Below are positions 1 through 64,000 of a DNA stretch of 64,000 bases, in pieces. The translations under genes and the position numbers were made by a program. The notes under the pieces are model-generated. The model was not told where the DNA came from. It saw only the letters and a program-made list of their open reading frames with translations, and ran no database searches. Positions within the stretch are counted from its first letter, which is position 1. The number at the start of each line of letters is the position of its first letter. This stretch comes from a virus, in IMG/VR virus record IMGVR_UViG_3300010334_000030, positions 1-64,000 of that record, one strand, 5' to 3'.

Positions 1-39
1 AGCCATTATTTGATTTTAAAAGTTCTATGAAAAAATTAA

Positions 40-375
40 CTAAAAGTTCTTCTTGGATGCTCCTTTTACAAAAAAGATAATAACAGATTCTATAATAACA
101 GAGACACCACTTTGTAAGAATGGAAACATTAAATAGCTAAACCAATGAGGGATTGGCTCTTGAAATACGTAGCTCGCATACCCGTTATATAACAGAGGCC
201 AAAATAATGCTGCACCTATCCAGACGCTAAGACACATAACACAAGAGAAAAGTTTTCCGAAGAAAGGGGAAGTAACAATCAGATAGTTTCTGAACTTATC
301 AAAAATAGATCCGTTGACTAAGATGCTGGTAACACACCAGCCAAAAAATAGAAATATTAGATTTATCTGTGTCAT
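40..375 (-). CDS. small membrane protein, DUF1360-like
   Basis: Hydrophobic segments and the LFSCVMCLSVWIG CxxC motif resemble DUF1360. Confidence 0.5.
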   Translation of the reverse strand: MTQINLIFLFFGWCVTSILVNGSIFDKFRNYLIVTSPFFGKLFSCVMCLSVWIGAALFWPLLYNGYASYVFQEPIPHWFSYLMFPFLQSGVSVIIESVIIFFVKGASKKNF

Positions 376-378
376 ATA

Positions 379-1398
379 TTAAAAAATTTCTAAAGCTTTC
401 TCTTGCTCTTTTGTTAATTCAGTTGGTATTTTCAAATTGATTTTTACCATAATGTCTCCCTGCCCAAATCCACTAAATTCAGGAATACCCTTTCCTTGCA
501 ATCTGAATATTTTACCTGGACTGGTTCCTGCTGGAACCTTTATTCTGAATGAAGACCCTTTCAAATTATCAAATTCAACTTCTGTTCCAAGGCAAGCCTC
601 TTTAAAGGTTATTTCCTTTTCGCAAATTAAATTCAGTCCATCTCTTTTATATGTAATATGAGCATACTCTTCAACACCAATAACAAGATCACCAGGGTTA
701 CATGGTGCTTTAGTCCAATCACCCTTTCCTGCCATTAAAAAAGATACACCTGAGACGGATCCCTTTGGTATATTTATATCAAGCTCCTCCATTTTTCTCT
801 CAGTCCCAGATCCCTGACAGGCTCCACAAACTTTTTTAGCTGTACTCCCCTGTCCTTGGCAAGGTCTACACGTTTCCTGAGTTACCATTTCTCCAAATGG
901 ATGCATGATCTTTTTGGCTATTCTGCCAGATCCTCCGCAATTCGTACAAGGTAGCATTTCCCCTTTTTCTGCTCCGCTTCCACTACATGGTGTACACGGT
1001 ACTCTCCTCCAGATCCTTATTTTCTTATTAGCCCCAGTCATCATCTCCTCTAAAGTGAGAGTGACCATTGTGTTGATATTCTTTCCCTTATTGATTTGCT
1101 TTCCCTGATTTCTAGCACCACCGAAAAGATCTTGGAATCCTCCAAACGGATCAAATCCACCGAATCCTCCACCAAAAGATCCACCGAACGGATTAGGGTT
1201 ATCGTATTTAGTTTTTTTATCCGGATCTGATAAAGTTTCATAAGCCTCAGATATCTCTTTAAACTTTGCTTCCGCAGAAGGATTGTTTGCGTTTTTGTCT
1301 GGGTGATACTCTTTAGCTAAATTTCTGTAAGCTTTCTTTATTTCTTCAGGGGAAGATCCTTTATTGACCCCTAGTATGGAATAGTAATCTTTCATCAT
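379..1398 (-). CDS. dnaJ: DnaJ chaperone (type I)
   Basis: KDYYSILGV start, HPD motif, G/F-rich linker, four CxxCxGxG repeats, C-terminal substrate domain. Confidence 0.97.
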
Positions 1399-1406
1399 TT
1401 TAATTT

Positions 1407-1742
1407 TTATTCTTTTGTCCTAAAAAGATCTCTTACTCTAATCAGCCCAACAGAGGTTTCTGACATATCCCGGTTTGACCATTTCTCTTTAAACTCCTTG
1501 GAAATTTTTACCACTTCCTGACAAATTTCATATTTCTCTAATTCCTCCCAGTATGATAGGATTCTTTTAATGAATGCGTCTATTTGTTCCTCGGTAGAAA
1601 AAACATAAAGAAGTTCAGGAGACTGTGTTCTTAGGGATTCTAAGAATAGATCCTGAACTGCTCTTTCTATATGGGATTTGAGCAGATTAAACTGTGGATG
1701 TTCTTGACCTCCGTTAGGATGAAAAAAATTATGTCTGTTCAA
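1407..1742 (-). CDS. hypothetical protein
   Basis: ORF fills the gap in the operon; EKYEICQEV resembles a UVR-like helix; TTG start uncertain. Confidence 0.55.
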
Positions 1743-1771
1743 TTTCGTTTAGTGATTTTTTTAATACTTAC

Positions 1772-2008
1772 TTAGATTGTTGACAGTGTTTCCAATATCA
1801 ATGCGTAGTATTCAGTGTCTCCAAGTTCTAAAAATCCTTTACCGTTATCTCTTAGAACCTCATCAACTCTATCCTTACCATAGGTCTCTTGTAAAAAGTC
1901 ATATCTAACTGCACCTTCTAGATCCCTGTCGATGCTATACTTAATGTCATTGTTGCTACCTTCTGTTAGTAGGGTTTCTTCGAATTGATTTAATGTGATG
2001 TCTTCCAT
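1772..2008 (-). CDS. acidic hypothetical protein
   Basis: Tightly packed ORF; N-terminus ITLNQFEETLLTEG loosely resembles the CTS-like motif. Confidence 0.6.
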   Translation of the reverse strand: MEDITLNQFEETLLTEGSNNDIKYSIDRDLEGAVRYDFLQETYGKDRVDEVLRDNGKGFLELGDTEYYALILETLSTI

Positions 2009-2011
2009 TTG

Positions 2012-2929
2012 TTATATTATTTTTTTAGAATTTATGTATCTTAAAAGTGCTAAATCTTTCTGCTTCACCTCAAATTCTATATCAAAAACCATGCCATAAG
2101 TTTCAGGGGTTTCCCAGATCCAATCTGAGTGTGCAACCTCCTTAACCGATTCATCTTCAAATATTTTTCGGGAGTCTGAGTAGTGTGTTATAGCAGGAAT
2201 CCCGTTTTTCCACGTAGATAAGCAAAGTTTTAAGGCTTGCTCCTCGGTTAAATCCGGATGTGGGTTGCATTTGTTGTGGAGATAATCGAAAGTTAAAGGA
2301 ATTCCTATTTTACTGTGAACTAGATCAAAAAGATCTTGGGCATTATACTGTGACTTTTTGTCATCCACTTCTAAAACAAGTCTAGATTTGGCACTATCTG
2401 AAAGAAGATGAAAATTATCGCAGAATCTTTGAGCAGCTTCCTCCTTGGTTGGCTTTGTTGTGTTGACGTGAATGTTGATTGGGTAGAAGTGGGTTCTATC
2501 CAAGCCCATTAAGTCCATTATTTCACCATGCTGTGATATTTCTTTGATAGCCTTTGTAACAACATCAGGACGATCTGAAGCTAAAACACCATAAGGTGAA
2601 GGGTGGAAAGTGATTCTTTGATCTGTTGATTTAGCTAAATCACCAGCCTCCTTTAGGATTGAGTGGATCTCTGCAAAATCTTTAAGATCTGGTATTTCAT
2701 ATTCAGAGCACCAAGGAAATATATCAGATGACATTCTATACATTCTGATTCCGTTATCTGAATTCCATTGAATTATTCTTTTGAGATCCTTGACATTAAG
2801 CAAGGCAAGATCTGAAACGTAATCGAGTCCTTTTTGATCAAAAGTTTTTCTGACCATTCCACGATTAGTTGACACTTTCTCTTTGGAGAGAGATAAATTT
2901 ATACAGCAGTAACCATATCTTCTATTCAT
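2012..2929 (-). CDS. uvsE: UV damage endonuclease UvsE/UVDE
   Basis: GYCCIN start, RMSSDIFPW, RITFHP, LEVDDK, FDYLH, AHSD and EVKQKDLAL motifs. Confidence 0.95.
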   Translation of the reverse strand: MNRRYGYCCINLSLSKEKVSTNRGMVRKTFDQKGLDYVSDLALLNVKDLKRIIQWNSDNGIRMYRMSSDIFPWCSEYEIPDLKDFAEIHSILKEAGDLAKSTDQRITFHPSPYGVLASDRPDVVTKAIKEISQHGEIMDLMGLDRTHFYPINIHVNTTKPTKEEAAQRFCDNFHLLSDSAKSRLVLEVDDKKSQYNAQDLFDLVHSKIGIPLTFDYLHNKCNPHPDLTEEQALKLCLSTWKNGIPAITHYSDSRKIFEDESVKEVAHSDWIWETPETYGMVFDIEFEVKQKDLALLRYINSKKII

Positions 2930-2932
2930 AAT

Positions 2933-2965
2933 GTAAATATAAAAGAACCTCTCGGGATTAAAAAA
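2933..2965 (-). promoter_or_regulatory. CGAGA-N8-TAnnTTT(G/A) promoter, copy 1 (before uvsE)
   Basis: Minus strand TTTTTAATCCCGAGAGGTTCTTTTATATTTAC; same spacing at 4 loci. Confidence 0.65.
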
Positions 2966-4756
2966 TTAAACCTCTCTATTAAGCCATTTCTTTCTTTCCT
3001 CTGATGATTTACCGAAGGCCATTTCCAAATGGTATTTAGTTTTCTTGTCCTCTATAACTGTTATGATTCTTTTATTCTTCATGACATGATCCCAATCATC
3101 CAGGGATAAAGATCCTAGTCCTTTTAGATACCTAACATTTGTCTTATCTGATTTACCTGCATTCTTTTTAAACTCTTCTAATGAGTAGTAATACTTTTTA
3201 GATTTGTCCCCGGTGGTAACAAGAGGTGTTTCTAAGAATTGAACCCTTCCCTGTTTAACAGTCCAAGGAAACCAAATATAGAAAAGATTAATCAGGAGCG
3301 ATGTAATATGTGCACCATCTGGATCCTGATCTGTTGATATAACAATTCTTTCGAATGGACAAATTAGATCTTGACCCTCTGGATCTAAATTTAGAATTTG
3401 CATAAGTTCTAAGATCTCTTTATTCTCTGCCAGGTCTGACAGAGTTCTAGCATTTTTTATTTTACCTTTCAGAGCATAAACACCGTCCTTCCTAGGATCT
3501 CTTTTTTGTAGGATAGATCCCATAGCACTTAGTCCTTCCACGATAAATAGATTTTCTGCCTTTGAAGAAGTTGGAGGAAAGTATTTGTTGGAGTGTCTAA
3601 TTCTAATTGACTTCTTATCCTTTCTTATTTTTTTAAGTTCTGACTCTTTCTTACGATCGTCTACGAGTTTCTTTATTTTTTTAAAGGTCTCACTTTTAAA
3701 GAACTTTTCCAGAATCGAATCGAAATTTTTTGCAATAGTTGGCTCAACCTCTTCCCTCTTTGAAACAAATTTAGTTTTGTTCTGATCTCCAAATCTGACC
3801 ATACCCGGAGGAAGATTTAGAATAATCAACGTGTCATAAAAATGGTGTCCCAAAGAATCTTCGAGCTTTGCGTTAATTCTATCTAGGATTATCTTTTGAT
3901 GAATTCCGGTACACAGTGCGCTATTAACAAAGGAGAACGAAGAAGAATCACCCTTCTTTTCCCATATCATAATTTCCCCAATTGGTGTGTCAGCAGACCA
4001 ATTTGGTTTTAACTCATCAACAATATATTCCGACTTGCTGTCCCAAACCATCTTCACCTTTAGGTTGCATGTTTTTTTCTCCGTCTCCAAAACTTTCTTT
4101 CTAAGGAGAAGGTAGGTTCTGATTGTTTTGTAATCCCATTGCATGTTATCAAAAACATCAGCTCGAGGAATAAAACTAACCGCAGTTCCTTTGGGTGTTG
4201 ATTTTAATCTTTTAGAAATCTGTGGTGTCGATGCTTTGAACCTATTCCAACATTGATAATAAACCTCAGTCTCATTAGCTGTTGAAATGTCAAATTTCTC
4301 AGAGAGAGCATTCACCAAGCTCACACCCATACCATTAGTACCAACAATAGATTCACTAATATTGTCATTATCGAAATTAGATCCTGCTCTAAGCATAGAT
4401 ACTGCAGTCTCGATATTACTTAATCCACTCTTCTTATTAATAGAAGATCCATTAGTAAATCCGTCACCGGTATCTGATATAGTTACAGTATTTGTCTTGG
4501 TGCTGATCTCAACTACAATTTCCTTCATCGCGGAAGACATTCTTTTAGCTTCGTCTACACAATTTGAAAACACCTCATCAAACAGCTTGTACATTCCAAC
4601 AGAATGTTCTTTCATAAATCCCTTTATCACACCATCCTCAACTATAGGAACCATCTCCTCAGTTTTCTTAACACTACCAACATAGATTGTTGGTCTTTTA
4701 ATAATGTGCTCAAAGTCCGTAAGTACCTCTATTGACTTATTAACCTTATTTGTCAT
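2966..4756 (-). CDS. type IIA DNA topoisomerase ATPase/TOPRIM subunit (GyrB-like; T4 gp39+gp60 equivalent)
   Basis: EHIIKRPTIYVGS, NCVDE, DTGDG, GTNGMG (GHKL ATPase); VEGLSA, LKGKIKN, DQDPDGAHI, RYLKGLGS (TOPRIM). Confidence 0.95.
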   Translation of the reverse strand: MTNKVNKSIEVLTDFEHIIKRPTIYVGSVKKTEEMVPIVEDGVIKGFMKEHSVGMYKLFDEVFSNCVDEAKRMSSAMKEIVVEISTKTNTVTISDTGDGFTNGSSINKKSGLSNIETAVSMLRAGSNFDNDNISESIVGTNGMGVSLVNALSEKFDISTANETEVYYQCWNRFKASTPQISKRLKSTPKGTAVSFIPRADVFDNMQWDYKTIRTYLLLRKKVLETEKKTCNLKVKMVWDSKSEYIVDELKPNWSADTPIGEIMIWEKKGDSSSFSFVNSALCTGIHQKIILDRINAKLEDSLGHHFYDTLIILNLPPGMVRFGDQNKTKFVSKREEVEPTIAKNFDSILEKFFKSETFKKIKKLVDDRKKESELKKIRKDKKSIRIRHSNKYFPPTSSKAENLFIVEGLSAMGSILQKRDPRKDGVYALKGKIKNARTLSDLAENKEILELMQILNLDPEGQDLICPFERIVISTDQDPDGAHITSLLINLFYIWFPWTVKQGRVQFLETPLVTTGDKSKKYYYSLEEFKKNAGKSDKTNVRYLKGLGSLSLDDWDHVMKNKRIITVIEDKKTKYHLEMAFGKSSEERKKWLNREV

Positions 4757-4771
4757 CGCTTCTTTTTTATT

Positions 4772-4799
4772 TTATATCTGAGACACCAAAAAAGATTCC
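4772..4799 (-). promoter_or_regulatory. GGAA-N19-TATAA promoter before the topoisomerase gene
   Basis: GGAATCTTTTTTGGTGTCTCAGATATAA; same architecture before polB, the Hc1-like gene and gp32. Confidence 0.5.
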
Positions 4800-4802
4800 A
4801 AT

Positions 4803-4827
4803 AAAAAATCCGGGGTTACCCGGATTT
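4803..4827 (-). terminator. intrinsic terminator
   Basis: AAATCCGGGGTTACCCGGATTT hairpin with a T-run on the minus strand, just after the stop at 4831. Confidence 0.85.
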
Positions 4828-4830
4828 ATA

Positions 4831-6036
4831 CTATTTCTTTTTGATCTTTTTGGTCTTTCTGTTATTCTTAACCTTCTCTTCTTCCGGATCCTTCGCTATA
4901 AATTTAGCAAGCTTCCAGGCTAGTCCAAACCAAAACTTAGCATTTTCGTAAGATCTTTTAATTCCTTTCCATTTCTCCTTTGTCCTTTCTATGATCCCTT
5001 TATCTAATGGTGTTTTTTGTTCCTGAATAGTGGAGAGATAAGAATCTAGGTCTTTTTTAATCTGATCTGCCCTTTTAACGATTTCTTTCTTGCCTATTTC
5101 ATATTTACTTTTGATCTCACTTAATCCTTTAATTCCTATTTTTTCTATTATAGAACTCTTTATTTCTCCAGTGTTTTTAGGGTCTGGTTTTTTTGCCCAT
5201 TTGAATATCCTATAAACACCATATAAAGGGAAAAGTGCAGACACACCGATTAAAAGCTTTAATTCCAATCCAGATTTAAGGTGATTCCAAAAAAGTGATG
5301 TTATGCACTCTTTTTTTAATTTAATAGATCCTGAATCCTTAACTGAGGTGGCAGTTAACTTTACGAAATTTTTAACGACGTCTATATCATTTTTAACCTT
5401 GGGTGTTTTCCATATGCTTATGCCTTTTGTTGTGATCCATTTCCCAATCTGTGCTACCGCATAAATTGTATTAGGCTCTACTGAAATAGTCGAAGAATTA
5501 GAAGACCCCGAGAATCCACTAATAATAGTTGCTGCTTGAAGCATCATTTTCGCTACCTCTTTCTGAACTACCCAAGCTCCGGATAACGTGTAAACCAAAG
5601 CCTTTCCGTCGGCAGCAGCTGCATGCTCTAAAAAGCTAAATCCACCATTAAGAAGTCCTTCTTTTTTTAGTGCTTCTATTTTTGTTTTTACCCCAGCCTT
5701 AGGAATTAGTACAACATATGGAAAATTTGCGCTGCCTTTTGGTTTTAAGGTAATAACCATTCCGGCTTGAAAGAGATCGTAGAAATTTGGGTTCTCGTAT
5801 ATTTTAGGTTTCGGTAAACCCTGTCCCTTTATAACATCCTCTTTTATCTTACCTGCTCCCAATAGATCAAACACATCGAAAACAGATTTTGGCCCTCCTG
5901 GGATTTTATAAGTGTTGGGATCAACTAATAGATCTTTAGGTTTAGCTACAATTGCCATCTTGCTTCCCTCCAATAGGAATTCTTCAGATTCATAAAGGGG
6001 ATCAAACTCAGAAAAGGATAATAGACGCGTTTCCAT
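4831..6036 (-). CDS. hypothetical protein with CTS-like N-terminus, candidate virion internal protein
   Basis: METRLLSFSEFDPLYES; GATATATA about 20 nt upstream; one hydrophobic segment (LLIGVSALFPLYGVYRIF). Confidence 0.7.
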   Translation of the reverse strand: METRLLSFSEFDPLYESEEFLLEGSKMAIVAKPKDLLVDPNTYKIPGGPKSVFDVFDLLGAGKIKEDVIKGQGLPKPKIYENPNFYDLFQAGMVITLKPKGSANFPYVVLIPKAGVKTKIEALKKEGLLNGGFSFLEHAAAADGKALVYTLSGAWVVQKEVAKMMLQAATIISGFSGSSNSSTISVEPNTIYAVAQIGKWITTKGISIWKTPKVKNDIDVVKNFVKLTATSVKDSGSIKLKKECITSLFWNHLKSGLELKLLIGVSALFPLYGVYRIFKWAKKPDPKNTGEIKSSIIEKIGIKGLSEIKSKYEIGKKEIVKRADQIKKDLDSYLSTIQEQKTPLDKGIIERTKEKWKGIKRSYENAKFWFGLAWKLAKFIAKDPEEEKVKNNRKTKKIKKK

Positions 6037-6049
6037 TTAGTTTTTTAAT

Positions 6050-6424
6050 TTATTCTATATATCTTCTCTCCCTATTTGCGGTGTCTATTAGGCGGTTTAA
6101 ACAAGCTATAGTGGCATCATCATAATTCTTGAATGCACCATGGCTAAAATGCTCTATACGAAGGTCTGGGTACCTTATAACGTAGTCGTAAGTGTCACCG
6201 GCATAGAGCTTTACATATGAGATCATACCACAATTCTCTCTAAACCATCTAAAGGCTTGTTGGTAAATCGGTGCATTAATATTCGGAATATCTTTTGAGC
6301 CATAAACAAAATTATCACCTTTAAAGTAAAACTGACCTAGCACATAAGCAGCCATACAAGGTTCATCAAAGCCGAGTTCTTTAAGTTGTAAGGCTTGTTC
6401 GTAAGAAATGAATTCTTTTTCCAT
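6050..6424 (-). CDS. phage hypothetical protein, paralogue of 6424..6840
   Basis: Shares KEFIxYEQALxLKELGF, APxxxQAFRWFRE and ACLxxLI with its neighbour. Confidence 0.8.
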   Translation of the reverse strand: MEKEFISYEQALQLKELGFDEPCMAAYVLGQFYFKGDNFVYGSKDIPNINAPIYQQAFRWFRENCGMISYVKLYAGDTYDYVIRYPDLRIEHFSHGAFKNYDDATIACLNRLIDTANRERRYIE

Positions 6425-6840
6425 TATTGATTTTTTAATATTTCAATAAGTTTCTTTAGACAAGCAAGCTCTGCTTCTTCATAGGTATAGTATAAATCAG
6501 AGTTGTAAACTATATTCTCCCAGCCTTCAAAAAACTGAGTTGACTCATATCTAGATATAGAGTAACAGAACTTTGGCTCCATCGTTTGGTCAGCATTTAT
6601 CGACGAAAATAACAAATAGTGTTCTCTAAACCACCTAAATGCTTGTGAGAATGTTGGTGCAATACATTCTCCTATTTTATCCATGTCTTGTGGGGTATAA
6701 AAAAAATCTTTGTCTTCATAACCAATAATGACATCTGATAACAATTCCACATTTATGTTATACCAGGCAAAACATTGTTCACCAAACCCAAGTTCTTTAA
6801 GAGCTAATGCTTGTTCGTAAGGGATAAATTCTTTTTGCAT
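6424..6840 (-). CDS. phage hypothetical protein, paralogue of 6050..6424
   Basis: Same motifs as 6050..6424; tandem duplicate. Confidence 0.8.
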   Translation of the reverse strand: MQKEFIPYEQALALKELGFGEQCFAWYNINVELLSDVIIGYEDKDFFYTPQDMDKIGECIAPTFSQAFRWFREHYLLFSSINADQTMEPKFCYSISRYESTQFFEGWENIVYNSDLYYTYEEAELACLKKLIEILKNQ

Positions 6841-6845
6841 GCTAA

Positions 6846-7682
6846 TTAGATTTTTCCGAATGATATTTCTTCGTCATTGATAATAAGATATTCCCCACTA
6901 GTGCCTAAGCAGTCTATAAACCAATATCTTCCACCAGTAGCCCCTCCCTTCTTATCAACTCTTTCAACCTGTGTGTGACCAACGATCTGGATAACATCTT
7001 TCCTCAGTGTGTCTCTGTTAGCCTTCATCAAAGATCTAGGCCTAATCCAAATAGGGGATTGCCGTATATCATCTCCGTAAGGATCGGTAATTCTAGTTTG
7101 GTCACAGTAAGCACCAAACGTAAAAGATTTTGGTTTATATCTATGAAGTTCGTTTAGGTCCGTAGCTAAAGTTTCGGTCTTCCATACATCCTTTCCAAAA
7201 GCACTATCCATAAAGTCACTGCTCACCCCTGCGTGTGTGAATAGGAACTGTCCCATCTGGTATGCCATTTGGAGGTGTTTTTTATTTTCACCTATTATGT
7301 AACTTATAGATGGAGCTAATAAGTGTTGGTATCCACTTGTTCCTGTATCGCCAACTTCAGGAAAATAGTGGTGATCGTGATTCCCTATTAAAAGAATGAC
7401 CTCACATATCCCGCTCTCTTTGAATTTAAGTATATCCTGAAAGTTATTAAGCTGATCATTTCCTGATATGTCAAACGAATCAAAATAATCTCCTATGAAT
7501 ATCATTCTATCGGGCTTCTCTAATTCATAGATCAATTTCCAAACTGATCTACCGTGAACATCTCCTATTACTACAGTTTTCATTTTTCTTTTATTTTCTA
7601 GCCAATTACTTAAAGATTCATCGGTTTCTTCAGATAAAGCTTTATCAATTTTTTCTTCTAATTTTTTTAAATCTATTGCCAC
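6846..7682 (-). CDS. calcineurin-like metallophosphoesterase (core starts at about 7583)
   Basis: GDVHG, GDYFD, GNHD, THAG and GHT motifs. Confidence 0.92.
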   Translation of the reverse strand: MAIDLKKLEEKIDKALSEETDESLSNWLENKRKMKTVVIGDVHGRSVWKLIYELEKPDRMIFIGDYFDSFDISGNDQLNNFQDILKFKESGICEVILLIGNHDHHYFPEVGDTGTSGYQHLLAPSISYIIGENKKHLQMAYQMGQFLFTHAGVSSDFMDSAFGKDVWKTETLATDLNELHRYKPKSFTFGAYCDQTRITDPYGDDIRQSPIWIRPRSLMKANRDTLRKDVIQIVGHTQVERVDKKGGATGGRYWFIDCLGTSGEYLIINDEEISFGKI

Positions 7683-7684
7683 AG

Positions 7685-7900
7685 TTAATCTTTTTTAAAT
7701 GTTTCTTTATAGAATTGTTCTCCACAATTTTCTTCATCAACCATTGGAGATTGATTGATATATCCATTATACCAAGTATTAATTATCTCTTGCTTGTGCA
7801 TTTCTTTAGCTTGTTCAACTAATTCATCCATTATAAAAACATCCCCTTTAATTTCAAAGTTTTTATAAAGTTGAGTAACAAACCATTGTATTGATGTCAT
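7685..7900 (-). CDS. small cassette protein (MTSIQWF...AKEMHKQEII family)
   Basis: Paralogous to 8515..8814; ends in KKD-stop. Confidence 0.7.
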   Translation of the reverse strand: MTSIQWFVTQLYKNFEIKGDVFIMDELVEQAKEMHKQEIINTWYNGYINQSPMVDEENCGEQFYKETFKKD

Positions 7901-7907
7901 AACTTTT

Positions 7908-8099
7908 TTATTTTTGATCAAACCAATACCAACCCAATAATATTCTCATAAATTGTCTATGGAACCAATTTGGTTTATATGTTAAATTGAATTGAATATA
8001 TCCAGTGGTTGATTTACCTATTCTATATCCTCCCACATATTCTGGAGGTGATACTAATGTATTTAGTTTGATTGTTTCTCCTTGTAAATTGTAATTCAT
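7908..8099 (-). CDS. small hypothetical protein
   Basis: ATG lies inside the junction repeat; KPNWFHRQFMRILLGW. Confidence 0.7.
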   Translation of the reverse strand: MNYNLQGETIKLNTLVSPPEYVGGYRIGKSTTGYIQFNLTYKPNWFHRQFMRILLGWYWFDQK

Positions 8100-8101
8100 A
8101 A

Positions 8102-8512
8102 TTAATCTTTTTTAGGTTGTTTAAGTGATTGGATGATTTCTGTTTTTTCAGAAACAAGTAAATAACCATATTTATCTGCCATATTTATTGCATCCCTAAC
8201 TTGTTCCTCTGTATATAGAGTTTCTTGTTGGGGAAGTTCTACCATTTTGCTGATGTCAGAAATATGGCCAGATTTAATTAGTTTGGCATAAATTCCCATC
8301 AACACATTATCATCATCAGATAAAGTATTTTTATTAGAAACTATATTAACTATCTCAAACTCTACATCTTGTGTAAATTTAGAAGTGAAGCAAGTATCCA
8401 TTAGTTCTATAAAGTCAGGGTGTAAGGGAAGTGTTTCCCAATCATTCTTATTAATAGAATAGTTATAGTTTACCACCCATCCCTTTTCTGTTTTAGTTAA
8501 TATTCCTTTCAT
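8102..8512 (-). CDS. mosaic cassette protein (MKGxLxKTxxGW family)
   Basis: N-terminus shared with 9433..9990 and 13742..14290; LYTEEQVR and PKKD shared with 9433..9990. Confidence 0.8.
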   Translation of the reverse strand: MKGILTKTEKGWVVNYNYSINKNDWETLPLHPDFIELMDTCFTSKFTQDVEFEIVNIVSNKNTLSDDDNVLMGIYAKLIKSGHISDISKMVELPQQETLYTEEQVRDAINMADKYGYLLVSEKTEIIQSLKQPKKD

Positions 8513-8514
8513 AA

Positions 8515-8814
8515 TTAATCTTTTTTAGTTTTTTGATAAAATCCACTACTGTTTTCCCAATCTTCATTTGTTGTATTTTGTTTAAACAAATCTCTCATTT
8601 TAAGTGTAACTTTCGACCAATCTTTACCATTAGCCAATGTTTCATAATACAATTCTACATCTGAATCACCCAATCCATCAAACCCATCTTCTGCACCTGC
8701 ACTAAAAGCATTTACTATTTCTTGCTTGTGTAATTTATTAGCATATATAATCATTGCTTCTGTAGGATGATGAACCTTTTTAAGTTCTTCTAATAGCCAA
8801 GTTACTGATGTCAT
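8515..8814 (-). CDS. small cassette protein
   Basis: MTSVTWL...HKQEIVNA, paralogue of 7685..7900; ends in KKD. Confidence 0.75.
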   Translation of the reverse strand: MTSVTWLLEELKKVHHPTEAMIIYANKLHKQEIVNAFSAGAEDGFDGLGDSDVELYYETLANGKDWSKVTLKMRDLFKQNTTNEDWENSSGFYQKTKKD

Positions 8815-8818
8815 AAGT

Positions 8819-8980
8819 TTAGTCTTTTAATTCTTCTTTAGTTAATTTATACATTATATAAGCTATTTGTGTAGCTAATAACATTTTAAGCATTTCTTCT
8901 ATTGTAGCACCTTTCCATACATTAAATGATATAAGAATAGATGCTAACCATACAATTAGGAATAGTCCAAATGTTTTCAT
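8819..8980 (-). CDS. 53-aa membrane protein (not in the ORF track)
   Basis: My translation: MKTFGLFLIVWLASILISFNVWKGATIEEMLKMLLATQIAYIMYKLTKEELKD; ATG within the junction repeat. Confidence 0.65.
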   Translation of the reverse strand: MKTFGLFLIVWLASILISFNVWKGATIEEMLKMLLATQIAYIMYKLTKEELKD

Positions 8981-8993
8981 AATTAATCTTTTT

Positions 8994-9320
8994 TTAGCCC
9001 TTATTTTTATTTTTTTTAAATATATTTAATAAATCTATCGTTCTCTCAGCTCCATCATACTTTGATTTAGCATGTAACATATCACCATTTACATTTTTGT
9101 TTTTATCAGGATAAGTAGCTACAAATTCTGCAAACTCACACATTTCTTTTATATGAATTTCTTTTGCACCTTTCTCTATTTCTTCATCTGATATTTCTTG
9201 TTTGGGATATGTAACAAGTTTTTCAAGTTCAGAAATATATCTTAACACACTAATAGGTGTAGTCATATAATCTTCTTCACAATTATTCTTCCAATAGTTT
9301 ATGTCTTTTTTTTGTGTCAT
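8994..9320 (-). CDS. mosaic hypothetical protein
   Basis: Tightly packed ORF; its stop lies immediately before a junction repeat. Confidence 0.7.
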   Translation of the reverse strand: MTQKKDINYWKNNCEEDYMTTPISVLRYISELEKLVTYPKQEISDEEIEKGAKEIHIKEMCEFAEFVATYPDKNKNVNGDMLHAKSKYDGAERTIDLLNIFKKNKNKG

Positions 9321-9430
9321 AGTTTATCTTTTATTTTTTCTAATGTTTTATTAATTTCTATTAAGTTATAAGATATACTCATAAGACCTATAAATATTAT
9401 TATTCCAATCATTCCTAAAATAACTATCAT
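9317..9430 (-). CDS. 37-aa single-TM protein (not in the ORF track)
   Basis: My translation: MIVILGMIGIIIFIGLMSISYNLIEINKTLEKIKDKL; ATG in the junction repeat; ATGA overlap with the next gene. Confidence 0.6.
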   Translation of the reverse strand: MIVILGMIGIIIFIGLMSISYNLIEINKTLEKIKDKL

Positions 9431-9432
9431 AA

Positions 9433-9990
9433 TTAATCTTTTTTAGGTTCTGAAATTAATTCTACAATTTCATCATCTGTGTATGCGTGTAGCTTCAATC
9501 CATTTCCCATAACATTTTCCGTATTAGTTACGCGAGATTTTCTGATTGCCAATCTAACTTGCTCTTCTGTGTATAGAGATTTTTTTTCTTCTTCTACTAA
9601 CTTTTCTATTAAATCCCAACATTTAATTCTTTCATCAAAAGGTAATGACCATATTGCACCATCTATTAAGTCCGTTGTTGTTGTAGGATAATCACTATCT
9701 TCTTTTGGAGCATCTTTAGAATCTTCCCCCATTATCTCTGTGAGTATCTGTTTTGTATTGCTTCTAACGAGTTTAGCAACCTCTATTGGTTGCTGCATTT
9801 CATCTGTCCAATAGTATTTTATCTCAAACTCCACTTCACCATCCTCGGCATCTTCATCTAAGAGATAAACCTTTACGTAGTCCGGGTGTATTGGATACGT
9901 TCCACCTACACATGGCATTCCTGTAAAATCATAAAATGGGTCTTCAACTACCACCCATCCTGTTTCTGTTTTATGCAATTTTCCCTTCAT
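9433..9990 (-). CDS. mosaic cassette protein (MKGKLHKT family)
   Basis: Start moved to MKGKLHK by alignment to its paralogues; ends in PKKD. Confidence 0.8.
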   Translation of the reverse strand: MKGKLHKTETGWVVVEDPFYDFTGMPCVGGTYPIHPDYVKVYLLDEDAEDGEVEFEIKYYWTDEMQQPIEVAKLVRSNTKQILTEIMGEDSKDAPKEDSDYPTTTTDLIDGAIWSLPFDERIKCWDLIEKLVEEEKKSLYTEEQVRLAIRKSRVTNTENVMGNGLKLHAYTDDEIVELISEPKKD

Positions 9991-10228
9991 CTTCTTGATT
10001 TTTTGATTTGTTGTAAAGATCTTCATGAGAAGATGTTATAATTATATTCCTTACTTCAGACCAGAACTCGTAACCTCTATCTGCACCCATATAACTTAGT
10101 ACATTATCGCAAACGTACTTGCATATAGATTTAGCTGTTAATACATTCTTCTCGTGCGATAGCTCATAGCACCATCTAGTATATGAGTCTCTGTATAATT
10201 CTTGTGCTTTTTCTTTTGCTGTTATCAT
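9971..10228 (-). CDS. hypothetical protein (TAKEKAQEL...FWSEV)
   Basis: ATGA overlap with the upstream kinase. Confidence 0.7.
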   Translation of the reverse strand: MITAKEKAQELYRDSYTRWCYELSHEKNVLTAKSICKYVCDNVLSYMGADRGYEFWSEVRNIIITSSHEDLYNKSKNQEDEGKIA

Positions 10229-10608
10229 AACTTTATTTGAAATCTATTTTTCATTTGTTCTATCTTATCGTCTGGACATCCGTGAACATTTACTCCTTCG
10301 TGTCTATTCTCTACTATGATGGAATGTACCCTGAAATTATACTTCCCCCCAAGTTTAATATAGTTTTCCATCTCCCACTCTTGGGTGAATGTATTAGAGA
10401 CAACAATCTTGTCCTCGCCTCTTCTCATCGCAGTTTCGGTGCTGTGTAGACACCATTCGTGAGCGTCTTTTAGCCCAGCAGGATCAAAGTGATAAGTTCC
10501 ATTCTCCATGAAGTACATATCTGCTTCAAGATGTGTGCCTTCTATTGCTTTGGCTAGTGTTGATTTACCTGCACCCGGTAATCCTCTTAATAGTATTAGT
10601 GTTTTCAT
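10225..10608 (-). CDS. P-loop polynucleotide-kinase-like protein (AAA_33)
   Basis: LLRGLPGAGKST Walker A, EADMYF, VSNTFTQEWE, NVHGCP. Confidence 0.85.
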   Translation of the reverse strand: MKTLILLRGLPGAGKSTLAKAIEGTHLEADMYFMENGTYHFDPAGLKDAHEWCLHSTETAMRRGEDKIVVSNTFTQEWEMENYIKLGGKYNFRVHSIIVENRHEGVNVHGCPDDKIEQMKNRFQIKL

Positions 10609-10609
10609 T

Positions 10610-11290
10610 TTATTGTTCTCCTTTTAATCTTTCTTCATGATGATCGAATGGTAAAACGTTTGCTTGAACTGGACGCCCAGATAGCATTCTAACCACCTCA
10701 CCTAAAGGATAAGGAGTTAAATTGTTACCATCACATCCAACATCCATTGATCTACCCCCCATCAGTTTCTTATTGGCAGGTAAATGTACGTGACCAAATA
10801 AATGAAATCTGCCTTTGCTCATATCATGCCAGCTAGTAAGAGGATAGTGCATTAATACAAACTCGAATTTCGATTTAGCAGCCATCTTATTTTCAATCTC
10901 AACAGATAATATGGTGTATTGACTTACGCTTGAAAATAAGCTCTGAACATCTCCTCTGTTATTTTCGATATGGTGATCGTGATTTCCGAGAATTAAATGT
11001 ATGTTCTTACAGATAATTCTATCTCTAAATTCTTTGATTGAATCAAATCCACCAAATGACCAATCACCCAAATGAATCAGTATATCATCTTGGCCTACTG
11101 TCTTGTTGATATTATCAACAATAACAGAATTCATATGCTCTAGATTCTGAAAGTCCCTAGTCTGATCGATTGGAATAGAGCCATCCTGACGTCTCCAGTT
11201 AGTTACTCCTCTACATATATTCTTATGATTATAATGAGTATCAGAGGTGAAGAATAACTTTTGTCCAGGCTCCAACTTTATATTTAACAT
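10610..11290 (-). CDS. calcineurin-like phosphoesterase
   Basis: SDTHYNH, LGDWS, GNHD, HYP, GHVH and DVGCD motifs. Confidence 0.92.
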   Translation of the reverse strand: MLNIKLEPGQKLFFTSDTHYNHKNICRGVTNWRRQDGSIPIDQTRDFQNLEHMNSVIVDNINKTVGQDDILIHLGDWSFGGFDSIKEFRDRIICKNIHLILGNHDHHIENNRGDVQSLFSSVSQYTILSVEIENKMAAKSKFEFVLMHYPLTSWHDMSKGRFHLFGHVHLPANKKLMGGRSMDVGCDGNNLTPYPLGEVVRMLSGRPVQANVLPFDHHEERLKGEQ

Positions 11291-11311
11291 AAAAACTTCT
11301 TTTTAATCTTT

Positions 11312-11344
11312 GCAAATGTAGGGAGATTTCTCGGGGTAAAAAAA
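11312..11344 (-). promoter_or_regulatory. CGAGA-N8-TACATTTG promoter, copy 2
   Basis: Perfect Bacteroidota -7 element TAnnTTTG with an upstream CCGAGA box. Confidence 0.75.
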
Positions 11345-12493
11345 TTAGTGGGAATCTCCAATATCATGTTTCTCTCCGTAGATTAGATAATCTGGATTGA
11401 TCACCTTGGCAATCTTATTACGTACACCGTGTACATGCTTCACTACAACACCCTCGTGTGGTACTTTTGTCCCATTTATAAAGTTATTAAATACAAACTT
11501 GTCTTGAATCTCTTGTGACCACTTACCAACATAAAGTATATCCGCATGAGATAGTTCCAAATCATTTTCTATAACCATCTTTGCAAGAAGAGTTGATAAA
11601 TATTCTCCGTCCCACATAACATCAAATCCACAAAATTTAATATCATCTAACCCGTAATCATATCCTTTCTGAATTCCTTTACCGTAAATTTCGCCATATA
11701 AAACAACTCCCGAACCTACTTCATCCGACATTTTCTCCTTAACAAACTTCCATAATTTCTCTTTGATCTTGTATTTGTCAGCAATCTCATACCATACATT
11801 CGTATCGTAGAATCCTTGTGAGTCTGATCCCTTCTCAACATTATGCGAACCAACAACAAACTCATATTCAGACCATTTCCAATCAGGCTTTATCTTTCTT
11901 GCAAGTGCTAGCTTTATCTTGTCTAATAGAGACAATTTTGTTTTTCTTACTATACCATATCTTGCGTTTGTACCATGTATCTTTCTAGTAATTTGAACCA
12001 GATCTTCCTCAGTGAACATTCCAGTAACATTCTTCATATTAGGAAACTTGTAATACACAAGGAAATTTGGATTATCTTGATATCTTATTTTTCTACCTGA
12101 ACCAAGGGTTATTTGTTTAACCGGGGGTTCATACTTGAAGATGTTTAACTCCTTCATCATATCTCTACCCTCGTAATATTCGTTAGGGGTTCCTTTATAA
12201 GAAATAAACTTTAAAGGTATTATCAAACACTCACTATACACACCTCTTAACTTTACCGTTTTAACCCTCTGTCCCCTGCGGAGATAGTTGGTTACGTTCA
12301 TATCATCGGATAAATCTTGGGGTATAACCGCATCGGTGGTTGCAACAACAACCAAATCCCCAACATTATATTCCCCCTTCTGTATGATGCAATTCCATCC
12401 ACCGATGCGGGCTTGTTCTATTTTATCTGCACCCGGAATGTTTTCAATTACATCTATTTTTGCTACATAGCAGCAGCTGTTTACATTTTGCAT
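11345..12493 (-). CDS. RNA ligase, DRB0094/Rnl5-like
   Basis: N-terminal OB domain (IPGADKIE, VKLRGVYS); motifs KIHGTN, LYGEIYG, GFDV, EGVVVK and KVINPDY; start set at MQNVN. Confidence 0.9.
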   Translation of the reverse strand: MQNVNSCCYVAKIDVIENIPGADKIEQARIGGWNCIIQKGEYNVGDLVVVATTDAVIPQDLSDDMNVTNYLRRGQRVKTVKLRGVYSECLIIPLKFISYKGTPNEYYEGRDMMKELNIFKYEPPVKQITLGSGRKIRYQDNPNFLVYYKFPNMKNVTGMFTEEDLVQITRKIHGTNARYGIVRKTKLSLLDKIKLALARKIKPDWKWSEYEFVVGSHNVEKGSDSQGFYDTNVWYEIADKYKIKEKLWKFVKEKMSDEVGSGVVLYGEIYGKGIQKGYDYGLDDIKFCGFDVMWDGEYLSTLLAKMVIENDLELSHADILYVGKWSQEIQDKFVFNNFINGTKVPHEGVVVKHVHGVRNKIAKVINPDYLIYGEKHDIGDSH

Positions 12494-12503
12494 TTTTAAT
12501 TTT

Positions 12504-13115
12504 TTAAGGCATGTATAAAATAGTAGGATTATCTTTATGGATGTCCACTTTTGCTTTGTTGTCTGCAAGAAACTGGGTCATTCTTTGAATGTTAAACGGT
12601 CTCGTAATTAAATGATAACCATTCTTGGTTGGAATCATTTCCATCATAGGTTCTCTGCCGGTCTCTTCCTGAAGATCCTTTATCCTTTGATGCATAACTC
12701 CTAAAAATGCTTTACGTCCTTCGAAGTCTTTCCAGTCAATGTCAACAATCCACTTCTTATCATCGTCACCATGAAACTCACCTGAGACCGAGCTAAAGGC
12801 AAATCTAACCGCCTTGTAATCTTCAGACATAATAATATCAGTTACTCGCTTTAGCATTTGAAATGCTGTCTTCTTTGCACTTCTTTTGTTTATTCTGAAG
12901 TAAGCTCTTGCATTATTAGTATCACACGTTTGGATAATAGAATCCATTATGGCATCAAAGTGTGCTAGGTTATAAATAAAAAGGTCATCAATAACAACCA
13001 TATCTTTAGCAAGCCCAGGATTATCCTTTCTCCTCTTCAGGATTTCAAGAAAATAATAGGTGTCCGAATCTGAGAAATCCAGGAGTGGTCTAATTAGATC
13101 GAAGTTGTTTATCAT
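12504..13115 (-). CDS. AEP (prim-pol)-like protein
   Basis: WIVDID (DxD) and PTKNGYHLI (GxH) match AEP motifs I and II; adjacent to the RNA ligase. Confidence 0.6.
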   Translation of the reverse strand: MINNFDLIRPLLDFSDSDTYYFLEILKRRKDNPGLAKDMVVIDDLFIYNLAHFDAIMDSIIQTCDTNNARAYFRINKRSAKKTAFQMLKRVTDIIMSEDYKAVRFAFSSVSGEFHGDDDKKWIVDIDWKDFEGRKAFLGVMHQRIKDLQEETGREPMMEMIPTKNGYHLITRPFNIQRMTQFLADNKAKVDIHKDNPTILYMP

Positions 13116-13118
13116 CTT

Positions 13119-13730
13119 TTATTTTTTAGGTGTTAAATATTTTGGTTTAATCACAAGATTGTAGTAGTCAATGGTCTCTTCACTTTCATCACCACGGTGG
13201 GCAGTCCAAGTTTGAGGAAACTCTTCTCTGCATTGAGCCACTCTTTCTTTTCTTGATTTAGTTTTGTCTGTAGCATATTCATAGTACAACCAGCATTCCC
13301 AATAATGGGGTTCAGGTGCATTAACCGTTACTGCTACTTGCCATTTAAAAAATACAAATGAGATTAAGGGAGACCATTCAAATCTAAAGTCATTATCACT
13401 CCATTTAGTTTTCCATCCTAATCTAACAAAGTCAAATCCCACTTTTTTTGGAACTGCTTTCATAAAGCCTCTAGATTTCTCAATCCATTGATCGAGTGTT
13501 AACTGGGGAACGTTGGGATTAACAGCCACAGCTTTTATTTGCTTGTCTAACATTCCCTGAGCCTTTTCTCTAACCTCATCTTCATTGAGCTTTCTCCATC
13601 TTCTTGGAAAGAAGTAAGGAGTACCAATAGCAATCTTCCCCGCGTAGAATTTTAACCCGAAAGGCTTAAATGGGCTAAATAAAGCCTTGAAAAATTTTAG
13701 ATCGTTTAGTATAAACTTTAATTTTCTCAT
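13119..13730 (-). CDS. hypothetical Trp/Phe-rich protein
   Basis: Long, tightly packed ORF. Confidence 0.75.
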   Translation of the reverse strand: MRKLKFILNDLKFFKALFSPFKPFGLKFYAGKIAIGTPYFFPRRWRKLNEDEVREKAQGMLDKQIKAVAVNPNVPQLTLDQWIEKSRGFMKAVPKKVGFDFVRLGWKTKWSDNDFRFEWSPLISFVFFKWQVAVTVNAPEPHYWECWLYYEYATDKTKSRKERVAQCREEFPQTWTAHRGDESEETIDYYNLVIKPKYLTPKK

Positions 13731-13741
13731 TTTTTATCATT

Positions 13742-14290
13742 CTATTTTTTAAGGTACTCTTGACACCAATAACATGCTCTGATAAAGCTCGTTTCTGCAA
13801 CCCCTTTATTCATGAAACTAGAAGAATATTCCGAGGCAGCCTTTTTTATATATTCGTCAGGAATCTGTGCATCATAATAATTTAGTCCAGAAACGAATCC
13901 TTTCATCCAGAAGTTCTTATCGCTCTCATCACATCCATCGCATCCTTCCCATAAGCTTTCCGCCAGATCGTATTTCTCTTTTAATTCCCTCTTCTCAATA
14001 ATTTCATTGCAAATTTTTAAAGTTCCATCTATAAGGGGATAACCAGTTTCATCTATTTGAATGTCAGTGTTGGCAACTCTAATGGGCTCTTCCAATCCAG
14101 TTTCCCAAAAATCTTCTATCTCAAATTCTACTTCTTCACCATCCATATCTCTACCGAGTTCATAGTTTGGTTCTAAATAAGGATGTAACGGAATCTCTTT
14201 TGAAACGGTTTGTGGAAATGGGAATACCCTCAGGTAATCCTCATATTGAACTGTCCAGCCGTTTTTAGTTTTATGTAATTTACCTTTCAT
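13742..14290 (-). CDS. MKGKLHKT-family protein
   Basis: Paralogue of 9433..9990 and 8102..8512 (PLHP...DGEEVEFEI). Confidence 0.8.
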   Translation of the reverse strand: MKGKLHKTKNGWTVQYEDYLRVFPFPQTVSKEIPLHPYLEPNYELGRDMDGEEVEFEIEDFWETGLEEPIRVANTDIQIDETGYPLIDGTLKICNEIIEKRELKEKYDLAESLWEGCDGCDESDKNFWMKGFVSGLNYYDAQIPDEYIKKAASEYSSSFMNKGVAETSFIRACYWCQEYLKK

Positions 14291-14353
14291 CTTTATGGTT
14301 TATTAAACACAGGATCAATGACCACATAAATCACTGTGCTTTAGTTATACAAA

Positions 14354-14384
14354 GCAAATGTAAGAAAATTTCTCGAAGAAAAAA
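14354..14384 (-). promoter_or_regulatory. CGAGA-N8-TACATTTG promoter, copy 3
   Basis: TTTTTCTTCGAGAAATTTTCTTACATTTGC. Confidence 0.75.
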
Positions 14385-14409
14385 TAAAATTAAAGAAAAA
14401 TAGGGATTC

Positions 14410-14943
14410 CTATTTGGTAGGAACGTAAGTAACCTGTTCTATCTGCTCTGGTAGAATGCAGATAGTGTAATCAGAAGCTAGTTCAGGTTGTCTCTTAGTT
14501 TTAATATAAAATGATCTGGGGATGGCGAAAACGCATTCAGCTCCGTCTTTTTGGCCAACCCCAGTCACTACAAATTCTACGTCGGTGAAAATATTGATAG
14601 CATCCGTATAATCATCTTCTGGTCTGTCGTCTCTTTCTGTTCTGCTTCCATAGATGGCATATTTTCTTTTAGCCATTCTTTCTCTTTCTCTTTCCGCTTC
14701 TCTTTTAATATACTCTGGAGCATTTTTACCTTGACTAGGTAATATAGTCTCAACAACAACCATTTCAATCTCGCCACTAGCCTGAGATCCTAAGAAAATG
14801 TTGATAATTTCGGTTAGATCTTCAGTAGGCACACTCATTTCAGGCTTTGAATCATGGCCTCTGTAATGTGCTTCGTTGTAAACTGGCACTTTGGCTTCGT
14901 TTAAGCTAGATTCATATGATTCAAATTCCAGAAGGTGTTTCAT
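14410..14943 (-). CDS. hypothetical protein with CTS-like N-terminus
   Basis: MKHLLEFESYESSLNEA; GATATATA at 14963..14970. Confidence 0.75.
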   Translation of the reverse strand: MKHLLEFESYESSLNEAKVPVYNEAHYRGHDSKPEMSVPTEDLTEIINIFLGSQASGEIEMVVVETILPSQGKNAPEYIKREAERERERMAKRKYAIYGSRTERDDRPEDDYTDAINIFTDVEFVVTGVGQKDGAECVFAIPRSFYIKTKRQPELASDYTICILPEQIEQVTYVPTK

Positions 14944-14948
14944 GCTAA

Positions 14949-16208
14949 TTATCTTTTTCCATTATATATCGCTGGATTCTGAGCTTTTTTGGCTTGCTCC
15001 ACTTGTTTAGCTTTCTCTTTAGCTGCAGCTTGATAGAATTCTAGGTTCTTTTTAAGCCTATCCCTTTCAAAATCTGGAATACCGTTGAAAAATTCAGATT
15101 TAACGATGGCAGTAGTTTTTTCTAAAGCAATCTCTGGGTTTCCAATATAATGTGCAGCCAATGAGTACTCATCAAGAAGTCTCCATTGCCAGATCTCAGG
15201 TTCAACGAAAAGAATATCTGATGTTCCTCTAGTTTTAATAGCTACGTCTCCATAGGCAAAAGCGATCAAGAATCTTTTCTGTTCTCTTAACTTTCTCATA
15301 ACGTGGAATGCACACTCCAATCTCGATGGTCTGTATTCCCATGCCTTTGAGTAAAGATTAACAACCTCATCGATTGGATAGTTTAATCTCTCCTTTATTT
15401 TAGCCTCCATGTACATCGAATAGTAGACTTCTTCTTCCCAGCCACCCATCTCAGCTCTTTTAACATAAGCTTCTATCGACTTCTCATATTGCTCAGAATC
15501 TCTATAACTTTGAGCTAGATAGAAAACGTATCTGGCATTATCGGGTTCTTTTTCTAAAGCCTCTTCTAGAATTTTAGCGTCATTAGAGTATTTCTCTTGA
15601 AGACTCGATGCTCTCTTAAGAGGCGAGATGTCCGCAATAACGTGAGAATGCGGAATTGTGCCCTGGATTAGGTTTTGCTTATCTGTATGTAGATATTCAT
15701 GAAGAACCCCTTTATAACACCAATCAACATCAGATCTAACTACCTGAACACGATGGTATTGAAGAGCCCCTAATCTGTACATGATCTGGTAAGCATCTGG
15801 GGTCTTATCCAAACCAGCAAAAGGATTTCTTCCTGGCATTTCTGCAATGAAAGTGTCATCGGCATCTATAATCCATCTGTAATCACATTTACCCTTAGCC
15901 AACTCAAGACTCTCTGTTCTGTTAACTTCGAAATTTACCCATGGACGCTCGTGAAGTTCACCAGGAATTCCAAGTTTTTCCATTGTTGAATTAATAACCT
16001 CTTTGGTCTTATCCTTAGATCCGGTGTCGACAATTACCCAATATGAAATATACGGAGCAACTGCTGAAAGACATTTTTCGATAGTGTCCTCCTCATCCTT
16101 AACTATCATAACCAAGCAAAGCTCAATTGTTTGCTTCAATTCCTGCATCTTTACAATAGGCTTAGGAATACCCATTGGGATAGATTTCTTTTGATTCTTT
16201 TTGCTCAT
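14949..16208 (-). CDS. GT2 glycosyltransferase with C-terminal TPR repeats
   Basis: LVMIVKDEE, VDTGSKD, IDADD (DxD), GVLHEY, then TPRs (ARYVFYLAQSYRD). Confidence 0.92.
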   Translation of the reverse strand: MSKKNQKKSIPMGIPKPIVKMQELKQTIELCLVMIVKDEEDTIEKCLSAVAPYISYWVIVDTGSKDKTKEVINSTMEKLGIPGELHERPWVNFEVNRTESLELAKGKCDYRWIIDADDTFIAEMPGRNPFAGLDKTPDAYQIMYRLGALQYHRVQVVRSDVDWCYKGVLHEYLHTDKQNLIQGTIPHSHVIADISPLKRASSLQEKYSNDAKILEEALEKEPDNARYVFYLAQSYRDSEQYEKSIEAYVKRAEMGGWEEEVYYSMYMEAKIKERLNYPIDEVVNLYSKAWEYRPSRLECAFHVMRKLREQKRFLIAFAYGDVAIKTRGTSDILFVEPEIWQWRLLDEYSLAAHYIGNPEIALEKTTAIVKSEFFNGIPDFERDRLKKNLEFYQAAAKEKAKQVEQAKKAQNPAIYNGKR

Positions 16209-16235
16209 TTTATATTACTTTTAAGTGTTATACAG

Positions 16236-16877
16236 CTATTGTTTGTTTTTCTTTCTCTTTTTTTTATTTAATTCAAAAAAAATCATTTCCCCTATATCGT
16301 TAAGATGAACATGGATCTGGTATTTCCCATCCTCCGTGTCAATATTCTGTTTTTTCTTGTTACGATCCTTTCCCCTTAGTGAAATTTTATAGGCATCAAA
16401 TTCATCATCAAAAACCCAGAATGAGAATTCGTGATAGCTTTTATCTAATAAATAGTACTTAATAGGTGATTCTAGCGTGGAGATCCTAAGTTTATAAAGA
16501 TTGTCCTTCTTTGAATAAACGTCGATGAAAAAAATATTATGTGGGTTTCCTGAACTAACCAATCTGTTTTCAAGATCTACCCAAACCGCAAATTTGCTTT
16601 CTGTTAATTCTTTTGACTTGTATTTTATCTCATTAAGGGATAAACAATTCTTTATTGATTCGTGGGGATTGTTAGAACATAATACATCTAGCAAGAAGCA
16701 AAAATCTCTACTCTCAAATTGGCTAATTGATCTCAGATTTAAATCTGTATTTTTAAAAACTGAAACTAGATAATCAACGCAATCTTTAAGGATATTCTTT
16801 TTAAACTCCTCATGAATTTTGGAATCTAAAATTTTACTCTTCAAACTATTTACAAAATCGTCAGCCGCACTATTCAT
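16236..16877 (-). CDS. hypothetical protein
   Basis: Long ORF in the operon. Confidence 0.7.
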   Translation of the reverse strand: MNSAADDFVNSLKSKILDSKIHEEFKKNILKDCVDYLVSVFKNTDLNLRSISQFESRDFCFLLDVLCSNNPHESIKNCLSLNEIKYKSKELTESKFAVWVDLENRLVSSGNPHNIFFIDVYSKKDNLYKLRISTLESPIKYYLLDKSYHEFSFWVFDDEFDAYKISLRGKDRNKKKQNIDTEDGKYQIHVHLNDIGEMIFFELNKKKRKKNKQ

Positions 16878-16881
16878 TCTA

Positions 16882-17496
16882 TTAAGATTTCTTTAATCCA
16901 AGTTTTTTAACAACAGCAGCTAGAACTTCATCTTTACCGCTCTCTGCCTCTACCTTAACCAACTTTCTGCACTTTTCATAGAAGTCAACTAGAGGTAAAG
17001 TTTTCTCCTCATATTCTTTGAATCTTTGATTTACTATCTCGTCACTAGAATCATCTTTTCTGTTCTCCTCTTTAGCTCTAGCCTTAATTCTATCCTTTGC
17101 TATCTCATTTGGCAGATCCAGATAAAAAGCATGATTCAGACCCAATCCCATTCTGCCTAACATTGTGTCTAATCTTCTAGCTTGTTTAATTGTTCTTGGA
17201 AATCCGTCGAGAATAATTCCTTTAGAAACGTCTAGAGATTTAAGTTCTTTTCTAAGTATTTTAACCATCATATCGTCAGGAATTAAATTCCCACCTTCGA
17301 TAATTTTCTTTAATTCCGGATCGTCGGAGTTTCTGATAATATCACCCGTTGAGATGTGTGAAAATCCGTAGGTCTTTTTTAATTCTTTCGATAAAGTTCC
17401 CTTACCTGAACCAGGAGCTCCAAGGACGATCATTATTTCACCCTGATCCGAAGATTCGTTAATTTCAAATTCTGAAAGCTTTTTAATCTTTGCCAT
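16882..17496 (-). CDS. adk: adenylate kinase with a CTS-like N-terminal extension
   Basis: GAPGSGKGT, HISTGDIIR, LDGFPRT, short LID (RKDD); extra MAKIKKLSEFEINES. Confidence 0.93.
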   Translation of the reverse strand: MAKIKKLSEFEINESSDQGEIMIVLGAPGSGKGTLSKELKKTYGFSHISTGDIIRNSDDPELKKIIEGGNLIPDDMMVKILRKELKSLDVSKGIILDGFPRTIKQARRLDTMLGRMGLGLNHAFYLDLPNEIAKDRIKARAKEENRKDDSSDEIVNQRFKEYEEKTLPLVDFYEKCRKLVKVEAESGKDEVLAAVVKKLGLKKS

Positions 17497-17510
17497 TTTT
17501 AGTATTTTAT

Positions 17511-20000
17511 TTATGAGCTACATAGTACACAATCATCTGGATTATCTAGACTACACATTATGCCTGAAGCAACCTCTTCCGCAGCTTTACTTAACTCCTC
17601 ACTGGTCATTCCTTCCAATTCTACCTTTGCCTCACTTACTGGTGTAATTTCTTTCTTTTCCTCAGAAAGTCTAAGTGCCTTTTTTGTTTTCTCCATATCT
17701 ATCCCTAGACCTGCCATAGCATCTACAGCAGATTTAGTTCTCAAGTAGTACATGCCTGTTTTAAGTCCAAGCTCCCATGCATAGAAGTGCGCAGATGTCA
17801 ATTTAGCTGAATTCACTCCCTCAATGAATAAATTTAGTGATTGCGATTGGCAAATAAATTTACCTCTATCGGCTGACATTTCAATTATATCCTTCTGTTT
17901 AATCTCCCAAACTGTTTTGTAGACTTCTCTGATATTTTCTGGAATTTGTGGAATCTTTTGAACTGATCCTTTATGAAGTATAATTAAATTCTTAATATCC
18001 TCATTCCAAAGACCCAGAGAGATAAGATCAGCAACCAAGTGTTTGTTTATCAATATAAATTCCCCACTAAGTGTTCTTCTTGTGTAGAGATTTGAAGTAA
18101 ATGGTTCAAAAGCCTCATTGTTGCCCATGATCTGAGCTGTTGATGCTGTTGGCATTGGAGCAAGAAGTAGTGAATTTCTAACACCGTTCTTCATAACATC
18201 TTTTCTTAATTTATCCCAGTCCCATCTTCCTGATAATTGATTATCTTCAAATCCCCAAAGGTTGAATTGGAATTGACCTTGACTTAAAGGTGATCCAGGG
18301 AAGGTTTCATATGCTCCATCCCTTTTAGCTAAATCCATTGAAGCAGTCATAGATGCAAAGTAGATGGTTTCGAAAACATCCTCGTTAACCTTTCTTGCTT
18401 CCGGAGAAGTGAATGGAAGACGCATCATTGCAAACAGATCTGCTAAACCTTGAATCCCTATTCCAATTGGTCTGTGTCTAAAGTTTGATTTTTTAGTTTC
18501 TGGTGTTGGATAGTAGTTTACGTCAATTACACGATTTAGATTTATTGCTGTTTGATAAGCAACATCATAAAGAGACTTATGATCAACTTCACATTTTCCT
18601 CTAATTATTTTGGAAGTTCTTGCATCAGTAGATTTCAAAAATTTATTAACAGGAATAGAGGCTAGATTACATACTGCTTGCTCATCTTTATCTGTGTACT
18701 CTAAAATCTCAGTGCACAGATTTGAACTTTTAATTGTTCCTAAATTCTTCTGATTTGATTTTCTATTAGCAGCATCTTTGTAAAGCATATAAGGAGTTCC
18801 AGTTTCAACCTGTGATTCCAAAATCTTGCTCCAAAGATCTCTTGCTTTTATAACTTTTCTAGCTTTCCCTGAAGCTTCAAATCCTTCGTATGCTTTCTCG
18901 AATTCTTCGCCATACTTTTCCCAAAGACCTTCTGCATCAGACGGTGAGAATAAAGACCAATCAGAATCTTCCTTAACTCTTTTCATAAATAAATCAGGAA
19001 CCCATAAAGCCAAGAAAAGATCTCTGGCTCTTAATTCCTCTTTACCTGTATTCTTTCTTAAATCTAGGTAATCTTCTATATCAGAATGCCAAGGTTCAAG
19101 GTAGATTGCAAAAGATCCTTTTCTCTTTCCCCCGCCTTGATCAACGTATCTTGCAGTTTCATTGAAGACTTTTAACATAGGAACTATTCCATTAGATGTT
19201 CCATTTGTTCCTTTTATATAAGATCCGGTACTTCTAACATTATGAATAGCTAAACCTATACCCCCAGCATTCTGTGAAATGGTAGCAACATCAGATAAAG
19301 TTTTATAAATTCCTGAAATTGAATCATCAGACATCATTAACAAGAAACAAGAAGATAATTGGGGTTTTTTAGTTCCAGCGTTGAATAATGTGGGTGTTGC
19401 ATGAGTCATCTGATGATTAGATAAAAGCTCATAAGTTTTAATAGCATTTTTTACATCATCACCCCAAATTCCCACAGCCACTCTCATATACATGTGTTGT
19501 GGGTTCTCCGCTGGTTTACCATTCATTTTTAGAAGATAACTCTTCTCTAATGTTTTGAACCCAAAGTATTCAAAATTAAAATCTCTCTCATGAATAATAG
19601 CACCATCAAATTTTTGCTTGTGCTTTATTACTGAATTATAGGTCTCGTCATTAATCAAACCTGCTGGTTGATTAGTCTCTGGATCGATATACTCATAAAG
19701 ATCTTTAATGGTTTCCGAAAATTTCTTCTTATTTGTTTTGTGAAGTCTAGAAACTGCTATCCTTGAAGCCAGAATGGAATGACCAGGATGTTTAGGAATC
19801 AGCGAAGCCGCTGTCTCAGCTGCTAGATTGTCTAGCTCCTCTGTAGTAATCCCATCATATATTCCAGCAATAACTTTCTGTGCTATTTCAGTCGAATCAA
19901 TATAATCTGTATTCAGATCATATGTCATTCTTCTAATCCTATTGGAAATTTTTTCAAACTTAACGGGCTCTCTAGAGCCATCTCTCTTTACTACTTGCAT
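17511..20000 (-). CDS. nrdA: ribonucleotide reductase class Ia alpha subunit
   Basis: ATP cone (VVKRDG), ATPTLFNAG, SSCF, SNLCTEI, PTAST, KTGMYYLR, C-terminal CxxC. Confidence 0.98.
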   Translation of the reverse strand: MQVVKRDGSREPVKFEKISNRIRRMTYDLNTDYIDSTEIAQKVIAGIYDGITTEELDNLAAETAASLIPKHPGHSILASRIAVSRLHKTNKKKFSETIKDLYEYIDPETNQPAGLINDETYNSVIKHKQKFDGAIIHERDFNFEYFGFKTLEKSYLLKMNGKPAENPQHMYMRVAVGIWGDDVKNAIKTYELLSNHQMTHATPTLFNAGTKKPQLSSCFLLMMSDDSISGIYKTLSDVATISQNAGGIGLAIHNVRSTGSYIKGTNGTSNGIVPMLKVFNETARYVDQGGGKRKGSFAIYLEPWHSDIEDYLDLRKNTGKEELRARDLFLALWVPDLFMKRVKEDSDWSLFSPSDAEGLWEKYGEEFEKAYEGFEASGKARKVIKARDLWSKILESQVETGTPYMLYKDAANRKSNQKNLGTIKSSNLCTEILEYTDKDEQAVCNLASIPVNKFLKSTDARTSKIIRGKCEVDHKSLYDVAYQTAINLNRVIDVNYYPTPETKKSNFRHRPIGIGIQGLADLFAMMRLPFTSPEARKVNEDVFETIYFASMTASMDLAKRDGAYETFPGSPLSQGQFQFNLWGFEDNQLSGRWDWDKLRKDVMKNGVRNSLLLAPMPTASTAQIMGNNEAFEPFTSNLYTRRTLSGEFILINKHLVADLISLGLWNEDIKNLIILHKGSVQKIPQIPENIREVYKTVWEIKQKDIIEMSADRGKFICQSQSLNLFIEGVNSAKLTSAHFYAWELGLKTGMYYLRTKSAVDAMAGLGIDMEKTKKALRLSEEKKEITPVSEAKVELEGMTSEELSKAAEEVASGIMCSLDNPDDCVLCSS

Positions 20001-20038
20001 TTTACCTTATGGTTATTTTTAAAATTTATTTTTGATTC

Positions 20039-21028
20039 TTAGAAATCCTCATCCATTACGAACCCGTCATTATGATTCGAGTTCATAACTCCAGATTTCT
20101 GGTAGTCTGGGTTTCTTTTTTCGAAGAAATTAACTTTTCCTTGTAGAGCAATATTGACCATGAAGTCAAAAGGATTTTCTGAATTGTAAACCTTAGAGCA
20201 TCCCAAATCAACTAGAAGTCTATCGGCAACAAATTCGAGATATTGTTTCATTAGATCTGAATTCATACCTATCAATTTAACAGGAAGAGACTCTGTAATA
20301 AACTCTTTCTCTATTTCTAAGGCACTCATGATAATCTCCTTGATCTTGTGTTCAGGAACTCTGTTAGCCAAGTGGTTGTTATGTAGCATTACAGCAAAAT
20401 CGCAGTGCATTCCTTCGTCTCTTGAGATCAGCTCATTAGAGAAAGTTAAACCCGGCATAAGTCCTCTTTTCTTCAGCCAAAAGATTGAACAGAAAGATCC
20501 ACTAAAGAATATACCTTCAACTGCAGCAAATGCAATTAGTCTTTCTTGGAAATTTGGGGAATCTATCCACTTTAATGCCCATTCTGCTTTTTTCTTAACC
20601 GCATCGATGGTTTCAATAGCTCTGAAAAGTCTGTCCTTCTCTGCAGGATCCTGAATATATGTGTCAATTAGAAGTGAATATGTTTCCGAGTGAATATTCT
20701 CCATCATGATCTGAAATCCATAGAAAAATTTAGCTTCTGTGTACTGTACTTCAGATACAAAATTCTCTGCTAGATTCTCATTTACAATTCCATCTGAAGC
20801 AGCAAAGAAAGCTAGAACATTCTTAACGAAATGTCTTTCGTCGTCATTAAGCTTGTTTCTCCAGTCATTTAGATCTTGAGCTAGGTCAATCTCTTCTGCT
20901 GTCCAAATACAAGCTTCTTGCTGTTTGTACATTTTCCAAATGTCGTGATGCTCTATAGGAAATATAACAAAACGATTTGGGTTATCTTTTAAAATTGGTT
21001 CTGGTAGTGGGTATAAATTTTCTGACAT
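20039..21028 (-). CDS. nrdB: ribonucleotide reductase class Ia beta subunit
   Basis: [43 protein letters not shown]. Confidence 0.98.
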
Positions 21029-21043
21029 TTCGATTTAAAAATT

Positions 21044-21538
21044 TTAGTAGTTATTTTTTTGACGGTTTCTATTTTCTTCATTCTTGCTCATGTACATATT
21101 ATACATTTCCTGTGAGGTCATTCCAATTGATGCTGCATAGTTCATAAAGAAATGCAACATATCAACAATTTCAAATTTACACTCAATCTTATCAGTCTCA
21201 GAAAGATCCGAGAATTTCAAAGAATCGTAGCTGGAGTATGCAGATTTCCATTTCTTCCAGATAGCATTTCCGTTACCATCTTTGATGCCTCCCAGTGCAT
21301 CAGTAGCCTCATAGATTTCATCTATTAAAGCGTGCTCGTTCATGTGCCAGAAGTTCATAACTTCTCTAAGACTCATGTTCTCGAAGTCGTAACCGTAAAC
21401 GTTCTTCTGAGTTTCTGCTTGTAGATTAAGAATATCCCCTAGGGTATCAATCTTTTCACCTAAAGTCGAAGCTTCTGTAGCATCAGACCAAAGGTCTTCA
21501 ATCAATAGATTTGCGCAAGAATTGTCTTTGTTTGCCAT
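21044..21538 (-). CDS. all-alpha dimeric dUTPase/dCTPase (T4 gp56-like)
   Basis: DEIYE, WKKWK, EIVDMLHFFMN and KNEENRNRQ motifs. Confidence 0.85.
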   Translation of the reverse strand: MANKDNSCANLLIEDLWSDATEASTLGEKIDTLGDILNLQAETQKNVYGYDFENMSLREVMNFWHMNEHALIDEIYEATDALGGIKDGNGNAIWKKWKSAYSSYDSLKFSDLSETDKIECKFEIVDMLHFFMNYAASIGMTSQEMYNMYMSKNEENRNRQKNNY

Positions 21539-21602
21539 ATTTGTTGTTTTTTAGTGGGCTCTTTTTATATATCAAAAGCATTTGGAGGGCCCTATTTATT
21601 AA

Positions 21603-23003
21603 TTATTTATTTTCTATACTTCTTTGTAACTGATCTATTTCGATCTGAAGGGCAAGCATTCGATCTTTTGTTTTTCTCCTTTTCGAGTAGAGATCCTTGA
21701 TTATTGTTCTGATAATAGGATTTTCCTCGTCTGATCCAAAATAAGCACCCGAGGCTGTTCGTGTCCATTCCTCTTTAGGGTTAACCGGATCCTTACCTTT
21801 ATATGACTCTGGAGAAATGCCCCATTGAACCATGGTATTGGGATAGAGCGAAGCAAAGTCATAACAAGCAATCCATTCATGAAGTCCGGTTATTGGCTCT
21901 TTTACATATCCACCTGCAAATTTAACATGAACCTCATCCTTTTTTTCTTGAACGAAAATCTGCTTTCGTTCTAAGAATTTTCTCAACATCATGATCTCTG
22001 TTGACCAAACTGGAGAAAGGGATCTATTTATCTCCACACCTGCGATTTGAGCTATCTTGAAGAAGGTCTGCATGGTTTTGAGCTTTTGATCGATATAGTG
22101 AACAAGAGCACAGTCAACTGCGTTATAGTAAATGAAATCTTCAAAATTGGATTGGTAAAGATCTCTAAGTGTTCCGTTGTATTCTATTTTTTTAAGACCT
22201 ATAGCTTTATTTGCAACATAATCTAATCGGTTACTTTCTTTGATTTTAATAACTCTGTCCCATTTTTTATAGATCTCCAGGTAATCGACCATTAGTAGAT
22301 GCGCGGGTAGCTGTTCCTTTCCTAGAAGATATCCTCCGGGTGAAATGATTTTTGGATCTATGCCTAATTTTTTAGCTCTGTTTAGCAAATAAGGCCAGTC
22401 ATATCCTAACCAGTTCCATCCAGTAATTAAAGGCATTTTAGGACCCAGATCTTTAAAAAACGTGTAAACTAGATCATACTCAGTTTCGAATTGTTTATAT
22501 TTAAATGACCACTCATCACCAGTTTTTTCGAAGTATGTGTTGAGCTTCTTGTAGATGCTTGCTTGCTGTTCAGGGGTCAAAGGGTCTAGTCCTAAAAGGA
22601 TAAGCTTGCATTTATCTGTTGCAATACCTATAGATAGGATCCTATTCTTTGCATTAGCAGTATCCAAAGCTGCTGCCATCTCCTCTGTAATCTCAACCTC
22701 AATATCGACAAAATATTTTTTAGGTGTTTGGAATTCCCAAAGTGGAGCGGTTAGTTCTTTTGGGGCTTCCTCTAAAATCTGAGCTATTCTATATTTGTCA
22801 TATCTTTCAGTTTTCACTTTCTTCACAGGTTCACCCGTCCAAGTTTTCCACTCTCTATCTTTAGACGAATTACTGGGGGTGCACTTCTCCCAAACAAATC
22901 TTTCTGATTCTGGGATAGGTACTGTTATGAATGCTAGATCTCCGTCTTTGGTGAAATGTGAAACTTTTAAAGATTTGCCTTGATTCTCTATGTCTACGAT
23001 CAT
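21603..23003 (-). CDS. family B DNA polymerase, N-terminal subunit (exonuclease plus motif A)
   Basis: DIEV, TGWNWLGYDWPYL, YNAVD, GGYVKEP, DFASLYP; ends before motifs B and C (no YG, no DTDS). Confidence 0.92.
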   Translation of the reverse strand: MIVDIENQGKSLKVSHFTKDGDLAFITVPIPESERFVWEKCTPSNSSKDREWKTWTGEPVKKVKTERYDKYRIAQILEEAPKELTAPLWEFQTPKKYFVDIEVEITEEMAAALDTANAKNRILSIGIATDKCKLILLGLDPLTPEQQASIYKKLNTYFEKTGDEWSFKYKQFETEYDLVYTFFKDLGPKMPLITGWNWLGYDWPYLLNRAKKLGIDPKIISPGGYLLGKEQLPAHLLMVDYLEIYKKWDRVIKIKESNRLDYVANKAIGLKKIEYNGTLRDLYQSNFEDFIYYNAVDCALVHYIDQKLKTMQTFFKIAQIAGVEINRSLSPVWSTEIMMLRKFLERKQIFVQEKKDEVHVKFAGGYVKEPITGLHEWIACYDFASLYPNTMVQWGISPESYKGKDPVNPKEEWTRTASGAYFGSDEENPIIRTIIKDLYSKRRKTKDRMLALQIEIDQLQRSIENK

Positions 23004-23021
23004 TCTAAGGATGTTTGATTG

Positions 23022-23049
23022 TTATAATGGTTATCACGGGTTAAGTTCC
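23022..23049 (-). promoter_or_regulatory. GGAA-N19-TATAA promoter before polB
   Basis: GGAACTTAACCCGTGATAACCATTATAA. Confidence 0.5.
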
Positions 23050-23056
23050 GGGATTA

Positions 23057-23064
23057 GATATATA
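23057..23064 (+). promoter_or_regulatory. GATATATA putative late promoter (representative copy)
   Basis: 11 copies lie 4-27 nt before starts, always in gene orientation; this copy is flipped for a plus-strand gene. Confidence 0.75.
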
Positions 23065-23087
23065 ACCTATAAGATTTTTATTAGAAT

Positions 23088-23387
23088 ATGGCAAAAAATT
23101 TCACAGACTTCTTAAATGAATGGTTAGACTCTCCAGGAAGCGTTGATGTTCCGGCACAAAGTACTGAAGTAAGGGTAAATTCTAGGAATTACACCCCAGC
23201 AAACCCAAGTATGCCAGAAATTGTTGATGCAATGTATGAGGCAAATTATTTCCACGATTTTTTGGATAAAGAGGGTAAGTCAGAGGAATTCAATAAATTC
23301 TTAAAAGGCAAAAAAAGATCTGGATCTGATATTACAAGATACCTTAAAGATTCATTCCAAACAAAATCTTCTAAAAAAGAAAAGTAA
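23088..23387 (+). CDS. hypothetical protein with CTS-like N-terminus
   Basis: MAKNFTDFLNEW; preceded by GATATATA. Confidence 0.75.
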   Translation: MAKNFTDFLNEWLDSPGSVDVPAQSTEVRVNSRNYTPANPSMPEIVDAMYEANYFHDFLDKEGKSEEFNKFLKGKKRSGSDITRYLKDSFQTKSSKKEK

Positions 23388-24394
23388 TGTACCATAAAAT
23401 ATACGAATTCTGTAAAGTTAAAAATAAAGGGGTCTGCTACAAAAATGGGGTTGATCCTACCCCCAGAGTTCAATATATTCTTGATTTATGTAAAGAAATG
23501 GGGCTTAGTGCAGAATTGGACATTTGGGGAACTGATGAGGAAGTTTTTGATTATTTAATTATGGACGCACCTGAAATTCTTAGAACAAAAACGGATCTTG
23601 ATCCAGAGAAGGTTAAAGCGGTTAGAAGTCTATATTTTGAATTTAGCAAAGAAGCCGAAGATTTTCTAAGTGACAAGGGGGTAGACGAGGATCCAAAATT
23701 CATAGAGCCTGATATGATGGACATGCTTGGTGATGAGTACGGTGACATTGTTGACAAATATACAGAGGAATTAAAAGATATAGTGGGACAGGTGGTTAAG
23801 GAGAGAAATAATTTCTTTAACATTATGCTTACCGGAAGCTCTGATAAATTTGTGGTTGCTCACCACGATATAGTGAATCCAAACTCTGATAACGCTAACG
23901 ATAATTCTTGCTCAGTTATAAACGCTCTAGCTATTAAGAAAAAAAGACCCAACGTGAATGTGGTTATTTTAGATGGCGAAGAGGTTGGTGGAATAGGTTC
24001 AGATAGATTGTCTCAAAGAATAAAGGGAGGAGAATTCAAATGTAAATGGATTCTAAACCTAGAACTGACAGGCAGAGGAGGTACAAACTTCTTTGTTGGA
24101 GCAATGGGAACTAATCTTACCCAATGGATAGCAAACAGATTTGAATGCCCTATAGTTAAAGTTCCATTCAATGACTCTGTTATCTTTAAAAAGTATGGTA
24201 TAGATTCAACAGTAATAAATCCACTACCAATAACAAATAAAGAAACACCGATAATCAATAAAGACGGGGATTATCTTGACTATAGCATGTTATTTAATTG
24301 TCACAAAATGACAGATTCTGTAGATACGATTGATGTGATAGACATGAAAGAATTTGTTGAGGACGTATGCTTAAAAATAATTGACGAAGCGTGA
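23387..24394 (+). CDS. M28-family Zn peptidase
   Basis: AHHD, ANDN, DGEEVGGIGS, NLELTG and terminal H...D ligands. Confidence 0.8.
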   Translation: MYHKIYEFCKVKNKGVCYKNGVDPTPRVQYILDLCKEMGLSAELDIWGTDEEVFDYLIMDAPEILRTKTDLDPEKVKAVRSLYFEFSKEAEDFLSDKGVDEDPKFIEPDMMDMLGDEYGDIVDKYTEELKDIVGQVVKERNNFFNIMLTGSSDKFVVAHHDIVNPNSDNANDNSCSVINALAIKKKRPNVNVVILDGEEVGGIGSDRLSQRIKGGEFKCKWILNLELTGRGGTNFFVGAMGTNLTQWIANRFECPIVKVPFNDSVIFKKYGIDSTVINPLPITNKETPIINKDGDYLDYSMLFNCHKMTDSVDTIDVIDMKEFVEDVCLKIIDEA

Positions 24395-24501
24395 GAAGAA
24401 TAAAACTATTTGAAGAATTTGTACAGTTAATCGCACCTAAGAAGAAGGTGAAAGATGTTAACAAAAGAGTGGTTGTAATCCCAAGCTGGAATATATACTA
24501 A
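24391..24501 (+). CDS. about 36-aa protein with CTS-like start (not in the ORF track)
   Basis: GTGA overlap with the peptidase stop; MRRIKLFEEFVQLIAPKKK...; 3' end approximate. Confidence 0.5.
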   Translation: MRRIKLFEEFVQLIAPKKKVKDVNKRVVVIPSWNIY

Positions 24502-24517
24502 AATCATAAAAATAGAG

Positions 24518-24592
24518 ATGTATAGCAAATCACAAAATCGAACGCACAAGAAAGCAATAAATAGAACATTTCTATTTCCTATATTATTTTAA
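24518..24592 (+). CDS. putative 24-aa leader peptide
   Basis: MYSKSQNRTHKKAINRTFLFPILF; stop lies 2 nt before the terminator stem. Confidence 0.35.
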   Translation: MYSKSQNRTHKKAINRTFLFPILF

Positions 24593-24594
24593 TT

Positions 24595-24621
24595 TCCCTT
24601 CTTTTAGAAGGGATTTTTTTT
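24595..24621 (+). terminator. intrinsic terminator or attenuator upstream of the aaRS-like gene
   Basis: TCCCTTCT-TTT-AGAAGGGA followed by T8. Confidence 0.8.
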
Positions 24622-24660
24622 GAGGTTTAAATCCAACTTAAAATAAAAAAAAAACAAAAA

Positions 24661-25482
24661 ATGAAAAACACAGAAATCTACAACGAACTAGTGCAGAAAA
24701 TGAGGGAGTTCTTTCTAGCAAAAGGTTACAAAGAAGTACCAACGCAATCACGTTTATCAATCCTGGCGGCATGCGAGAATCCACATTCTATAGCTACCTT
24801 CAACTATCAAGGTGAGGTTTGGCCTTTACCCCAAACTGGACAAATGTGGCTAGAGTATGAGCTTCTAAAGAATCCGGAATGGCCTGGTGTATTTTGTTTA
24901 ACAACTTCATACAGACAGGAAAAAAATCCAATTCAAGGAAGACATGACCTAATCTTTCCTATGTTTGAATTTGAAAGTAAGGGTAATATAATTGATCTGG
25001 ATAACTTAGAGAGGGAGCTATTAGTTCACTTAGGATTTGATAAACCAAATGCTGTTGACTATGAAAGGTTATGCCAGGAGTATGATACGTCTATTCTTGA
25101 GGCTGAGCACGAAACTAAAATGTGGAATGAAATTGGATCTGTTGTATCACTACAGAATTTTCCAATTAGAACAAATCCATTTTGGAATATGAAACACCTA
25201 GCAAATGGGGTATTCAACAAAATAGACGTTATCCTATATGGACAGGAAACCATAGGAAGTGCAGAACGTAGCTGTGACGTTAATAAAATGAGGGAAATGT
25301 TCTACACTATAGAGAATGGAAATTATTGTGCTAAGCTATTCGAATTATTTGGGAAAGAGAGAGTTGAAAAGGAATTAGAGGAATTTTTATCATTTGAATT
25401 CTTCCCTAGATTTGGAGCTGGAATAGGAATGACTAGATTGGAGAGAGCTTATCTACTTAAAAAAGCTGAGGTAAGCAAATAG
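24661..25482 (+). CDS. class IIb aaRS catalytic-domain paralogue (AsnRS/AspRS-like, probably asparagine synthetase A-type)
   Basis: Motif 2 (SYRQE...RH...FPMFEFE), ETIGSAER, motif 3 (PRFGAGIGMTRL); no anticodon OB domain. Confidence 0.85.
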   Translation: MKNTEIYNELVQKMREFFLAKGYKEVPTQSRLSILAACENPHSIATFNYQGEVWPLPQTGQMWLEYELLKNPEWPGVFCLTTSYRQEKNPIQGRHDLIFPMFEFESKGNIIDLDNLERELLVHLGFDKPNAVDYERLCQEYDTSILEAEHETKMWNEIGSVVSLQNFPIRTNPFWNMKHLANGVFNKIDVILYGQETIGSAERSCDVNKMREMFYTIENGNYCAKLFELFGKERVEKELEEFLSFEFFPRFGAGIGMTRLERAYLLKKAEVSK

Positions 25483-25839
25483 CTTCTTGTCGCGAGTTTG
25501 AATTGATAAATCCTTATTAATAAAGATCTCCCAAGAATCCTTCCCATACTGTCCAATTCCTGGGAGATCCTTTATATCATCAAATCCTTCTAGCCATTTC
25601 CGGCTAAGGTTAATTATCCGGGAGGCTTTTACATTTTGAAATCCGGTTGTTTTTATGACCGCTGCCAAGCTTTCTGGGTTACACGTTATAGCTGATTCGG
25701 GATTTGGAATAAGTCTAAATACGGAGCTTAAAATCGGCCTTACCTGTTTGTTATTTGTTTGATTCAGAAGGACACAACAAACCAGCATTTTCCAAGGATC
25801 GTCTAAATACTCCTCTTGTATAAGAATTTCTCTTTTCAA
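25453..25839 (-). CDS. MBD4-like HhH-GPD DNA glycosylase
   Basis: DPWKMLVCCVLLNQT and LPGIGQYGKDSWEIF match the MBD4 catalytic domain pattern. Confidence 0.8.
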   Translation of the reverse strand: MKREILIQEEYLDDPWKMLVCCVLLNQTNNKQVRPILSSVFRLIPNPESAITCNPESLAAVIKTTGFQNVKASRIINLSRKWLEGFDDIKDLPGIGQYGKDSWEIFINKDLSIQTRDKKLFAYLSFFK

Positions 25840-25855
25840 TTTTTCAATTTAGGCG

Positions 25856-25888
25856 GTAAAGATATGGTAAAATCTCGGAACAAAAAAA
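25856..25888 (-). promoter_or_regulatory. CGAGA-N8-TATCTTTA promoter, copy 4
   Basis: TTTTTTTGTTCCGAGATTTTACCATATCTTTAC. Confidence 0.65.
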
Positions 25889-25907
25889 GCCGGGGTTACC
25901 CGGCTTT
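25882..25907 (-). terminator. intrinsic terminator after dnaK
   Basis: AAAGCCGGGGTTACCCGGCTTT plus T-run; same 14-bp core as 4803..4827. Confidence 0.85.
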
Positions 25908-25930
25908 ATTGTAAATTTAGAATTTGGTTC

Positions 25931-27805
25931 TTATTTAGACTCAGATTCTTCGAAAACGACATCTTCAACATTAGTATCTGCTGAAGGTTGTTCTGGGGTT
26001 TCCTGAGCTTGGCTGTAAATTCTGCTTGAGATTTCAGAAAGTTTCTGAGCCACTTCATTCATTTTAGCTTCAATGGCTTCTACATCCCCTTCTTCCTTTA
26101 CTTTTTTAAGCTCTTCAATCTGAGTAGAGATTTCTGTCTTCTCCTCATCAGTTAGCTTCTCGTCAAGATCCTTAGCCATTTTCTCTGCCTGGAAGATCAT
26201 AGAATCAGAATCGTTTGTAATTTTAACTTTCTTCAATCTATCCTGATCTGTCTTTTCGTTGTTTTTAGCCTCGTCTTTCATTTTTTGGATTTCATCGTCA
26301 CTAAGTTTAGATCCAGATTCAATTTTGATCTTTTGTTGTTTTCCTGTTCCTTGATCCTTAGCTGACACGTTAATGATACCATTAGCATCAATATCAAAGG
26401 TTACTTCGATTTTAGGAACCCCTCTTGGTGCTGGTGGGATATCAGTAAGCTGGAATTTACCAAGGGTTCTATTATCTGCTGCCATTGGTCTTTCCCCCTG
26501 AAGAACGTGAATGTCTACGGCTGGCTGACCATCTGAAGCTGTGCTAAAAACTTCGCTCTTGGTTAAAGGGATAGTTGAGTTGGATTCGATCAACTTGGTG
26601 AATACCCCACCCATAGTTTCGATACCAAGTGAAAGTGGGGTCACATCTAATAGCAAGACATCTTTAATGTCTCCGGCTAAAACCGCTCCCTGAATAGCAG
26701 CGCCCATTGCCACTACCTCGTCGGGATTAACATTCTTGGATGGCTTTTTGCCAAATAGCTTCTCCACTTCCTCTTGGACTTTGGGGATTCTTGTTGAACC
26801 ACCAACTAGGATAACTTCGTCAATATCAGATGCTTTTAATTTAGCATCAGCTAAAGCTTTAGTACAAGGTTTCAATGTTTTCTGAATTAAATCATCGCAC
26901 ATTGACTCGAACTGAGCTCTGGTAATTTTCTTTACAAAGTGTTTTGGACCTTCTGCACCAGCACTTAAGTATGGAAGGTTTATTTCAGTTTCAGCAGAAG
27001 CTGATAACTCAACTTTAGCTTTCTCTGCAGCTTCTCTGATTCTTTGGTAAGCCATAGAATCTTTAGAGGCATCAATTCCACTTTCCTCTTTGAAAGCTTC
27101 AACTATCCAATCGATAATTTTCTCATCAAAATTATCTCCACCTAAGTGGGTATCACCATTGGTTGAAAGCACTTCAAATACCCCATTACCAATTTCAAGA
27201 ATAGAGATATCAAAAGTACCACCACCTAAATCGTATACAGCCACTTTTAAGTCCTTTTCTCCTTTATCAAGACCATAAGCTAGGGCTGCTGCTGTAGGCT
27301 CGTTAATGATCCTTAAAACCTCCAATCCGGCAATTTCTCCAGCTTCCTTGGTGGCTTGTCTTTGACTGTCATTGAAATAAGCTGGAACGGTGATAACAGC
27401 TTGTTTAACTTCTTCACCTAAATACTCTTCTGCAGTCTTTTTAAGGTTCTGCAAAACCATAGCGGAGATCTCTTGTGGGATATAAGATCTTCCATTGGTG
27501 TCAACCACCACCTTTTCACCATCAGAAGACTTCCTCACTTTGTAAGGCATCTTTTTGGCCTCGTTTTTAACCTCGCTGTACTTAGATCCGATAAATCTCT
27601 TAACAGATGAGATTGTGTTCTCTGGATTGGTTACCGCCTGTCTTTTGGCTGGATCTCCAATTTTAATTTCCCCGTTTTTGAAACTCACAATACTTGGGGT
27701 TGTTCTTTTTCCTTCTTGGTTCACAATAACTACTGGTGCGTTTGCTTCCATTGTGGAAACGCAAGAGTTGGTTGTGCCAAGATCAATTCCGATTACTTTT
27801 GCCAT
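25931..27805 (-). CDS. dnaK: DnaK/Hsp70
   Basis: [42 protein letters not shown]. Confidence 0.99.
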
Positions 27806-27862
27806 TGTTTTTAAAATTTATTTTTTAGTTTTATTGAATTACCTTGAAAAGATTTCTTTTCT

Positions 27863-27940
27863 TTGGCAAATAGATAGTTCAAATTCTTTGCCAATGGGGA
27901 TTTATAGACAAAATAGCATATTATGATCGACATAATGGCG
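27863..27940 (-). promoter_or_regulatory. sigma54-like -24/-12 element within an 8-bp inverted repeat, plus upstream direct repeats
   Basis: Minus strand TTGGCAAAGAATTTGAA versus consensus YTGGCACGNNNNTTGCW; TTGGCAAA-N16-TTTGCCAA. Confidence 0.4.
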
Positions 27941-27954
27941 AAACGAGAGCAACA

Positions 27955-27979
27955 AAAAAGCCCGTATGTCACGGGCTTT
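27955..27979 (-). terminator. intrinsic terminator
   Basis: AAAGCCCGT-ATGTC-ACGGGCTTT with A/T runs on both sides. Confidence 0.8.
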
Positions 27980-28001
27980 GTTTTTATAGGGATTGGATTA
28001 T

Positions 28002-28472
28002 TTATTTTCTTCTCTTTCTCTTCATAAAATCAAGGTAGTTCTTAACTATCTTAGATTTAGTCTGTTTAGATCTAGCTGATGGCGTTCCTGCAGAGAGACT
28101 TGGAAATTTATCACCAGATCCATTAAGAGAGTTATTATAAAATCCGGCATTAGTTCCTCCATTCATAGGAGCTTGCACGTTACCCATACCTGGGGTATTT
28201 CCTAGAGTTGCAAGTCCAGGAGCTGGTGATCCAGCTGCTGCCCCCCCTGCCATATCTTCATTAACAAGATCCTCGTCAAGTCCTTTCTCTTTAAGGTACT
28301 CTTTAAGCTGCCAAGATTCTGCGCAACACTCTGTTTCGTCAAGCCATTCTCTAATGCACTCTAGCATGCAATCCTCGTTACAGTCTTCTGTTACTGCATC
28401 TATTTCTGGTCTTGAATCATCTAGACAGATAACTAATTTTCCGTTTGGAACTTTTCCTGATGGGTAAAACAT
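28002..28472 (-). CDS. hypothetical protein, possibly virion-associated
   Basis: Contains LVNED, a Gly/Ala-rich middle and C-terminal IVKNYLDFMK. Confidence 0.7.
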   Translation of the reverse strand: MFYPSGKVPNGKLVICLDDSRPEIDAVTEDCNEDCMLECIREWLDETECCAESWQLKEYLKEKGLDEDLVNEDMAGGAAAGSPAPGLATLGNTPGMGNVQAPMNGGTNAGFYNNSLNGSGDKFPSLSAGTPSARSKQTKSKIVKNYLDFMKRKRRK

Positions 28473-28474
28473 AT

Positions 28475-28702
28475 TTAATCTAATATTTGTTTAACATTCT
28501 TTCTGAATATCCTGATTGTGTTTCCACTTTCGTTCTTAGCCACATAGCCAATAATGTCTCCGTATATATCATGGATCGGAGAGTTAACCAGAAGTTTTCG
28601 ATTTTGATTGTCAAGAATCCACTTATTATCTATCTGGCTCACCTCCTTCTTGTAGTGGTCAAGATAAACAATATCACTTTTTCTTTCATTACAGTCACAC
28701 AT
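28475..28702 (-). CDS. hypothetical protein
   Basis: Start moved to MCDCNERK to avoid overlap with the upstream gene. Confidence 0.6.
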   Translation of the reverse strand: MCDCNERKSDIVYLDHYKKEVSQIDNKWILDNQNRKLLVNSPIHDIYGDIIGYVAKNESGNTIRIFRKNVKQILD

Positions 28703-28703
28703 G

Positions 28704-29114
28704 CTATCTAAAATCTCCTTTTTGTTGTTTTCTAATAAGGTACTCGTAAAGGTATCTAAGACCTTTTCTGTAATCGTTAGCGGTTTTAAAAGGTTTAAAT
28801 TTCTTAATATCATTTCCGTTTCCTTCTGGAGTTTCTTCACTTCTTATAGGATTATATCTCCTAACTGTTCCCGATGGATGAACGGTGTAAAAAACATCAT
28901 CATGTCCTCTCTCCTTTTGCTTCTTTGTTGTTCTTACGAATTTAATGGTATTATTAAGTTCCTGCTGATGTGAAGTGTCATCTTTGAATCCAAGTCTTAT
29001 AATCTTCATGTATTCTGGGGTGTTTCTGATAGCATCAAGATTTAACTCCCTACGGGTCTCGACTTTATATTCACCCTCTGGATTGTAATTTTTAAAGCTT
29101 AAAAGATTCTTCAC
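28704..29114 (-). CDS. hypothetical protein with CTS-like N-terminus
   Basis: GTG start 4 nt after GATATATA gives MKNLLSFKNYNPE. Confidence 0.65.
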   Translation of the reverse strand: MKNLLSFKNYNPEGEYKVETRRELNLDAIRNTPEYMKIIRLGFKDDTSHQQELNNTIKFVRTTKKQKERGHDDVFYTVHPSGTVRRYNPIRSEETPEGNGNDIKKFKPFKTANDYRKGLRYLYEYLIRKQQKGDFR

Positions 29115-29211
29115 AGTGTATATATCTCTGCTCAGATCCGTATGATCCATTAAATTACAAACCCTCATGATTTTCAAGAGCATTAGCTAATTATGGAGAT
29201 CACCTTCGAAA

Positions 29212-31275
29212 TTAGTAGGTAATGTTTACGTTTCTTAATGTTACAGTATCTGTTGCATCGGATAATTGGAAAGATATAAACAAATAATTAGTTATCGCTG
29301 TATTAAAAGATATTGATAATATTGCTGCTTGGGATGCACCAGTACCAGTTGCGCTATTTGTGGTTTGCGGATATCCTATCAATAAACCTGATTGGAGGGA
29401 ATATGACCTTGAAATCTGAGCAAATAAATTACCACCTGCACCAAAAGAATAATTTGAGATTTGTGTTGCACTTCCAAATACATTTGTAGTTCCTGTCCAT
29501 ATTTTTACTTGTACTCCAGCTAATGTTGTACCTGATTGTTCAAACATTATACTACGTACGTTTAAATAATCTGTTAAGGAATTTGCTGGTATTGTTATTG
29601 TTAATAAATTAACTGTTGCTGTTGTTCCAGTTGATGTAATACTTCCTGAAAAATTATACCCATATGCTACACTAAGTTTACCAGTATTATCAGTTGCCAC
29701 TACTCTTGTTCCAGTTCCTCCAAGATCCGTTAAAGTGTTTGTCCCTGTTGTTTTAAATGTGCCAGTAACTTGTAGATTCTGGCCAGTGTCGGTAGTTGTT
29801 CCTATAAGTACATTTCCGCGAAGTATTGTTTTTATAGTACCTGTACTTCCTATAGTGGTTGTGAAGGATCCATATCCTGTTGCGCCATAGCCTATAACTA
29901 TTTGACCCGTTTGACCCACAGCTTCTGGATAAACATTAGTTCCTATCAGTATACTGTTGTCTGCACTTGTAAGAGTGGTTATTCCGTTACTAGCGTAGCG
30001 GCCAGTATTAGTTCCGATTGCAATATTTGATCCTCCGCTTGTTAGATTACTAAAAGTTGCATAGCCTAGACCAAAATTACCATTCCCTGTTGTATTAGAA
30101 CCTAAAGAAGCAAACCCAAGAGCCATATTACCAAAACCATAGGTGTTAGAATTTAATGCGCTTTGACCTATAGCAGTATTTAATGTTCCGAGAGTGTTGC
30201 TGTTTAATGCTTGATACCCTATACCAAGATTACCGTCTGTTGAAATTGTGTTAGCCCCAGCTTGGTATCCTATAAAAGTGTTATAAGTTCCATTGACAAG
30301 CCTTTGCCCGGCATAAAGGCCCATTGCAAAATTGGTATTAGATCCAGATGCACCTCCAAAAGCCCTTATTTCATTAGATGATGTTCCCCCGCTATCAATC
30401 ATTGTAACGGTAGCGGTTCCTGCGGTTACCCGCTTTATGGAGAGCGAAACGGTTCCATCAAAACTGTTTGTTGGAGTTACTGTCAATGCAGTACTTGTGG
30501 TTGCTCTAAATCCTGAATATAGAGTTTTGGTGATATCACCCTGGTTAATATCAACACCACCGAAAACTACCCTGATACTTCCAGCAGTTCTGTTAGTAAT
30601 CGTACAGACAACTTGATAATAGTTACCACTTGTTGCTGATACCGTGTTTGACAGTACGCTGGTATTACCTGTATTATGGGTAAATGTTGGATATACAGGT
30701 GTCCATCCTGTTGAAGTCCAGCCTGCTGAAGATAGAAGCTCGTTTCCTAACTGGCCACCGTCCATAGCGGAGGTGTTAGTTATCTGAAGTCTTCCTGCTG
30801 AGCTAGCGGTAGCACCTATAGCGACACTTCCATTCTTTCCAACATTAAATAATTCAGAGCTTCCGTTTTTAATTTGGAGAGAATATGATGCATTTATAGC
30901 ATTATCACTGTCCTGATTGGTGGTTATTAATAGTGATCCAGTACTTGGATAGAAGACAAAATTTGCATATCTATTAACATCACCTAAATATATTGAGCTA
31001 TTCGGCTCGCTATAAATGTTTGTGTATGTCTGTGCAAGACTCATTTTATATCTGTCCCCAGCTCCATATAAAAAGTTATTGCTTTTTAAAGATGTGAATG
31101 TTCCAGTTCCATTTACGATCAAATCATTAGTAGTGGTATTACCCACGTCCGTTACATATTGCAGAGAGAGATTTGTAGTAGAGCTCCAGGCATACCCATT
31201 ATACGTCCATGTTACACCATTATAAGTGTAGGTTTGGCCTGCCGTGGCGGGATATGGGAAATTTATATTTGGCAT
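29212..31275 (-). CDS. tail/virion fibre protein with YadA-head-like NTAIG repeats
   Basis: INFP...YNGVTWTYNGYAW N-terminus, NTxIG repeats, [10 protein letters not shown], Thr/Gly-rich. Confidence 0.75.
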   Translation of the reverse strand: MPNINFPYPATAGQTYTYNGVTWTYNGYAWSSTTNLSLQYVTDVGNTTTNDLIVNGTGTFTSLKSNNFLYGAGDRYKMSLAQTYTNIYSEPNSSIYLGDVNRYANFVFYPSTGSLLITTNQDSDNAINASYSLQIKNGSSELFNVGKNGSVAIGATASSAGRLQITNTSAMDGGQLGNELLSSAGWTSTGWTPVYPTFTHNTGNTSVLSNTVSATSGNYYQVVCTITNRTAGSIRVVFGGVDINQGDITKTLYSGFRATTSTALTVTPTNSFDGTVSLSIKRVTAGTATVTMIDSGGTSSNEIRAFGGASGSNTNFAMGLYAGQRLVNGTYNTFIGYQAGANTISTDGNLGIGYQALNSNTLGTLNTAIGQSALNSNTYGFGNMALGFASLGSNTTGNGNFGLGYATFSNLTSGGSNIAIGTNTGRYASNGITTLTSADNSILIGTNVYPEAVGQTGQIVIGYGATGYGSFTTTIGSTGTIKTILRGNVLIGTTTDTGQNLQVTGTFKTTGTNTLTDLGGTGTRVVATDNTGKLSVAYGYNFSGSITSTGTTATVNLLTITIPANSLTDYLNVRSIMFEQSGTTLAGVQVKIWTGTTNVFGSATQISNYSFGAGGNLFAQISRSYSLQSGLLIGYPQTTNSATGTGASQAAILSISFNTAITNYLFISFQLSDATDTVTLRNVNITY

Positions 31276-31299
31276 TATCTCTTATTTATCACTATCTTT

Positions 31300-31653
31300 T
31301 TATGGATTATTAGGATCTGATATTGGCTCTGGATCTGGAGTTGGATCCGGAACTGGATCAGACGTTGGGGTCGGATCTGGAGTTGGCATTGGCGGAACAT
31401 AGTCACCTGTAATTGTTAAATTAAGTTGTGCAGCAACCCAATCCCATGCGTAGTCATTAGTTCCGTAATCGACATATGCTTGGCCTTCCATGTTTAGATT
31501 ACCGTCAACTAGTGAGGATAATTCCATAGTTAATAACTGATAATAAAATGACGCAGATGTTTTTAGATTGTCATTTATGACAACAGCGTTTAGAACCTCT
31601 GCATTTTTAATTTCCCCATTTTTCCAGACCGGTACTGCTTGAATTGTTTTCAT
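31300..31653 (-). CDS. small fibre-associated protein with a Pro-Asp/Thr tail
   Basis: C-terminal QLNLT shared with 37490..37741; lies between fibre genes. Confidence 0.65.
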   Translation of the reverse strand: MKTIQAVPVWKNGEIKNAEVLNAVVINDNLKTSASFYYQLLTMELSSLVDGNLNMEGQAYVDYGTNDYAWDWVAAQLNLTITGDYVPPMPTPDPTPTSDPVPDPTPDPEPISDPNNP

Positions 31654-31697
31654 ATCATATTTGTTTTATTGTAAGTGATTTTATTTCAATTATCAAA

Positions 31698-33944
31698 TTA
31701 AGTGTTTTTAGTTATCAAAAAAGAACTCAAACAAGCTAGATCTGGGTTATAAGTTGTAATTTGAACCGTTATATAAAATTGAGTTGCTGGTATTGAGACA
31801 GAGCTTATCCTGTTTGAAGTATTTTGACTATTTGCAGTGGAAGTTGTAAAATCTCTACCATAAAGTAAGCCCCCAACTATCCAGTAAACCCTATTCATAG
31901 GGTAATAGGCATTCCCAAAGTTTCCCCCATATTTAGCTATCTGGGTTCCACCGGCGGTCGCTCCAGGTATTGAATTGATAAAATACAGAGTTTCAACACC
32001 TTGTGTATTTGATGAAACTGTTGTTGTTGTAACCAAAGTCTGTATGTTTAGGGTGTCACCTGCTGAAAAAGCAGCTGAAGATATAGCCGATGAAGAATAC
32101 ACAACTATACCTGAAGAAGATTGATAAGTGTTAGAACTAAATTTATAAAATGTGCTTAATGCCGCTGATATATCCGATAACAAATAGGTGTGAACTATCC
32201 CACTTGAGCCAATTGTTAATATTTTAGCATCTGAGGTTGCACCAGTAAGACCAGTTATTTTAATAGGGTCTGAGGTATCTGAAACAGATAATTTACCGTT
32301 TACATTTAATTTATAGCCAGAATCAGTTGTTGTTCCTATAAGTACATTTCCAGATGGGTTTATTCTTAGTCTCTCTGTGCCGTTAGTGTTTACCACAAAA
32401 GTTCCATCAATACCAGCGTCACCTATCCAGCCATCAGTATCAGTGTTCCAATAAAGGGAATTGGCTCTAAGTGATCCACCAAAAGTACCCCCCGCAAGAG
32501 TGTTAAATCCACCTAGTCCATCTATCTGAAATCTTATTTCATTTAATTGATTATTTACACCCCTTATAAAGGTTCCGCCTACTCCGCCATTCTGATTTAC
32601 CAGTAATAAAACTCCCTCATTATTGCCAGTATCTCTAGTGTTTTGTATTTTAGAAACAAACCCTTTATATGCAGTAGGACCAGCATATCCAGGGTTAAGA
32701 TAAGTCCCAGTAGTTCCTGTACCCCCTATAACATCAAAGAAGCTGGAAGGTCCAGTAGTTCCTATAGCAGCTTGAATTCCATTATCATAGATTACGGAGT
32801 TATCTAAATCTACCGAGGATTTCCATCTAGCTAAGTATCCAGTTGCTCCAGATCCGCCTACGGTTCCAGAGGCACCTTTTGGTCCGGTGGCTCCAATTGC
32901 CCCTGTAGATCCAATTGGTCCAACTGGACCAGCACTTACTGGATTAACCCATTGAGAACTGTTCCCGTCATCTATCCAAACATATTCTACGCCGCTTGAA
33001 AGATCATACCATCTTTCACCAGAGGTTGAACCAGTTGGCGCAGAGGAAGCTCCTTGAACATAGTACTTTCCTGAACCTGCAGGACCAGTTGATCCGGTAG
33101 AGCCAGTAGCACCTGTTGATCCAGTTGCTCCCGATGATCCAGTTGCTCCCGTAGCCCCGGTAGAACCTGCTGTTCCGGTTGATCCTGTAGAGCCATTAGA
33201 TCCAGTAGGACCTGTAGATCCAGTAGCTCCAGTAGCTCCTGTCCCAGTTGGTCCAATCTGAATGTACATAACCTGTTGAACTGTTAATATAATAGACGGA
33301 ATAGCCGGAATTGCTGGTGGACCTGTCTGTGGTACTTTTGCTAATATCCTCATATTGGCATCATCGCTGTGCCAATATAATTCTAGATATTCGTTAGGTC
33401 CAGTGGAGCTATAGAAAAAATTCCATGCGGGTATGGCTTTAGCGTCATTTCCAGATAGTGTTATCTGACTATTTGTATAAGGAACATTTTGTCCATTTGC
33501 GGAAAGCCAGATATCTGCAACATCATCACCGGAATCAGTTTTATCGAATTGTGCGGAGAATTGTATATTATATGTTCCCGGATTGGCTAGGGTTATTCTG
33601 GAAGCTGTGGCCCCTGTACCCCCTGTAGCTGTTAGAACGGAAACCCCATTCGCCCCCGCAGTGGTGTTAAAGGTCATCACATTCGCTCCAGTAGAACCTT
33701 TTACATTTGTTTGTGTGGTGGTGTCATAAAAAGATCCATAGTAGCCAATAGACCCAACACCAGGGGATCCGGTAGGACCAGTTGCACCGGCTGAGCCAGT
33801 TGCACCGATTGGTCCAGTTGCACCGCCTCCACCACTACCAGCAGTAAAATCCCACTGATAACCATTCCAAACCCAGATAACATCTTGTCCGGTTTCACGG
33901 TTTATAAAAACTTGTCCAACACGGGGATTTTGAGGATATATCAT
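31698..33944 (-). CDS. fibre protein with G-X-T collagen-like repeats
   Basis: GAT/GST/GPT triplets, [11 protein letters not shown] domain, [18 protein letters not shown]. Confidence 0.8.
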
Positions 33945-33961
33945 CGATTTTATATATCGAA

Positions 33962-34408
33962 TTATTCAAAAGGAGATGATTTAACATCAACACTAACTTT
34001 GATGTTCTTTTTAGCTATTCCAGACGGTCTAGAAAGATCAACAGCAATCTCGTCCCTATTCTGTCTGAGAGGTTTCATCTCTATATTAACATTGATTCCA
34101 AACTGATTTAATGTGCTCTTGATATGGTGAGCAGTAACCTTTATTTCTTTGTTGACCTCTTTTGTTTTCTCTAGATCGTTAACTCTAATAACGATTTTCC
34201 TGAACTGGTCAACAACTTTGCGATCTACCTTGTTTTCTAACCACTTCCAAGGCTCCTCGTCAGGGATAAATCCACCAGCACCTCCTACCGCATTACCAAT
34301 CTCAACGAGAATATAAACTTCGCTCCAAACGAAGTCTATAGTTCCTGGTGGTCCCCCGCTCCAGTAAACTCTAGGATCACTCCATGGTAGGTATATCTTT
34401 TCTGACAT
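33962..34408 (-). CDS. hypothetical structural-region protein
   Basis: Tightly packed ORF. Confidence 0.7.
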
Positions 34409-34421
34409 CTATTAAAAAATT

Positions 34422-37400
34422 TTATCCAACACCACCTGCTCCCAAAAGAGATTGTGAACTAGGTGCAGCTGTAGCTATAAATCCTGTGCTTGATCCTATT
34501 GAACTATTAGCTCCTATATACCAGGTGTTTGTTGCAGGACTTGGTGTTAAAACACCTAAAGTGATATAATCACAATAACAAACTATTCCTTTTCCAATTT
34601 TTGCTAATATTGGAGTTGGTGCAGCTGGTCTATTCATAGTTATTAAATTTCCAGCACTTCCTCTAACATTAAATTTATAAAAACTTTGTGTACTTGAAGA
34701 TGCAAAAGTTATTGTATGAGCTGCTGTAGATGTATTATCTATAAAGTTTGCAAATGTATTATTACCGGATATAGTTGTTGCAGCTGTGGAAGATCCTTTT
34801 GCAAGTTCTACTGTATAATAGGTTAATCCACCTCCTGCAAATGTGCAAGCTGTGACTGAGGTGTTAGTCATTACTATTCTACTTTGCTGAGCATTGAAAG
34901 TAAGACTTGTTGCTAAAACATTCCAAATTGTACCTGTACCTGTAAGTGTCCATGTTCCCCATCCCATATTAATAGTTCTCGTATTAGCAACTGATGATGC
35001 AAACGATCCGCATGTTATATTAGCCCCGTTATTAACATTAATTGTTCCTGCTGTAAGTGTAAATGCACTTGATGAGCCTATAGATAAATTAGCATTTACA
35101 CTTAAAGTTCCCAATGTTACAGTTAAAGTTCCTGTTATAGTTAATGTCCCTGAATTTTGAACAGTCGTGGTAGCAGAATTTATAATGATACCTGTGCCAA
35201 GAGTTATAGTTAACCCGTTAGATGTTATTGTTTGCGTAACGGATGTTCCTAAAAAAGTTAATAATCCTCCTGATACTGATGTTGCTGTTGAAGATAGGGT
35301 AAGATCCCCATAAAAAGAAGCACTACTTAAACTAATAATTCCTGAAAATCCTGTGAAGTTTACTGTTTTATAGTTTGCAGTAGATATGGCTACAGTATCA
35401 GAACCGTTAGTTACATTAACATTTATGGCATTAGCTTCTGCTACAAGACCACTAGATATCGTTCTAGTTGCTGCACTTCCTGAGTAAGTAAGGTTAATAG
35501 TAGGATTTGTGCCCGATATAGTTAATCCTGTTGTTGTCCCGGTGTTCCAAATTGTTTGCCCACTCCCCGTAATATTAACTGTCGATGTTCCAAAATTTAT
35601 TGTTCTAGCACTAGAAGTACTAGAACTAAATACAAATATATTATGAGTATAGCTACCAAAATTCAATGTTCCTGCTGTTAAGATAAGTTGGGATGCATTA
35701 ATTGTAGAGTTTGCATTAAAATTAGTCGACCCACAACTGGTTATTGTTACCGTAGCATTAGTGGTAAACACATCAACAAAAGTGAAAGTTCCAGTAAGAG
35801 CACCAGATGAACTTAGTGTGTCATTTAATGTAACTGTTCCTGTAACAAGACTTTTGCCTGCAAGGGTTATCCTTGAGTTACTTGCTAATGCATATCCTGA
35901 TCCTCTAAATGTAAATGAAGGCGTAGCTATTGGGGTTGCCATTGTAGAGACAAAAGTAAGATCGCCATCTATAGTTAAAGTATTACCAGCTGCATTATTT
36001 AAAACTACATTTGTTCCTCCACTGAATATGAGTTCAGCCATATTACCGGTAGTGAAAGAAACTGTAGCTCCCCCTGTATTTGTTACATAAACTCTAGGAT
36101 CCCCGGTAGTAGCCACAGCAAGTGTTATTGCTCCCGCTCCAGTTCCCCCAAGTTCACAATATCCGCTTCCTGGATAAACCACAGTATTGAATGTCAGGGT
36201 TCTAGATGCTACTTGTCCGCCCCAGACGTATATCGAAGCTATACCCCAGTTTAAATTTGTAGTTGTTGTTGCTGTTATTAGTGTACCAGATCCAGTTAAA
36301 TATAGATCAGAGCCATTTCCAAATGTTCTAACTGCTGTGCCTGACGTCGACACGTTACCTATAAAGGATGTGGTTTGAGGAGAAAAATATCCAGCAGTTA
36401 AAGTTAAGGTTCCTGATAAATAAAAAGTGTCATTCACAATAAGTCCAAAACTGGGCGTGCCAGGTTGGCTTATTGTTATATTTCCTGTTAGGGTTTTACC
36501 GTTAAACGTAAAATAAACATAACCAGCTGTTCCCGGATTAGATATGGTTATAGGAGGGGATGCTGTTATGGTCATAGCTGTGCTGAGAGTTAAAGCCCCG
36601 GCATCGGTGCTAAAGGTGACAGCATTTGCAGCACTATTTAGATTAACATTGGAATTTACTACACCCGGTCCTGGATATACATCAGTAAAAAGTAAATAAT
36701 AAAAATTACTAACACCAAAACTAACACTAGCTCCACCCGTGTTTAAAATGGAAAAATAGTAGAGGTTACCTGTTATTGTATAAGATCCAGTTCCGCTTCC
36801 TGTTATGTACATACCATTTTGGGGAATTGATGCTACAGCTAGGGTTTGTGTTATGGTCTTAGCTGACGATGTTGCATCATTAAACTCATAGTATGTGAAA
36901 TTAGTTAATGAACAGTTAGTACCAGTAACATTCCAGATTGTACCAATTCCGGTAATGGAAAATGTTTGTCCATTTCCAAATAAACTCCTAACAAGAGATC
37001 CGGTTGATACAAATAAACCAACAGAAAATCCATAGTATGGCTGAAGGTTTCCTTGGGTTAGGGTTAATGTTGAAGTCGATAGGGTTATAAAATCATCATT
37101 GGTGTACCAGTTAGATCCTGATCCGCTAAAGGTAACGTTCCCTTGAATAATCTTTCCGCTAGTGTAGATATTCCCCGTTACACTGGTTCCTGCAAAAGTG
37201 ATTGTACCATTATAGGTAAGAGTCATCCCTGGGGAAAACACCAAAGACTGAAGGCTTACATCGGCCCCATTAATCGCTAATGTAAAAGTGGTTCCGGATA
37301 GAGTTCCGGTATACCCTGTCATTACAAGGCTTTTACATGTAGCATTAACTGATATAGTGCAGTTACCATTATATGTGTTATTGAATATAACATCATCAGC

Positions 37401-37490
37401 AGCAAGAGGCACAGCAGCAGGAGACCAGTTTGCAGCTGTTCCCCAGTTAGCTCCTGTAGCACCTGCGTATATCCAAGTCTTAGTTGCCAT
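34422..37490 (-). CDS. large beta-helix (autotransporter-passenger-like) virion or adhesin protein
   Basis: NWGTAANWS...PLAADDVIF start; repeated GxLTLTAG and TITxNG strands. Confidence 0.75.
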   Translation of the reverse strand: MATKTWIYAGATGANWGTAANWSPAAVPLAADDVIFNNTYNGNCTISVNATCKSLVMTGYTGTLSGTTFTLAINGADVSLQSLVFSPGMTLTYNGTITFAGTSVTGNIYTSGKIIQGNVTFSGSGSNWYTNDDFITLSTSTLTLTQGNLQPYYGFSVGLFVSTGSLVRSLFGNGQTFSITGIGTIWNVTGTNCSLTNFTYYEFNDATSSAKTITQTLAVASIPQNGMYITGSGTGSYTITGNLYYFSILNTGGASVSFGVSNFYYLLFTDVYPGPGVVNSNVNLNSAANAVTFSTDAGALTLSTAMTITASPPITISNPGTAGYVYFTFNGKTLTGNITISQPGTPSFGLIVNDTFYLSGTLTLTAGYFSPQTTSFIGNVSTSGTAVRTFGNGSDLYLTGSGTLITATTTTNLNWGIASIYVWGGQVASRTLTFNTVVYPGSGYCELGGTGAGAITLAVATTGDPRVYVTNTGGATVSFTTGNMAELIFSGGTNVVLNNAAGNTLTIDGDLTFVSTMATPIATPSFTFRGSGYALASNSRITLAGKSLVTGTVTLNDTLSSSGALTGTFTFVDVFTTNATVTITSCGSTNFNANSTINASQLILTAGTLNFGSYTHNIFVFSSSTSSARTINFGTSTVNITGSGQTIWNTGTTTGLTISGTNPTINLTYSGSAATRTISSGLVAEANAINVNVTNGSDTVAISTANYKTVNFTGFSGIISLSSASFYGDLTLSSTATSVSGGLLTFLGTSVTQTITSNGLTITLGTGIIINSATTTVQNSGTLTITGTLTVTLGTLSVNANLSIGSSSAFTLTAGTINVNNGANITCGSFASSVANTRTINMGWGTWTLTGTGTIWNVLATSLTFNAQQSRIVMTNTSVTACTFAGGGLTYYTVELAKGSSTAATTISGNNTFANFIDNTSTAAHTITFASSSTQSFYKFNVRGSAGNLITMNRPAAPTPILAKIGKGIVCYCDYITLGVLTPSPATNTWYIGANSSIGSSTGFIATAAPSSQSLLGAGGVG

Positions 37491-37741
37491 TATACTATAG
37501 CTTCAGTAAGATTTAATTGTTGAAGCACATAGTCTTTCACAACGGTATCATCTACCCCCCATTGATCGATAACCGATTGGGGCAAGACCATGGTTCCCTC
37601 TTTAGAAATGCCATTACCACTCACTGTCCAAAGAATCGTAATTTCAGTAGGAAATAGTGAAAATGGATTTACTATTATTTCTAATTGATCAACTAATTGT
37701 GTTAAAGGAAGTTGAACATAACTTGTAGGTGTAATTTGCAT
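37490..37741 (-). CDS. small fibre-associated protein
   Basis: Start at MQITPT; WGVDDTVVKDYVLQQLNLT. Confidence 0.65.
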   Translation of the reverse strand: MQITPTSYVQLPLTQLVDQLEIIVNPFSLFPTEITILWTVSGNGISKEGTMVLPQSVIDQWGVDDTVVKDYVLQQLNLTEAIV

Positions 37742-37751
37742 ATTGATTGAT

Positions 37752-38465
37752 TTATTTATAATAAATGTTAATAATAAGATCATTAATACCAACTGATGTA
37801 GTACCAGTATCTGTCAAATCAGTAACTGTGGAGATTCCTATTCCGTTACTAAAGTCTATACCATTAGGAAAACTTACGTTAGTTGCAGCAAGACCTGGAA
37901 TAACTATAGCTGAATGCAATGCTGTTGTATTTAATACCGGTGGATTTGCAGCAGAATTGTAGAAGTTTACTTTTCTAGATGAAGCATTAGAATTGTATAT
38001 GTACCATCCTGTTACTTTTCTTTGCCCTGATACTATAAGTTGAGCATTAGTTCCAGTTGCAGAGACGAAGTGAAATGTACTATCTCCACCAGTAGCCGAA
38101 GAAGCTAATGCTACATATAAAGGATTAGTGGAACCTACTGCTGTACCGCCTTGATAATTCTCAGCCTGCGTTTTAAGGTTTGTAGCAGTACTTTGAACCA
38201 CTGTGGCATTCAAGTTGGCTGCTGTGGCTTGGGATGCTATAAAAGAAGTGTTTGTAATAGATCCAATAGCATTTGTTCCAGCGCTCAGACCAACAGTCCA
38301 GGAGCCAGATTGAGTAGAGGCAAAGGATGTATTACTTATTGATCCTGATATATTGGCAGACACAGTTCCTGTAACTGTGATAGCTGATTGATCGTTAGCT
38401 ATGACTACCGGTGCTGAATTTGCACTAGATGTTTGACCGTTGGGATTATTTGGATTGTATGCCAT
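37752..38465 (-). CDS. Ser/Thr-rich virion protein
   Basis: GQxxSANSAPVVIANDQS and AGTNAIGSI repeats typical of phage fibres. Confidence 0.7.
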   Translation of the reverse strand: MAYNPNNPNGQTSSANSAPVVIANDQSAITVTGTVSANISGSISNTSFASTQSGSWTVGLSAGTNAIGSITNTSFIASQATAANLNATVVQSTATNLKTQAENYQGGTAVGSTNPLYVALASSATGGDSTFHFVSATGTNAQLIVSGQRKVTGWYIYNSNASSRKVNFYNSAANPPVLNTTALHSAIVIPGLAATNVSFPNGIDFSNGIGISTVTDLTDTGTTSVGINDLIINIYYK

Positions 38466-38480
38466 GATTTATATATTTGA

Positions 38481-40154
<1,674 letters not shown>

Positions 40155-40198
40155 TTATGAGTTTCTTTTTTCACTGTCCAAAAGAGAACCTTTGCCCT

Positions 40199-41545
40199 TT
40201 ATATATTAAAGTTTGCTGCTATTCTAATACCATACTGACTATTTTTCGATTCTAAGCTTGGCACCATATCGTCGTAGTGGTAATAAACTCTCCATGCTCC
40301 ATTAGGGTTAGGTTCTTCCCCTCCATTTGTTTCGCTTGAAGTCCAGTAATAATAATATGGATTATACGCATCACCAATTGCATCTAGCCTTTTATTAAAA
40401 AAATCTTTATGGTCACTTATATAAGTGTGATAAGAAAGAGTTGGCAAAAATGCATCCGGATATCCTGCAAGGTTTCCATAAGCTCTAGCAGCCCATGCAG
40501 CAGTTGCTTCATAGTTAGGATATCCTGATGAGTATGCAATAATAGTATCGGTATTACTCTTACCTGCTGTTATGTCATTAGATGTACCCAATTCTATCAA
40601 AGGAGCTTCTGGCTGTGTCCAGTCCATATTACCAGCATCGGAAGACCAGCCTAAATCAACTATTCCATCGGCATGACCATTTTGGAGATTATTTATCGTT
40701 ATGATAGTACCGCCACCGTAAGACTGTCCAACAAATAGAGGATTATTTTTTTTATATCTCACAGCAAACTTACTGTACATGTAGGCTACTTCTTGCGCTG
40801 ACAATACTCTGTTATACATCATTGCTATAGACATCATTCCGTACATGTAGTTGTGATTTTCAAAAACCTCTAGAAAATCACCTATTTTAACTATTTGATC
40901 ATTTTCAGTGCCGTATAGAGGGGTGGTATCATCATAATTAGATGCCTCTAAAATACCATCTATATAAAGACTCCATCCAGCATCTACAGACCAGGTAACG
41001 CAAACAAAATACCACGTGCCAGGAAGTATTGGATGATTTTTATCTCTATCTGTTTTAACACCTCCTCCTCCGTTATTATTTGCCCATATGTTTGCGCCAT
41101 CATACCATAGCCTATGTGGGGATCCTGCATTTGTAATAGTACCACTAAGAATGTCTTGTATGAAAGATTGGCCATAGTTAGGTCCTGAGTTATAACCTAT
41201 ACTATTAAAATTAACCCAAACACATTTGCTATAACTTGTGTTTGGAAACTCGACGCCAGTAATAGGGGCTGGCCGATCTCCTTCAAATGTTAAAGCCCCA
41301 ATACTTTTCTTTCCATTGTCCGCGTAACCCCAAGTGTCCATCCCAGCTGAAACGTTAAAAGCAGTGTTTCTTCCCCGTCCGCTTAAATCATACCACTCAT
41401 GTGTGGTAATAGAAGAATCAGTCCATGAATAGGGGTTTCCTGCATCAAGGTATAAGATTAGCCCATCCGTTATAGGATCTATTTGGTTAGCCCCAACGGT
41501 AACTCTGCCAGTAAGATTAGCGCTGCCTGCAATGTTTACACTCAT
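40199..41545 (-). CDS. LamG/concanavalin-like domain protein
   Basis: [45 protein letters not shown]; ATGA coupling at 41545. Confidence 0.85.
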
Positions 41546-42693
41546 ATAAGTCTTGCTCCAATTTTTATTATCCAATCACTGGTACCTGTTACATTCGAAT
41601 ATAATGAAATGCCAGTGCCACCGTTATTTACCACAGTAAAAGAAACTTCAGACGTTCCTGTTGTTCCTGCTGCATCCGGCGTGGATGTGTCAGTCCACCT
41701 TACGTCTCCTGCCGCATTCCAAGCAGCCATCACTGTTCCTGCTCTAAAACTTGACATTTCATCATCTATATGATAGTCAAAATAAGCCGCATGATAATTT
41801 CCAGAAGATATATCAAAACCTATTAGTAGAGACGGGGAAATAGCAGTATTAACAAGTGATGTAATAGTATTAATATAATATGTCCCATTAGAATTAACTG
41901 CAAATGCAGGATTGCCTTGTATTTGGCCAACAGAGAGGATATTCCCATTAGTCCCTGTATCTCCAGTTAATGTAAACACAGTTCCAGAAGCTCCAATCAC
42001 ATTGACTATATCCCCCGATGTTCCGCCAGCAGCACCAATCTCCAGAAGAGTGCCGTCAAATGTCATATTGGCCTCTGCATTGGCAGCATTAGTAGTCCCA
42101 TCGGATGTTAAAATCCGGGTTGCACCTGGATTAGAGATTGTATCAAATCCAGGACCTTGTGGTCCTGTCTCCCCTGTTGATCCAGTAGCTCCAGTTGATC
42201 CTGCAGTTCCGGTAGCTCCTGTAGCTCCTGTAGCTCCAGTTGATCCAGTTGATCCAGTTGATCCAGTAGCTCCAGTTGATCCAGTTGATCCAGTTGATCC
42301 TGTAGCTCCAGTTGATCCAGTTGATCCAGTTGATCCAGTAGCTCCAGTTGATCCTGCAGTTCCGGTAGCTCCTGTTGATCCTGCAGTTCCGGTAGCTCCT
42401 GTAGCTCCAGTTGATCCAGTTGATCCGGTAGAACCTGTTGATCCTGTTGATCCTGTTGATCCAGTTGATCCAGTTGATCCAGTAGCTCCTGTAGGACCTA
42501 TAGGACCTCCTGCAGGGCCAGTTGGACCTATTGGTCCAGTAGGACCCGTGCCACCTCCACCTCCGCCGGAAATCGTTATCTCATCGCCCAGACCATTGTA
42601 AAAATTACCAAATCCATCAGTCTGTAAAACGTTCTGAAATGTGAATGAGATCTTTTGGTCGGTGAGGTTATAATTTGGATTATTACCTGACAT
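41542..42693 (-). CDS. collagen-like (G-X-T) fibre protein
   Basis: About 44 consecutive G-X-Y triplets; 9-bp tandem units at 42160..42550. Confidence 0.85.
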
Positions 42694-42694
42694 C

Positions 42695-43522
42695 TTATCT
42701 TCTGCTTAAAGATGGTGATTGAATTGAAACCCTTTTGTAAGTACCGACTCTGAATGGACTTTCCCAGGGGATAAAAACAACATCATCTACTATTATTTCT
42801 AAAAAAGCTGTTCCTGTTGTTCCTTCTGGAAGCACAGTTAATTTCTTTAATGGAACTTGACAAGTTCCATCTTTTCTTATAGAACCATCAAATGTTAAGT
42901 TCCAAACATCTGTCTTTAAAAATAATCTAGCTTTGTTGCTTTCCTGACTTCCCCCTTCGATGTTAACTTTACATTCAAATGTTTCATCAGAATCTCTATG
43001 AAAAATATACTCTTTTCTTCTTATAATTGGGCCTAAAGATTCAGGCTCATCATATCTTGTTGTATTGCGAACTGGTTCGCTTTCTTCATATCTTGGAGTT
43101 TCCCTGGGTCCTTCATTAACTGAAGATTTAGCGGGGATTGAAGAAAATTCAGATTCACTTTCCATAAGAAGAGCTTCCTGGAAAGGACTAAGTTTTCTAG
43201 TCTCGCTAATAGGTTTCTTTTTCTTGATTGGAGGAGCCTGTGGTTTTTTCTTTTGAGGGATCCTCTCAGAAATGTCTTGAGACTTCGTTTCTTTTAGAAC
43301 CTCATTTATATTTTCTAAAGTAGAATCTATAGAAGGGTGAACAGGGATTTCCCGTTTTTCCTGTATTGGTTCTGGTGCAGGTGCTGGGATTTGCTTAGGT
43401 GCCGAATTTTCGATGAAACGGGATCCAAGTGTGGATCTAATAAGTCCCTCTACAGAATTGTGACTTTGCACGTTTCTGTTGCCCATTCCTAAATTTTTGA
43501 TATATCCTCCTATTACGCTCAT
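42695..43522 (-). CDS. hypothetical protein
   Basis: Long ORF with a disordered middle and a C-terminal beta domain. Confidence 0.75.
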
Positions 43523-43524
43523 AA

Positions 43525-43893
43525 TTATCTATTGGAAGACCAGTCTCTGTAGTCTTTTAAATTTTGAAGATTCTTCTTTCCCTTTCTTCTTTGCTTAGAA
43601 TCCGGGTCTAAAAATGGAACTATTTTTCCAGGACCATGGGGTTTAAAAATAGGCATGGTCTTTGATGGAATTGGTTCCAAGCTCATTGGCAAATCTTTGA
43701 TCTGTTTTTCATCAACCAATCCCTTATGCTTTGTAGAAGCAAAATCCTTCAGCTGCTTCTTTGTCATCTTTTTAGACAAAGCAACGATCTCATCCCTATA
43801 TTTTGGATTAAGATCAGATGGTTGAATATCCCCGGTTTTTATACCGTAGGCAAGTCCCATTAGTCTCTGTTGTGATTTTGTAACTGCTGGCAT
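43525..43893 (-). CDS. DUF3008-like phage protein
   Basis: MPAVTKSQQRLMG...MTKKQLKDFASTKHKGL; GATATATA upstream. Confidence 0.75.
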   Translation of the reverse strand: MPAVTKSQQRLMGLAYGIKTGDIQPSDLNPKYRDEIVALSKKMTKKQLKDFASTKHKGLVDEKQIKDLPMSLEPIPSKTMPIFKPHGPGKIVPFLDPDSKQRRKGKKNLQNLKDYRDWSSNR

Positions 43894-43927
43894 AGTTTTC
43901 TTTCTTGTATATATCATAAAAAAAGAC

Positions 43928-44170
43928 CTAAAGATATAGGTCTTTTTTCTTTTTTTTCCATTCAGAATCGCTAATAGGTTTAGAAGAAAGACCCCAGTTT
44001 TTATCGGGATCTATAATTTTCTTCTTATTTTTATGCCAATCATTGAAAGTCCAGACGAATCTATTGTAGGCTTTTCCTACTGTTTTAAATCCGGTATCCC
44101 CTGGTTGGATAGCAATTGGGGATTGTGGTGGTGCATATGATCCAATTTCTGCACTTTTAGTTTTGGACAT
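43928..44170 (-). CDS. hypothetical basic protein
   Basis: ORF overlaps the upstream stop. Confidence 0.6.
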   Translation of the reverse strand: MSKTKSAEIGSYAPPQSPIAIQPGDTGFKTVGKAYNRFVWTFNDWHKNKKKIIDPDKNWGLSSKPISDSEWKKKKKDLYL

Positions 44171-44381
44171 CTTCGTTGCTGATGACAGCCTCTATTTTTG
44201 TTTTTGAGATGTTAGTGGTCTCAAATCCACCCACTGTACCATCAAGATACTTGGCCACTTTGGTTTCCACCTCTATGACAGATTCTCCCGATACAAGGAA
44301 TTCGATCTTTTTGAAAACCGGATCTCCGTTTTGTTTAACATCACCAGTCTCGAAATTTACTTTTACTAAGTAGTAACTCAT
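44157..44381 (-). CDS. DUF4494-like protein (Bacteroidota type)
   Basis: YYLVKV...G...KIEFLVSGESVIEVE...FETTNISKTKI pattern. Confidence 0.65.
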   Translation of the reverse strand: MSYYLVKVNFETGDVKQNGDPVFKKIEFLVSGESVIEVETKVAKYLDGTVGGFETTNISKTKIEAVISNEDVQN

Positions 44382-44404
44382 TTAATTTAGGTTTTAAAGG
44401 TTTA

Positions 44405-44584
44405 TTAATTTACTTTCTTTTTAGCATCTTGAACTTCAACTCTTAAATCTTGAGCCATTTTCTTAAGATCTTGCATGGCTTGTCTAACCCTGGTTCCTGC
44501 TGAAGAATTACCTTTTTCAAAAACCTTAGTGATGTCTGGTTTTAAGCTCTCCAGCAGAGCCTGCATTTTTTCAAACGTTTCCAT
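44405..44584 (-). CDS. histone H1-like Hc1 nucleoid protein, 59 aa (not in the ORF track)
   Basis: My translation: METFEKMQALLESLKPDITKVFEKGNSSAGTRVRQAMQDLKKMAQDLRVEVQDAKKKVN; GNxxAGTRxR signature. Confidence 0.85.
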   Translation of the reverse strand: METFEKMQALLESLKPDITKVFEKGNSSAGTRVRQAMQDLKKMAQDLRVEVQDAKKKVN

Positions 44585-44637
44585 AATTAATTGTTTTTTT
44601 TAATCTATATTATATGTGTCAAAAAACCCTTTGTTTC

Positions 44638-45177
44638 CTATCTGCTAATTAACACCGAATTTTTTGTAGATCCCTCTTGAACTCTCCAATTTTCACCTAG
44701 ATATGAAATAACTATAGATTTCATATATTCAATATAGGTTCCTTTACCTTGGAAAGAAAGATTTTGTTGGATTTCATCGTAGATTCTACTCACCTTTGGA
44801 TTCAATTCCAAATAATTCAAAATACATTTAGAACAAATTTCCATAAGTCTAGAAACTTCACCGCCTGAAGCTTCGAATTTTTCATCATGCTGATCAGGAA
44901 TCTCCTCTTTGTCAATTGCAAGATCCTCTATAATTTCCGGAGAGATTTGATTTAGAGCTAAAACGCAATATGAATTTTTAGCACCTGTGATCATTTCTTT
45001 ATCTGAATATTTTCCTATGGTTAAATGATATCCCATATGGCCTTTCTCATCTTCGCTCTCTATATTAAAGAAGTAGTGGTAAACATCACTAACTTTTTTT
45101 AGTAAAAATGGCGAAGTTCCAAATCCATCAGATTCATAAAGACCTGAATTGAATTCATTAAATCTTAATATTTTCAT
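44638..45177 (-). CDS. hypothetical protein with CTS-like N-terminus
   Basis: MKILRFNEFNSGLYES. Confidence 0.75.
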   Translation of the reverse strand: MKILRFNEFNSGLYESDGFGTSPFLLKKVSDVYHYFFNIESEDEKGHMGYHLTIGKYSDKEMITGAKNSYCVLALNQISPEIIEDLAIDKEEIPDQHDEKFEASGGEVSRLMEICSKCILNYLELNPKVSRIYDEIQQNLSFQGKGTYIEYMKSIVISYLGENWRVQEGSTKNSVLISR

Positions 45178-47242
45178 CCTCTTGTTTATTATTTTTAGAT
45201 TTTTTTAGTGCTCTTCTTTTTGGTTTTTCCCCTTCTGTTAGACTTTCAGCGCTTGGTTTTTTTAATTCATCAGATTCTTTAAGTTCAACATCATTTAATG
45301 CAGTAACGAAAGACTGATAGAAAGATGCAACAGAAGCAGGAACCATTTTTTTAAATCCCAGAAAATCCTCATTTTTCAACTTCTCTCTCACGTCAGTAGA
45401 GGATGCAGATCTTGGAGTTTCTATGATTTTTATTTCTTGTGGGAAATCACTTCCGTGCTTTTTGAGATACTCTTCTTGTTTTTTATAGTCATCAACTCTA
45501 TCATCGCCTGCACCTATAGCTTTTATAATAAATCCATGTTCTTTAGCTGCACCATAAGCAATTCCTAATAATCCTCTGTTTACTATATAAAAACCTTTTA
45601 TTAAACTCTCTTTCTCTCTGACTAAACTCTCCATATATTTTCTAACTAAATCCAAACTAAATGGAGATTTTTTAGACTTACTGTGCCCTGGGTGAACTAC
45701 TGCTATTATACAAGGGAGATTGTTTTTCTCCTTCATAAAGGTAGCCATTTTTAAATGACCATTATGGAAAGGCTGAAATCTTCCAAGAATAACATTTACC
45801 GGTTCAAGCTCTTTCTTTTCCTCTTTATCTTCCTTCTTCTCATCCTTCTTAGAATCTTCAGTGAGTTTAGGTTTTCTTGATGTGTCTATTTTTTCAATAG
45901 CTGAAATAAATTCATTATATGAATAGAATTCTCCATCTTCCTCGTTTTCGACCTCACTAACATCTTCACTCTCGACAGTTAAATAATCTATCTTTCTTCT
46001 TCCCAGACTCTTTTTAAAGTCTAAAAATGAAGGTAAAGAAACAGACTCTGAAACATTCTTCTCTTTCTTTCCTGATATTCTTTTCTCCAACTGAGAAACT
46101 AGAGAATTGAATTGATCCATAATCGATTGTGTGATTATTCCACCTGGTCTCTTTTTTATCTTTCTGAAAGAATTAAGAATCAGCTTAAATAGGGATTCAA
46201 ATGATTCATCAAGATCAACATACTTTAAAACACGTTTGTCTTTGATCATTCCCTTGTTTAACCTAAAGTCATCTCTCTTAAGATACTCCGGTTCTTGGAA
46301 ATCTGCATTTTTATATTTAGAAGAATACTCGTCAAGAAATTTAGAAAAAACATCAGACATAAAAGAAACATATCTTTCGTCTTCAGTTTCACCGTCCATT
46401 GAGAATGAATCTACACCATTCTCTAAGATGAAATTCATAACGTCTAATATAGCTATACCTAAGAAATCACTCGGCTTATCCTCTCTTTTCTTCTTGGCCT
46501 TAGATTTAGCTAGCTCAGTGAAAACCGGATTTACCATCTTAGATAAAACTGGTTCGCCTTCTTCAACATCCTTACCAAATCTAAATACTATACCTTCGAT
46601 AGGTTTTTCTAAATCGTGGTTTAAAGCAGTAGTTTTAAGCTCAGGATTAAGAACCCCAATTATGAATGCAACAAAGCTTCTAGTTTTATATTCATTCACA
46701 AGGTCTTCAAATGGGGTTTGAAGAAAATTCATAATCTGAGATTTTTGATTTTCATCAAGTTCTCCCTGGAAAATTATCGGAGGTCTTTCAACACCAATAA
46801 GATCTGCCCAAGTATCAAGCTTCTCTTTATCTTGTATAGTACCCTGTGCATTTCCACTTAAATCTTTTCTGTGAACATAGGAAAGGATAAGATTGTTTTT
46901 AGGAACCCTATCGTAAACAATTTCAACTGGATTATTACTTGAAAAATACTCTAAGCCAAATCTCCATCCTCTAGGGATCTTTTGAATTACGTGAGGAGGA
47001 AGAGACTCGATATAGTTTATAGGCTTCTCGTAATATTTCATAAGAGTTCTATCAACGAGTGTAATTGGATTTCTTTGATCCCTTTTGTAAAAAAGAAATT
47101 TACCAGTTTCAATATCTCTTTCAAAAATAAATGCAGAACCATCCATCTTCTCATTCACAGTCACGTATGAGTTCAAAAGCTTATCTACGAATTCCTTGCC
47201 CTTCTTGTTATAGAGATCATATAAATGAACGATTCCTGACAT
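45158..47242 (-). CDS. fusion of an RNA-ligase-like nucleotidyltransferase and a HIGH-motif (NMNAT/cytidylyltransferase-like) domain
   Basis: EKMDGS, FGLEYF, EGIVF, KMVNP (ligase motifs I, III, IV, V); GRFQPFHNGH, GDDR, SSTDVRE (HIGH NTase). Confidence 0.8.
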   Translation of the reverse strand: MSGIVHLYDLYNKKGKEFVDKLLNSYVTVNEKMDGSAFIFERDIETGKFLFYKRDQRNPITLVDRTLMKYYEKPINYIESLPPHVIQKIPRGWRFGLEYFSSNNPVEIVYDRVPKNNLILSYVHRKDLSGNAQGTIQDKEKLDTWADLIGVERPPIIFQGELDENQKSQIMNFLQTPFEDLVNEYKTRSFVAFIIGVLNPELKTTALNHDLEKPIEGIVFRFGKDVEEGEPVLSKMVNPVFTELAKSKAKKKREDKPSDFLGIAILDVMNFILENGVDSFSMDGETEDERYVSFMSDVFSKFLDEYSSKYKNADFQEPEYLKRDDFRLNKGMIKDKRVLKYVDLDESFESLFKLILNSFRKIKKRPGGIITQSIMDQFNSLVSQLEKRISGKKEKNVSESVSLPSFLDFKKSLGRRKIDYLTVESEDVSEVENEEDGEFYSYNEFISAIEKIDTSRKPKLTEDSKKDEKKEDKEEKKELEPVNVILGRFQPFHNGHLKMATFMKEKNNLPCIIAVVHPGHSKSKKSPFSLDLVRKYMESLVREKESLIKGFYIVNRGLLGIAYGAAKEHGFIIKAIGAGDDRVDDYKKQEEYLKKHGSDFPQEIKIIETPRSASSTDVREKLKNEDFLGFKKMVPASVASFYQSFVTALNDVELKESDELKKPSAESLTEGEKPKRRALKKSKNNKQEDENIKI

Positions 47243-47267
47243 AATTTTATTTTAAAACTTTATTACT

Positions 47268-48197
47268 TTATATTGTATTTATTTCACTCGGAACTGGTAA
47301 TCCAACTCTAGTTAGATATTCCAAAAATTTAGTTTTGATGTGAGGAAGCTGATCTCTCAATTCAAAATTAGGCGATGTGATAATCTTAAACACATCCTCA
47401 AATGTTTTAACGTCATTCTGAGAGTATCCCTGACCTAATGCGAAATCTATAAACTCCTGGGGATTATTAGTTACGAATCTTTCACTACCCGGAATTTTAG
47501 CTGCATTTTTAAGTCTTGCTTTAATCTTTCCTCTGTATGATTTAGTGTGCCAGAATAGTCCATCACTTAAAATCAGTACTGGTGTTTCGTAATCCATAAC
47601 CTGACCTTCATCATCTGTGTTTATAACTTCGGCTCTAGCTGATAATATAGCTGCTAATAACCAGTTACGGTGAGCAGATTTATATTTGCTTTCACCCTTT
47701 TTGTAATCAGGAGAATAGTAGATAAACTTAGACCATGTCATATCTGATAAAGGAATAAGATCTAACTGAACCTCACCTTTACCTGGATCTCCTTCTATTG
47801 GCCAGCCTAAACTAACTATATTAAGTCCTGACATTAATCTGATCTCCGGTTTAAATCCAAGAGATTCCTCTAGCTCAGCATCGAGTATATCAAAAACTCT
47901 CTTAGCACATTCCTTATATCCAATCCCCTCTTTTTGGGAAAACCAATTTCCATTATACCCAATATCAAGGTCACCAGACGTATCGTCTGGATTTTCTTTC
48001 TTCCCTATACTTCCAATAACAACATAATTGGTTCCTTCTGAATTTGGATCTATCTCTAATAGAGGGAATAATATATTTTTAATGTTTTCCATTGTTAAAG
48101 AAAATTCAGCCTCTCTAATTCTTCTTGAGCTTTTTATAGCAGCACCGCCCTCGAAGATTTTAGAGAATCCAGAAAAATTTAAAATCTTACTTTTCAT
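47268..48197 (-). CDS. pol-beta-superfamily nucleotidyltransferase with CTS-like N-terminus
   Basis: IGSIGKK...SGDLDIG (GS...DxD) and VQLDLI third acidic residue; MKSKILNFSGFSKIFEG. Confidence 0.75.
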   Translation of the reverse strand: MKSKILNFSGFSKIFEGGAAIKSSRRIREAEFSLTMENIKNILFPLLEIDPNSEGTNYVVIGSIGKKENPDDTSGDLDIGYNGNWFSQKEGIGYKECAKRVFDILDAELEESLGFKPEIRLMSGLNIVSLGWPIEGDPGKGEVQLDLIPLSDMTWSKFIYYSPDYKKGESKYKSAHRNWLLAAILSARAEVINTDDEGQVMDYETPVLILSDGLFWHTKSYRGKIKARLKNAAKIPGSERFVTNNPQEFIDFALGQGYSQNDVKTFEDVFKIITSPNFELRDQLPHIKTKFLEYLTRVGLPVPSEINTI

Positions 48198-48756
48198 AGG
48201 GCCTTAATCTGTCATAATATCTTTCCATAGCTCCACTTAAATAGTCGCTGTAAACTCTTTCGTCTCCATTCTTAGGATTTTCCGGGTCGTATCCCTTGCC
48301 AAAATAACCTTTCCCTTTTAAAACACCAGAGGTGTAGAAATCTTGGGCATCCTTTTGGGTTACATTTTTTCCTTTAATGTTTTTAGCTTCCCAGCTATCT
48401 AAAACATCATCTTTCTTCTGCTCCACTCTATCTTTAGACATCTTAGCAAATGTGTCTTTATTATCCCCAGTTGAGAAGAAATCAGCTACGGCAGCACCAG
48501 CACTGAATATCAATCTACCAAATAAAGAAAAAACATTTTTTGCTATGTTAACAGGATCTTCCCCACTATTTTGATAAGAATCTCCCTTTCTATATTCAAT
48601 GTCACTTCTAAGACCAGATGACATTCCCCTCATCCATCTGCTAAATTTGGTTTTTCCTTTATCAGATGGTGCATATTCTGAAGATCTCCCTCTTGAATAA
48701 TACCTGCTAGATTCACTAATGGATTCAGAAAAAGCCTCGAATTTTTTAATTCTCAT
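48187..48756 (-). CDS. hypothetical protein with CTS-like N-terminus
   Basis: MRIKKFEAFSESISES; GATATATA at 48777..48784. Confidence 0.75.
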   Translation of the reverse strand: MRIKKFEAFSESISESSRYYSRGRSSEYAPSDKGKTKFSRWMRGMSSGLRSDIEYRKGDSYQNSGEDPVNIAKNVFSLFGRLIFSAGAAVADFFSTGDNKDTFAKMSKDRVEQKKDDVLDSWEAKNIKGKNVTQKDAQDFYTSGVLKGKGYFGKGYDPENPKNGDERVYSDYLSGAMERYYDRLRPYEK

Positions 48757-48790
48757 TGGGAACTTCTATTTTTCTATATATATCCCCTGG

Positions 48791-50314
48791 CTAGAGTTTA
48801 ACTTTAAAAATTTTATACTCAAACCCCTCTTTTTTGTAAATCTGGAGTCTGACCTCCCCATGTTTAACTAAATAGTTTTGATATTTGCTACTACTGAAGT
48901 CATCTACAAAGTCTATTACGTTAACTTTCTCCTTACCCTCCATCTTTCTCATCCCTCTTCCTAGGCTCTGCTTAATTAGGACCTCGCTCTTATATGATTC
49001 AACCAGAAATATATTATGAATATTGTTAATTGATATACCAGTAGCAAATGTGCCGTATGTGGCTATTAGGATCTTATTACCGCCCGCTGCCATTCGACCC
49101 TTATATTCTTCTCTTAAACTCTCGTCGGTGTCGCCATCCACGTAAAACACCTCTTTATCGCTAGTTTTTTCCCTTATAAGATTCCAGATCTGCTTTCCGT
49201 ACTCATCCTTTACTGATTGGAAGAGAACCAAAGAGTTCTTGGAAGTTTTTGTGATAAAATCAACAACATAATTAAGTCTCTTCTTGCTTTCAATAACAAG
49301 CTTTCTCTCTATGTTGTAAACATCATTCCCCTCAAGGTTGTTGTGATTCGTCTTCAGTTCTGCTAATTTATCTTTGTACTCCTGATCCAACCAATCTAGC
49401 ATCACTATTTTAATTGAAACTGGGGTAGCATAATTATTATCAAAAAGAAAGCTTGGCGGGATCTCGACCATTAAAGGACCTAGAAATTGCTGAATTGTTA
49501 GATAATCGGCGGTTCCCCTTTTTGTTAGGGTTCCAGTAAGTCCATATCTCCACCTAGAGTGCATACAATTAGACATGATCTTCTTAATTGACATTGAATT
49601 GGTGTGATGGGCTTCATCCACAAAAACTGCATCAACCTCTTCAAAAAACTCTGGATCCTGTTTTACTAAAGATTGGAAGGTTCCTATAATTAGGTCACAT
49701 CCTTGTCTAAGCTTATTTCCCCCACCTATCTGTTGGATCTTAACCCCAAGCTTTTCCAACCCATAATCATCAAAGTCTTCCGTTCCCTGAATAACTAGAT
49801 TGTTATTAGGGGCAACCATCATAAACTTACGTATAAGTCCTTTACTTTTAAGATAAGCAAAGATCATAAAGGAGATTAGGGTTTTTCCTGACGATGTAGC
49901 AACTTCAGAAACAGAGTATCTATATTTGATCAATTTCCAGGCTGTCTCTATCTGATAATCACGTGGCTCCATTTTAGAGTCAGAAAAAAATTCATTTACC
50001 CATAGGGTAAAGTCATCAAGGGTTAAATCTTTCAGAATAAGATCATCTAAACCTTCTATCTCTATCTTTATTTTGTAGTCTTCTCCAATTTGCATTAGCT
50101 CTCTCCAAAGACCAATAGGGACTCTCATAAAAGGTCCCTTTTTATCAACAAAGCAAACACTTCCATCCCAAATTTTCTTTTTGACTAGAGGGTGGAAATA
50201 GAAGTTGTGGATCTTCTTCGTCAGCGATATTTCTATTTGTTTCTTCTCGATCTCATCTGGAGATTCTATAAGAACCATCCACTGTTGATCTTCTGAAACT
50301 TGAAATTTAAGCAT
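48791..50314 (-). CDS. uvsW: UvsW-like SF2 helicase
   Basis: PRDYQ, ATSSGKTLI, DEAHH, GLTGT, TFATGISI, QSLGRGMR, DFVDD. Confidence 0.92.
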   Translation of the reverse strand: MLKFQVSEDQQWMVLIESPDEIEKKQIEISLTKKIHNFYFHPLVKKKIWDGSVCFVDKKGPFMRVPIGLWRELMQIGEDYKIKIEIEGLDDLILKDLTLDDFTLWVNEFFSDSKMEPRDYQIETAWKLIKYRYSVSEVATSSGKTLISFMIFAYLKSKGLIRKFMMVAPNNNLVIQGTEDFDDYGLEKLGVKIQQIGGGNKLRQGCDLIIGTFQSLVKQDPEFFEEVDAVFVDEAHHTNSMSIKKIMSNCMHSRWRYGLTGTLTKRGTADYLTIQQFLGPLMVEIPPSFLFDNNYATPVSIKIVMLDWLDQEYKDKLAELKTNHNNLEGNDVYNIERKLVIESKKRLNYVVDFITKTSKNSLVLFQSVKDEYGKQIWNLIREKTSDKEVFYVDGDTDESLREEYKGRMAAGGNKILIATYGTFATGISINNIHNIFLVESYKSEVLIKQSLGRGMRKMEGKEKVNVIDFVDDFSSSKYQNYLVKHGEVRLQIYKKEGFEYKIFKVKL

Positions 50315-50317
50315 TAA

Positions 50318-51007
50318 TTATTCTTTATTTTTATAAGACCATAAAAATCCACCTGCACTTTTACCCCTTCCGTTTAAAATTTTAGAAATAGAGCAAACCC
50401 CAGTTTTTTCTTGTGCCTCTTTAATTGATTCAAACTCATTAATAAAAGCTCCGGACATATCCATTTGAATAACAGGCTTACTTCTAGATTTTATCATTTT
50501 ATTTATACTATCTTGAGAAAATTTGAATCCAAGGGTTCTTTTGTTACCCTTCATTGATTCATGAATTTTTTTTAAATGTTTTGATTGGTTTTCAGTAAGA
50601 ATACCTTTTTTGGAAAGCCCCAGATTTTTTCTATGCTCCTCCGTAAAGAATCTATTTCCATTTCCCTCCCCACCATTACTAAGATTTCTTAAAGGTCCAT
50701 TTTTTAAATCAAATCTACCTATTGTCACTATCATTTCATTCTCTATGGAAAATGAATCTTTCTCATTAAGATTCTCACTATATTTAATTATTACCGGCTC
50801 CAATCCGCAATCCAGTATTTTTTTAATTATATGATACTTAGGAAGATTCGAATATTTCCCGCGTTTAACTTTCTGTAAATGTATTCTGCTTCTAAAATTC
50901 CTACCCTTCCCTACATAAAAAGGCTCATATTCAAAGATATACTTCCCGTAAGCCCAATTTCCAGGTTTTCTTGGATCTAAATAAACATAAACATAATAAT
51001 TATCCAC
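50318..51007 (-). mobile_element. free-standing GIY-YIG homing endonuclease with NUMOD repeats
   Basis: YYVYVY...FYVGKG...R, NLSNGGEG, FTEEHRKNL (NUMOD3), EFESIKEA...SAGGFLW (NUMOD1). Confidence 0.85.
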
Positions 51008-51056
51008 TGTATATAATTTTTATATTATATATCTTTTATATGGAATAAAAGTCCGT

Positions 51057-51500
51057 CTATTTAATAGATCCACCTCTTAGATATTCCTCTAATGATATTC
51101 TTTGGCGTATACCATATAGCATATGATCAACCGTCTGCACGGTTTGATCTATGAATTTTCTATGATTCTCAACAAGATCTATTTTTTCAGAAATCTCGGT
51201 TAGATCCCCTTCGATTAAAAGCATCTTTTCGTTCGATCCGTATCTGACATCGCTTTTTTCAGAGTACTCCTTCATCTTCTTTGCCTTGTCAGCATTATAT
51301 TTTGAATTGAGCTTTGCAATTATAGAAGCTAGCTTGTAGCTATATTCTAAAAGAATTTGTCTTTGACTGAAAAGATCTATCTGGGCTTTAGCAACTGTTT
51401 GAATGCTCTTCAGATTTAATGCGATACCTTGGATCTTTTCTTTCCATTCAAGCCTTTCGTCTTCAAATATTTTATTAAAGTCTTTTTTTTCTTCCGACAT
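51057..51500 (-). CDS. UvsY-like recombination mediator
   Basis: About 147-aa helical protein upstream of uvsW; size and synteny as in T4-like phages. Confidence 0.55.
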   Translation of the reverse strand: MSEEKKDFNKIFEDERLEWKEKIQGIALNLKSIQTVAKAQIDLFSQRQILLEYSYKLASIIAKLNSKYNADKAKKMKEYSEKSDVRYGSNEKMLLIEGDLTEISEKIDLVENHRKFIDQTVQTVDHMLYGIRQRISLEEYLRGGSIK

Positions 51501-51763
51501 TAGAATAGTTTTGATTTGTTATCTCTTTTCTTCTTACCTATTTCTACCACTTTTGGTTTCTTTTCGATTTCGCCTTTCTTTTTAACTGGATTTGAAACAT
51601 TGGGATCATCAAAAGAAACATCAACACTTCCAAATGATTCCTCTCTGATCTTTACTGGGAATTTAAGTTTAGGACCAGATCTATGATCTAGCTGGGATTC
51701 CCATTCCCCAGTTCTATCCATTCCTGAATTTGGATCGTCAATTAATAAAATATCTAAGGTCAA
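51500..51763 (-). CDS. hypothetical protein
   Basis: ORF between primase and uvsY; start uncertain. Confidence 0.5.
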   Translation of the reverse strand: MTLDILLIDDPNSGMDRTGEWESQLDHRSGPKLKFPVKIREESFGSVDVSFDDPNVSNPVKKKGEIEKKPKVVEIGKKKRDNKSKLF

Positions 51764-52802
51764 GTATCTCGTTTGTAAAATAGTTATCGAATCTTTTTAT
51801 CTTTTTGCCAGTAAATCTCAAATGAATTACCAGGTCATTTAAATCCCATTTTCTGTTTTTAGTTATATCATTCTCTTCTAAAAATTTTCCCCAATTAAAA
51901 ACAGTCTCACCCTTTGAAAGAAGATCCATTGATTTTTGGATTCCTGCTTTGTCCCAATCGTACCAATATCTTTTATTGTCTAGGTCAAATGGAAATCTGT
52001 TCTCAAGAGAGCAGAGTCCAGTTGAATTGCCCCACAACCAAGAATCCATAGGGCCTTCAAATATAGTAATAATGCTATTGAAATCTAAAAATCCTATTCC
52101 AAAAACATTTGAGATAGGATCGACCTCTCTAGCTTTCTCTAAAATTTCAGGATTTGTTTGTCTAAGTATTTTCTCATATATTCCACTGAGTTTGTATGTT
52201 AAATATTTAGATCCCCCCTTAACCGATTCCATGTTTCTAACTTGAAGACCAAGAATTTTATTGTCTGGGGTTAGATTAAAAAGGTATAGCTTCTCCCTTT
52301 TAGAATCCCAGGCAAATCTTGAATCTAGAGGCTGACATCTTCTTTGGATATAGTTGGAAATCTTTGAATCCTTTACATCTTGAAGTCCCAAAGTCTTCAT
52401 AAAGAAATCCCTAGGTATAACAATTTCATTTATATCATTCTCAAAGAAAACCCCAATATCAATTTTTCCGTAGATTGGTTTTCTCCTTGCGTGATTTTCC
52501 TCTATTATTTTTCTAATCTCCTCACGCTCCTCTCCACTTAATTTATTTTGGACGTGAAAATCTTTAAAGAAGTTAAGTGAATCTTTGAATATACCACATC
52601 CGCCATTATAACATTTATAAGATAGGGTATCTAAATAAAAGTTCCCCCTTTTCTTCTTAGGATCTTTTACAGAATCCCCACAGTAAGGACAGCAAAAATT
52701 CAGTCTATTACCTCCTTTGTAAACCCTTTGCCTAGCAGGATCTCCAGGGAATTCCTTAGAAAGGACTGAATTAACTAACTCTTCTATTCTAGATAAATCC
52801 AT
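51738..52802 (-). CDS. DNA primase (T4 gp61-like)
   Basis: CPYCGDS...KRG...CYNGGC zinc finger; FEGPMDS and DWDKAG TOPRIM. Confidence 0.9.
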   Translation of the reverse strand: MDLSRIEELVNSVLSKEFPGDPARQRVYKGGNRLNFCCPYCGDSVKDPKKKRGNFYLDTLSYKCYNGGCGIFKDSLNFFKDFHVQNKLSGEEREEIRKIIEENHARRKPIYGKIDIGVFFENDINEIVIPRDFFMKTLGLQDVKDSKISNYIQRRCQPLDSRFAWDSKREKLYLFNLTPDNKILGLQVRNMESVKGGSKYLTYKLSGIYEKILRQTNPEILEKAREVDPISNVFGIGFLDFNSIITIFEGPMDSWLWGNSTGLCSLENRFPFDLDNKRYWYDWDKAGIQKSMDLLSKGETVFNWGKFLEENDITKNRKWDLNDLVIHLRFTGKKIKRFDNYFTNEILDLRYFIN

Positions 52803-52810
52803 AAAAAATT

Positions 52811-52839
52811 AAAAAAGGGACAGTCCTTGGAACTGTCCC
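52811..52839 (-). terminator. intrinsic terminator after gp32
   Basis: GGGACAGT-N7-ACTGTCCC followed by T6 on the minus strand. Confidence 0.8.
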
Positions 52840-52855
52840 ATTAGGTGTTTGTTTA

Positions 52856-53809
52856 TTAAAGATCGCTGTAAAGATCTTCTAATGAAGATAATGAAGAGCC
52901 TTTTGTAGATTCCTCTTTTTTCGGAGCTGATGGTGCTTTAGTGTTGCTTACCACGTCTGAATAAATTTCAGAACTTGGCGAGCTTTCTCTTTTAGCAGGC
53001 TCGCTGTATGAGCTAGAAGAATTTGAAACTGATCCAACTATTTCGTTAACGATTCTAGCTTCTGGAACTGTGTTTCTAATAACACTCATAACCTTTTCGG
53101 TTAATTCATCATCCCAATCTTTATAATCAAAAGATGATAAGTTTTGGGGAGCAGATTTAAGATACTCCAAAATTGTGTTCATGTCATCTTGGGATTTCTT
53201 CATCTGAGTACCGCTGATTTTAATCGGGGTTCTTTCTCCGACGAAAGAGCAAAGATCGTAGTTGTTCCACTCGCCTACTTTTCTAGTATGAACTGCAAAT
53301 TCTCTTCCTTCAAAAAGATCGAAAGGATTACACTTTTCTCCATACTCTGGTTGAAGTTGTGCTTCAATAAGATCGTTCAACTTTTTACCAAATTTGAAGA
53401 TCATAATCTTTCCTTCTAGTTCTGGCTTGTTTTTGTCCTGAACGATTTGAACCAATGAATAGTAATCCTCTTTCCTAGAAAACTGCTTAGCAAGCTCCTG
53501 ATCAGCTGCAGAATGAGAATTCTTAAGCTTCCAGAAAAGATCTTTTAAAATTGACTTCTTACCAACTGTTGAAGGACAGTCAGCAGAAAAACTGTTTCCA
53601 GAAACTGGATCCTTTAAGTAAACGTAGTACTTGTGGATTTTTGATTTAGCCGGATTGATTGGATTTGGAATAAATCTAATTAAAGATTTGTAAACTCCGT
53701 CCTTTCCGTCTTCTGGATAAGGTTTGTAAAATTCTAAATCTCCTGATTTGTTTGATGCGCTCTTAGTTACTAAAGAGTCTGCGTCGAGGTTGAAAATGTC
53801 TAAACTCAT
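52856..53809 (-). CDS. single-stranded DNA-binding protein (T4 gp32-like)
   Basis: IRFIP, CPST, EGKIMIFKFGKK, PFDLFEG, NYD and acidic tail LEDLYSDL; start at MSLDIF. Confidence 0.9.
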   Translation of the reverse strand: MSLDIFNLDADSLVTKSASNKSGDLEFYKPYPEDGKDGVYKSLIRFIPNPINPAKSKIHKYYVYLKDPVSGNSFSADCPSTVGKKSILKDLFWKLKNSHSAADQELAKQFSRKEDYYSLVQIVQDKNKPELEGKIMIFKFGKKLNDLIEAQLQPEYGEKCNPFDLFEGREFAVHTRKVGEWNNYDLCSFVGERTPIKISGTQMKKSQDDMNTILEYLKSAPQNLSSFDYKDWDDELTEKVMSVIRNTVPEARIVNEIVGSVSNSSSSYSEPAKRESSPSSEIYSDVVSNTKAPSAPKKEESTKGSSLSSLEDLYSDL

Positions 53810-54045
53810 AAAATTTACTTTTGTTTTTTTACTTTTTGTTTTACTTTTGTTTCCTTTATTATTTACTAAGTTATATTTTTGTTCAATCAATGTGTTCTAA
53901 ACTCTTGGACATAGCACAGGAATTGCAACTTACCCTTTTGGATATTTCTTTTTTGCAAAAAGACGTTGAGAATACTGATGATTCGATTTCCTCCGTAGAT
54001 CTGGGATGATCTTGATTGTTAGTGCGGGATTGGGTAGAGGAGGTG

Positions 54046-54762
54046 TTAGTTGAGAATTGGTTCAAGTTTTGCTTCAAGTTTTCCATTAATTTCTTTTAAT
54101 TGATTTTTTAAATACAAGTTTATCCAGGTTGCGTCCACAATGTCGTCAATAGGTTTATTTATAGCCTTAGCTGGTGTTATCCACTCAGATTTATTGACTT
54201 CTAATATACTAGTAAATTTCTCTAAATTTGTTTCAGTGTCTTTTAAATTGCAAAGAGTCTCATAAAGTTCATCTTTCTTTGCATTCCCCTTAAGGGCATA
54301 TTTTTTAATAGCGGTGGGAGAAAAAACATAAAAATTTTCAACGCCTACCCTATTAATTATCTTTTCTCTTAGAAGAGCAGTAGCCATCGAAATGTCGATT
54401 AAAGAATTTCCGTTTGATGAAAAGCTAAGTCCTTCCATTGCCACTGAAAATTCACAGTCTCCCATAACTTCTAATATGCTGCTCCAGAAGGATTCTACTA
54501 TATCTAAGAAATAAACTATCTTAATTCTTTCCCTTCCTGTGTAGTCTTCAGGAAGTTCTTTTTTATCAAGAAAATAAATATTAAAATCATCTTCAGAATC
54601 AAGAACAGAAAAAGGCTTCTTTGAATTTTTTAAATGTGACTCTGCAGATCTATCAGATCTTGTTAAAGATCCCCAAATGTATTTTCCATCCTTAAAACAG
54701 CAAAAAGCCGGAGAATTTATGGAGAAATCTATGCCTACTGTATTTTGATAAGTGCTTAACAT
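54046..54762 (-). CDS. RuvC-like (RNase H fold) nuclease
   Basis: GIDFSINSP, MEGLSF, PTAIKKYA-GNAKK, DDIVDA. Confidence 0.8.
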   Translation of the reverse strand: MLSTYQNTVGIDFSINSPAFCCFKDGKYIWGSLTRSDRSAESHLKNSKKPFSVLDSEDDFNIYFLDKKELPEDYTGRERIKIVYFLDIVESFWSSILEVMGDCEFSVAMEGLSFSSNGNSLIDISMATALLREKIINRVGVENFYVFSPTAIKKYALKGNAKKDELYETLCNLKDTETNLEKFTSILEVNKSEWITPAKAINKPIDDIVDATWINLYLKNQLKEINGKLEAKLEPILN

Positions 54763-55113
54763 TTAAAGGGGTTTACTCAGTATAAATCTGATTGTAAAAG
54801 GATCGTCATGGCCAAATCTCCAAGATAACATTGGGTCACCTATAAGAGATTTCATTCTTTCTGTTATGGCATCTACAAGATAAGAAATTCTGGATGGCAT
54901 CTCCTCATGGGGTGGGCTATAGCTAACAATAAACATGAGATCAGTCTGAGCCTCAATATCATCTATATTAAGACCTTCCCCTATATGACTAAATGTCGAA
55001 GCTATTCTACTATAATTATTTCTTATAAAAAGCCCGAGCTTATTTTCGTCAGGTGATTGCTGTTTACCCATAGAAAAAAAATCAAATTCCCTGAGATGTT
55101 CCATTTTATTCAT
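54763..55113 (-). CDS. hypothetical protein
   Basis: Coupled ORF; MEHLREFDFF resembles the CTS-like motif. Confidence 0.65.
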   Translation of the reverse strand: MNKMEHLREFDFFSMGKQQSPDENKLGLFIRNNYSRIASTFSHIGEGLNIDDIEAQTDLMFIVSYSPPHEEMPSRISYLVDAITERMKSLIGDPMLSWRFGHDDPFTIRFILSKPL

Positions 55114-55343
55114 TACATTGAGGGATTTACTATTTGGCCATATTCGCCAACGTATCCGTAAGTTTTAGAAAGTTTTTCGAAACACTTTTTCATTTGCTCT
55201 TCCGTCATGCACTCCACTATATCATTCAAAACTCTTTGGTCATTACCTGCTGCAGCAACCAAAAGATTTTTCATCTGTACTTTTTGATCCCCAAAAGGCT
55301 GGGAGTACTTCATTTCGTTTATTTTTTCGCTAAAAGTTCTCAT
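55113..55343 (-). CDS. hypothetical protein with CTS-like N-terminus
   Basis: MRTFSEKINEM; GATATATA at 55365..55372. Confidence 0.7.
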   Translation of the reverse strand: MRTFSEKINEMKYSQPFGDQKVQMKNLLVAAAGNDQRVLNDIVECMTEEQMKKCFEKLSKTYGYVGEYGQIVNPSM

Positions 55344-55372
55344 GTTTTTAGTTTTTATTTATTCTATATATC

Positions 55373-55921
55373 TTATTTGGATTCAAGAACTATGTCTATA
55401 TAGTTACATTTAAACCCAACACTAAAGGATTGAGGTGTGGCATTATTATTAGAATAATTTAGATCCATATTAGAAAAGCTTGAGAAGATAACCTCTAAAA
55501 AGGTCACTGAAACTACTACATTACCCTCATTGTCCATTATTCTAAGCGGAAGAGCTGGGATTCTGACCTGTGGATTTTCAAAGTTCAAAAAGTCCAACAC
55601 GGTATCTAGCATTATGAAATAATTGATAAAACCATCAGTGTTTTTAAAATTTATGGTGAAATCCTTTGAGAAAAGATCCTGTATAGGTGTTGAGCTTTTG
55701 TAGCTAATTCTCTTCCCAAATTGTCTTATCTGCTCAACTGAATCTATAGCCATCCCAGGGACACCTATTGACTGTATAGTGCTGTTTACGTATTGCTGAA
55801 CGCTATCAAATGGAATAGGTTGTTTTTTAATATATTTCTCATATTTGGAAACAACTCTTTCACTAAAGAATCCTTTAGGAAAATTGAAATAAAAACTATT
55901 TAATCTGGGATTTAGTATCAT
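55373..55921 (-). CDS. tail tube or tube-initiator-like protein
   Basis: About 180 aa; IQSIGVPG, FTINF, IMDNEG and FSVGFKC beta pattern of gp19/gp54-like proteins. Confidence 0.5.
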   Translation of the reverse strand: MILNPRLNSFYFNFPKGFFSERVVSKYEKYIKKQPIPFDSVQQYVNSTIQSIGVPGMAIDSVEQIRQFGKRISYKSSTPIQDLFSKDFTINFKNTDGFINYFIMLDTVLDFLNFENPQVRIPALPLRIMDNEGNVVVSVTFLEVIFSSFSNMDLNYSNNNATPQSFSVGFKCNYIDIVLESK

Positions 55922-55924
55922 CTA

Positions 55925-58168
55925 TTAAACTTCTTCATTTGGTATAGCAGTTACACTTCCACCTTTGGTGTATGCTGTTACTGTGGGAGGAACGTATGCT
56001 GGTTTTATTGTTTGTATAATGGGTTTAGGGGGTTTAACCACTATCGGTTCAATCATTCCTGCCGAATTAACTCCAGTTCCAATTTTTTCGTAAATAACTA
56101 TAGGATCAGGAGCCTTCCCTGTTTGGGTCTGTGTTGCAGATTGTTTAATCGTTATTGTTGATCCCGCGCTATTTGAAACCTCCGTAAAATCGGTTGGATT
56201 TTCACTTAGGTACATTATATCTCCGGAGCTTCCTGTCTGTGAGGATCCAGTTGCTCCTTTATTAGAACTAGTTCCTGTCTGTTTAATAGTTATTAATTGT
56301 GGATTGGCTAAAGAGTTAGCTTCTTTAATAGCGTTAGTTGTTACCTCAGGATCTGAATCCCCGTGCTCTTTCCAGTAACCCCAATACATTACGCTGGCGC
56401 TCGAACTCTGCGCTACCGCGGACGATACGCTCGCTCCTGTCGCACCCGCAACTCCCATTAGATTTGTTCCTGCAGTTGCTCCTGTTGAATTTCCTCCTCC
56501 GCTGGTAATAAAAAATCTATCATCTGAAAATTGAATAATTTTAGCAGAATTAGATTCATCAACTTTAAAAGCCAGCTCCCCCATAGAAGGAACTGCTATA
56601 GTGGTATCTGAAAGTGATGGTATATAGCTCTTTTTCCCACTATCATCTATAAAAGAAATATAATAAGGGGAACTACTTAAATCCATTGCAACTGCATCTC
56701 CATCTGTTCCACCCTTAAGAAATTTAAATTTGTAATAATTATCAAAAGGTGAAATGGATATAGTCAATTTTCCATTCCCTAAAGCTAGATTCTGAGAAGA
56801 ACTTGAATCTTCGGTGAGAACACCATCCTGAAGAGCTAGATTACTCATAGAGGCAGTAACGTAGTATTGCTGGATGAAAACATTGGTAAATTTATAAACC
56901 TCTTTACTTTGCGGTGTATTAGATCCGCCAAGTTTTATCTGAGGTTGACTGAATATTCTATTGTAAATTTTTTGGATCTGAGGATATTTACTTAACTGTA
57001 TAGGTGTTATTGTCATCCCCCATTTTGCAGGATCGTCGGAGGTGTAGGTTGCAACTCTAACTGTTCTGGTTTGATCCTTGCTATTAACTAAAGACATTGT
57101 GTACCTTAGAACAAAAGCAGATGAATAGGCAGCATTTCTAACTATTGGTCTATAATAGCTAGGACTATCATAGGCTGTGGTTTGAACCGAATCAAATTTA
57201 GATGTCTCTATAAGAGCTGCTCCTATTTGTTCTAAAACTTCTATCTGATGATTTATATAGTAGCTGTTTCCTATTGAATTCTGGAAGAGTATAAAATCCT
57301 CTATAAAGCCATCGCTATCTGTAGCAAAGTACTCGAAGAATTGACCTTTATCAGACTCTTGTATAACAGCACCAATATTCCCAAATGGATCTTGCTCCTC
57401 GAGGGATAAAAGAGCAGCACGAGCACAGTTGTATCTAGCATATCCATCATAACTATCCGTGCTCTGTACCTGCCAAACAGATATTCTCATTGGAGCTCCA
57501 TAATAAAAACCATTACCGCTGCCACTTAATAAAGCTCCAAGTGATTGTGGTTGAAAAGCTGGAGCAGTTGACAGATAAGTGTCATTCATGCTCTTAAGAG
57601 ATGGTATTTTTATTTCAAAATACTTGTCATAAATATCAGCTCCAATTGTAACTGGATTCGGATTGAGCACATAATCTTGCTCAGTTCCCTTCTTTAAAAG
57701 GATCTGAGACATCGTAACATAGTCTGTATTAGCATCTTGATACTCAACACCTAGTATGATACCATCTATATTTTGAAGCACATATCCAGCTCTTAAATGG
57801 TATCTAATGCTATCATAAACAACACTAAGATTGTACTGGAAATTAACCGGCAGATTATCCGATTTAGTTAAATTTTCAGAGTAATCATTAAACGGAATAA
57901 TTAAATTCGAATCAAGGGTAACGAAAGAATTTTCAGATATCTTAACCACACTATTCTGTGGTGAATTCTGAGTTATAGAAAAGTTTGTTTTAGGGTTAAA
58001 TATCTGGATAGAATTTCCTCTAAATCCATTCACCAATTTATCATACCCAACTACATCTGTTCCGGTATTGGTGAAGTGAGCCTCTGGCGTGGGTGTAGAA
58101 GCATACATGTACTCCATAAGTAAATACGGAGTAAGTTGAACAAATTTAGAGGTTGTGCTATAAGACAT
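55925..58168 (-). CDS. large structural protein
   Basis: 747 aa, beta-rich, in the structural block. Confidence 0.65.
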   Translation of the reverse strand: MSYSTTSKFVQLTPYLLMEYMYASTPTPEAHFTNTGTDVVGYDKLVNGFRGNSIQIFNPKTNFSITQNSPQNSVVKISENSFVTLDSNLIIPFNDYSENLTKSDNLPVNFQYNLSVVYDSIRYHLRAGYVLQNIDGIILGVEYQDANTDYVTMSQILLKKGTEQDYVLNPNPVTIGADIYDKYFEIKIPSLKSMNDTYLSTAPAFQPQSLGALLSGSGNGFYYGAPMRISVWQVQSTDSYDGYARYNCARAALLSLEEQDPFGNIGAVIQESDKGQFFEYFATDSDGFIEDFILFQNSIGNSYYINHQIEVLEQIGAALIETSKFDSVQTTAYDSPSYYRPIVRNAAYSSAFVLRYTMSLVNSKDQTRTVRVATYTSDDPAKWGMTITPIQLSKYPQIQKIYNRIFSQPQIKLGGSNTPQSKEVYKFTNVFIQQYYVTASMSNLALQDGVLTEDSSSSQNLALGNGKLTISISPFDNYYKFKFLKGGTDGDAVAMDLSSSPYYISFIDDSGKKSYIPSLSDTTIAVPSMGELAFKVDESNSAKIIQFSDDRFFITSGGGNSTGATAGTNLMGVAGATGASVSSAVAQSSSASVMYWGYWKEHGDSDPEVTTNAIKEANSLANPQLITIKQTGTSSNKGATGSSQTGSSGDIMYLSENPTDFTEVSNSAGSTITIKQSATQTQTGKAPDPIVIYEKIGTGVNSAGMIEPIVVKPPKPIIQTIKPAYVPPTVTAYTKGGSVTAIPNEEV

Positions 58169-58184
58169 TCAGTTTTAATTATTT

Positions 58185-59018
58185 TCAGAATTGAAGCCAC
58201 TTTGGCGTATAATGAAGACCAATACCGAGTATAAGTCCTGTTTTTATTCCTGTTGAAGAACCTGCTATTCCATATCCAATGGTAAATCCTACGCCCCATT
58301 CTTTTCTAGCTTTCTTCATAATATCTCTGGTATCTGGATTATCGGTTATATCAAAAGAGTTTATGCTACTGAAAGTCATATTAGGATATGTTGTACTAAC
58401 ACGAGTCATAAGTCTTTTTGATTTAGGATCCCTATAAATTCCAGTTACTAGATCAATATTCTGCGACATGGACACCTCGGTATTTCCTGGATTAAGTTTA
58501 GCAAAAACTTCTGCAGTGTCCTTTTGATTTCTTGTAAATTCTATAACATAAGGGGTTTTACCAGTAAGAGAGAATTTATTATTACCCGGCAATTTTGGTT
58601 CGTATTTAAAGGTCAAAGATGTCCCTCCGCTAGTATCCTCGACTACACTACTTGCAATATTTCTAAAAGTGTCAACATATTGGGTAACCGTTTGAATAAC
58701 AGTTTTTGGTGTTGTTCCCTTTCCATTAGATTTAAGTTCAAGCTGATGTATTAGATCCTTTTCTTTCTGTGTTAATTCAGAAACCTTTCTTTCAAATGCG
58801 GATTTTTCGTATACAACTTTATCTTTACTTTTTGAAATTAATCTAACGCTATCCATTTCGGCTAAATAGTTGTTATGCTCCCTTTTTGCTTCAGCTTCTG
58901 CCGATGATGTTGCTTTACACTGTCTTAGCAGCAGCATAATTAAAATCGCTATAGCAATTATTAAGAAGAGCCTGCTAGATAGAAATTTAATGGTTCCTTC
59001 TTCGTTTTTATAAGTCAT
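58185..59018 (-). CDS. membrane-anchored coiled-coil protein, spanin candidate
   Basis: N-terminal TM, coiled coil, C-terminal amphipathic beta hairpin ending in Phe. Confidence 0.55.
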   Translation of the reverse strand: MTYKNEEGTIKFLSSRLFLIIAIAILIMLLLRQCKATSSAEAEAKREHNNYLAEMDSVRLISKSKDKVVYEKSAFERKVSELTQKEKDLIHQLELKSNGKGTTPKTVIQTVTQYVDTFRNIASSVVEDTSGGTSLTFKYEPKLPGNNKFSLTGKTPYVIEFTRNQKDTAEVFAKLNPGNTEVSMSQNIDLVTGIYRDPKSKRLMTRVSTTYPNMTFSSINSFDITDNPDTRDIMKKARKEWGVGFTIGYGIAGSSTGIKTGLILGIGLHYTPKWLQF

Positions 59019-59271
59019 TTTGTATCAATTTTTTTTGGCTCCAACACAAACTCATCGGATCTATTTGGCCTTCACCATATTTTTTATTTAGTGCTTCCAT
59101 GAATCTTGACTCCTCTTCTCTGCAAGCTTCGAGATCTTGGATAAGCTCAGATGATCTTTCTTCTAGGTTTTTTATTTCACTTTCTACCTTCACTATTTCA
59201 TTGTGAAGATTTATATAATTACTAGAAAATCTGAGGATCTCTTTCTTTTCTTTTTTTGTTAGATTTATCAT
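59008..59271 (-). CDS. coiled-coil hypothetical protein
   Basis: Coiled coil followed by KYGEGQID. Confidence 0.65.
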   Translation of the reverse strand: MINLTKKEKKEILRFSSNYINLHNEIVKVESEIKNLEERSSELIQDLEACREEESRFMEALNKKYGEGQIDPMSLCWSQKKLIQNDL

Positions 59272-59317
59272 ATTTATCTCTTTTTTGTTTATTGTCTATT
59301 TTTTATTCTTATTCCCA

Positions 59318-61105
59318 TTATTCTACAAAAAGCTGATTGCCCAATATTGCAAAACCAGCAGATCCGGTAGATAATTTATAAAGAACTCTTTTTCCCTGGC
59401 TTAATCCTGGAATGTCCACATAAGTAATATCAACATAATGAGCACCATAAGAACCTGCTACACCTATACGAGAAGGAAAAGATAAACGATATATCCCAGC
59501 GGAAGATTGCCACATAAGTCCTCTAAATCTTCCGATCGAATATGTATTTCTTTGAGTATTATAGTAAGTGTAATAAGGGTTGTTAGCGTCAAATATAATA
59601 CGATAAGTTTTATTCGATTCGAATCCACCGTAAGAGAATATCTCAGACCCTGGTATTTTTATATAGGGGTTTGAAACCGCACCAAATACCAAACGCTGAC
59701 TAAGTACTATAATATCATTACCGAGCCAATAATTTGGATTGGAAAGGTCAAGTCCATAATATACATATTGGGCAGTTGCTTTGCTATAATAATCAATGGT
59801 TCCCAGATAGCTAAGGGGAGAAAATTGATAAACCCTTGAAACCTTTTTAACATGATAAAAATAAGGTCCGCCGGTTCCCCCGGTAGCACTGGGGTTTATA
59901 GCACCAAATTTCGTTTGGGAAACAAAAGGCTTGTTTATGATCTCTGCATTTGAATAGACCTCATATTTTCTGGGGCTAGAAGAAAAAATAGTATAAGCGG
60001 TAGCCCCACCTGTAAATTTCTGTGAGACATTTAGTGCATAATTATTTTTACTAGCATCAATTAAAACAGTTGGATATGTTCCTGAAGTAACTGTAGAGCT
60101 AGGTAAACTTGTTGTTGGGGTTTTAGAAATATTCATAATATAAGACCCAACCCCTGGGGTACCCCCCGTGCTGCTTATATCTACCCAAGAGGATTCTGCG
60201 GATGAAGCAGAAAGACTGAAATATGAGGAGCTGATTGAAATCAAATTGGAATTCACTACAAAATTTGAACCTGATCCAACTGTGGTGTTTGAATATAAAG
60301 AAAAATCTCCAGTCCCGCTAAAATAAATTCCCCCGGTAGGGCTTAACTGAGAAAATGACATAGAATTTCCAGAAAAGCTTAGGGATGGACTGGCTAAAAG
60401 ACTCGGACTCCCAGTAGGACCTAGAGCAAATAAATTAGCTGAAAAGAGAGAGTTTATTGAAAGGTCTGAATCTGTTTTAAAAGTTAAAGAGTAAGATCCT
60501 GGGGAGGTCCAATAAAAAGAAGGTCCACCTGACACCACTCTATTCGACTTAATAAAAGATAATATAGGTTTACTAGATTGATCTAAAGTTGAAATGACTA
60601 ATTTGCTTCTGTTTGGATTAGAGTCTAATAAAGAAACATCTTTGTCACTAAAAACCAAACTTGTCTCGCTCTCTATTAATTTACCAGAATTGCTTAAACC
60701 TATAGCATATTTATCAAAAAAACGACCAGGTCCAAGTACACCATCGTACGTTTTAAAATAAGGAGAAAATAAAACAGAGTATCCAGTAGGATTCCAGGCT
60801 CCGGTAGCACTTAAAGAATTAACCGCTCCATATAAAGTTGAGGTGTCTATCCATAGATCCCCAGGATTTATTAAATTGGAATCCGGTTGTAAATTTTGTC
60901 TAAACCAAAGAGATCCTCTTGGACCGGAAATTCCGGCCGCCCCTTTCTTACCGGAAGGCCCAATTTGTCCGGTTGATCCTTTGGGTCCAAAATGTCCGTC
61001 CACACCACAAGCAAAAGATATAATCTGACCAAAATTATAATTGGTCTTTCTGACAATCTCATCCTCTGAATCCCCCTGAAAAATATATTTTGTATTAAAG
61101 TGCAT
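59318..61105 (-). CDS. tail fibre or baseplate-attached protein, paralogue of 61113..62882
   Basis: Shared N-terminus GDS...KxNYNF...SF, short collagen stretch, GDLW and SKxVIST. Confidence 0.7.
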   Translation of the reverse strand: MHFNTKYIFQGDSEDEIVRKTNYNFGQIISFACGVDGHFGPKGSTGQIGPSGKKGAAGISGPRGSLWFRQNLQPDSNLINPGDLWIDTSTLYGAVNSLSATGAWNPTGYSVLFSPYFKTYDGVLGPGRFFDKYAIGLSNSGKLIESETSLVFSDKDVSLLDSNPNRSKLVISTLDQSSKPILSFIKSNRVVSGGPSFYWTSPGSYSLTFKTDSDLSINSLFSANLFALGPTGSPSLLASPSLSFSGNSMSFSQLSPTGGIYFSGTGDFSLYSNTTVGSGSNFVVNSNLISISSSYFSLSASSAESSWVDISSTGGTPGVGSYIMNISKTPTTSLPSSTVTSGTYPTVLIDASKNNYALNVSQKFTGGATAYTIFSSSPRKYEVYSNAEIINKPFVSQTKFGAINPSATGGTGGPYFYHVKKVSRVYQFSPLSYLGTIDYYSKATAQYVYYGLDLSNPNYWLGNDIIVLSQRLVFGAVSNPYIKIPGSEIFSYGGFESNKTYRIIFDANNPYYTYYNTQRNTYSIGRFRGLMWQSSAGIYRLSFPSRIGVAGSYGAHYVDITYVDIPGLSQGKRVLYKLSTGSAGFAILGNQLFVE

Positions 61106-61112
61106 ATCTATT

Positions 61113-62882
61113 TTAAATATAAGTTATTGTTCCATTCTTACACAAAACACCCGAAACGCTATATTCTGAACTTCCAGTAGCCGAAGAAAGACCACCGTAA
61201 GCTGAATAGTAGACTTTAAACCATCTATCAGTTTGCGATCTAGCAACTCCATTTGATAAATTAAGTATTGTGAATTCTATATTTGTTGCACCAGGAGCTC
61301 CTGTTGCAGAAAGCATATGAACTTGATAATTTCCATATGTATCAGCAGGACCAGTAGGTCCAGCTCCATCAGGCGCTCCGGTTAATCCAGTATTTGTATT
61401 TAACCCAACGAATCTAAAATATCTTCCTGGAGTTTTCATTCTAACGGTAAAAGTTATCGATTCCAGATCATTTAAAAGATTAAGCCATCCTCCATTTGAT
61501 ACAGAGTCCATAGAATTTGAAGAATATGCTGGTGTCCATAAAGATATCCCAAGATTGACATTAGGTCCATAGTTAGCAGGATCCACTATAAAATCAGTAC
61601 CAGAGCTACAGAAAAGACAGCTTTCAAAAGGTCCAGTTCCTCCACTAGCTACCGAAGGAACAACATTAAGCCAATATACAGTACTTTTTGGCAGACTCGG
61701 ACTCCCACCAGTTCCAGGTAACTCCACTGAGGATGTTCCCCCGTTATTAACCCATACTGGATTTTGGATTGCATTAAATTTTCTTAAAGCGTAAAGATCA
61801 CCATTTGAATATAATTTTAAAACGTCATTTCCGTAATAGGTGTCCCTTATATGGAGAAGAGTAGAATTTCTGCTTGGAGCCAGAGAATTATTAACTATTA
61901 AATTTGAAGTGTTTCCTGAACTACTTATTCTAAAAGCTTTAGAGTCTCTAGAGTTATCGTATAAATTATTATAAAGAAATGCTCCTGAATAGTTTAATAT
62001 ATTAGATGATGATGCGTATAGATTAGAAGATGATAATTTTAAAACTCCACCAGAAAGCGAAAGGCTAAAATAAGATCCAGAATTAAACACAATAGGTGAA
62101 TTTGAAGACGTGTTTATAGAGATTCCATTTGAATACGAATAAAAATTGGAAGAGGAATTTATGTTAAATGATTTTTTACTATTAACTAGAAATCCTTCAG
62201 GAGAATTTAAGATCAATCCATAATTTCCACTAGTAGCAGGGGTTCCAGTTTCCCATGTTTCCTTACCTGTTGTTGGTCCAACCACCCAATAAAAAGATGG
62301 TGATTTAGAAAATGCTAATGAGTCGGAATCTGATTTAGAGAATTCTAAAATTTTTCTTTGAGCTATCAGACTATTCGTAGAGATAACAACCTTACTGGAC
62401 TGCGGGTTAAAAGCATTTAGACTGTTTCCAGCAAGAGAAAAAGAGGAGTCCGATAATACAAGAGTATAGTTTAATGGATTTACTGAAGAATTGAAATACC
62501 CAGAATTAGAAAATCCGGATACTATCGGAGTATAGATTCTAAAAACATCTTGTGCTCTTAGATTTAGATCGTATAAATTCCAGGAAGAACTCTCATATTT
62601 ATAGACAGTATTATAATTTCCTGTATTTAACCACAGATCCCCCTGGATTGGACTGGTAGGATTGTTGGCTCCAACAAACCAGGTTTGACCTCTTACACCC
62701 GGATCTCCATAAGACCCAGTTGGTCCAATACCACCTTGATCCCCCTGAGTCCCCGCTTTTCCAGTTTTTCCATAAGGTCCTCCTCCAAAAGAAACGATAC
62801 TAGAAAAATTATAATTTACCTTATCTATTAGAGTTTTTTGAGAATCGCCTCTATCTATTTTTAATATCTTTAGATCTGACAT
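61113..62882 (-). CDS. tail fibre or baseplate-attached protein
   Basis: Same N-terminal module as 59318..61105; GATATATA upstream. Confidence 0.7.
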   Translation of the reverse strand: MSDLKILKIDRGDSQKTLIDKVNYNFSSIVSFGGGPYGKTGKAGTQGDQGGIGPTGSYGDPGVRGQTWFVGANNPTSPIQGDLWLNTGNYNTVYKYESSSWNLYDLNLRAQDVFRIYTPIVSGFSNSGYFNSSVNPLNYTLVLSDSSFSLAGNSLNAFNPQSSKVVISTNSLIAQRKILEFSKSDSDSLAFSKSPSFYWVVGPTTGKETWETGTPATSGNYGLILNSPEGFLVNSKKSFNINSSSNFYSYSNGISINTSSNSPIVFNSGSYFSLSLSGGVLKLSSSNLYASSSNILNYSGAFLYNNLYDNSRDSKAFRISSSGNTSNLIVNNSLAPSRNSTLLHIRDTYYGNDVLKLYSNGDLYALRKFNAIQNPVWVNNGGTSSVELPGTGGSPSLPKSTVYWLNVVPSVASGGTGPFESCLFCSSGTDFIVDPANYGPNVNLGISLWTPAYSSNSMDSVSNGGWLNLLNDLESITFTVRMKTPGRYFRFVGLNTNTGLTGAPDGAGPTGPADTYGNYQVHMLSATGAPGATNIEFTILNLSNGVARSQTDRWFKVYYSAYGGLSSATGSSEYSVSGVLCKNGTITYI

Positions 62883-62903
62883 TTAGGTTTAATGGTTTAC
62901 TGT

Positions 62904-64000
62904 TTAATATATATCAGGTATAGTAAAAAAGCCTCCTGATCCTCCTGTATTTACTGTGCTAGTTGTTCCTGGGGTTATTCCAGTACTATAAGCTCTCCAA
63001 TAAACACCAATTCCCCCTGTAAATCCCCCTCCCGTAGCTGGCCTATAAATGGTAAAATCCATTGCTTGAGCTTTGAATGGGAGATTAACTACTCTATTGA
63101 CAGTTCCTGATGTCCCTCCATATCCGATATAGCCAAACCCATTATAGTTTGAAGTGTCAGAAAAGCTGGAAGGGCTGGAAGGGTAGCCATACCCTGAATA
63201 AGTATCAGATACACAATATGCAGTAAAGCTAACAGATTCCCCGGAGAGAAGGAAATTTCTGCTAGCAGTAGGCCCTGTTGACGAATATGTGTCATTCCAT
63301 CCTCCTGATCCTGAATAAAATCCAATCCCAACATAAGATCCTTTAGCTCCTCCTAAATTTGGAAAATTCGGAGTAAAAACTAAAGTATTCCCGCTAGTAA
63401 CCGGAACTACACCTAGAATCCCATTCTGCTGTGTGATTGTGAGTGTTTCCGTATATGGCTGAGATAATAAATACCACGAAACAACTTCATTTGTTCCCGT
63501 TGGACCACTGGCAGATGCTGTTATTCCTGAGAGATTTCCTGGAAAAATTATAGGCGAATATGAAGCACCAGTCAAAAGTTTGCCTCTAGAATCAAGATAT
63601 GATTTGTTTACATTTTGAGATTTGAAAGAAAAAGCATAGTTCTGGAGGGAAGATGCTGACAATGAATCATTTTCTCTCTCTACAGAAAGAAGTGATCCAG
63701 GTAATCCATTTATTCTTAGTACAGGAATTTCAGAAACAGAATTAGGGTAATTGAGATTAAAAGAATTCCTAATTTGAAGTGAGCTTCCATAATTAGGTCC
63801 ACTGTAGTATCCCTTATTGTAAGTCAAAAATTTAGAATCGATGACGAAGTTAGACGAATTTATCTGTATACCTCCAGTGGCATAGATCCCATTAAATCCG
63901 GAAGTTCCAGTAACCCCGACTCCATAATTAATAAACATGCTTCTTCCTGAGGATAAAGTAGAGGAATCAAAAGAGAAAGAAATTCCACCAGAAGCTCCAA
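62904..64000 (-). CDS. fibre-like protein, probably truncated at the window edge
   Basis: S/T/G-rich; C-terminal FTI...VYWRAY resembles FTI...VYYSAY of 61113..62882; true start probably lies beyond 64000. Confidence 0.6.
   Translation of the reverse strand, partial: GASGGISFSFDSSTLSSGRSMFINYGVGVTGTSGFNGIYATGGIQINSSNFVIDSKFLTYNKGYYSGPNYGSSLQIRNSFNLNYPNSVSEIPVLRINGLPGSLLSVERENDSLSASSLQNYAFSFKSQNVNKSYLDSRGKLLTGASYSPIIFPGNLSGITASASGPTGTNEVVSWYLLSQPYTETLTITQQNGILGVVPVTSGNTLVFTPNFPNLGGAKGSYVGIGFYSGSGGWNDTYSSTGPTASRNFLLSGESVSFTAYCVSDTYSGYGYPSSPSSFSDTSNYNGFGYIGYGGTSGTVNRVVNLPFKAQAMDFTIYRPATGGGFTGGIGVYWRAYSTGITPGTTSTVNTGGSGGFFTIPDIY

Follow-up and report, generated by a model that had tools for sequence, protein, structure and literature searches.

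The capsid-targeting sequence (CTS) of phage T4, which also serves engineers as a tool, is the textbook portable signal for loading proteins into the head of a phage. Phage P1, with its Dar anti-restriction proteins, and phage P22, with its ejection proteins, also package proteins in the head and deliver them with the DNA; to our knowledge, these systems work through ordered protein-protein dependencies and have no common cleavable N-terminal tag. The T4 CTS, MKTYQEFIAE, is cut once and is enough to package foreign proteins (PMC8442874, PMC3012670). In phiKZ, 201phi2-1 and SPN3US, a gp21-related protease cuts after Glu and many head-internal proteins are packaged, including enzymes such as the virion RNA polymerase; in phiKZ-like giant phages, propeptides at the N-terminus are the presumed targeting signals of the head proteins (PMC5694885).

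Here we describe a short N-terminal leader found on otherwise unrelated proteins that an uncultured T4-like jumbo phage encodes, and we consider it likely that the leader is a capsid-targeting propeptide of the T4 type, cut off many proteins by the prohead protease. The DNA analysed, referred to as the window, covers the first 64 kb of a fragment 141 kb long. The leader forms the N-terminal extremity of its proteins, about 10-20 residues counted from the first start codon. Positions i, i+3 and i+6 are hydrophobic or aromatic, and the consensus is M-K-N-[IL]-[LK]-x-F-x-x-[FYW]-x(0-3)-[LIV]-N-E, followed by S, G or A. Nine unrelated proteins bear it in the window. Beyond the window, the same contig has twelve more tagged genes at 107-130 kb, and most of these twelve lie near the capsid gene. 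Together the two groups make up about 21 of the 130 genes of the fragment, and only one pair is paralogous in the body of the protein.

The leader resembles the T4 CTS in its position at the N-terminal extremity, in its length of 10-20 residues, and in an aromatic-x-[DE]-F-[IL]-x-E core with a small residue behind it, a likeness of pattern only in a tag too short for a homology statistic. As in T4, it is common to otherwise unrelated, fast-evolving accessory proteins of a phage that has homologous gp21 (S77) and gp23, with late expression predicted here from the upstream motif GATATATA. Unlike the T4 CTS, it has a longer consensus (M-K-N-[IL]-K-x-F-x-x-F-[IL]-N-E) with a strong Asn at P2, it occurs on about a sixth of the genes rather than on three proteins with one common CTS, and it also heads scaffold-like genes and genes dispersed among those for replication. 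Its predicted cargoes include recognisable enzymes and are not uniformly basic. With the phiKZ-like phages our phage shares giant size and a gp21-related protease with Glu sites, predicted ones in our case. Yet their sites are [S/A/G]-x-E or A-x-E, and their propeptides, most of them above 100 aa, have no common leader, whereas here a short leader is common to the tagged proteins and P3 is the L/I/V of T4, which sets the pattern apart from phiKZ-type processing. Head packaging and delivery would be alike in P1, P22 and this phage, with a common N-terminal tag only in the last.

The first-pass annotation had listed about twelve tagged proteins, and the N-termini it quoted are the actual ones at every start coordinate. 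Each is the first start of its own ORF except 55104 and 29114, where the 136-aa protein probably starts at a GTG inside a longer ORF, its orthologues beginning at the equivalent residue. Most of the examples hold (Table 1), whereas 2008 and 55104 have no conserved site or promoter motif and the ORF at 24391, of only 36 codons, is possibly a remnant. The (L/I)-x-E that was said usually to follow the tag is present in eight tagged window proteins; neither the 136-aa protein nor its orthologues have an [LIV]xE site.

Table 1 Tagged genes and candidates, upstream motifs and chaperone genes in the window (a slash marks the predicted cut)
Feature	Coordinates	Strand	Remarks
401-aa protein	4831..6036	-	Tag residues 1-17: core LxFxxF, then LYE/S
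177-aa protein	14410..14943	-	Tag residues 1-16, end LNE/A
Adenylate kinase	16882..17496	-	N-terminal extension of about 19-21 aa with tag: core LSEF, then INE/S
99-aa protein	23088..23387	+	Tag residues 1-11: FxxFLNE/W
136-aa protein	28704..29114	-	Aromatic core of tag, LLSFKNY; no [LIV]xE site
179-aa protein	44638..45177	-	Tag residues 1-15, end LYE/S
Untagged 694-aa enzyme	45158..47242	-	Same operon as the 44638-48756 genes
309-aa putative Pol-beta-type nucleotidyltransferase	47268..48197	-	Tag residues 1-16, end IFE/GG
189-aa protein	48187..48756	-	First in operon; tag residues 1-15: FEAF, then ISE/S
76-aa protein	55113..55343	-	Short tag, end INE/M
Weak candidate, probably untagged	1772..2008	-	Orthologues without conserved cutting site or promoter motif
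Weak candidate	54763..55104	-	LREFDFF; no cutting site or promoter motif; no orthologue found
36-codon GTG ORF	24391..24501	+	Tag-like start; unsupported as gene
GATATATA	6056..6063	-	19 nt before start 6036
GATATATA	14963..14970	-	19 nt before start 14943; present before orthologues too
GATATATA	23057..23064	+	Sole + strand copy; 23 nt upstream of the tagged gene on that strand (23088)
GATATATA	29119..29126	-	Only 4 nt before GTG 29114
GATATATA	48777..48784	-	Heads operon 48756 to 44638
GATATATA	55365..55372	-	21 nt before start 55343
DnaK	25931-27805		Phage-encoded
DnaJ	379-1398		Phage-encoded

The predicted cargoes include an adenylate kinase and two putative Pol-beta nucleotidyltransferases. 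The adenylate kinase (PF00406, E=1.3e-38, domain residues 24-175) has a P-loop and matches 93 solved Adk/UMPK sequences at E<=1e-10. Its N-terminal extension had been proposed to be an addition, and the alignments bear this out: solved cellular Adks lack the leader and align from residue 21-22, residue 3 of E. coli Adk falling on residue 22 here, and other phage Adks also align only from residue 22. Orthologues of the phage enzyme retain the tag as KxFxxFLNE/R. In the 309-aa putative nucleotidyltransferase, both the IGSIGKK..SGDLDLG signature, of the hG[GS] ... [DE]h[DE]h kind, and E16-G17-G18 at the tag boundary are invariant in 11 sequences; Foldseek gave weak matches to Pol lambda and TUTases (E about 6e-3, TM 0.34-0.44), and there was no Pfam match. 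Its untagged 694-aa neighbour combines an RNA-ligase-like N-terminal part with a cytidylyltransferase-like (HIGH) domain (PF01467, E=1.2e-7) and has weak matches to PF09414 and PDB 2qjt. Most of the other tagged proteins lack recognisable families. Of the ten in the window, eight had no match in Pfam or PHROGs, and neither did those of the head module. Searches of the PDB by sequence and by profile returned nothing for the 401-aa, 177-aa, 179-aa and 309-aa proteins, and Foldseek gave no fold match for the 179-aa family. For the 401-aa protein, no family or relative was found in a 5.8-billion-protein search, the ESM Atlas, Pfam, PHROGs or the PDB.

Across 79 distinct tags from the phage and its relatives, P1 is E and P3 is L, I or V in 73, while N occupies P2 and S, G or A occupies P1' in 52 each; the propeptide mostly measures 13-16 aa. 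The conserved, folded part begins where the tag ends, a sequence pattern from which cleavage is predicted. In both AlphaFold models the tag is disordered and lies outside the confident fold, with pLDDT below 50 at residues 1-18 of the 309-aa protein and residues 1-21 of the 179-aa protein. Carried by unrelated proteins, placed outside the confident folds and missing from cellular Adks, the tag is portable, as had been claimed.

Orthologues from IMG/VR point in the same direction. Residues and tag length vary, with indels inside the tag, whereas the aromatic spacing, P3, the E and a small P1' are retained and the invariant E borders the conserved mature part. In the 179-aa family, F6 and E15 are invariant despite such indels. 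Nine distinct orthologues of the 99-aa protein retain FxxF[ILV]NE/W or FxxFL[LN]E/Y after an ATATATA core, most with the full GATATATA; twelve orthologues of the 76-aa protein retain Fxx(x)..[ILV]NE/[MA]KYGQP after GATATATA; and those of the 189-aa protein retain FxxF..[LI]NE. Residues 1-10 of the 177-aa protein are nearly invariant in seven orthologues with an overall identity of only 38-50%. Distant members of the clade have cores nearly identical to that of the T4 CTS (..Y-F-E-F-I-A-E/K in one of them), and relatives carry additional, different tagged genes at variable loci, which look like the internal-protein loci of T-even phages.

We also examined the upstream motif. The window has 12 copies of GATATATA, a late-promoter-like motif and putative promoter, where 4.3 would be expected; none of 100 shuffles reached this count, and all copies lie on the strand of the downstream gene. 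It precedes six of nine tagged and five of 63 untagged window genes (P=2e-4), in agreement with the six that had been counted directly behind it, and two more tagged genes sit downstream within an operon that it heads. The protease, scaffold-like and fibre genes are also preceded by it, and the phage encodes a gp55-like small sigma factor. The adenylate kinase gene has its own upstream region without ATATATA. The short spacing before GTG 29114 would be compatible with a leaderless late mRNA.

Head machinery of the T4 kind is encoded on the same fragment. The capsid protein is of the gp23 type (PF07068, E=1.6e-38). The prohead protease is of the gp21 type (S77), scoring 30-32 bits with PF03420 against a cut-off of 27, and its profile matches the T4 gp21 structure 5JBL at E=6.5e-6; H80 and S135, invariant in eight diverse sequences, align with the catalytic His and Ser of T4, H85 and S140. 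The protease domain takes up about residues 1-190 of ORF 122224-124218 and is fused to a repeat-rich, scaffold-like tail of repeated 16-aa units, each containing Y-[LV]-[AS]-E. At the N-terminus of the capsid protein, W-A-P-L-I-E/S and then S-L-N-E/S parallel W-K-P-L-L-E/G ... L-T-E/A of T4 gp23, and these [LI]xE sites are homologous to those in T4. Coiled-coil scaffold-like genes and small core-like genes beside the capsid gene begin with the same tag, the scaffold assignment coming from position and composition only.

Each prediction of the first-pass annotation that lent itself to computation was borne out. Taken together, these data suggest that the phage probably loads some twenty unrelated leader-bearing proteins into its capsid, as T4 does its internal proteins. 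Late in infection, the genes behind GATATATA would be transcribed, and the amphipathic N-terminal leader of 10-20 residues on their products would bind the scaffolding core of the assembling prohead. The bound proteins would be enclosed as the gp23-type shell closes, and the gp21-type serine protease would then cut after [LIV]-x-E, mostly [LIV]-N-E, at the end of the leader, while also trimming the N-terminus of the capsid protein and chopping the scaffold. Mature proteins would remain in the head and some would pass into the host with the DNA; we infer core binding, cleavage, head retention and injection alike. Certain tagged proteins may belong to the scaffold or core and be broken down instead of delivered.

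Several observations run against a propeptide. No gp22 homologue was recognised, and the tagged coiled-coil proteins adjoining the capsid gene had no match in Pfam or PHROGs. Judged by capsid protein, the nearest cultured relative is Tenacibaculum phage PTm1; it has no such tag in the 67 kb examined, and LR756500 has one candidate at most in the 42 kb that surround its capsid gene, so the tag is either specific to a subclade or diverged past recognition in these two. The mature pI of the tagged proteins is mixed (4.8-9.7), against uniformly basic T4 internal proteins. For the adenylate kinase, the missing ATATATA upstream and the R at P1' in orthologues belong to the same list.

The adenylate kinase is also an odd cargo, without an obvious early role on entry, and this would be accommodated if the leader were an assembly or chaperone handle by which proteins reach the prohead core, or the DnaK/DnaJ pair of the phage, during morphogenesis, after which they are degraded or released rather than delivered. 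The adenylate kinase and others would then act on site, for example in ATP regeneration near the packaging motor. Client motifs of Hsp70 are basic and then hydrophobic, as the tag is, both chaperones are phage-encoded, and several tagged head-module proteins, with their many internal [LIV]xE sites, resemble chopped-up scaffold. In contrast, each tagged enzyme has only one site, where the tag ends, with an intact conserved domain beyond it, which is the pattern of T4 internal proteins. Moreover, the variable tagged loci of relatives look like fast-evolving host-directed cargo, and binding to DnaK leaves the invariant E and the P1' preference unexplained. We regard such a handle as unlikely.

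A lower probability still attaches to a leader that sends proteins elsewhere, be it a membrane assembly site, the tail or baseplate or an intracellular phage compartment, with the E motif coincidental or belonging to another protease. The 136-aa family, tagged yet without a cutting site, fits such a destination and counts against a propeptide. However, replication and fibre genes lack the tag, as the first-pass annotation had stated, and so do tail and baseplate genes; tags cluster on genes beside those for the capsid and protease, and the tag end matches the site pattern of the capsid N-terminus and the protease tail. By inspection there is no secretion-type hydrophobic stretch, and a secretion signal was rejected because a hydrophobic core is lacking.

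Finally, we asked whether the motif exceeds chance. A home-made ZOOPS expectation-maximisation motif finder overfitted, putting 96 of about 130 N-termini in a diffuse motif, and was dropped in favour of a pairwise similarity test (BLOSUM62, residues 2-17, 126 proteins, 14 paralogue pairs removed). The real N-termini gave 163, 87, 44 and 20 pairs at scores of at least 18, 20, 22 and 24, compared with 94, 44, 20 and 8.6 for random internal segments and 117, 54, 24 and 10 for shuffled N-termini. Not one of the 300 controls of each kind came up to the real values, which confirms the shared N-terminal motif, and the best-connected proteins were the candidates already proposed. An aromatic-x-x-aromatic followed by [ILVFM]xE[SAGD], starting within the first 15 residues, was found 13 times against 1.75 expected, and an anchored regular expression matched 16 of 130 N-termini, compared with a rate of 2.2-2.8% at internal positions (P = 4e-8 to 4e-5). 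Scored against the head-module tags outside the window, 9 of 70 window N-termini reached at least 20 (3.4 expected), led by the adenylate kinase (37), 29114 (35) and 14943 (27). The similarity test and the orthologue pattern thus largely refute the idea that the motif has no function at the protein level and stems from AT-rich codon usage, or from an element acting at the nucleotide level where late genes start (translation initiation, recombination junction). The genome has 36% G+C, which makes K, N, I, F and L common, and N-terminal composition alone raises similarity, as the shuffled N-termini show, yet real N-termini beat every composition-preserving shuffle, the tag boundary falls at the start of the conserved, folded domain, and most late genes with the promoter motif (fibres, tail) are untagged, leaving this explanation very improbable. 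A nucleotide-level element was rejected because orthologues keep the pattern while residues and length vary.

The putative capsid-targeting propeptide suggests that uncultured giant phages of a broad clade use the logic of the T4 CTS on a much larger scale, and in a form recognisable from sequence. It is possible, though somewhat doubtful, that this clade of T4-like phages uses one sequence-readable loading code for at least twenty head proteins, among them nucleotide-handling enzymes that are injected in active form and act before phage gene expression, for example to counter host defences that use up or modify nucleotides or RNA. If the propeptide reading is true, the packaged or injected proteome of unculturable phages would be predictable from metagenomic sequence, and the tag with its protease would offer a second, divergent pair for packaging foreign proteins. 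Metabolic enzymes would count as virion cargo, and the predicted cargo would include many proteins without relatives, likely candidates for anti-defence functions.

The first-pass annotation had proposed that about 12 unrelated ORFs share an N-terminus resembling the T4 capsid-targeting sequence (CTS), and all the N-termini it quoted were found in place. We compared residues 2-17 of all proteins by ungapped BLOSUM62 similarity, a motif-free test that left out paralogous pairs. Real N-termini gave 163, 87, 44 and 20 pairs scoring at least 18, 20, 22 and 24, versus 94, 44, 20 and 8.6 for random internal segments and 117, 54, 24 and 10 for shuffled N-termini; neither kind of control reached the real values in any of 300 sets, and the proposed candidates were the best-connected proteins. 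The motif (aromatic-x-x-aromatic plus [ILVFM]xE[SAGD] in the first 15 residues) was observed 13 times against 1.75 expected, and an anchored regex matched 16 of 130 N-termini versus 2.2-2.8% of internal positions. A further 12 tagged genes lie at contig 107-130 kb, mostly adjoining the capsid gene. The window N-termini scoring highest against head-region tags from outside the window were those of the adenylate kinase (Adk) and the ORFs starting at 29114, 14943, 45177, 23088, 6036 and 48756. With the exception of one pair outside the window, the bodies of tagged proteins are unrelated past the tag. The 79 distinct tags of this phage and its relatives yield the consensus M-K-N-[IL]-[LK]-x-F-x-x-[FYW]-x(0-3)-[LIV]-N-E, then S, G or A, with a usual leader length of 13-16 residues.

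Several initial examples dropped out. The 24391 ORF, a GTG-initiated frame of 36 codons that overlaps the stop codon of the gene before it, is unsupported as a gene, and those at 2008 and 55104 have neither a conserved cutting site nor a promoter motif. At 29114 the aromatic core is present and orthologues confirm the GTG start, but [LIV]xE is absent and no cutting site was found in the family.

Orthologues for comparison were taken from IMG/VR. Residues 1-10 of the 177-aa protein are nearly invariant despite 38-50% overall identity. In the 179-aa and 309-aa (nucleotidyltransferase) families the leader varies in residues and length; its first aromatic residue, Glu and the small residue that comes next never change, and conserved mature sequence begins directly behind the Glu. 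Residues 1-18 of the nucleotidyltransferase (AlphaFold pLDDT 82.5) and 1-21 of the 179-aa protein (76.6) are modelled as unstructured, outside the fold. All Adk orthologues, 62-68% identical, carry K-x-F-x-x-F-L-N-E, and phage residue 21-22 aligns with residue 2-3 of solved cellular adenylate kinases; the N-terminal extension is therefore an addition, as the first-pass annotation had supposed. Such leaders also occur in clade members whose protease is just 37-46% identical, one reading ..Y-F-E-F-I-A-E/K (slash, predicted cutting site).

The single linear contig, an IMG/VR record (141,054 bp, 36% G+C, estimated completeness 51%; the window is its first 64 kb) has 124 of 130 called genes on the minus strand. 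Its major capsid protein is of T4 gp23 type (PF07068, E=1.6e-38), with closest database relatives, at 31-49% identity, in huge uncultured phages, Prevotella Lak phages, Tenacibaculum phages PTm1/PTm5 and Sphingomonas phage PAU; the contig therefore represents part of the genome of a jumbo T4-like phage, whose host group is probably Bacteroidota. One encoded protein, of 119 aa, matches sigma-70 region 2 and resembles T4 gp55. The phage also encodes its own DnaJ-like and DnaK-like (Hsp70) chaperones. Its family B DNA polymerase ORF, just 466 aa with an exonuclease domain and the start of a polymerase domain, adjoins the sole plus-strand block of the window; a split or interrupted polymerase is possible. 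A GIY-YIG-like gene (N-terminus Y-V-Y-V-Y-L-D ... G-K-G), preceded by GATATATA, was found in only one fetched relative (L030) and is thus likely to be a mobile homing endonuclease.

Upstream of the capsid gene lies a 664-aa ORF whose Peptidase_S77 domain scores above the curated cut-off. A profile of eight diverse orthologues matches the T4 gp21 structure 5JBL (E=6.5e-6); in the alignment T4 His85 and Ser140 fall on His80 and Ser135, which are invariant. The C-terminal tail of the protease consists of tandem 16-residue repeats (~residues 290-420), each with Y-[LV]-[AS]-E, so that it resembles a scaffold domain in which every repeat carries a protease site; a comparable protease-scaffold fusion is annotated in PTm1. 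Three neighbouring proteins have acidic N-regions rich in [LIV]-x-E sites. The capsid N-terminus reads ..W-A-P-L-I-E/S ... S-L-N-E/S, its T4 counterpart ..W-K-P-L-L-E/G ... L-T-E/A. In this phage and its relatives alike, coiled-coil, scaffold-like genes directly behind the capsid gene start with the leader; no gp22 homologue was recognised. Separately, residues 89-126 of a late-looking 156-aa protein, with GATATATA 90 nt upstream, match capsid residues 50-98, the first part of the mature protein (51% identity, E=2e-10). The protein is conserved in relatives, the L033 copy likewise matching capsid protein, and it may mimic the capsid N-arm.

The promoter-like motif GATATATA occurs 12 times in the window versus 4.3 expected and, over the contig, 25 times on one strand versus once on the other, always in the orientation of the downstream gene, including protease, scaffold-like, fibre and tail genes. 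Six tagged genes do sit behind it, as first noticed: 6 of 9 tagged window genes versus 5 of 63 untagged (P=2e-4). Two more lie within the operon headed by 48756, and the Adk upstream region is without the motif, which is present in two relatives. In one late-gene class, (G/A)ATATATA ends 4-7 nt ahead of the start codon, versus 16-29 nt in others, which suggests late mRNAs that are leaderless or nearly so.

Coordinates of the features discussed
Feature	Coordinates	Strand	Content
DnaJ-like	window 379-1398	-	
Polymerase ORF	window 21603-23003	-	
Plus-strand block	window 23088-25482	+	tagged 99-aa gene; M28 peptidase; class II aminoacyl-tRNA-synthetase-like gene
DnaK-like	window 25931-27805	-	
156-aa protein	window 28002-28472	-	
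Four tightly packed genes behind one promoter motif	window 44638-48756	-	tagged 189-aa; tagged probable Pol-beta-type nucleotidyltransferase; untagged RNA-ligase-like + HIGH-nucleotidyltransferase fusion; tagged 179-aa
Tagged nucleotidyltransferase	window 47268-48197	-	
GIY-YIG-like	window 50318-51007	-	
Capsid protein	contig 120421-122199		
Protease	contig 122224-124218		
Second tagged nucleotidyltransferase	contig 126980-127804		PF01909 match
Short-spaced (G/A)ATATATA	window 29119-29126, 33951-33958, 38470-38477; contig 82243-82250, 130563-130570		
Extra tagged genes in relatives	L025:12785-15636, L026:12932-15777, L028:12956-15443, L022:14310-15104, L024:14285-14563		length and sequence differing, positions variable

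Among the proposed cargo, the identity of the adenylate kinase is certain, and Adk would make a puzzling cargo. The nucleotidyltransferase is probably Pol-beta-type, by its invariant G-S ... D-x-D motif and weak fold matches, and the contig holds a second tagged nucleotidyltransferase. No relatives of the 401-aa protein were detectable, and no recognisable family or fold was found for the remaining tagged proteins. The predicted mature forms span 7-44 kDa and pI 4.8 to 9.7. The four-gene operon may be an RNA end-modifying set.

T4 gp21 cuts after [L/I]-x-E, and the T4 record has such sites at the N-termini of gp23, gp24, Alt, gp67, gp68 and gp22. The leader common to the T4 internal proteins, MKTYQEFIAE, is cut once and suffices for packaging (PMC8442874; PMC3012670). 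The logic here is the same, with homologous protease and shell, and the leader is best read as a T4-type capsid-targeting propeptide; we infer that tagged proteins would be packaged, cut and injected. The main rival, in which the leader acts in assembly or in recruiting chaperones and delivers nothing, seems improbable. Dispatch to another destination is less likely again, and a compositional artefact, set against the control sets, is very unlikely. PhiKZ-type processing was ruled out because P3 is L, I or V and the leaders are short (compared with PMC5694885).

Literature searches returned no description of such a T4-type leader system on many genes of an uncultured giant phage clade. Unlike in T4, the consensus is longer, with Asn at P2, and the tag marks about 21 of the 130 genes here, with enzymes as well as scaffold-like proteins among them, and extends across a large uncultured clade. 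In some relatives an untagged thioredoxin-like gene replaces the first gene of the four-gene operon. In some, three extra, differing tagged genes stand between the ligase-like and 179-aa genes; others have single tagged-gene insertions elsewhere. The phage studied here has none at those places, so tagged accessory genes turn over, a pattern reminiscent of the T-even internal-protein loci, which are hypervariable.

Follow-up and report, generated by a model that had tools for sequence, protein, structure and literature searches.

A 17-nucleotide stop/start joint recurring in an array of small modular phage genes

An array of small genes with a recurring boundary

We analysed a window of 64,000 nucleotides, positions 1 to 64,000 of the IMG/VR virus record IMGVR_UViG_3300010334_000030; coordinates below are window positions, and the complete record is a 141,054-bp phage sequence (~51% complete). 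On the minus strand of this window lies an array of eight small genes that ends at a conserved gene for a calcineurin-like phosphoesterase (6846..7682), the downstream array edge. The first gene, A1 (9433..10026), is listed with 197 aa but probably has its true start at the ATG at 9990, and it combines an N-terminal 'KTETGWVV' module, a third copy of which is found at 13742-14290, with a C-terminal 'LYTEEQVR..PKKD' module. It is followed by tm37 (9317..9430), a hydrophobic, membrane-like ORF of 37 aa; g108 (8994..9320; 108 aa); tm53 (8819..8980), a membrane-like cassette of 53 aa; B1 (8515..8814; 99 aa), a small protein of the M1 type described below ('MTSVTWL..HKQEI'); A2 (8102..8512; 136 aa), a paralogue of A1 with 28% identity to it; g63 (7908..8099), an ORF of 63 aa; and B2 (7685..7900; 71 aa), which is also of the M1 type and ends in ..YKETFKKD. 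All genes lie on the same strand with gaps of 2, -4, 13, 4, 2, 2, 7 and 2 nt, and stops and next starts are a few nt apart with no intervening signal, as at translationally coupled junctions. The N-terminal extension of the phosphoesterase from its GTG has counterparts in three comparison loci (L125, L165 and L179). No terminator-like sites were found on the minus strand between 6000 and 13000, and a scan for sigma-70-like promoters, which omits Bacteroidota promoters, gave one weak 9-of-12 match over the boundary at 9428 and none over the other copies of the repeat described next; promoter-like sites in the region numbered 18 vs 34 in shuffles.

Four exact occurrences of the 17-mer AAAAAAGATTAATTATG, hereafter the joint, lie on the minus strand, at the four gene boundaries named in a first-pass annotation of the window, and no further exact copies are present anywhere in the 141,054-bp record. 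It spans the closing three codons of a gene with its TAA, then a spacer of 2 nt, then the ATG with which the following gene starts. As had been proposed, three of the exact copies read KKD-stop-TT-ATG: at 9428-9444 A1 ends in ..ISEPKKD before the ATG of tm37, at 8510-8526 B1 ends in ..QKTKKD before that of A2, and at 8097-8113 A2 ends in ..SLKQPKKD before that of g63. The copies at 8097 and 9428 have 23 nt in common (AACCT + 17-mer + A), not 22 bp as first given. The remaining exact copy, at 8978-8994, forms the leader of tm53 and is an 'orphan'; the upstream g108 ORF ends at a TAA that takes in the T and the opening two A's of the 7-A run, and KKD is therefore untranslated. Retention of the repeat beyond an early upstream stop had been taken as a sign of DNA-level conservation, a view that the codon analysis below bears out. 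Both of the variant copies previously listed are present in diverged form on the same strand: AAAAGACTAAACTTATG at 8812..8830, between tm53 and B1, has a 2-nt insertion and one substitution, and AAAAAAGATTAACTGTG at 7680..7696 has 2 mismatches and joins the end of B2 (..ETFKKD, stop, CT) to the GTG of the phosphoesterase. A further diverged copy that was missing from that list, ATAAAAGATAAACTATG at 9318..9334 (minus strand; 3 mismatches), lies between tm37 and g108, which overlap in ATGA.

The first-pass annotation had called for a comparison with expected 17-mer frequencies, and this comparison indicates that the recurrence is not due to chance: the window holds 8 matches with at most 3 mismatches vs 2.0 expected, a number reached by 0 of 100 shuffles, and exact matches are expected ~2.5e-4 times in the window by our own estimate from base composition. 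A chance origin was rejected on the basis of the mismatch-tolerant counts. Recent whole-gene duplication, the explanation that had been named as fatal to the original proposal, was rejected as well, as the joined paralogues are merely ~28-30% identical. The repeat bounds whole, tightly packed genes. Across IMG/VR we found 134 exact copies, 79 of them flanked by ORFs on both sides, which form several unrelated gene pairs. The A-run is 6 nt long in 115 copies, 7 in 19, 8 in 3 and 9 in 2, and the spacer differs in a few copies.

A family of small modular proteins

The joint is a feature of an extensive family of small phage genes of modular build, which occur in promoterless same-strand arrays. 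The family modules are M1 ('MTSIEWL..EMHKQEI..YYQETF'), M2 ('LYTEEQV..SLKQPK') and M3 ('ISDEEIEK..WYREQLK'); in the window, M2 is found in both A1 and A2 and M1 in both B1 and B2. We found 163 homologues of A2, every one hypothetical, and the LKQPK tail is common throughout them. When viral and metagenome contigs were scanned with A2, no close relatives emerged. Searches of Pfam and PHROGs with the eight small proteins gave nothing significant, the sole match being a weak one of B2 to a PHROG (E = 0.005), and the ESM Atlas returned just viral clusters without names and weak structural similarities of OB-like type (TM ~0.4). Neither the region of joint and M1, as DNA or protein, nor an M1+M3 protein had a match in 50,697 GenBank phage records. 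The only cultured-phage match was that of a phosphoesterase segment to Flavobacterium phage vB_FspM_immuto; the comparison contigs are all metagenomic, with no cultured phage that carries this family.

Conservation at the nucleotide level

The 17-mer itself was used to ascertain half of the loci. The set reported on here comprises 37 loci picked by the M1 peptide pattern only, regardless of the 17-mer. In this set the exact 17-mer precedes 13 of 36 M1 gene starts, and intermediate forms are almost absent. KKD closes 20 of 590 ORFs, more than any other tripeptide does, and is encoded as AAAAAAGATTAA in 20 of 20 cases, for which codon bias alone predicts 0.243 per tail and 5e-13 for all 20. Near the phosphatase and kinase genes of relatives, KKD tails were found in 1 of 4088 ORFs. 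The tripeptide follows non-homologous ends (ETF, LKQP, QKT, ISEP, KH and EKT), and orphan copies, where the upstream ORF stops early, occur at 8978 in the window and in L003, L280, L286 and L302. Given the identical codons in all 20 tails together with the orphan copies, the repeat is conserved as DNA or RNA and not merely as peptide. Its copies look identical by descent.

The 17-mer is one among several nucleotide-conserved blocks, the others of which lie inside genes and are also found at breakpoints. Within the module blocks, identity of synonymous codons amounts to 0.83-0.97 vs 0.37-0.56 expected, compared with 0.39-0.57 vs 0.35-0.53 expected in control enzyme motifs, and non-preferred codons are kept in the module blocks. 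A comparison of 28 M1 genes shows conservation to be punctate along them, and overall identity is just 0.58. The intragenic blocks had gone unnoticed in the first reading of the window.

Cassette exchange and breakpoints

The tm53 cassette is 92-93% identical at the nucleotide level and 87% at the amino acid level, joint to joint, to a cassette in L013, and the flanks are unrelated. Its left edge is the orphan copy at 8978 and its right edge the diverged copy at 8812, whose homologous site in L013 reads CAAAAGATTAATTATG and is nearly canonical; L013 otherwise has only two short block matches to the record (37-47 nt). At least this one cassette has thus been shared between phages that are otherwise unrelated, by an exchange whose two breakpoints lie at joints. 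The N-terminal half of g108 is 88% nt-identical to L025, in a homology that begins at the joint (the exact 17-mer is present at the g108 start in L025) and ends at a QEISDEEIEK block, and the 38-nt A2 tail CAATCACTTAAACAACCT plus joint is 100% identical to L059. Among 34 joint instances, 8 left and 13 right gene families appear in 20 combinations. The comparison of gene order and content that had been proposed as a check showed many small genes of uncultured phage contigs to be linked by the 17-mer, with varied families to its left and right. One of five related large phage records carries the joint, elsewhere in the genome, and no motif copies were found in 143 phosphatase or kinase neighbourhoods of relatives, where the array is absent. 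In the closest relatives, L131 and L126, the small genes are preceded by another repeated leader, and cassettes have been gained, lost or moved with breakpoints at these leaders.

In a first breakpoint test, 12.6% of homology ends lay no more than 10 nt from a joint, vs 1.0% for random positions. Against a control of other gene starts this excess was no longer significant: joints take up 10 of 83 start-proximal ends of homology vs 7.6% of all starts (p = 0.10), and most homology ends fall away from joints. In cases of matching left and differing right flanks, retention of the joint is near-trivial, since the left gene contributes 12 of its 17 nt. The original suggestion that recombination at the junction could insert, delete or reorder genes is supported in part: tm53 was exchanged with both ends at joints, and a special recombinogenic status of the joint finds no support in the distribution of breakpoints (p = 0.10). 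A recombination role of the joint is plausible but unproven. Tyrosine integrase (PF00589) and serine recombinase (PF00239) had no match in the 141-kb record (~51% complete), with controls positive, which extends the earlier remark that no integrase is nearby to the whole record. Neither a GIY-YIG domain nor a RecA/UvsX domain was detected in the same ~51%-complete sequence. With no integrase in this record and no attC-like hairpin at the joints, the integron analogy of the first-pass annotation is not supported as a mechanism.

A match to the Bacteroidia-type initiation signal

In Flavobacterium johnsoniae, positive determinants of initiation are A's at -14 to -11, with A-12 and A-13 most critical, and A-3 (Baez et al. 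2019, PMC6847099). Ahead of the ATG, the joint carries A's from -14 to -9 and again at -3, in agreement with SD-less initiation in Bacteroidia, and has a T at -6 instead of the favoured A. Across the record, the frequency of A peaks at -14 to -11 (0.55-0.62) and 5 of 119 genes have Shine-Dalgarno-like motifs. A-12, A-13 and A-3 are also present in the alternative joints CCTAAACAATGA and TTTAAAACTTAAATAAAATG. We infer that the host is probably a member of the Bacteroidota. When six joints were folded as RNA in 61-nt windows, energies ranged from -0.7 to -7.2 kcal/mol (z -1.4 to +1.2 vs shuffles); structure is weak, with four of the six folding worse than their own shuffles and none significantly structured, and no inverted repeat or attC-like hairpin was seen at these six. 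The resemblance to a Bacteroidia-type signal had escaped the first reading.

Discussion

The explanation that we favour, with a probability of roughly 0.6, is that the 17-mer is a compact, standard translational-coupling joint that is carried by mobile cassettes and offers homology for general recombination. On the mRNA, the joint would set the A-run (-14 to -9) and A-3 ahead of the start codon, which corresponds to the Bacteroidia SD-less signal; the KKD tail would be this initiation signal read through as peptide, and translation would restart at the joint. Joint copies would move along with their cassettes, and joints and blocks would supply short exact homology by which general recombination could swap, insert or delete cassettes between paralogues and co-infecting phages, with crossovers perhaps falling inside the joint itself. 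Points that weigh against this explanation are the breakpoints, which show no significant concentration at joints, the T at -6 and the negative RecA/UvsX search of the ~51%-complete record. One may also postulate a broader scenario, which we consider doubtful, in which the joints and the blocks MTSIEWL, EMHKQEI, YYQETF, LYTEEQV, ISDEEIEK, WYREQLK and LKQPK constitute a recombination 'grammar', that is, connectors kept by concerted evolution through which unrelated Bacteroidota phages would exchange genes and sub-gene modules in frame and translation-ready, by general homologous recombination and with no site-specific enzyme.

A possible, if somewhat unlikely, alternative is that the joint is an initiation signal without a recombination role, maintained by strong purifying selection on the mRNA for efficient termination-reinitiation, while reshuffling takes place anywhere by illegitimate or homologous recombination followed by selection for intact genes. 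The positions of the A's fit the Bacteroidia signal, the joint RNA is unstructured, breakpoints are not significantly enriched over other gene starts, and unrelated gene pairs carry exact copies at their stop/start junctions. Known requirements for initiation are degenerate, however, and a degenerate signal alone does not demand 17/17 identity; other genes of the same phage have many different leaders, the distribution is bimodal (exact or unrelated), internal coding blocks without an initiation role are equally conserved at synonymous sites, and homology of the tm53 cassette stops at joints at both ends. Those intragenic blocks would also be left unexplained if the joint were the operator of a sequence-specific translational repressor, or of another RNA- or DNA-binding regulator, that constrains every base and governs the small genes as a regulon. 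The T4 repressor RegA binds at A/U-rich initiation regions with a UUAUG in them, and a regulator of this kind would account for the full 17-20-nt identity, orphan copies included, and for discrete lineage-specific leader classes such as those of L131, L126 and L289; we nevertheless regard an operator as improbable, and no RegA-family (PF01818) match was obtained in the record and five relatives (two of them 99-100% complete), in a weak search whose controls were silent too.

Peptide conservation combined with codon bias and gene duplication would explain the repeat as a common C-terminal module written in the preferred codons AAA, GAT and TAA, and would agree with the distribution of M2 (A1 and A2) and M1 (B1 and B2) and with the LKQPK tail common in A2 homologues. 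This reading is largely refuted by the synonymous-site and orphan-copy evidence and appears very improbable: codons are identical in 20/20 tails (P = 5e-13), untranslated orphan copies exist, KKD stands after non-homologous ends, the paralogues are only 28-30% identical, and the blocks retain non-preferred codons. An integron-like site-specific system, in which a dedicated recombinase would act on the 17-mer, would suit promoterless same-strand ORFs with a repeated boundary between them and the one cassette that has the repeat on either side, but it is extremely improbable for a 141-kb record without tyrosine or serine recombinase, a site without inverted repeat or hairpin, and breakpoints that fall at intragenic blocks too. 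We likewise give almost no weight to a slippage-prone fusion switch, in which a -1 shift or an extra A would read KK-RLI-M into the next gene and produce low-level or heritable module fusions. The ATG does sit in the -1 frame, the A-run varies in length, and L055 has the 17-mer within an ORF (..EKRLIMENL..) whose downstream part is a separate ORF in L089. A KRLIM-linker fusion was seen just once, however, and natural fusions have other linkers (e.g., VSKGS); spacer variation in a few copies alters the frame relation, and T AAA AAA is not known to be a canonical slippery heptamer.

Whether phage mosaicism arises through special linkers or through random sites plus selection is an old open question, for which this family provides a tractable case: it offers dozens of short, synonymous-site-conserved blocks among otherwise unrelated genes, one of which is a stop/restart signal. 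If these are true crossover points, they would explain the in-frame spread of accessory genes and modules among uncultured freshwater phages, and they would amount to a natural design rule for SD-less polycistronic expression in Bacteroidota. If they are initiation signals only, the joint would be a very strict coupling motif with the KKD tail as a by-product, and would help to annotate such phages.

Comparison with known systems

The joint has in common with the SD-less initiation region of Bacteroidia the A-run at -14 to -11, the A at -3, low structure and the lack of an SD; the latter is a degenerate preference, whereas the joint is one exact 17-mer that is reused, overlaps the stop and is translated as KKD. 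In outcome the joint resembles the shuffling associated with the PeSLs (promoter-early stem-loops) of T4-type phages, intergenic promoter and terminator units for which mini-circles were shown experimentally (Arbiol et al. 2010, PMC2839356; Comeau et al. 2014, PMC4122927). PeSLs are short regulatory repeats that flank small non-essential ORFs in variable regions of large T4-like genomes, lie at the boundaries of indels or replacements between relatives, and combine a regulatory function and recombination homology in one element (PMC2839356, PMC4122927). The joint, too, is a short repeat next to small ORFs and may combine two such roles; the edges of tm53 and g108 lie at joints, with no significant excess over other gene starts (p = 0.10). 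Unlike PeSLs, the joint is 17-23 nt long, lies mostly inside the upstream coding sequence, has no promoter, stem-loop or terminator, and would act, if at all, on translation.

Integron arrays and the joint array are alike in their promoterless same-strand ORFs, their recurring boundary element and a cassette content that varies among relatives. The joint array differs in having no IntI (in a ~51%-complete record), no attC hairpins and no attI/Pc, and its boundary element is a short direct repeat embedded in coding sequence. The joint is neither a PeSL nor an integron. Earlier work reportedly described the boundary or 'linker' sequences of the modular theory of phage evolution and conserved motifs at which T-even tail-fibre genes recombine (Susskind & Botstein 1978; Clark et al. 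2001; Tetart et al. 1998). The joint family is similar to these in its short conserved edge sequences as putative crossover points, and its intragenic blocks behave alike; it is distinct in its synonymous-site conservation across many uncultured phages and in that one block doubles as a stop/start joint.

A small-gene array with a repeated stop/start joint

The array comprises nine same-strand ORFs, flanked on one side by a P-loop kinase gene (10225-10608) and on the other by a calcineurin-like phosphoesterase gene (6846-7682), with inter-ORF gaps of -4 to 13 nt. GC content is 29.8% in 8001-10000 versus about 34-36% in adjoining 2-kb bins; no terminator-like sites were found on the array strand, and sigma-70-like sites were fewer than in shuffles. 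As the first-pass annotation had reported, the 17-mer AAAAAAGATTAATTATG, which we refer to as the joint, occurs exactly at 8097, 8510, 8978 and 9428 on the minus strand. The 141,054-bp record has no other exact copy. With up to 3 mismatches allowed, the window holds 8 matches against 2.0 expected, a count reached by no shuffle. The variants listed earlier are both diverged minus-strand copies (7680, 2 mismatches and a GTG start; 8812, a 2-nt insertion), and a further one lies at 9318 on the same strand (3 mismatches, ATGA overlap). The copies at 8097 and 9428 do match, over 23 nt rather than the 22 bp originally given. Three exact copies encode KKD-stop-TT-ATG, as claimed. The repeat likewise persists at 8978, where the upstream 108-aa ORF stops at a TAA that combines the T with the leading A's of a 7-A run, leaving the KKD codons untranslated.

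The paralogous array genes A1 and A2 have common N-terminal 'KTEKGWVV' and C-terminal 'LYTEEQVR..PKKD' modules at only 28% identity, and the small genes B1 and B2 have 'MTS..W..HKQEI' in common at about 30%; recent whole-gene duplication, the alternative raised by the first-pass annotation, therefore cannot explain the identical joints. Pfam and PHROGs searches of the small array proteins returned essentially nothing, and their ESM Atlas matches were unnamed viral clusters only. The record is that of a large phage of the myovirus type and includes genes for ribonucleotide reductase, topoisomerase II and tail fibres. Its one cultured-phage match is a Flavobacterium phage; from this match and from genes lacking Shine-Dalgarno motifs we infer a Bacteroidota host.

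Several features were observed around these genes. A1 as listed overlaps the ORF g85 by 56 nt (9971-10026, minus); by comparison with A2 (MKGILTKTEKGWVV), it probably begins instead with the ATG at 9990 (MKGKLHKTETGWVV), from which the overlap with the end of g85 is about 20 nt. A third A-type N-terminal module, 45% identical to A1 residues 12-84, occurs outside the array in a 182-aa ORF (13742-14290, minus). The GTG in the diverged joint (7680-7682) apparently serves as the start codon of the phosphoesterase (7583-7682, minus); the 33-residue extension upstream of the MKTVVIGDVHG methionine is matched in three metagenomic contigs (L125, L165, L179), and alignments to most relatives begin only at about residue 30. 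The tandem paralogues g124 and g138 (6050-6840, minus) have a common N-terminal 'KEFIPYEQALxLKELGF' module at 35% identity overall and homologues in contigs L003, L057, L059, L131 and others; in L003 an exact joint directly precedes the homologue.

The joint in other phage contigs

An exact-match IMG/VR scan for the 17-mer returned at least 120 stretches, and 120 fetched loci together with the window's record hold 134 joint copies, 79 of them with ORFs on both sides. Every comparison locus is a metagenomic contig, and many were found via the joint itself. A sizeable subset falls in the modular gene family found in the window array, with modules M1 ('MTSIEWL..AKEMHKQEI..YYQETF'), M2 ('ETLYTEEQVREAI..IQSLKQPK') and M3 ('EISDEEIEK..WYREQLKQ'). 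So that the joint would not bias the choice of loci, we gathered 37 of them by the M1 peptide pattern only. Here the exact 17-mer precedes 13 of 36 M1 gene starts and near variants precede two; the remainder have unrelated leaders in a few recurrent classes. No C-terminal tripeptide is more frequent in this set than KKD (20/590 ORFs), which is encoded AAAAAAGATTAA in all 20 tails and followed by TTATG in 17; under the loci's own codon usage, the exact 12-mer has a probability of 0.243 per tail and 5e-13 for all 20. In the phosphatase and kinase neighbourhoods of 143 relatives, one KKD tail was found in 4088 ORFs and no copy of the joint motif.

Following a constant SLKQPK, the tails of A2 homologues take a few discrete joint forms (among 120 matches listed, KKD 33, PKQ 26, PKK 8 and QPK 5), the second of these being CCTAAACAATGA, with an ATGA overlap. 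Contig scans with A2 turned up no close relatives. Only one of five related large records carries the joint, with four copies within 7 kb at a different place in its genome. Some arrays switch between the KKD joint and a standard joint of the PKQ type, CTTAAACAACCTAAACAATGA (..SLKQPKQ-stop, ATGA overlap), as in L059:1080-2300, L003 (minus strand) and L057:9280-9310. One further array (L289:2080-4680) repeats the leader TTTAAAACTTAAATAAAATG five times alongside the KKD joint and holds a duplicated 50-aa ORF (MPTKQYTITILNG..).

Conservation at the nucleotide level

The joint is conserved at the nucleotide, not the peptide, level; the earlier claim to this effect is upheld by the identical KKD codons, the orphan copies and the non-homologous protein ends that precede KKD (ETF, LKQP, QKT, ISEP, KH, EKT). 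Orphan joints (L003, L280, L286, L302 and window 8978) retain up to 20-23 nt (CAACCTAAAAAAGATTAATTATG) despite the earlier end of the upstream ORF, which, shifted by 1 nt, often stops at the TAA within ACC-TAA. The A-run has 6 residues in 115 copies, 7 in 19, 8 in 3 and 9 in 2, which fits slippage-driven frameshifts tolerated by the joint. A frameshift there might also fuse neighbouring genes, a reading based on a single fused ORF. In that contig (L055:1872-2285) the 17-mer (1987-2003) lies inside a 137-aa ORF and is read in a third frame (..EKRLIMENL..), the downstream part of which is a separate 94-aa ORF beginning at the joint in L089; the ORF looks like a gene fusion via a 1-nt shift within the joint.

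Conservation of this kind extends into the genes. In module blocks (LYTEEQV, ISDEEIEK, YYQETF, MTSIEWL, EMHKQEI, LKQPK, WYREQLK), pairs with the same residue have a codon identity of 0.83-0.97 versus 0.37-0.56 expected from codon bias, while control motifs in the relatives' phosphatase and kinase genes give 0.39-0.57 versus 0.35-0.53. A set of 28 M1 genes has a mean identity of 0.58, with none above 85%, and is conserved in a punctate manner, with identity of about 0.9-1.0 inside blocks and about 0.2-0.4 between them.

A probable translation signal and probable shared descent

Initiation in Flavobacterium johnsoniae is promoted by adenines at -14 to -11, -6 and -3, of which A-12 and A-13 are most critical, and is inhibited by structure (PMC6847099). 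In the joint, all six positions from -14 to -9 are A, and so is -3 (the second A of TAA), in agreement with this signal; -6, by contrast, is T. Alternative joints likewise retain A-12, A-13 and A-3, and the record's own genes have A at 0.55-0.62 at -14 to -11, with Shine-Dalgarno-like motifs in 5/119. On the simplest reading, the joint would be a compact stop-plus-restart signal with KKD simply its translation, which would account both for the orphan copies and for reuse of the 17-mer at unrelated stop/start gene pairs in other AT-rich phages. Against an initiation signal and nothing more, the known signal is degenerate, yet joint copies are either exact or unrelated, and in-gene blocks of the same family are also conserved at synonymous sites. 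For joint and blocks together, identity by descent, with exchange maintaining it, is a better fit than convergence. An operator of the RegA type would be possible but has no support.

Cassette exchange and breakpoints

The first-pass annotation proposed recombination at the joint. The 53-aa membrane-like cassette tm53 (8819-8980) is bounded by joints: it is 92% nucleotide-identical to contig L013 from left joint to right joint, with both flanks unrelated, and over 11.8 kb L013 has otherwise no likeness to the record even by tblastx, save two short block matches. The preceding 108-aa ORF has 88% homology to L025 from the joint to the QEISDEEIEK block within the gene. In 34 instances, joints bring together 8 protein clusters on the left and 13 on the right, in 20 combinations. 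Of all homology ends, 12.6% are no more than 10 nt from a joint, versus 1.0% for random positions. Among ends near gene starts, however, 10/83 are at joint-type starts, which make up 7.6% of all starts, so the excess is not significant (p = 0.10). Most ends are found in other places, and a special recombinogenic status of the joint is therefore not established. Pairs matching on the left and differing on the right are little informative because 12 of the 17 joint nucleotides belong to the left gene. A role as crossover point is plausible, with clean examples, and is statistically unseparated from ordinary gene-boundary mosaicism.

In L131 and L126, the closest relatives as judged by phosphatase identity, another repeated leader (..ATAAAAAATAAAAGTTATG) stands before small genes in the equivalent place. 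Upstream of the phosphatase, nearly all small genes are preceded by the leader (..AATAAAAAATAAAAGTTATG; L131:7400-10010, L126:5000-7480); between the two contigs, cassettes were gained, lost or moved, and homology ends at the repeated leaders.

Comparison with known systems

The repeat is real as well as conserved in its nucleotides. Most probably it is a standard stop/restart joint that works without a Shine-Dalgarno sequence and travels with a mobile family of modular small phage genes. The integron-like character proposed earlier found no support, as the likeness to an integron array is superficial only: searches of the record, which is about 51% complete, gave no tyrosine or serine recombinase, in keeping with the reported lack of a nearby integrase, and no attC-like hairpin was found at the joints, the surrounding RNA being unstructured. 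In the variable regions of T4-type phages, PeSLs act as regulatory repeats on either side of small ORFs and bring about their shuffling (PMC2839356, PMC4122927); although the promoter and stem-loop terminator that define them are both missing from the joint, the array is similar to them in outcome.

Follow-up and report, generated by a model that had tools for sequence, protein, structure and literature searches.

A candidate fill-and-seal strand-break repair cassette in a large uncultured T4-like phage

Four coupled genes of a large uncultured phage, which is T4-like, are proposed to form a late-transcribed kit that repairs strand breaks by filling and sealing them, with protein products that are probably loaded into the head. 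This reading is tentative and is assigned a probability of roughly 0.4. The genes are encoded on the minus strand of the window, which is the whole 64,000-nucleotide stretch of IMG/VR record IMGVR_UViG_3300010334_000030 that was analysed, and they specify proteins of 189, 309, 694, and 179 aa, in that order. The folds and catalytic motifs of the encoded proteins, the synteny of the genes, the fusions of related domains elsewhere, the enrichment of an N-terminal tag, and the presence of a prohead protease gene are results of the analysis. An earlier note on this DNA had called three nucleotidyltransferase folds in the cassette, and a predicted Rnl2-type ligase, a HIGH (NMNAT-like) domain, and a pol-beta domain are indeed encoded.

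Organization and genomic setting

A single copy of the box GATATATA stands at 48777..48784 (minus strand), 21-28 nt ahead of the first ATG (48756), and may act as a late promoter of the cassette. Neighboring ORFs overlap by 11 nt (189/309) and 20 nt (694/179), and the one gap in the cassette, of 25 nt, separates the 309- and 694-aa genes; the arrangement described previously, of one box followed by four coupled genes, is therefore confirmed. The box occurs 12 times in the window versus an expected 4.3 +/- 2.3, with 12 or more copies in 0 of 100 shuffles, and 26 times genome-wide. Copies that precede called genes are mostly found 25-37 nt before the ATG, a spacing that also holds for those in front of the gene for the prohead protease and further genes with the tag. 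On these sequence grounds, the box appears late-promoter-like and the cassette is a candidate for late transcription.

The genes flanking the cassette encode gp32, primase, helicase, Hc1, and DUF4494 proteins and are as syntenic as the cassette itself, and glycosylase genes are found near the cassette in relatives. The position of the cassette in a replication and repair block, among replication genes rather than head genes, counts against the proposed reading.

Linkage of the four genes and fusions elsewhere

The order helicase-189-309-694-179 is retained in most of 83 related loci, with the 189 gene present in 72 of them. L065, L073-75, and L078 lack both the 309 and the 189 gene, the 189 gene alone is absent from L033, L035, L037, L071, L082, and L083, and the 309 gene is absent from L042. 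The genes are thus co-conserved across the 83 loci, without being obligatorily linked. Independent fusion proteins also join these three domain types. Domains like the 309-aa protein are fused to GRFQPFH nucleotidyltransferases in P0293, P0313, and P0326 and to DUF6267, a domain with the ligase-like motifs KIDG and EGF..VVK(I/L)V, in P0365, while P0284, P0288, and P0291 are triple fusions of a HIGH nucleotidyltransferase, a 309-like domain, and DUF6267. The triple fusion of L093 adjoins gp32, primase, and helicase genes. Further, the DUF6267 gene of the T4-like cyanophage Syn1 adjoins a cytidyltransferase gene, and a 'possible cytidyltransferase' gene of S-PM2 is one gene further from DUF6267. 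A predicted functional link between the three domain types is supported by these fusion proteins, as is the earlier suggestion that they act together.

An alternative explanation is that the four genes are mere neighbors in a collinear replication block that act separately, and that the N-terminal motif serves a purpose other than head targeting. Such an explanation would account for the equal synteny of the flanks, for the loss of the 309 and 189 genes in some relatives, and for the occurrence of single components without the others in distant phages; the 309-like gene of Lak phages has no ligase or HIGH neighbor, and no 309-like gene was found near the DUF6267 locus in cyanophages. The lack of detectable fold relatives for the 179- and 189-aa proteins is likewise in its favor. 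It is nevertheless considered unlikely, given the independent fusions, the translational coupling behind one promoter-like box, and the strong enrichment of the tag, which is also carried by four consecutive genes adjoining the prohead protease gene.

Leaders and the prohead protease

The N-terminal tag noted earlier on three of the four cassette genes (189, 309, and 179) was recovered; in these proteins it ends in LYE, IFE, and ISE, which fall within positions 13-16. Of the 131 gene starts of the genome, 13 fit a strict form of the tag pattern versus 1.6 +/- 1.2 after shuffling, an approximately eightfold N-terminal enrichment. The boundary of the tag at (L/I/V/M)-x-E is conserved across families, and conservation starts exactly where the tag stops. 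The same genome encodes a T4-type prohead protease (Peptidase_S77; G000:123781-124122).

In the 189-aa protein (48187..48756, minus strand), the leader MRIKKFEAFSESISE and a variable middle part precede a C-terminal block that is conserved (W...FY..G..KGK.YFG..P...Y..Y), and no relative was found in Pfam, PHROG, NCBIfam, or PDB. In the 179-aa protein (44638..45177, minus strand), the leader MKILRFNEFNSGLYE is followed by a conserved SDGFGTSPFL start; searches of Pfam, PHROG, NCBIfam, PDB, and Atlas gave no lead. In L011 and L047, a homolog of this protein is joined in frame to that of the 694-aa protein, the leader being retained inside the fusion, and a third, putatively fused ORF, of 871 aa and without the DGFG junction, is encoded in L065.

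Internal proteins IPI-III of T4 carry the capsid-targeting leader MKTYQEFIAE, which the gp21 protease cleaves at L/I-x-E (PMC3012670). The leaders described here share with it an N-terminal aromatic-x-x-aromatic motif followed by (L/I/V/M)-x-E, are encoded alongside a T4-type protease, and recur beside the gene for that protease. The cassette differs from the T4 system in that the putative cargo would consist of nucleic-acid enzymes instead of small basic internal proteins and in that one protein (694 aa) holds the motifs internally. Considering the tag enrichment, the protease, and the late-promoter-like box, the cassette enzymes may be carried in the virion.

The ligase and helical domains of the 694-aa protein

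The 694-aa protein (47242..45158, minus strand) is composed of a ligase domain, a helical domain, an acidic linker, and a HIGH adenylyltransferase domain. Residues 1-255 (46478..47242, minus strand) form a predicted ligase nucleotidyltransferase domain of the Rnl2 type (PF09414), as had been recognized from the motifs EKMDGS (31-36), EYF (98-100), EGIVF (216-220), and KMVNP (235-239). The KxDG lysine, K32 of motif I, and the acidic and basic residues of motifs III, IV, and V are all present, and 59 of 59 family members share K32, E98, E216, G217, and K235 without exception. The spacing of the motifs is presumably similar to that in T4 Rnl2, which is taken as a lead only. The protein of the window scores 19.5-23.2 bits against PF09414, below the gathering cut-off of 27, whereas 20 of 25 members of its family match the model (best E 3.9e-8) and the G004 fusion homolog reaches approximately 27 bits. 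Moreover, Atlas features of the ligase part lead to PF09414 clusters (0.95). The AF2 model of residues 1-260 is poor (pLDDT <50). Complete relatives already carry a T4-like DNA ligase and a separate canonical Rnl2, which counts against a need for a further ligase.

Behind the ligase core, residues 256-395 (46058..46477, minus strand) are modeled by AF2 as helices only, with a pLDDT of 60-83 at approximately 260-360, and this domain is kept in stand-alone megaphage homologs of 440-453 aa. The T4_Rnl2_C domain (PF18043) was not detected in the 694-aa protein.

T4 Rnl2 and the RlaP (PF10127) of jumbo phages offer a comparable system, in which a PF09414 lysine-adenylate ligase is paired with a pol-beta nucleotidyltransferase able to restore 3' nucleotides before sealing, and RlaP enzymes work with RNA ligases (PMC12776372, PMC7824862). 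The likeness extends to the large phages concerned, to the residues of motifs I, III, IV, and V, and to the helical domain behind the ligase core. Unlike that system, the cassette pairs its ligase with a nucleotidyltransferase other than RlaP, fuses it to a HIGH adenylyltransferase, occurs alongside a separate canonical Rnl2, and equips its proteins with head-targeting-like leaders; the failure to detect PF18043 is a further difference.

The linker and HIGH domain of the 694-aa protein

Residues 396-478 (45809..46057, minus strand) form the acidic linker, which contains a V-S-E|S site and the internal tag-like motifs reported previously, namely LPSFLDFKK (403-411) and YSYNEFIS (440-447); the second, extended to YSYNEFISAIE, resembles the T4 leader. 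In 35 homologs, P404, F406, F409, F439, S441, F445, I446, and E450 are invariant while the remainder of the linker varies, and a looser form of the motif pattern is retained in 59 of 59 family members. The N-terminal tag is absent from this protein, which counts against the proposed reading.

The HIGH-superfamily domain (residues 479-650; 45293..45808, minus strand) carries GRFQPFHNGH at residues 487-496 together with SSTDVR, and the NMNAT-like fold proposed for it is well founded: PF01467 is matched above its gathering score (E 1.2e-7), the AF2 model has a pLDDT of approximately 85, and the Foldseek matches (E 1e-7 to 1e-5) include NadD, NMNAT, and PPAT. A profile of the family aligns with the archaeal NMNATs 1f9a and 1ej2 at approximately E 1e-4, with both motifs aligned. 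Archaeal and NadM-type enzymes (1f9a, 1ej2, 2qjt) thus share with the domain GRFQPFHxGH, SxTxxR, and a Rossmann-like HIGH fold.

These similarities would be expected if the domain were a true NMN adenylyltransferase and the cassette served mainly to rebuild NAD+ with NadV against NAD+-depleting defences, the ligase- and polymerase-like parts being secondary. Salvage by phage NadV and NadM is already known, and the co-occurrence of NadM with NadV has been reported (PMC9503650); moreover, the NadV-bearing complete relatives G002 and G003 encode no PF01467 protein other than the fusion. Yet the domain scores 13-29 bits against every curated NMNAT or NaMNAT model, for which cut-offs are 112-449 (TIGR01527, 22.1 versus 181.2; NF002243, 28.6 versus 127; NadM models, 13-22 versus 354-449), and the sole curated model that it passes is the generic TIGR00125 domain. 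NadV is encoded in three of five complete relatives, the other two keeping the fusion without it, and was not found in the 141-kb contig of this phage (record 51% complete). Additionally, the domain is fused to a ligase, with no Nudix or kinase partner domain beside it as in NadM-type enzymes, and its fusion or adjacency to ligase-like domains recurs in unrelated phages, an indication that the two share a nucleic-acid function. NAD+ resynthesis, as suggested in the earlier note, is therefore doubtful, and an NAD+-centered role for the cassette is regarded as quite improbable.

The 309-aa protein

The 309-aa protein (47268..48197, minus strand) carries the leader MKSKILNFSGFSKIFE, followed by a conserved GGAAIK start, and is a pol-beta-fold nucleotidyltransferase, polymerase-X-like, with palm and thumb. 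Its pol-beta signature, GS (62-63) and DLD (76-78), had been read from the sequence, and this assignment is upheld by an AF2 model with a pLDDT of 95.3 and by D76, D78, and D146, which are invariant in 57 of 57 relatives; G62, S63, K66, K67, S74, and G75 are also invariant. The aspartates fall on adjacent strands of the model (76-82 and 142-150), such that the three carboxylates and the GS triphosphate-binding loop of a pol-beta palm are all present.

Family X polymerases head the fold search, with 166-203 residues aligned over palm and thumb. VIA returned Z scores of 9.4 for Pol beta, 9.2 for ASFV PolX, and 9.2 for TdT over model residues ~21-267, values near 9 that are only modestly above the tool's quoted background of 7-8; for ASFV PolX, 166 of 176 residues were aligned (rmsd 3.6). 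Other nucleotidyltransferases aligned over approximately 100 residues (Z 5-8.6), and the top Foldseek match is Pol lambda. Matches to PF14792 came from 4 of 68 family members, with E values no better than 0.009, whereas the protein of the window gave none; searches of PDB sequences found nothing. The family has 482 representatives, and many distant homologs begin at approximately query residue 14-17, where the tag ends, in keeping with the proposed packaging. Assignment to RlaP (PF10127) was rejected, as the protein of the window was unmatched at E up to 1 and no match was found in 68 members or in five complete relatives.

The protein therefore looks like a minimal family X polymerase, with a match at the level of fold only. 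ASFV Pol X with the ASFV ligase, and the PolX-ligase fusion of Phaeocystis globosa virus, which functions in base excision repair (PMC5537341), resemble the cassette in combining a polymerase with a ligase partner in a replication and repair neighborhood; the whole palm-plus-thumb architecture of ASFV PolX is matched, and GS..KK...SGDhD and a third Asp are present. The 309-aa protein is not significantly similar to Pol X in sequence, its beta-sheet region is enlarged, and it has an additional helical part at the C-terminus; the partner ligase is of the Rnl2 type instead of a DNA ligase. The N-terminal 8-kDa lyase and HhH domains of family X are absent, the tag being followed by one helix in the AF2 model; ASFV PolX likewise lacks both. 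The likeness to a minimal PolX, the replication-block setting, and the non-obligate linkage were all missing from the earlier note.

It is very improbable that the 309-aa protein, instead of filling gaps, is a signalling or tailing enzyme of the CD-NTase, OAS, or TUTase kind that synthesizes or degrades nucleotide messengers or adds tails to RNA. The GS...SGDhDh signature is common to non-canonical poly(A) and uridylyl transferases and TUT7, GLD-2, and CdnG are recovered at Z 6.8-8.6, but these matches span only ~93-111 palm residues while those to family X include the C-terminal subdomain at higher Z, and the fusion partners of the family are ligase-like domains instead of effector or sensor domains. 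Nucleotide signalling, also raised in the earlier note, is unlikely because the matches to CdnG, CdnE, CdnD, and OAS are confined to ~95-114 residues of the palm at Z 5.3-6.8.

A proposed mechanism of fill-and-seal repair

Under the preferred reading of strand-break repair, the 309-aa polymerase-X-like enzyme would extend or fill a recessed 3'-OH end, after which the Rnl2-type domain of the 694-aa protein, self-adenylated on K32, would seal the resulting nick, and the fused NMNAT-like HIGH domain would supply or recycle an adenylate compound for the sealing reaction. RNA is only slightly favored over DNA as the substrate. From the folds and motifs, we infer these enzyme activities, and an anti-defence role with injection of the proteins may be envisaged as well. 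The leaders of the 189-, 309-, and 179-aa proteins, with their prohead-protease-type sites, and the linker motifs of the 694-aa protein suggest that the enzymes would probably be loaded into the prohead, trimmed there, and delivered with the phage DNA.

Genomic setting and layout of the cassette

The 141-kb contig whose first 64 kb make up the window (35.8% G+C; CheckV completeness 51%) is assigned to a T4-like lineage of large phages, and its complete relatives have genomes of 289-434 kb. The minus strand carries almost all of the contig's genes, among them four coupled genes, delimited by translation, that encode proteins of 189 aa (48756..48187), 309 aa (48197..47268), 694 aa (47242..45158), and 179 aa (45177..44638). 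The junctions of this cassette comprise overlaps of 11 nt and 20 nt plus a single 25-nt gap, with the 20-nt overlap (45158-45177) shared by the 694- and 179-aa genes in different frames. Genes for a gp32-type SSB, a primase, and a UvsW-like helicase are located nearby. Directly downstream, with synteny equal to that of the cassette, are minus-strand genes for a 59-aa lysine-rich protein (44405-44584), homologs of which in relatives match PF07432 (histone H1-like Hc1), and for a 74-aa protein (44157-44381), homologs of which match PF14902 (DUF4494).

The helicase gene is separated from a gene for a 147-aa protein by a 229-aa ORF (50318-51007, minus strand) whose sequence contains GIY-YIG-like motifs (YVYVY...YVGKG); because three relatives' loci (L001, L003, and L004) have no gene at that position, this ORF looks, from its motifs, like a homing-endonuclease insertion. 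Approximately 2 kb downstream of the cassette, a gene for a 383-aa protein (41542-42693, minus strand) encodes a long block of collagen-like G-x-T/G-S-T-G-A-T repeats, and the small genes that neighbor it differ from those of relatives at that position.

The cassette is preceded by the octamer GATATATA, which is positioned in a 34-nt spacer behind the helicase gene, 21-28 nt upstream of the first ATG. The window contains 12 copies of this octamer versus an expectation of 4.3 +/- 2.3, a count reached in none of 100 shuffles. The contig contains 26 copies in total, of which 17 precede a called gene, most of them at 25-37 nt from the ATG; the genes so preceded include that of the prohead protease and several that bear the leader described below. 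The late promoter of T4 is TATAAATA, and GATATATA behaves like a candidate late promoter of comparable type. No terminator-like sites were found on the coding strand within the cassette, and sigma-70-like sites were no more frequent than expected by chance.

The ligase-HIGH fusion protein

The 694-aa protein begins with a domain that matches PF09414 (RNA_ligase) at residues 26-225 (E 1.2e-3), a match that falls short of the gathering score. When N-terminal domains of the family were scanned singly, 20 of 25 matched PF09414 (best E 3.9e-8), and an Atlas feature search with residues 1-400 returned PF09414 clusters at 0.95, some of them with T4_Rnl2_C. Residues K32 (in EKMDGS), E98, E216-G217, and K235 are invariant in 59/59 relatives. 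Searches of PDB with the ligase core, by sequence and profile, returned nothing meaningful. In an AF2 model of the whole protein (35 homologs, 63-100% identity), residues 1-260 have pLDDT <50 and residues ~260-390 are modeled as helices only.

More distant homologs of the ligase core (at loci L006, L007, and L090-L092) no longer contain the catalytic Lys, Glu, and Lys residues, and ENLDG or E(D/N)(V/I)QGS replaces EKMDGS. In LR756500 (L006), a degenerate ligase-HIGH fusion (L006:6001-7962) is kept at 32% identity with substitutions K32->N, E98->Q, and E216->D, and just upstream is a second, tagged ligase-like gene (L006:4704-5969) in which EKLDG and EGIVF are intact. Five megaphage records (635-735 kb) encode stand-alone ligase-core homologs of 440-453 aa without the lysines. 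The window's clade retains an active-looking ligase, with degenerate copies present in other lineages. The 694-aa protein was rejected as the phage's replicative DNA ligase since a T4-like PF01068 ligase is encoded elsewhere in 5/5 complete relatives; these also encode a canonical Rnl2 elsewhere, and NAD-dependent LigA is absent from all five.

The linker (residues 396-478) is acidic and variable except for two conserved blocks. The first reads V-S-E|S followed by xSFLDFKK, or (V/I)-N-E-S-x-F-x-S-F-x-(D/E)-F in more distant relatives, and the second, FYSYNEFISA(L/I)E, closely resembles the T4 leader MKTYQEFIAE. The C-terminal domain matches CTP_transf_like at residues 485-621 (E 1.2e-7, over the Pfam gathering score), is modeled confidently by AF2, and in Foldseek matches NadD, NMNAT, and PPAT (E 1e-7 to 1e-5). 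Further, the family profile aligned to archaeal NMNAT at both GRFQPFHxGH and SGTxVR. All curated NMNAT/NaMNAT models in NCBIfam were missed by a wide margin (e.g., 22 versus 181 bits). The HIGH fold and the nucleotide-binding motifs are considered established, a claim that does not extend to the acceptor substrate of the enzyme.

The 309-aa protein

No match in Pfam, PHROGs, or NCBIfam names the 309-aa protein, and sequence and profile searches of PDB with its family yielded nothing meaningful; a weak Pfam lead, DNA_pol_B_palm, was obtained for 4 of 68 family members. An exhaustive search recovered 482 representative clusters (48 with E <=1e-30), and the family has members in Lak megaphages and Atu_ph07. 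Nine residues are invariant (G62, S63, K66, K67, S74, G75, D76, D78, and D146). The AF2 model built with 68 diverse members has a pLDDT of 95.3 and a pTM of 0.89. When ~48,000 chains were searched with this model using VIA, family X polymerases occupied the top ranks, including Pol beta (Z 9.4), Leishmania Pol beta (Z 9.4, 203 residues), African swine fever virus (ASFV) PolX (Z 9.2, 166/176 of its residues, rmsd 3.6), TdT (Z 9.2), and Thermus PolX (Z 9.0), although a Z of ~9 exceeds the tool's stated background by only a modest margin. All of the family X alignments cover residues ~21-267 of the model; those to TUTases, GLD-2, CD-NTases, OAS, and CCA enzymes cover only ~92-114 palm residues (Z 5.2-8.6). 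Pol lambda ranks first in Foldseek, at an E value of only 1.3e-3, and in BFVD uncharacterized phage proteins (Atu_ph07, E 5e-18) are followed by giant-virus family X polymerases at ~E 1e-2. On the basis of the predicted structure, the 309-aa protein is read as a minimal polymerase-X-like enzyme. Identity with RlaP was rejected by profile tests on members of the 309 family and on the complete relatives.

The 189- and 179-aa proteins

Searches of Pfam, PHROGs, NCBIfam, and PDB revealed no relative of known fold for either protein, and the best Atlas score for the 179-aa protein, 0.75, provided no useful lead. The sequence that follows the leader is conserved in both families. Assignment of the 179-aa protein as a 2H phosphoesterase, from an H-L-T motif at residues 51-53, was abandoned, as conservation does not extend to the Thr. 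At loci L011 (protein P0008) and L047, the 694- and 179-aa homologs are joined in frame as a single ORF of 855-867 aa, which retains the leader internally; the fused and separate arrangements differ by one base upstream of the ATG. A long ORF of 871 aa at L065 lacks the DGFG junction.

Leaders and head packaging

The 189-, 309-, and 179-aa proteins carry an N-terminal leader like those that target T4 proteins to the capsid. Thirteen of 131 gene starts conform to a strict version of this pattern (M, 1-8 residues, F/Y-x-x-F/Y/W, then (L/I/V/M)-x-E), versus 1.6 +/- 1.2 (max 5) in shuffled N-termini, as do 1.6% of internal Met windows. In the three tagged families the leader varies but terminates in a conserved Glu that has a hydrophobic residue at P3, and strong conservation begins right behind this Glu (GGAAIK in the 309-aa family, SDGFGTSPFL in the 179-aa family); many 309 homologs start at about query residue 14-17, directly after the leader position. 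Outside the window, a Peptidase_S77 prohead protease is encoded at ~124 kb of the contig, and four consecutive leader-bearing genes lie beside it (G000:C1 117963-122199, minus strand), just as core and scaffold genes of T4 carry the leader pattern. Unlike T4 gp21, the protease domain here resides in a much longer ORF of 664 aa. The T4-type protease, the late-promoter-like box, and the leaders together make loading of the tagged cassette proteins into the prohead, and their trimming, plausible. The cassette itself sits outside the head-gene block. The leader pattern is also fit by tandem paralogs (6050-6424 and 6424-6840, minus strand) that start MEKEFISYEQALQLKELGF and MQKEFIPYEQALALKELGF and that look like a distinct small family.

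Genetic linkage and fusions in other phages

The earlier note had proposed that three nucleotidyltransferase folds act together. The order helicase-189-309-694-179-Hc1-DUF4494 is kept in most of 83 related loci (49-74% identity), though the link is not obligate: L065, L073-75, and L078 lack both the 309 gene and the 189 gene, only the 189 gene was undetected in L033, L035, L037, L071, L082, and L083, and L042 has no 309 gene. The LR756500 locus keeps the fusion and the helicase without the 309, 189, and 179 genes. Conserved gene order by itself could be explained as plain collinearity, and fusion proteins provide stronger evidence of linkage. A 309-like domain is fused to a GRFQPFH-type HIGH nucleotidyltransferase in P0293, P0313, and P0326, to DUF6267 in P0365, and to both on one chain in P0284, P0288, and P0291. 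The genome context of P0288 and P0293 was read from one IMG/VR locus. The triple fusion of L093 adjoins genes for gp32, primase, and a member of the helicase family that flanks the cassette.

A total of 249 phage records, mostly of T4-like cyanophages and with no function assigned to the domain, contain DUF6267, whose motifs (S/T)xKIDGAP and QEGFA...VVK(I/L)VDR are interpreted as motifs I, IV, and V of a ligase. This putative assignment comes from motif inspection because an hhalign comparison with the ligase core was not significant (probability 0.2%), aligned only the stretch leading into KxDG, and did not confirm homology. In Syn1 (L094:4977-6733), the DUF6267 gene lies between gp41 and gp61 and immediately precedes a cytidyltransferase gene, and in S-PM2 (L095:4989-8793) a single gene intervenes between it and a 'possible cytidyltransferase'. 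No 309-like gene occurs at the cyanophage loci, and that of Lak phages neighbors a DHFR-TS gene and another nucleotidyltransferase gene, with no ligase or HIGH neighbor. The core pair seems to be the ligase-like domain and the HIGH nucleotidyltransferase, to which the PolX-like enzyme is often added as a third partner.

Possible functions of the cassette

The cassette may carry out fill-and-seal repair of broken strands, a tentative reading to which a probability of roughly 40% is given. Jumbo phages use an RNA ligase with an RlaP nucleotidyltransferase that adds 1-2 nucleotides to damaged RNA 3' ends prior to sealing (PMC7824862, PMC12776372), and in giant viruses Pol X serves base excision repair alongside, or fused to, a ligase (PMC5537341). 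Membership of the ligase family argues for RNA or 3'-ribo nicks as the substrate; the 309 fold, the replication and repair neighborhood, and the presence of Fpg and EndoIII genes near the cassette in relatives favor DNA. Since these lines of evidence point to different substrates, the claim is limited to filling and sealing of strand breaks.

That the cassette is instead purely a system for NAD+ salvage would be in keeping with the fusion being the sole PF01467 protein in two relatives that encode NadV, but this explanation is weakened by the failure of the HIGH domain in NMNAT equivalog tests and by the occurrence of NadV in only 3/5 complete relatives. A more far-reaching proposal, to which long odds are attached, is that the ligase-like, HIGH, and PolX-like domains make up a repair machine, widespread among phages and so far undescribed, in which the HIGH domain directly serves the ligase. 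The HIGH domain would adenylate 5'-phosphate ends, by the chemistry used for NMN, or would recycle NMN to NAD+ at the active site, so that sealing would no longer depend on the lysine step or on the cellular NAD+ pool; in the window's clade, the machine would be packed in the head and injected before gene expression. Such a division of tasks would accommodate the lysine-less 'pseudo-ligase' of LR756500, which has kept its HIGH domain.

The 309 family is large and is named by no domain library, and a minimal polymerase X of this type is without description for phages in the literature searched. The same literature holds no description of the 309-like family, the ligase-HIGH partnership, the triple fusions, or head-targeting leaders on such enzymes, the general themes being known. 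If the tags do target the head, then T4-style delivery, which handles Alt and small internal proteins, would also cover a set of repair enzymes, and such enzyme cargo would bear on the survival of large phages in the first minutes after DNA entry. The HIGH and ligase-like pairing recurs, as a fusion here and in LR756500, as adjacent or near-adjacent genes in T4-like cyanophages, and in triple fusions elsewhere. This recurrence points to a biochemical partnership, as yet unexplained, that offers a testable function for DUF6267 and for the 'cytidyltransferase' genes of marine cyanophages.
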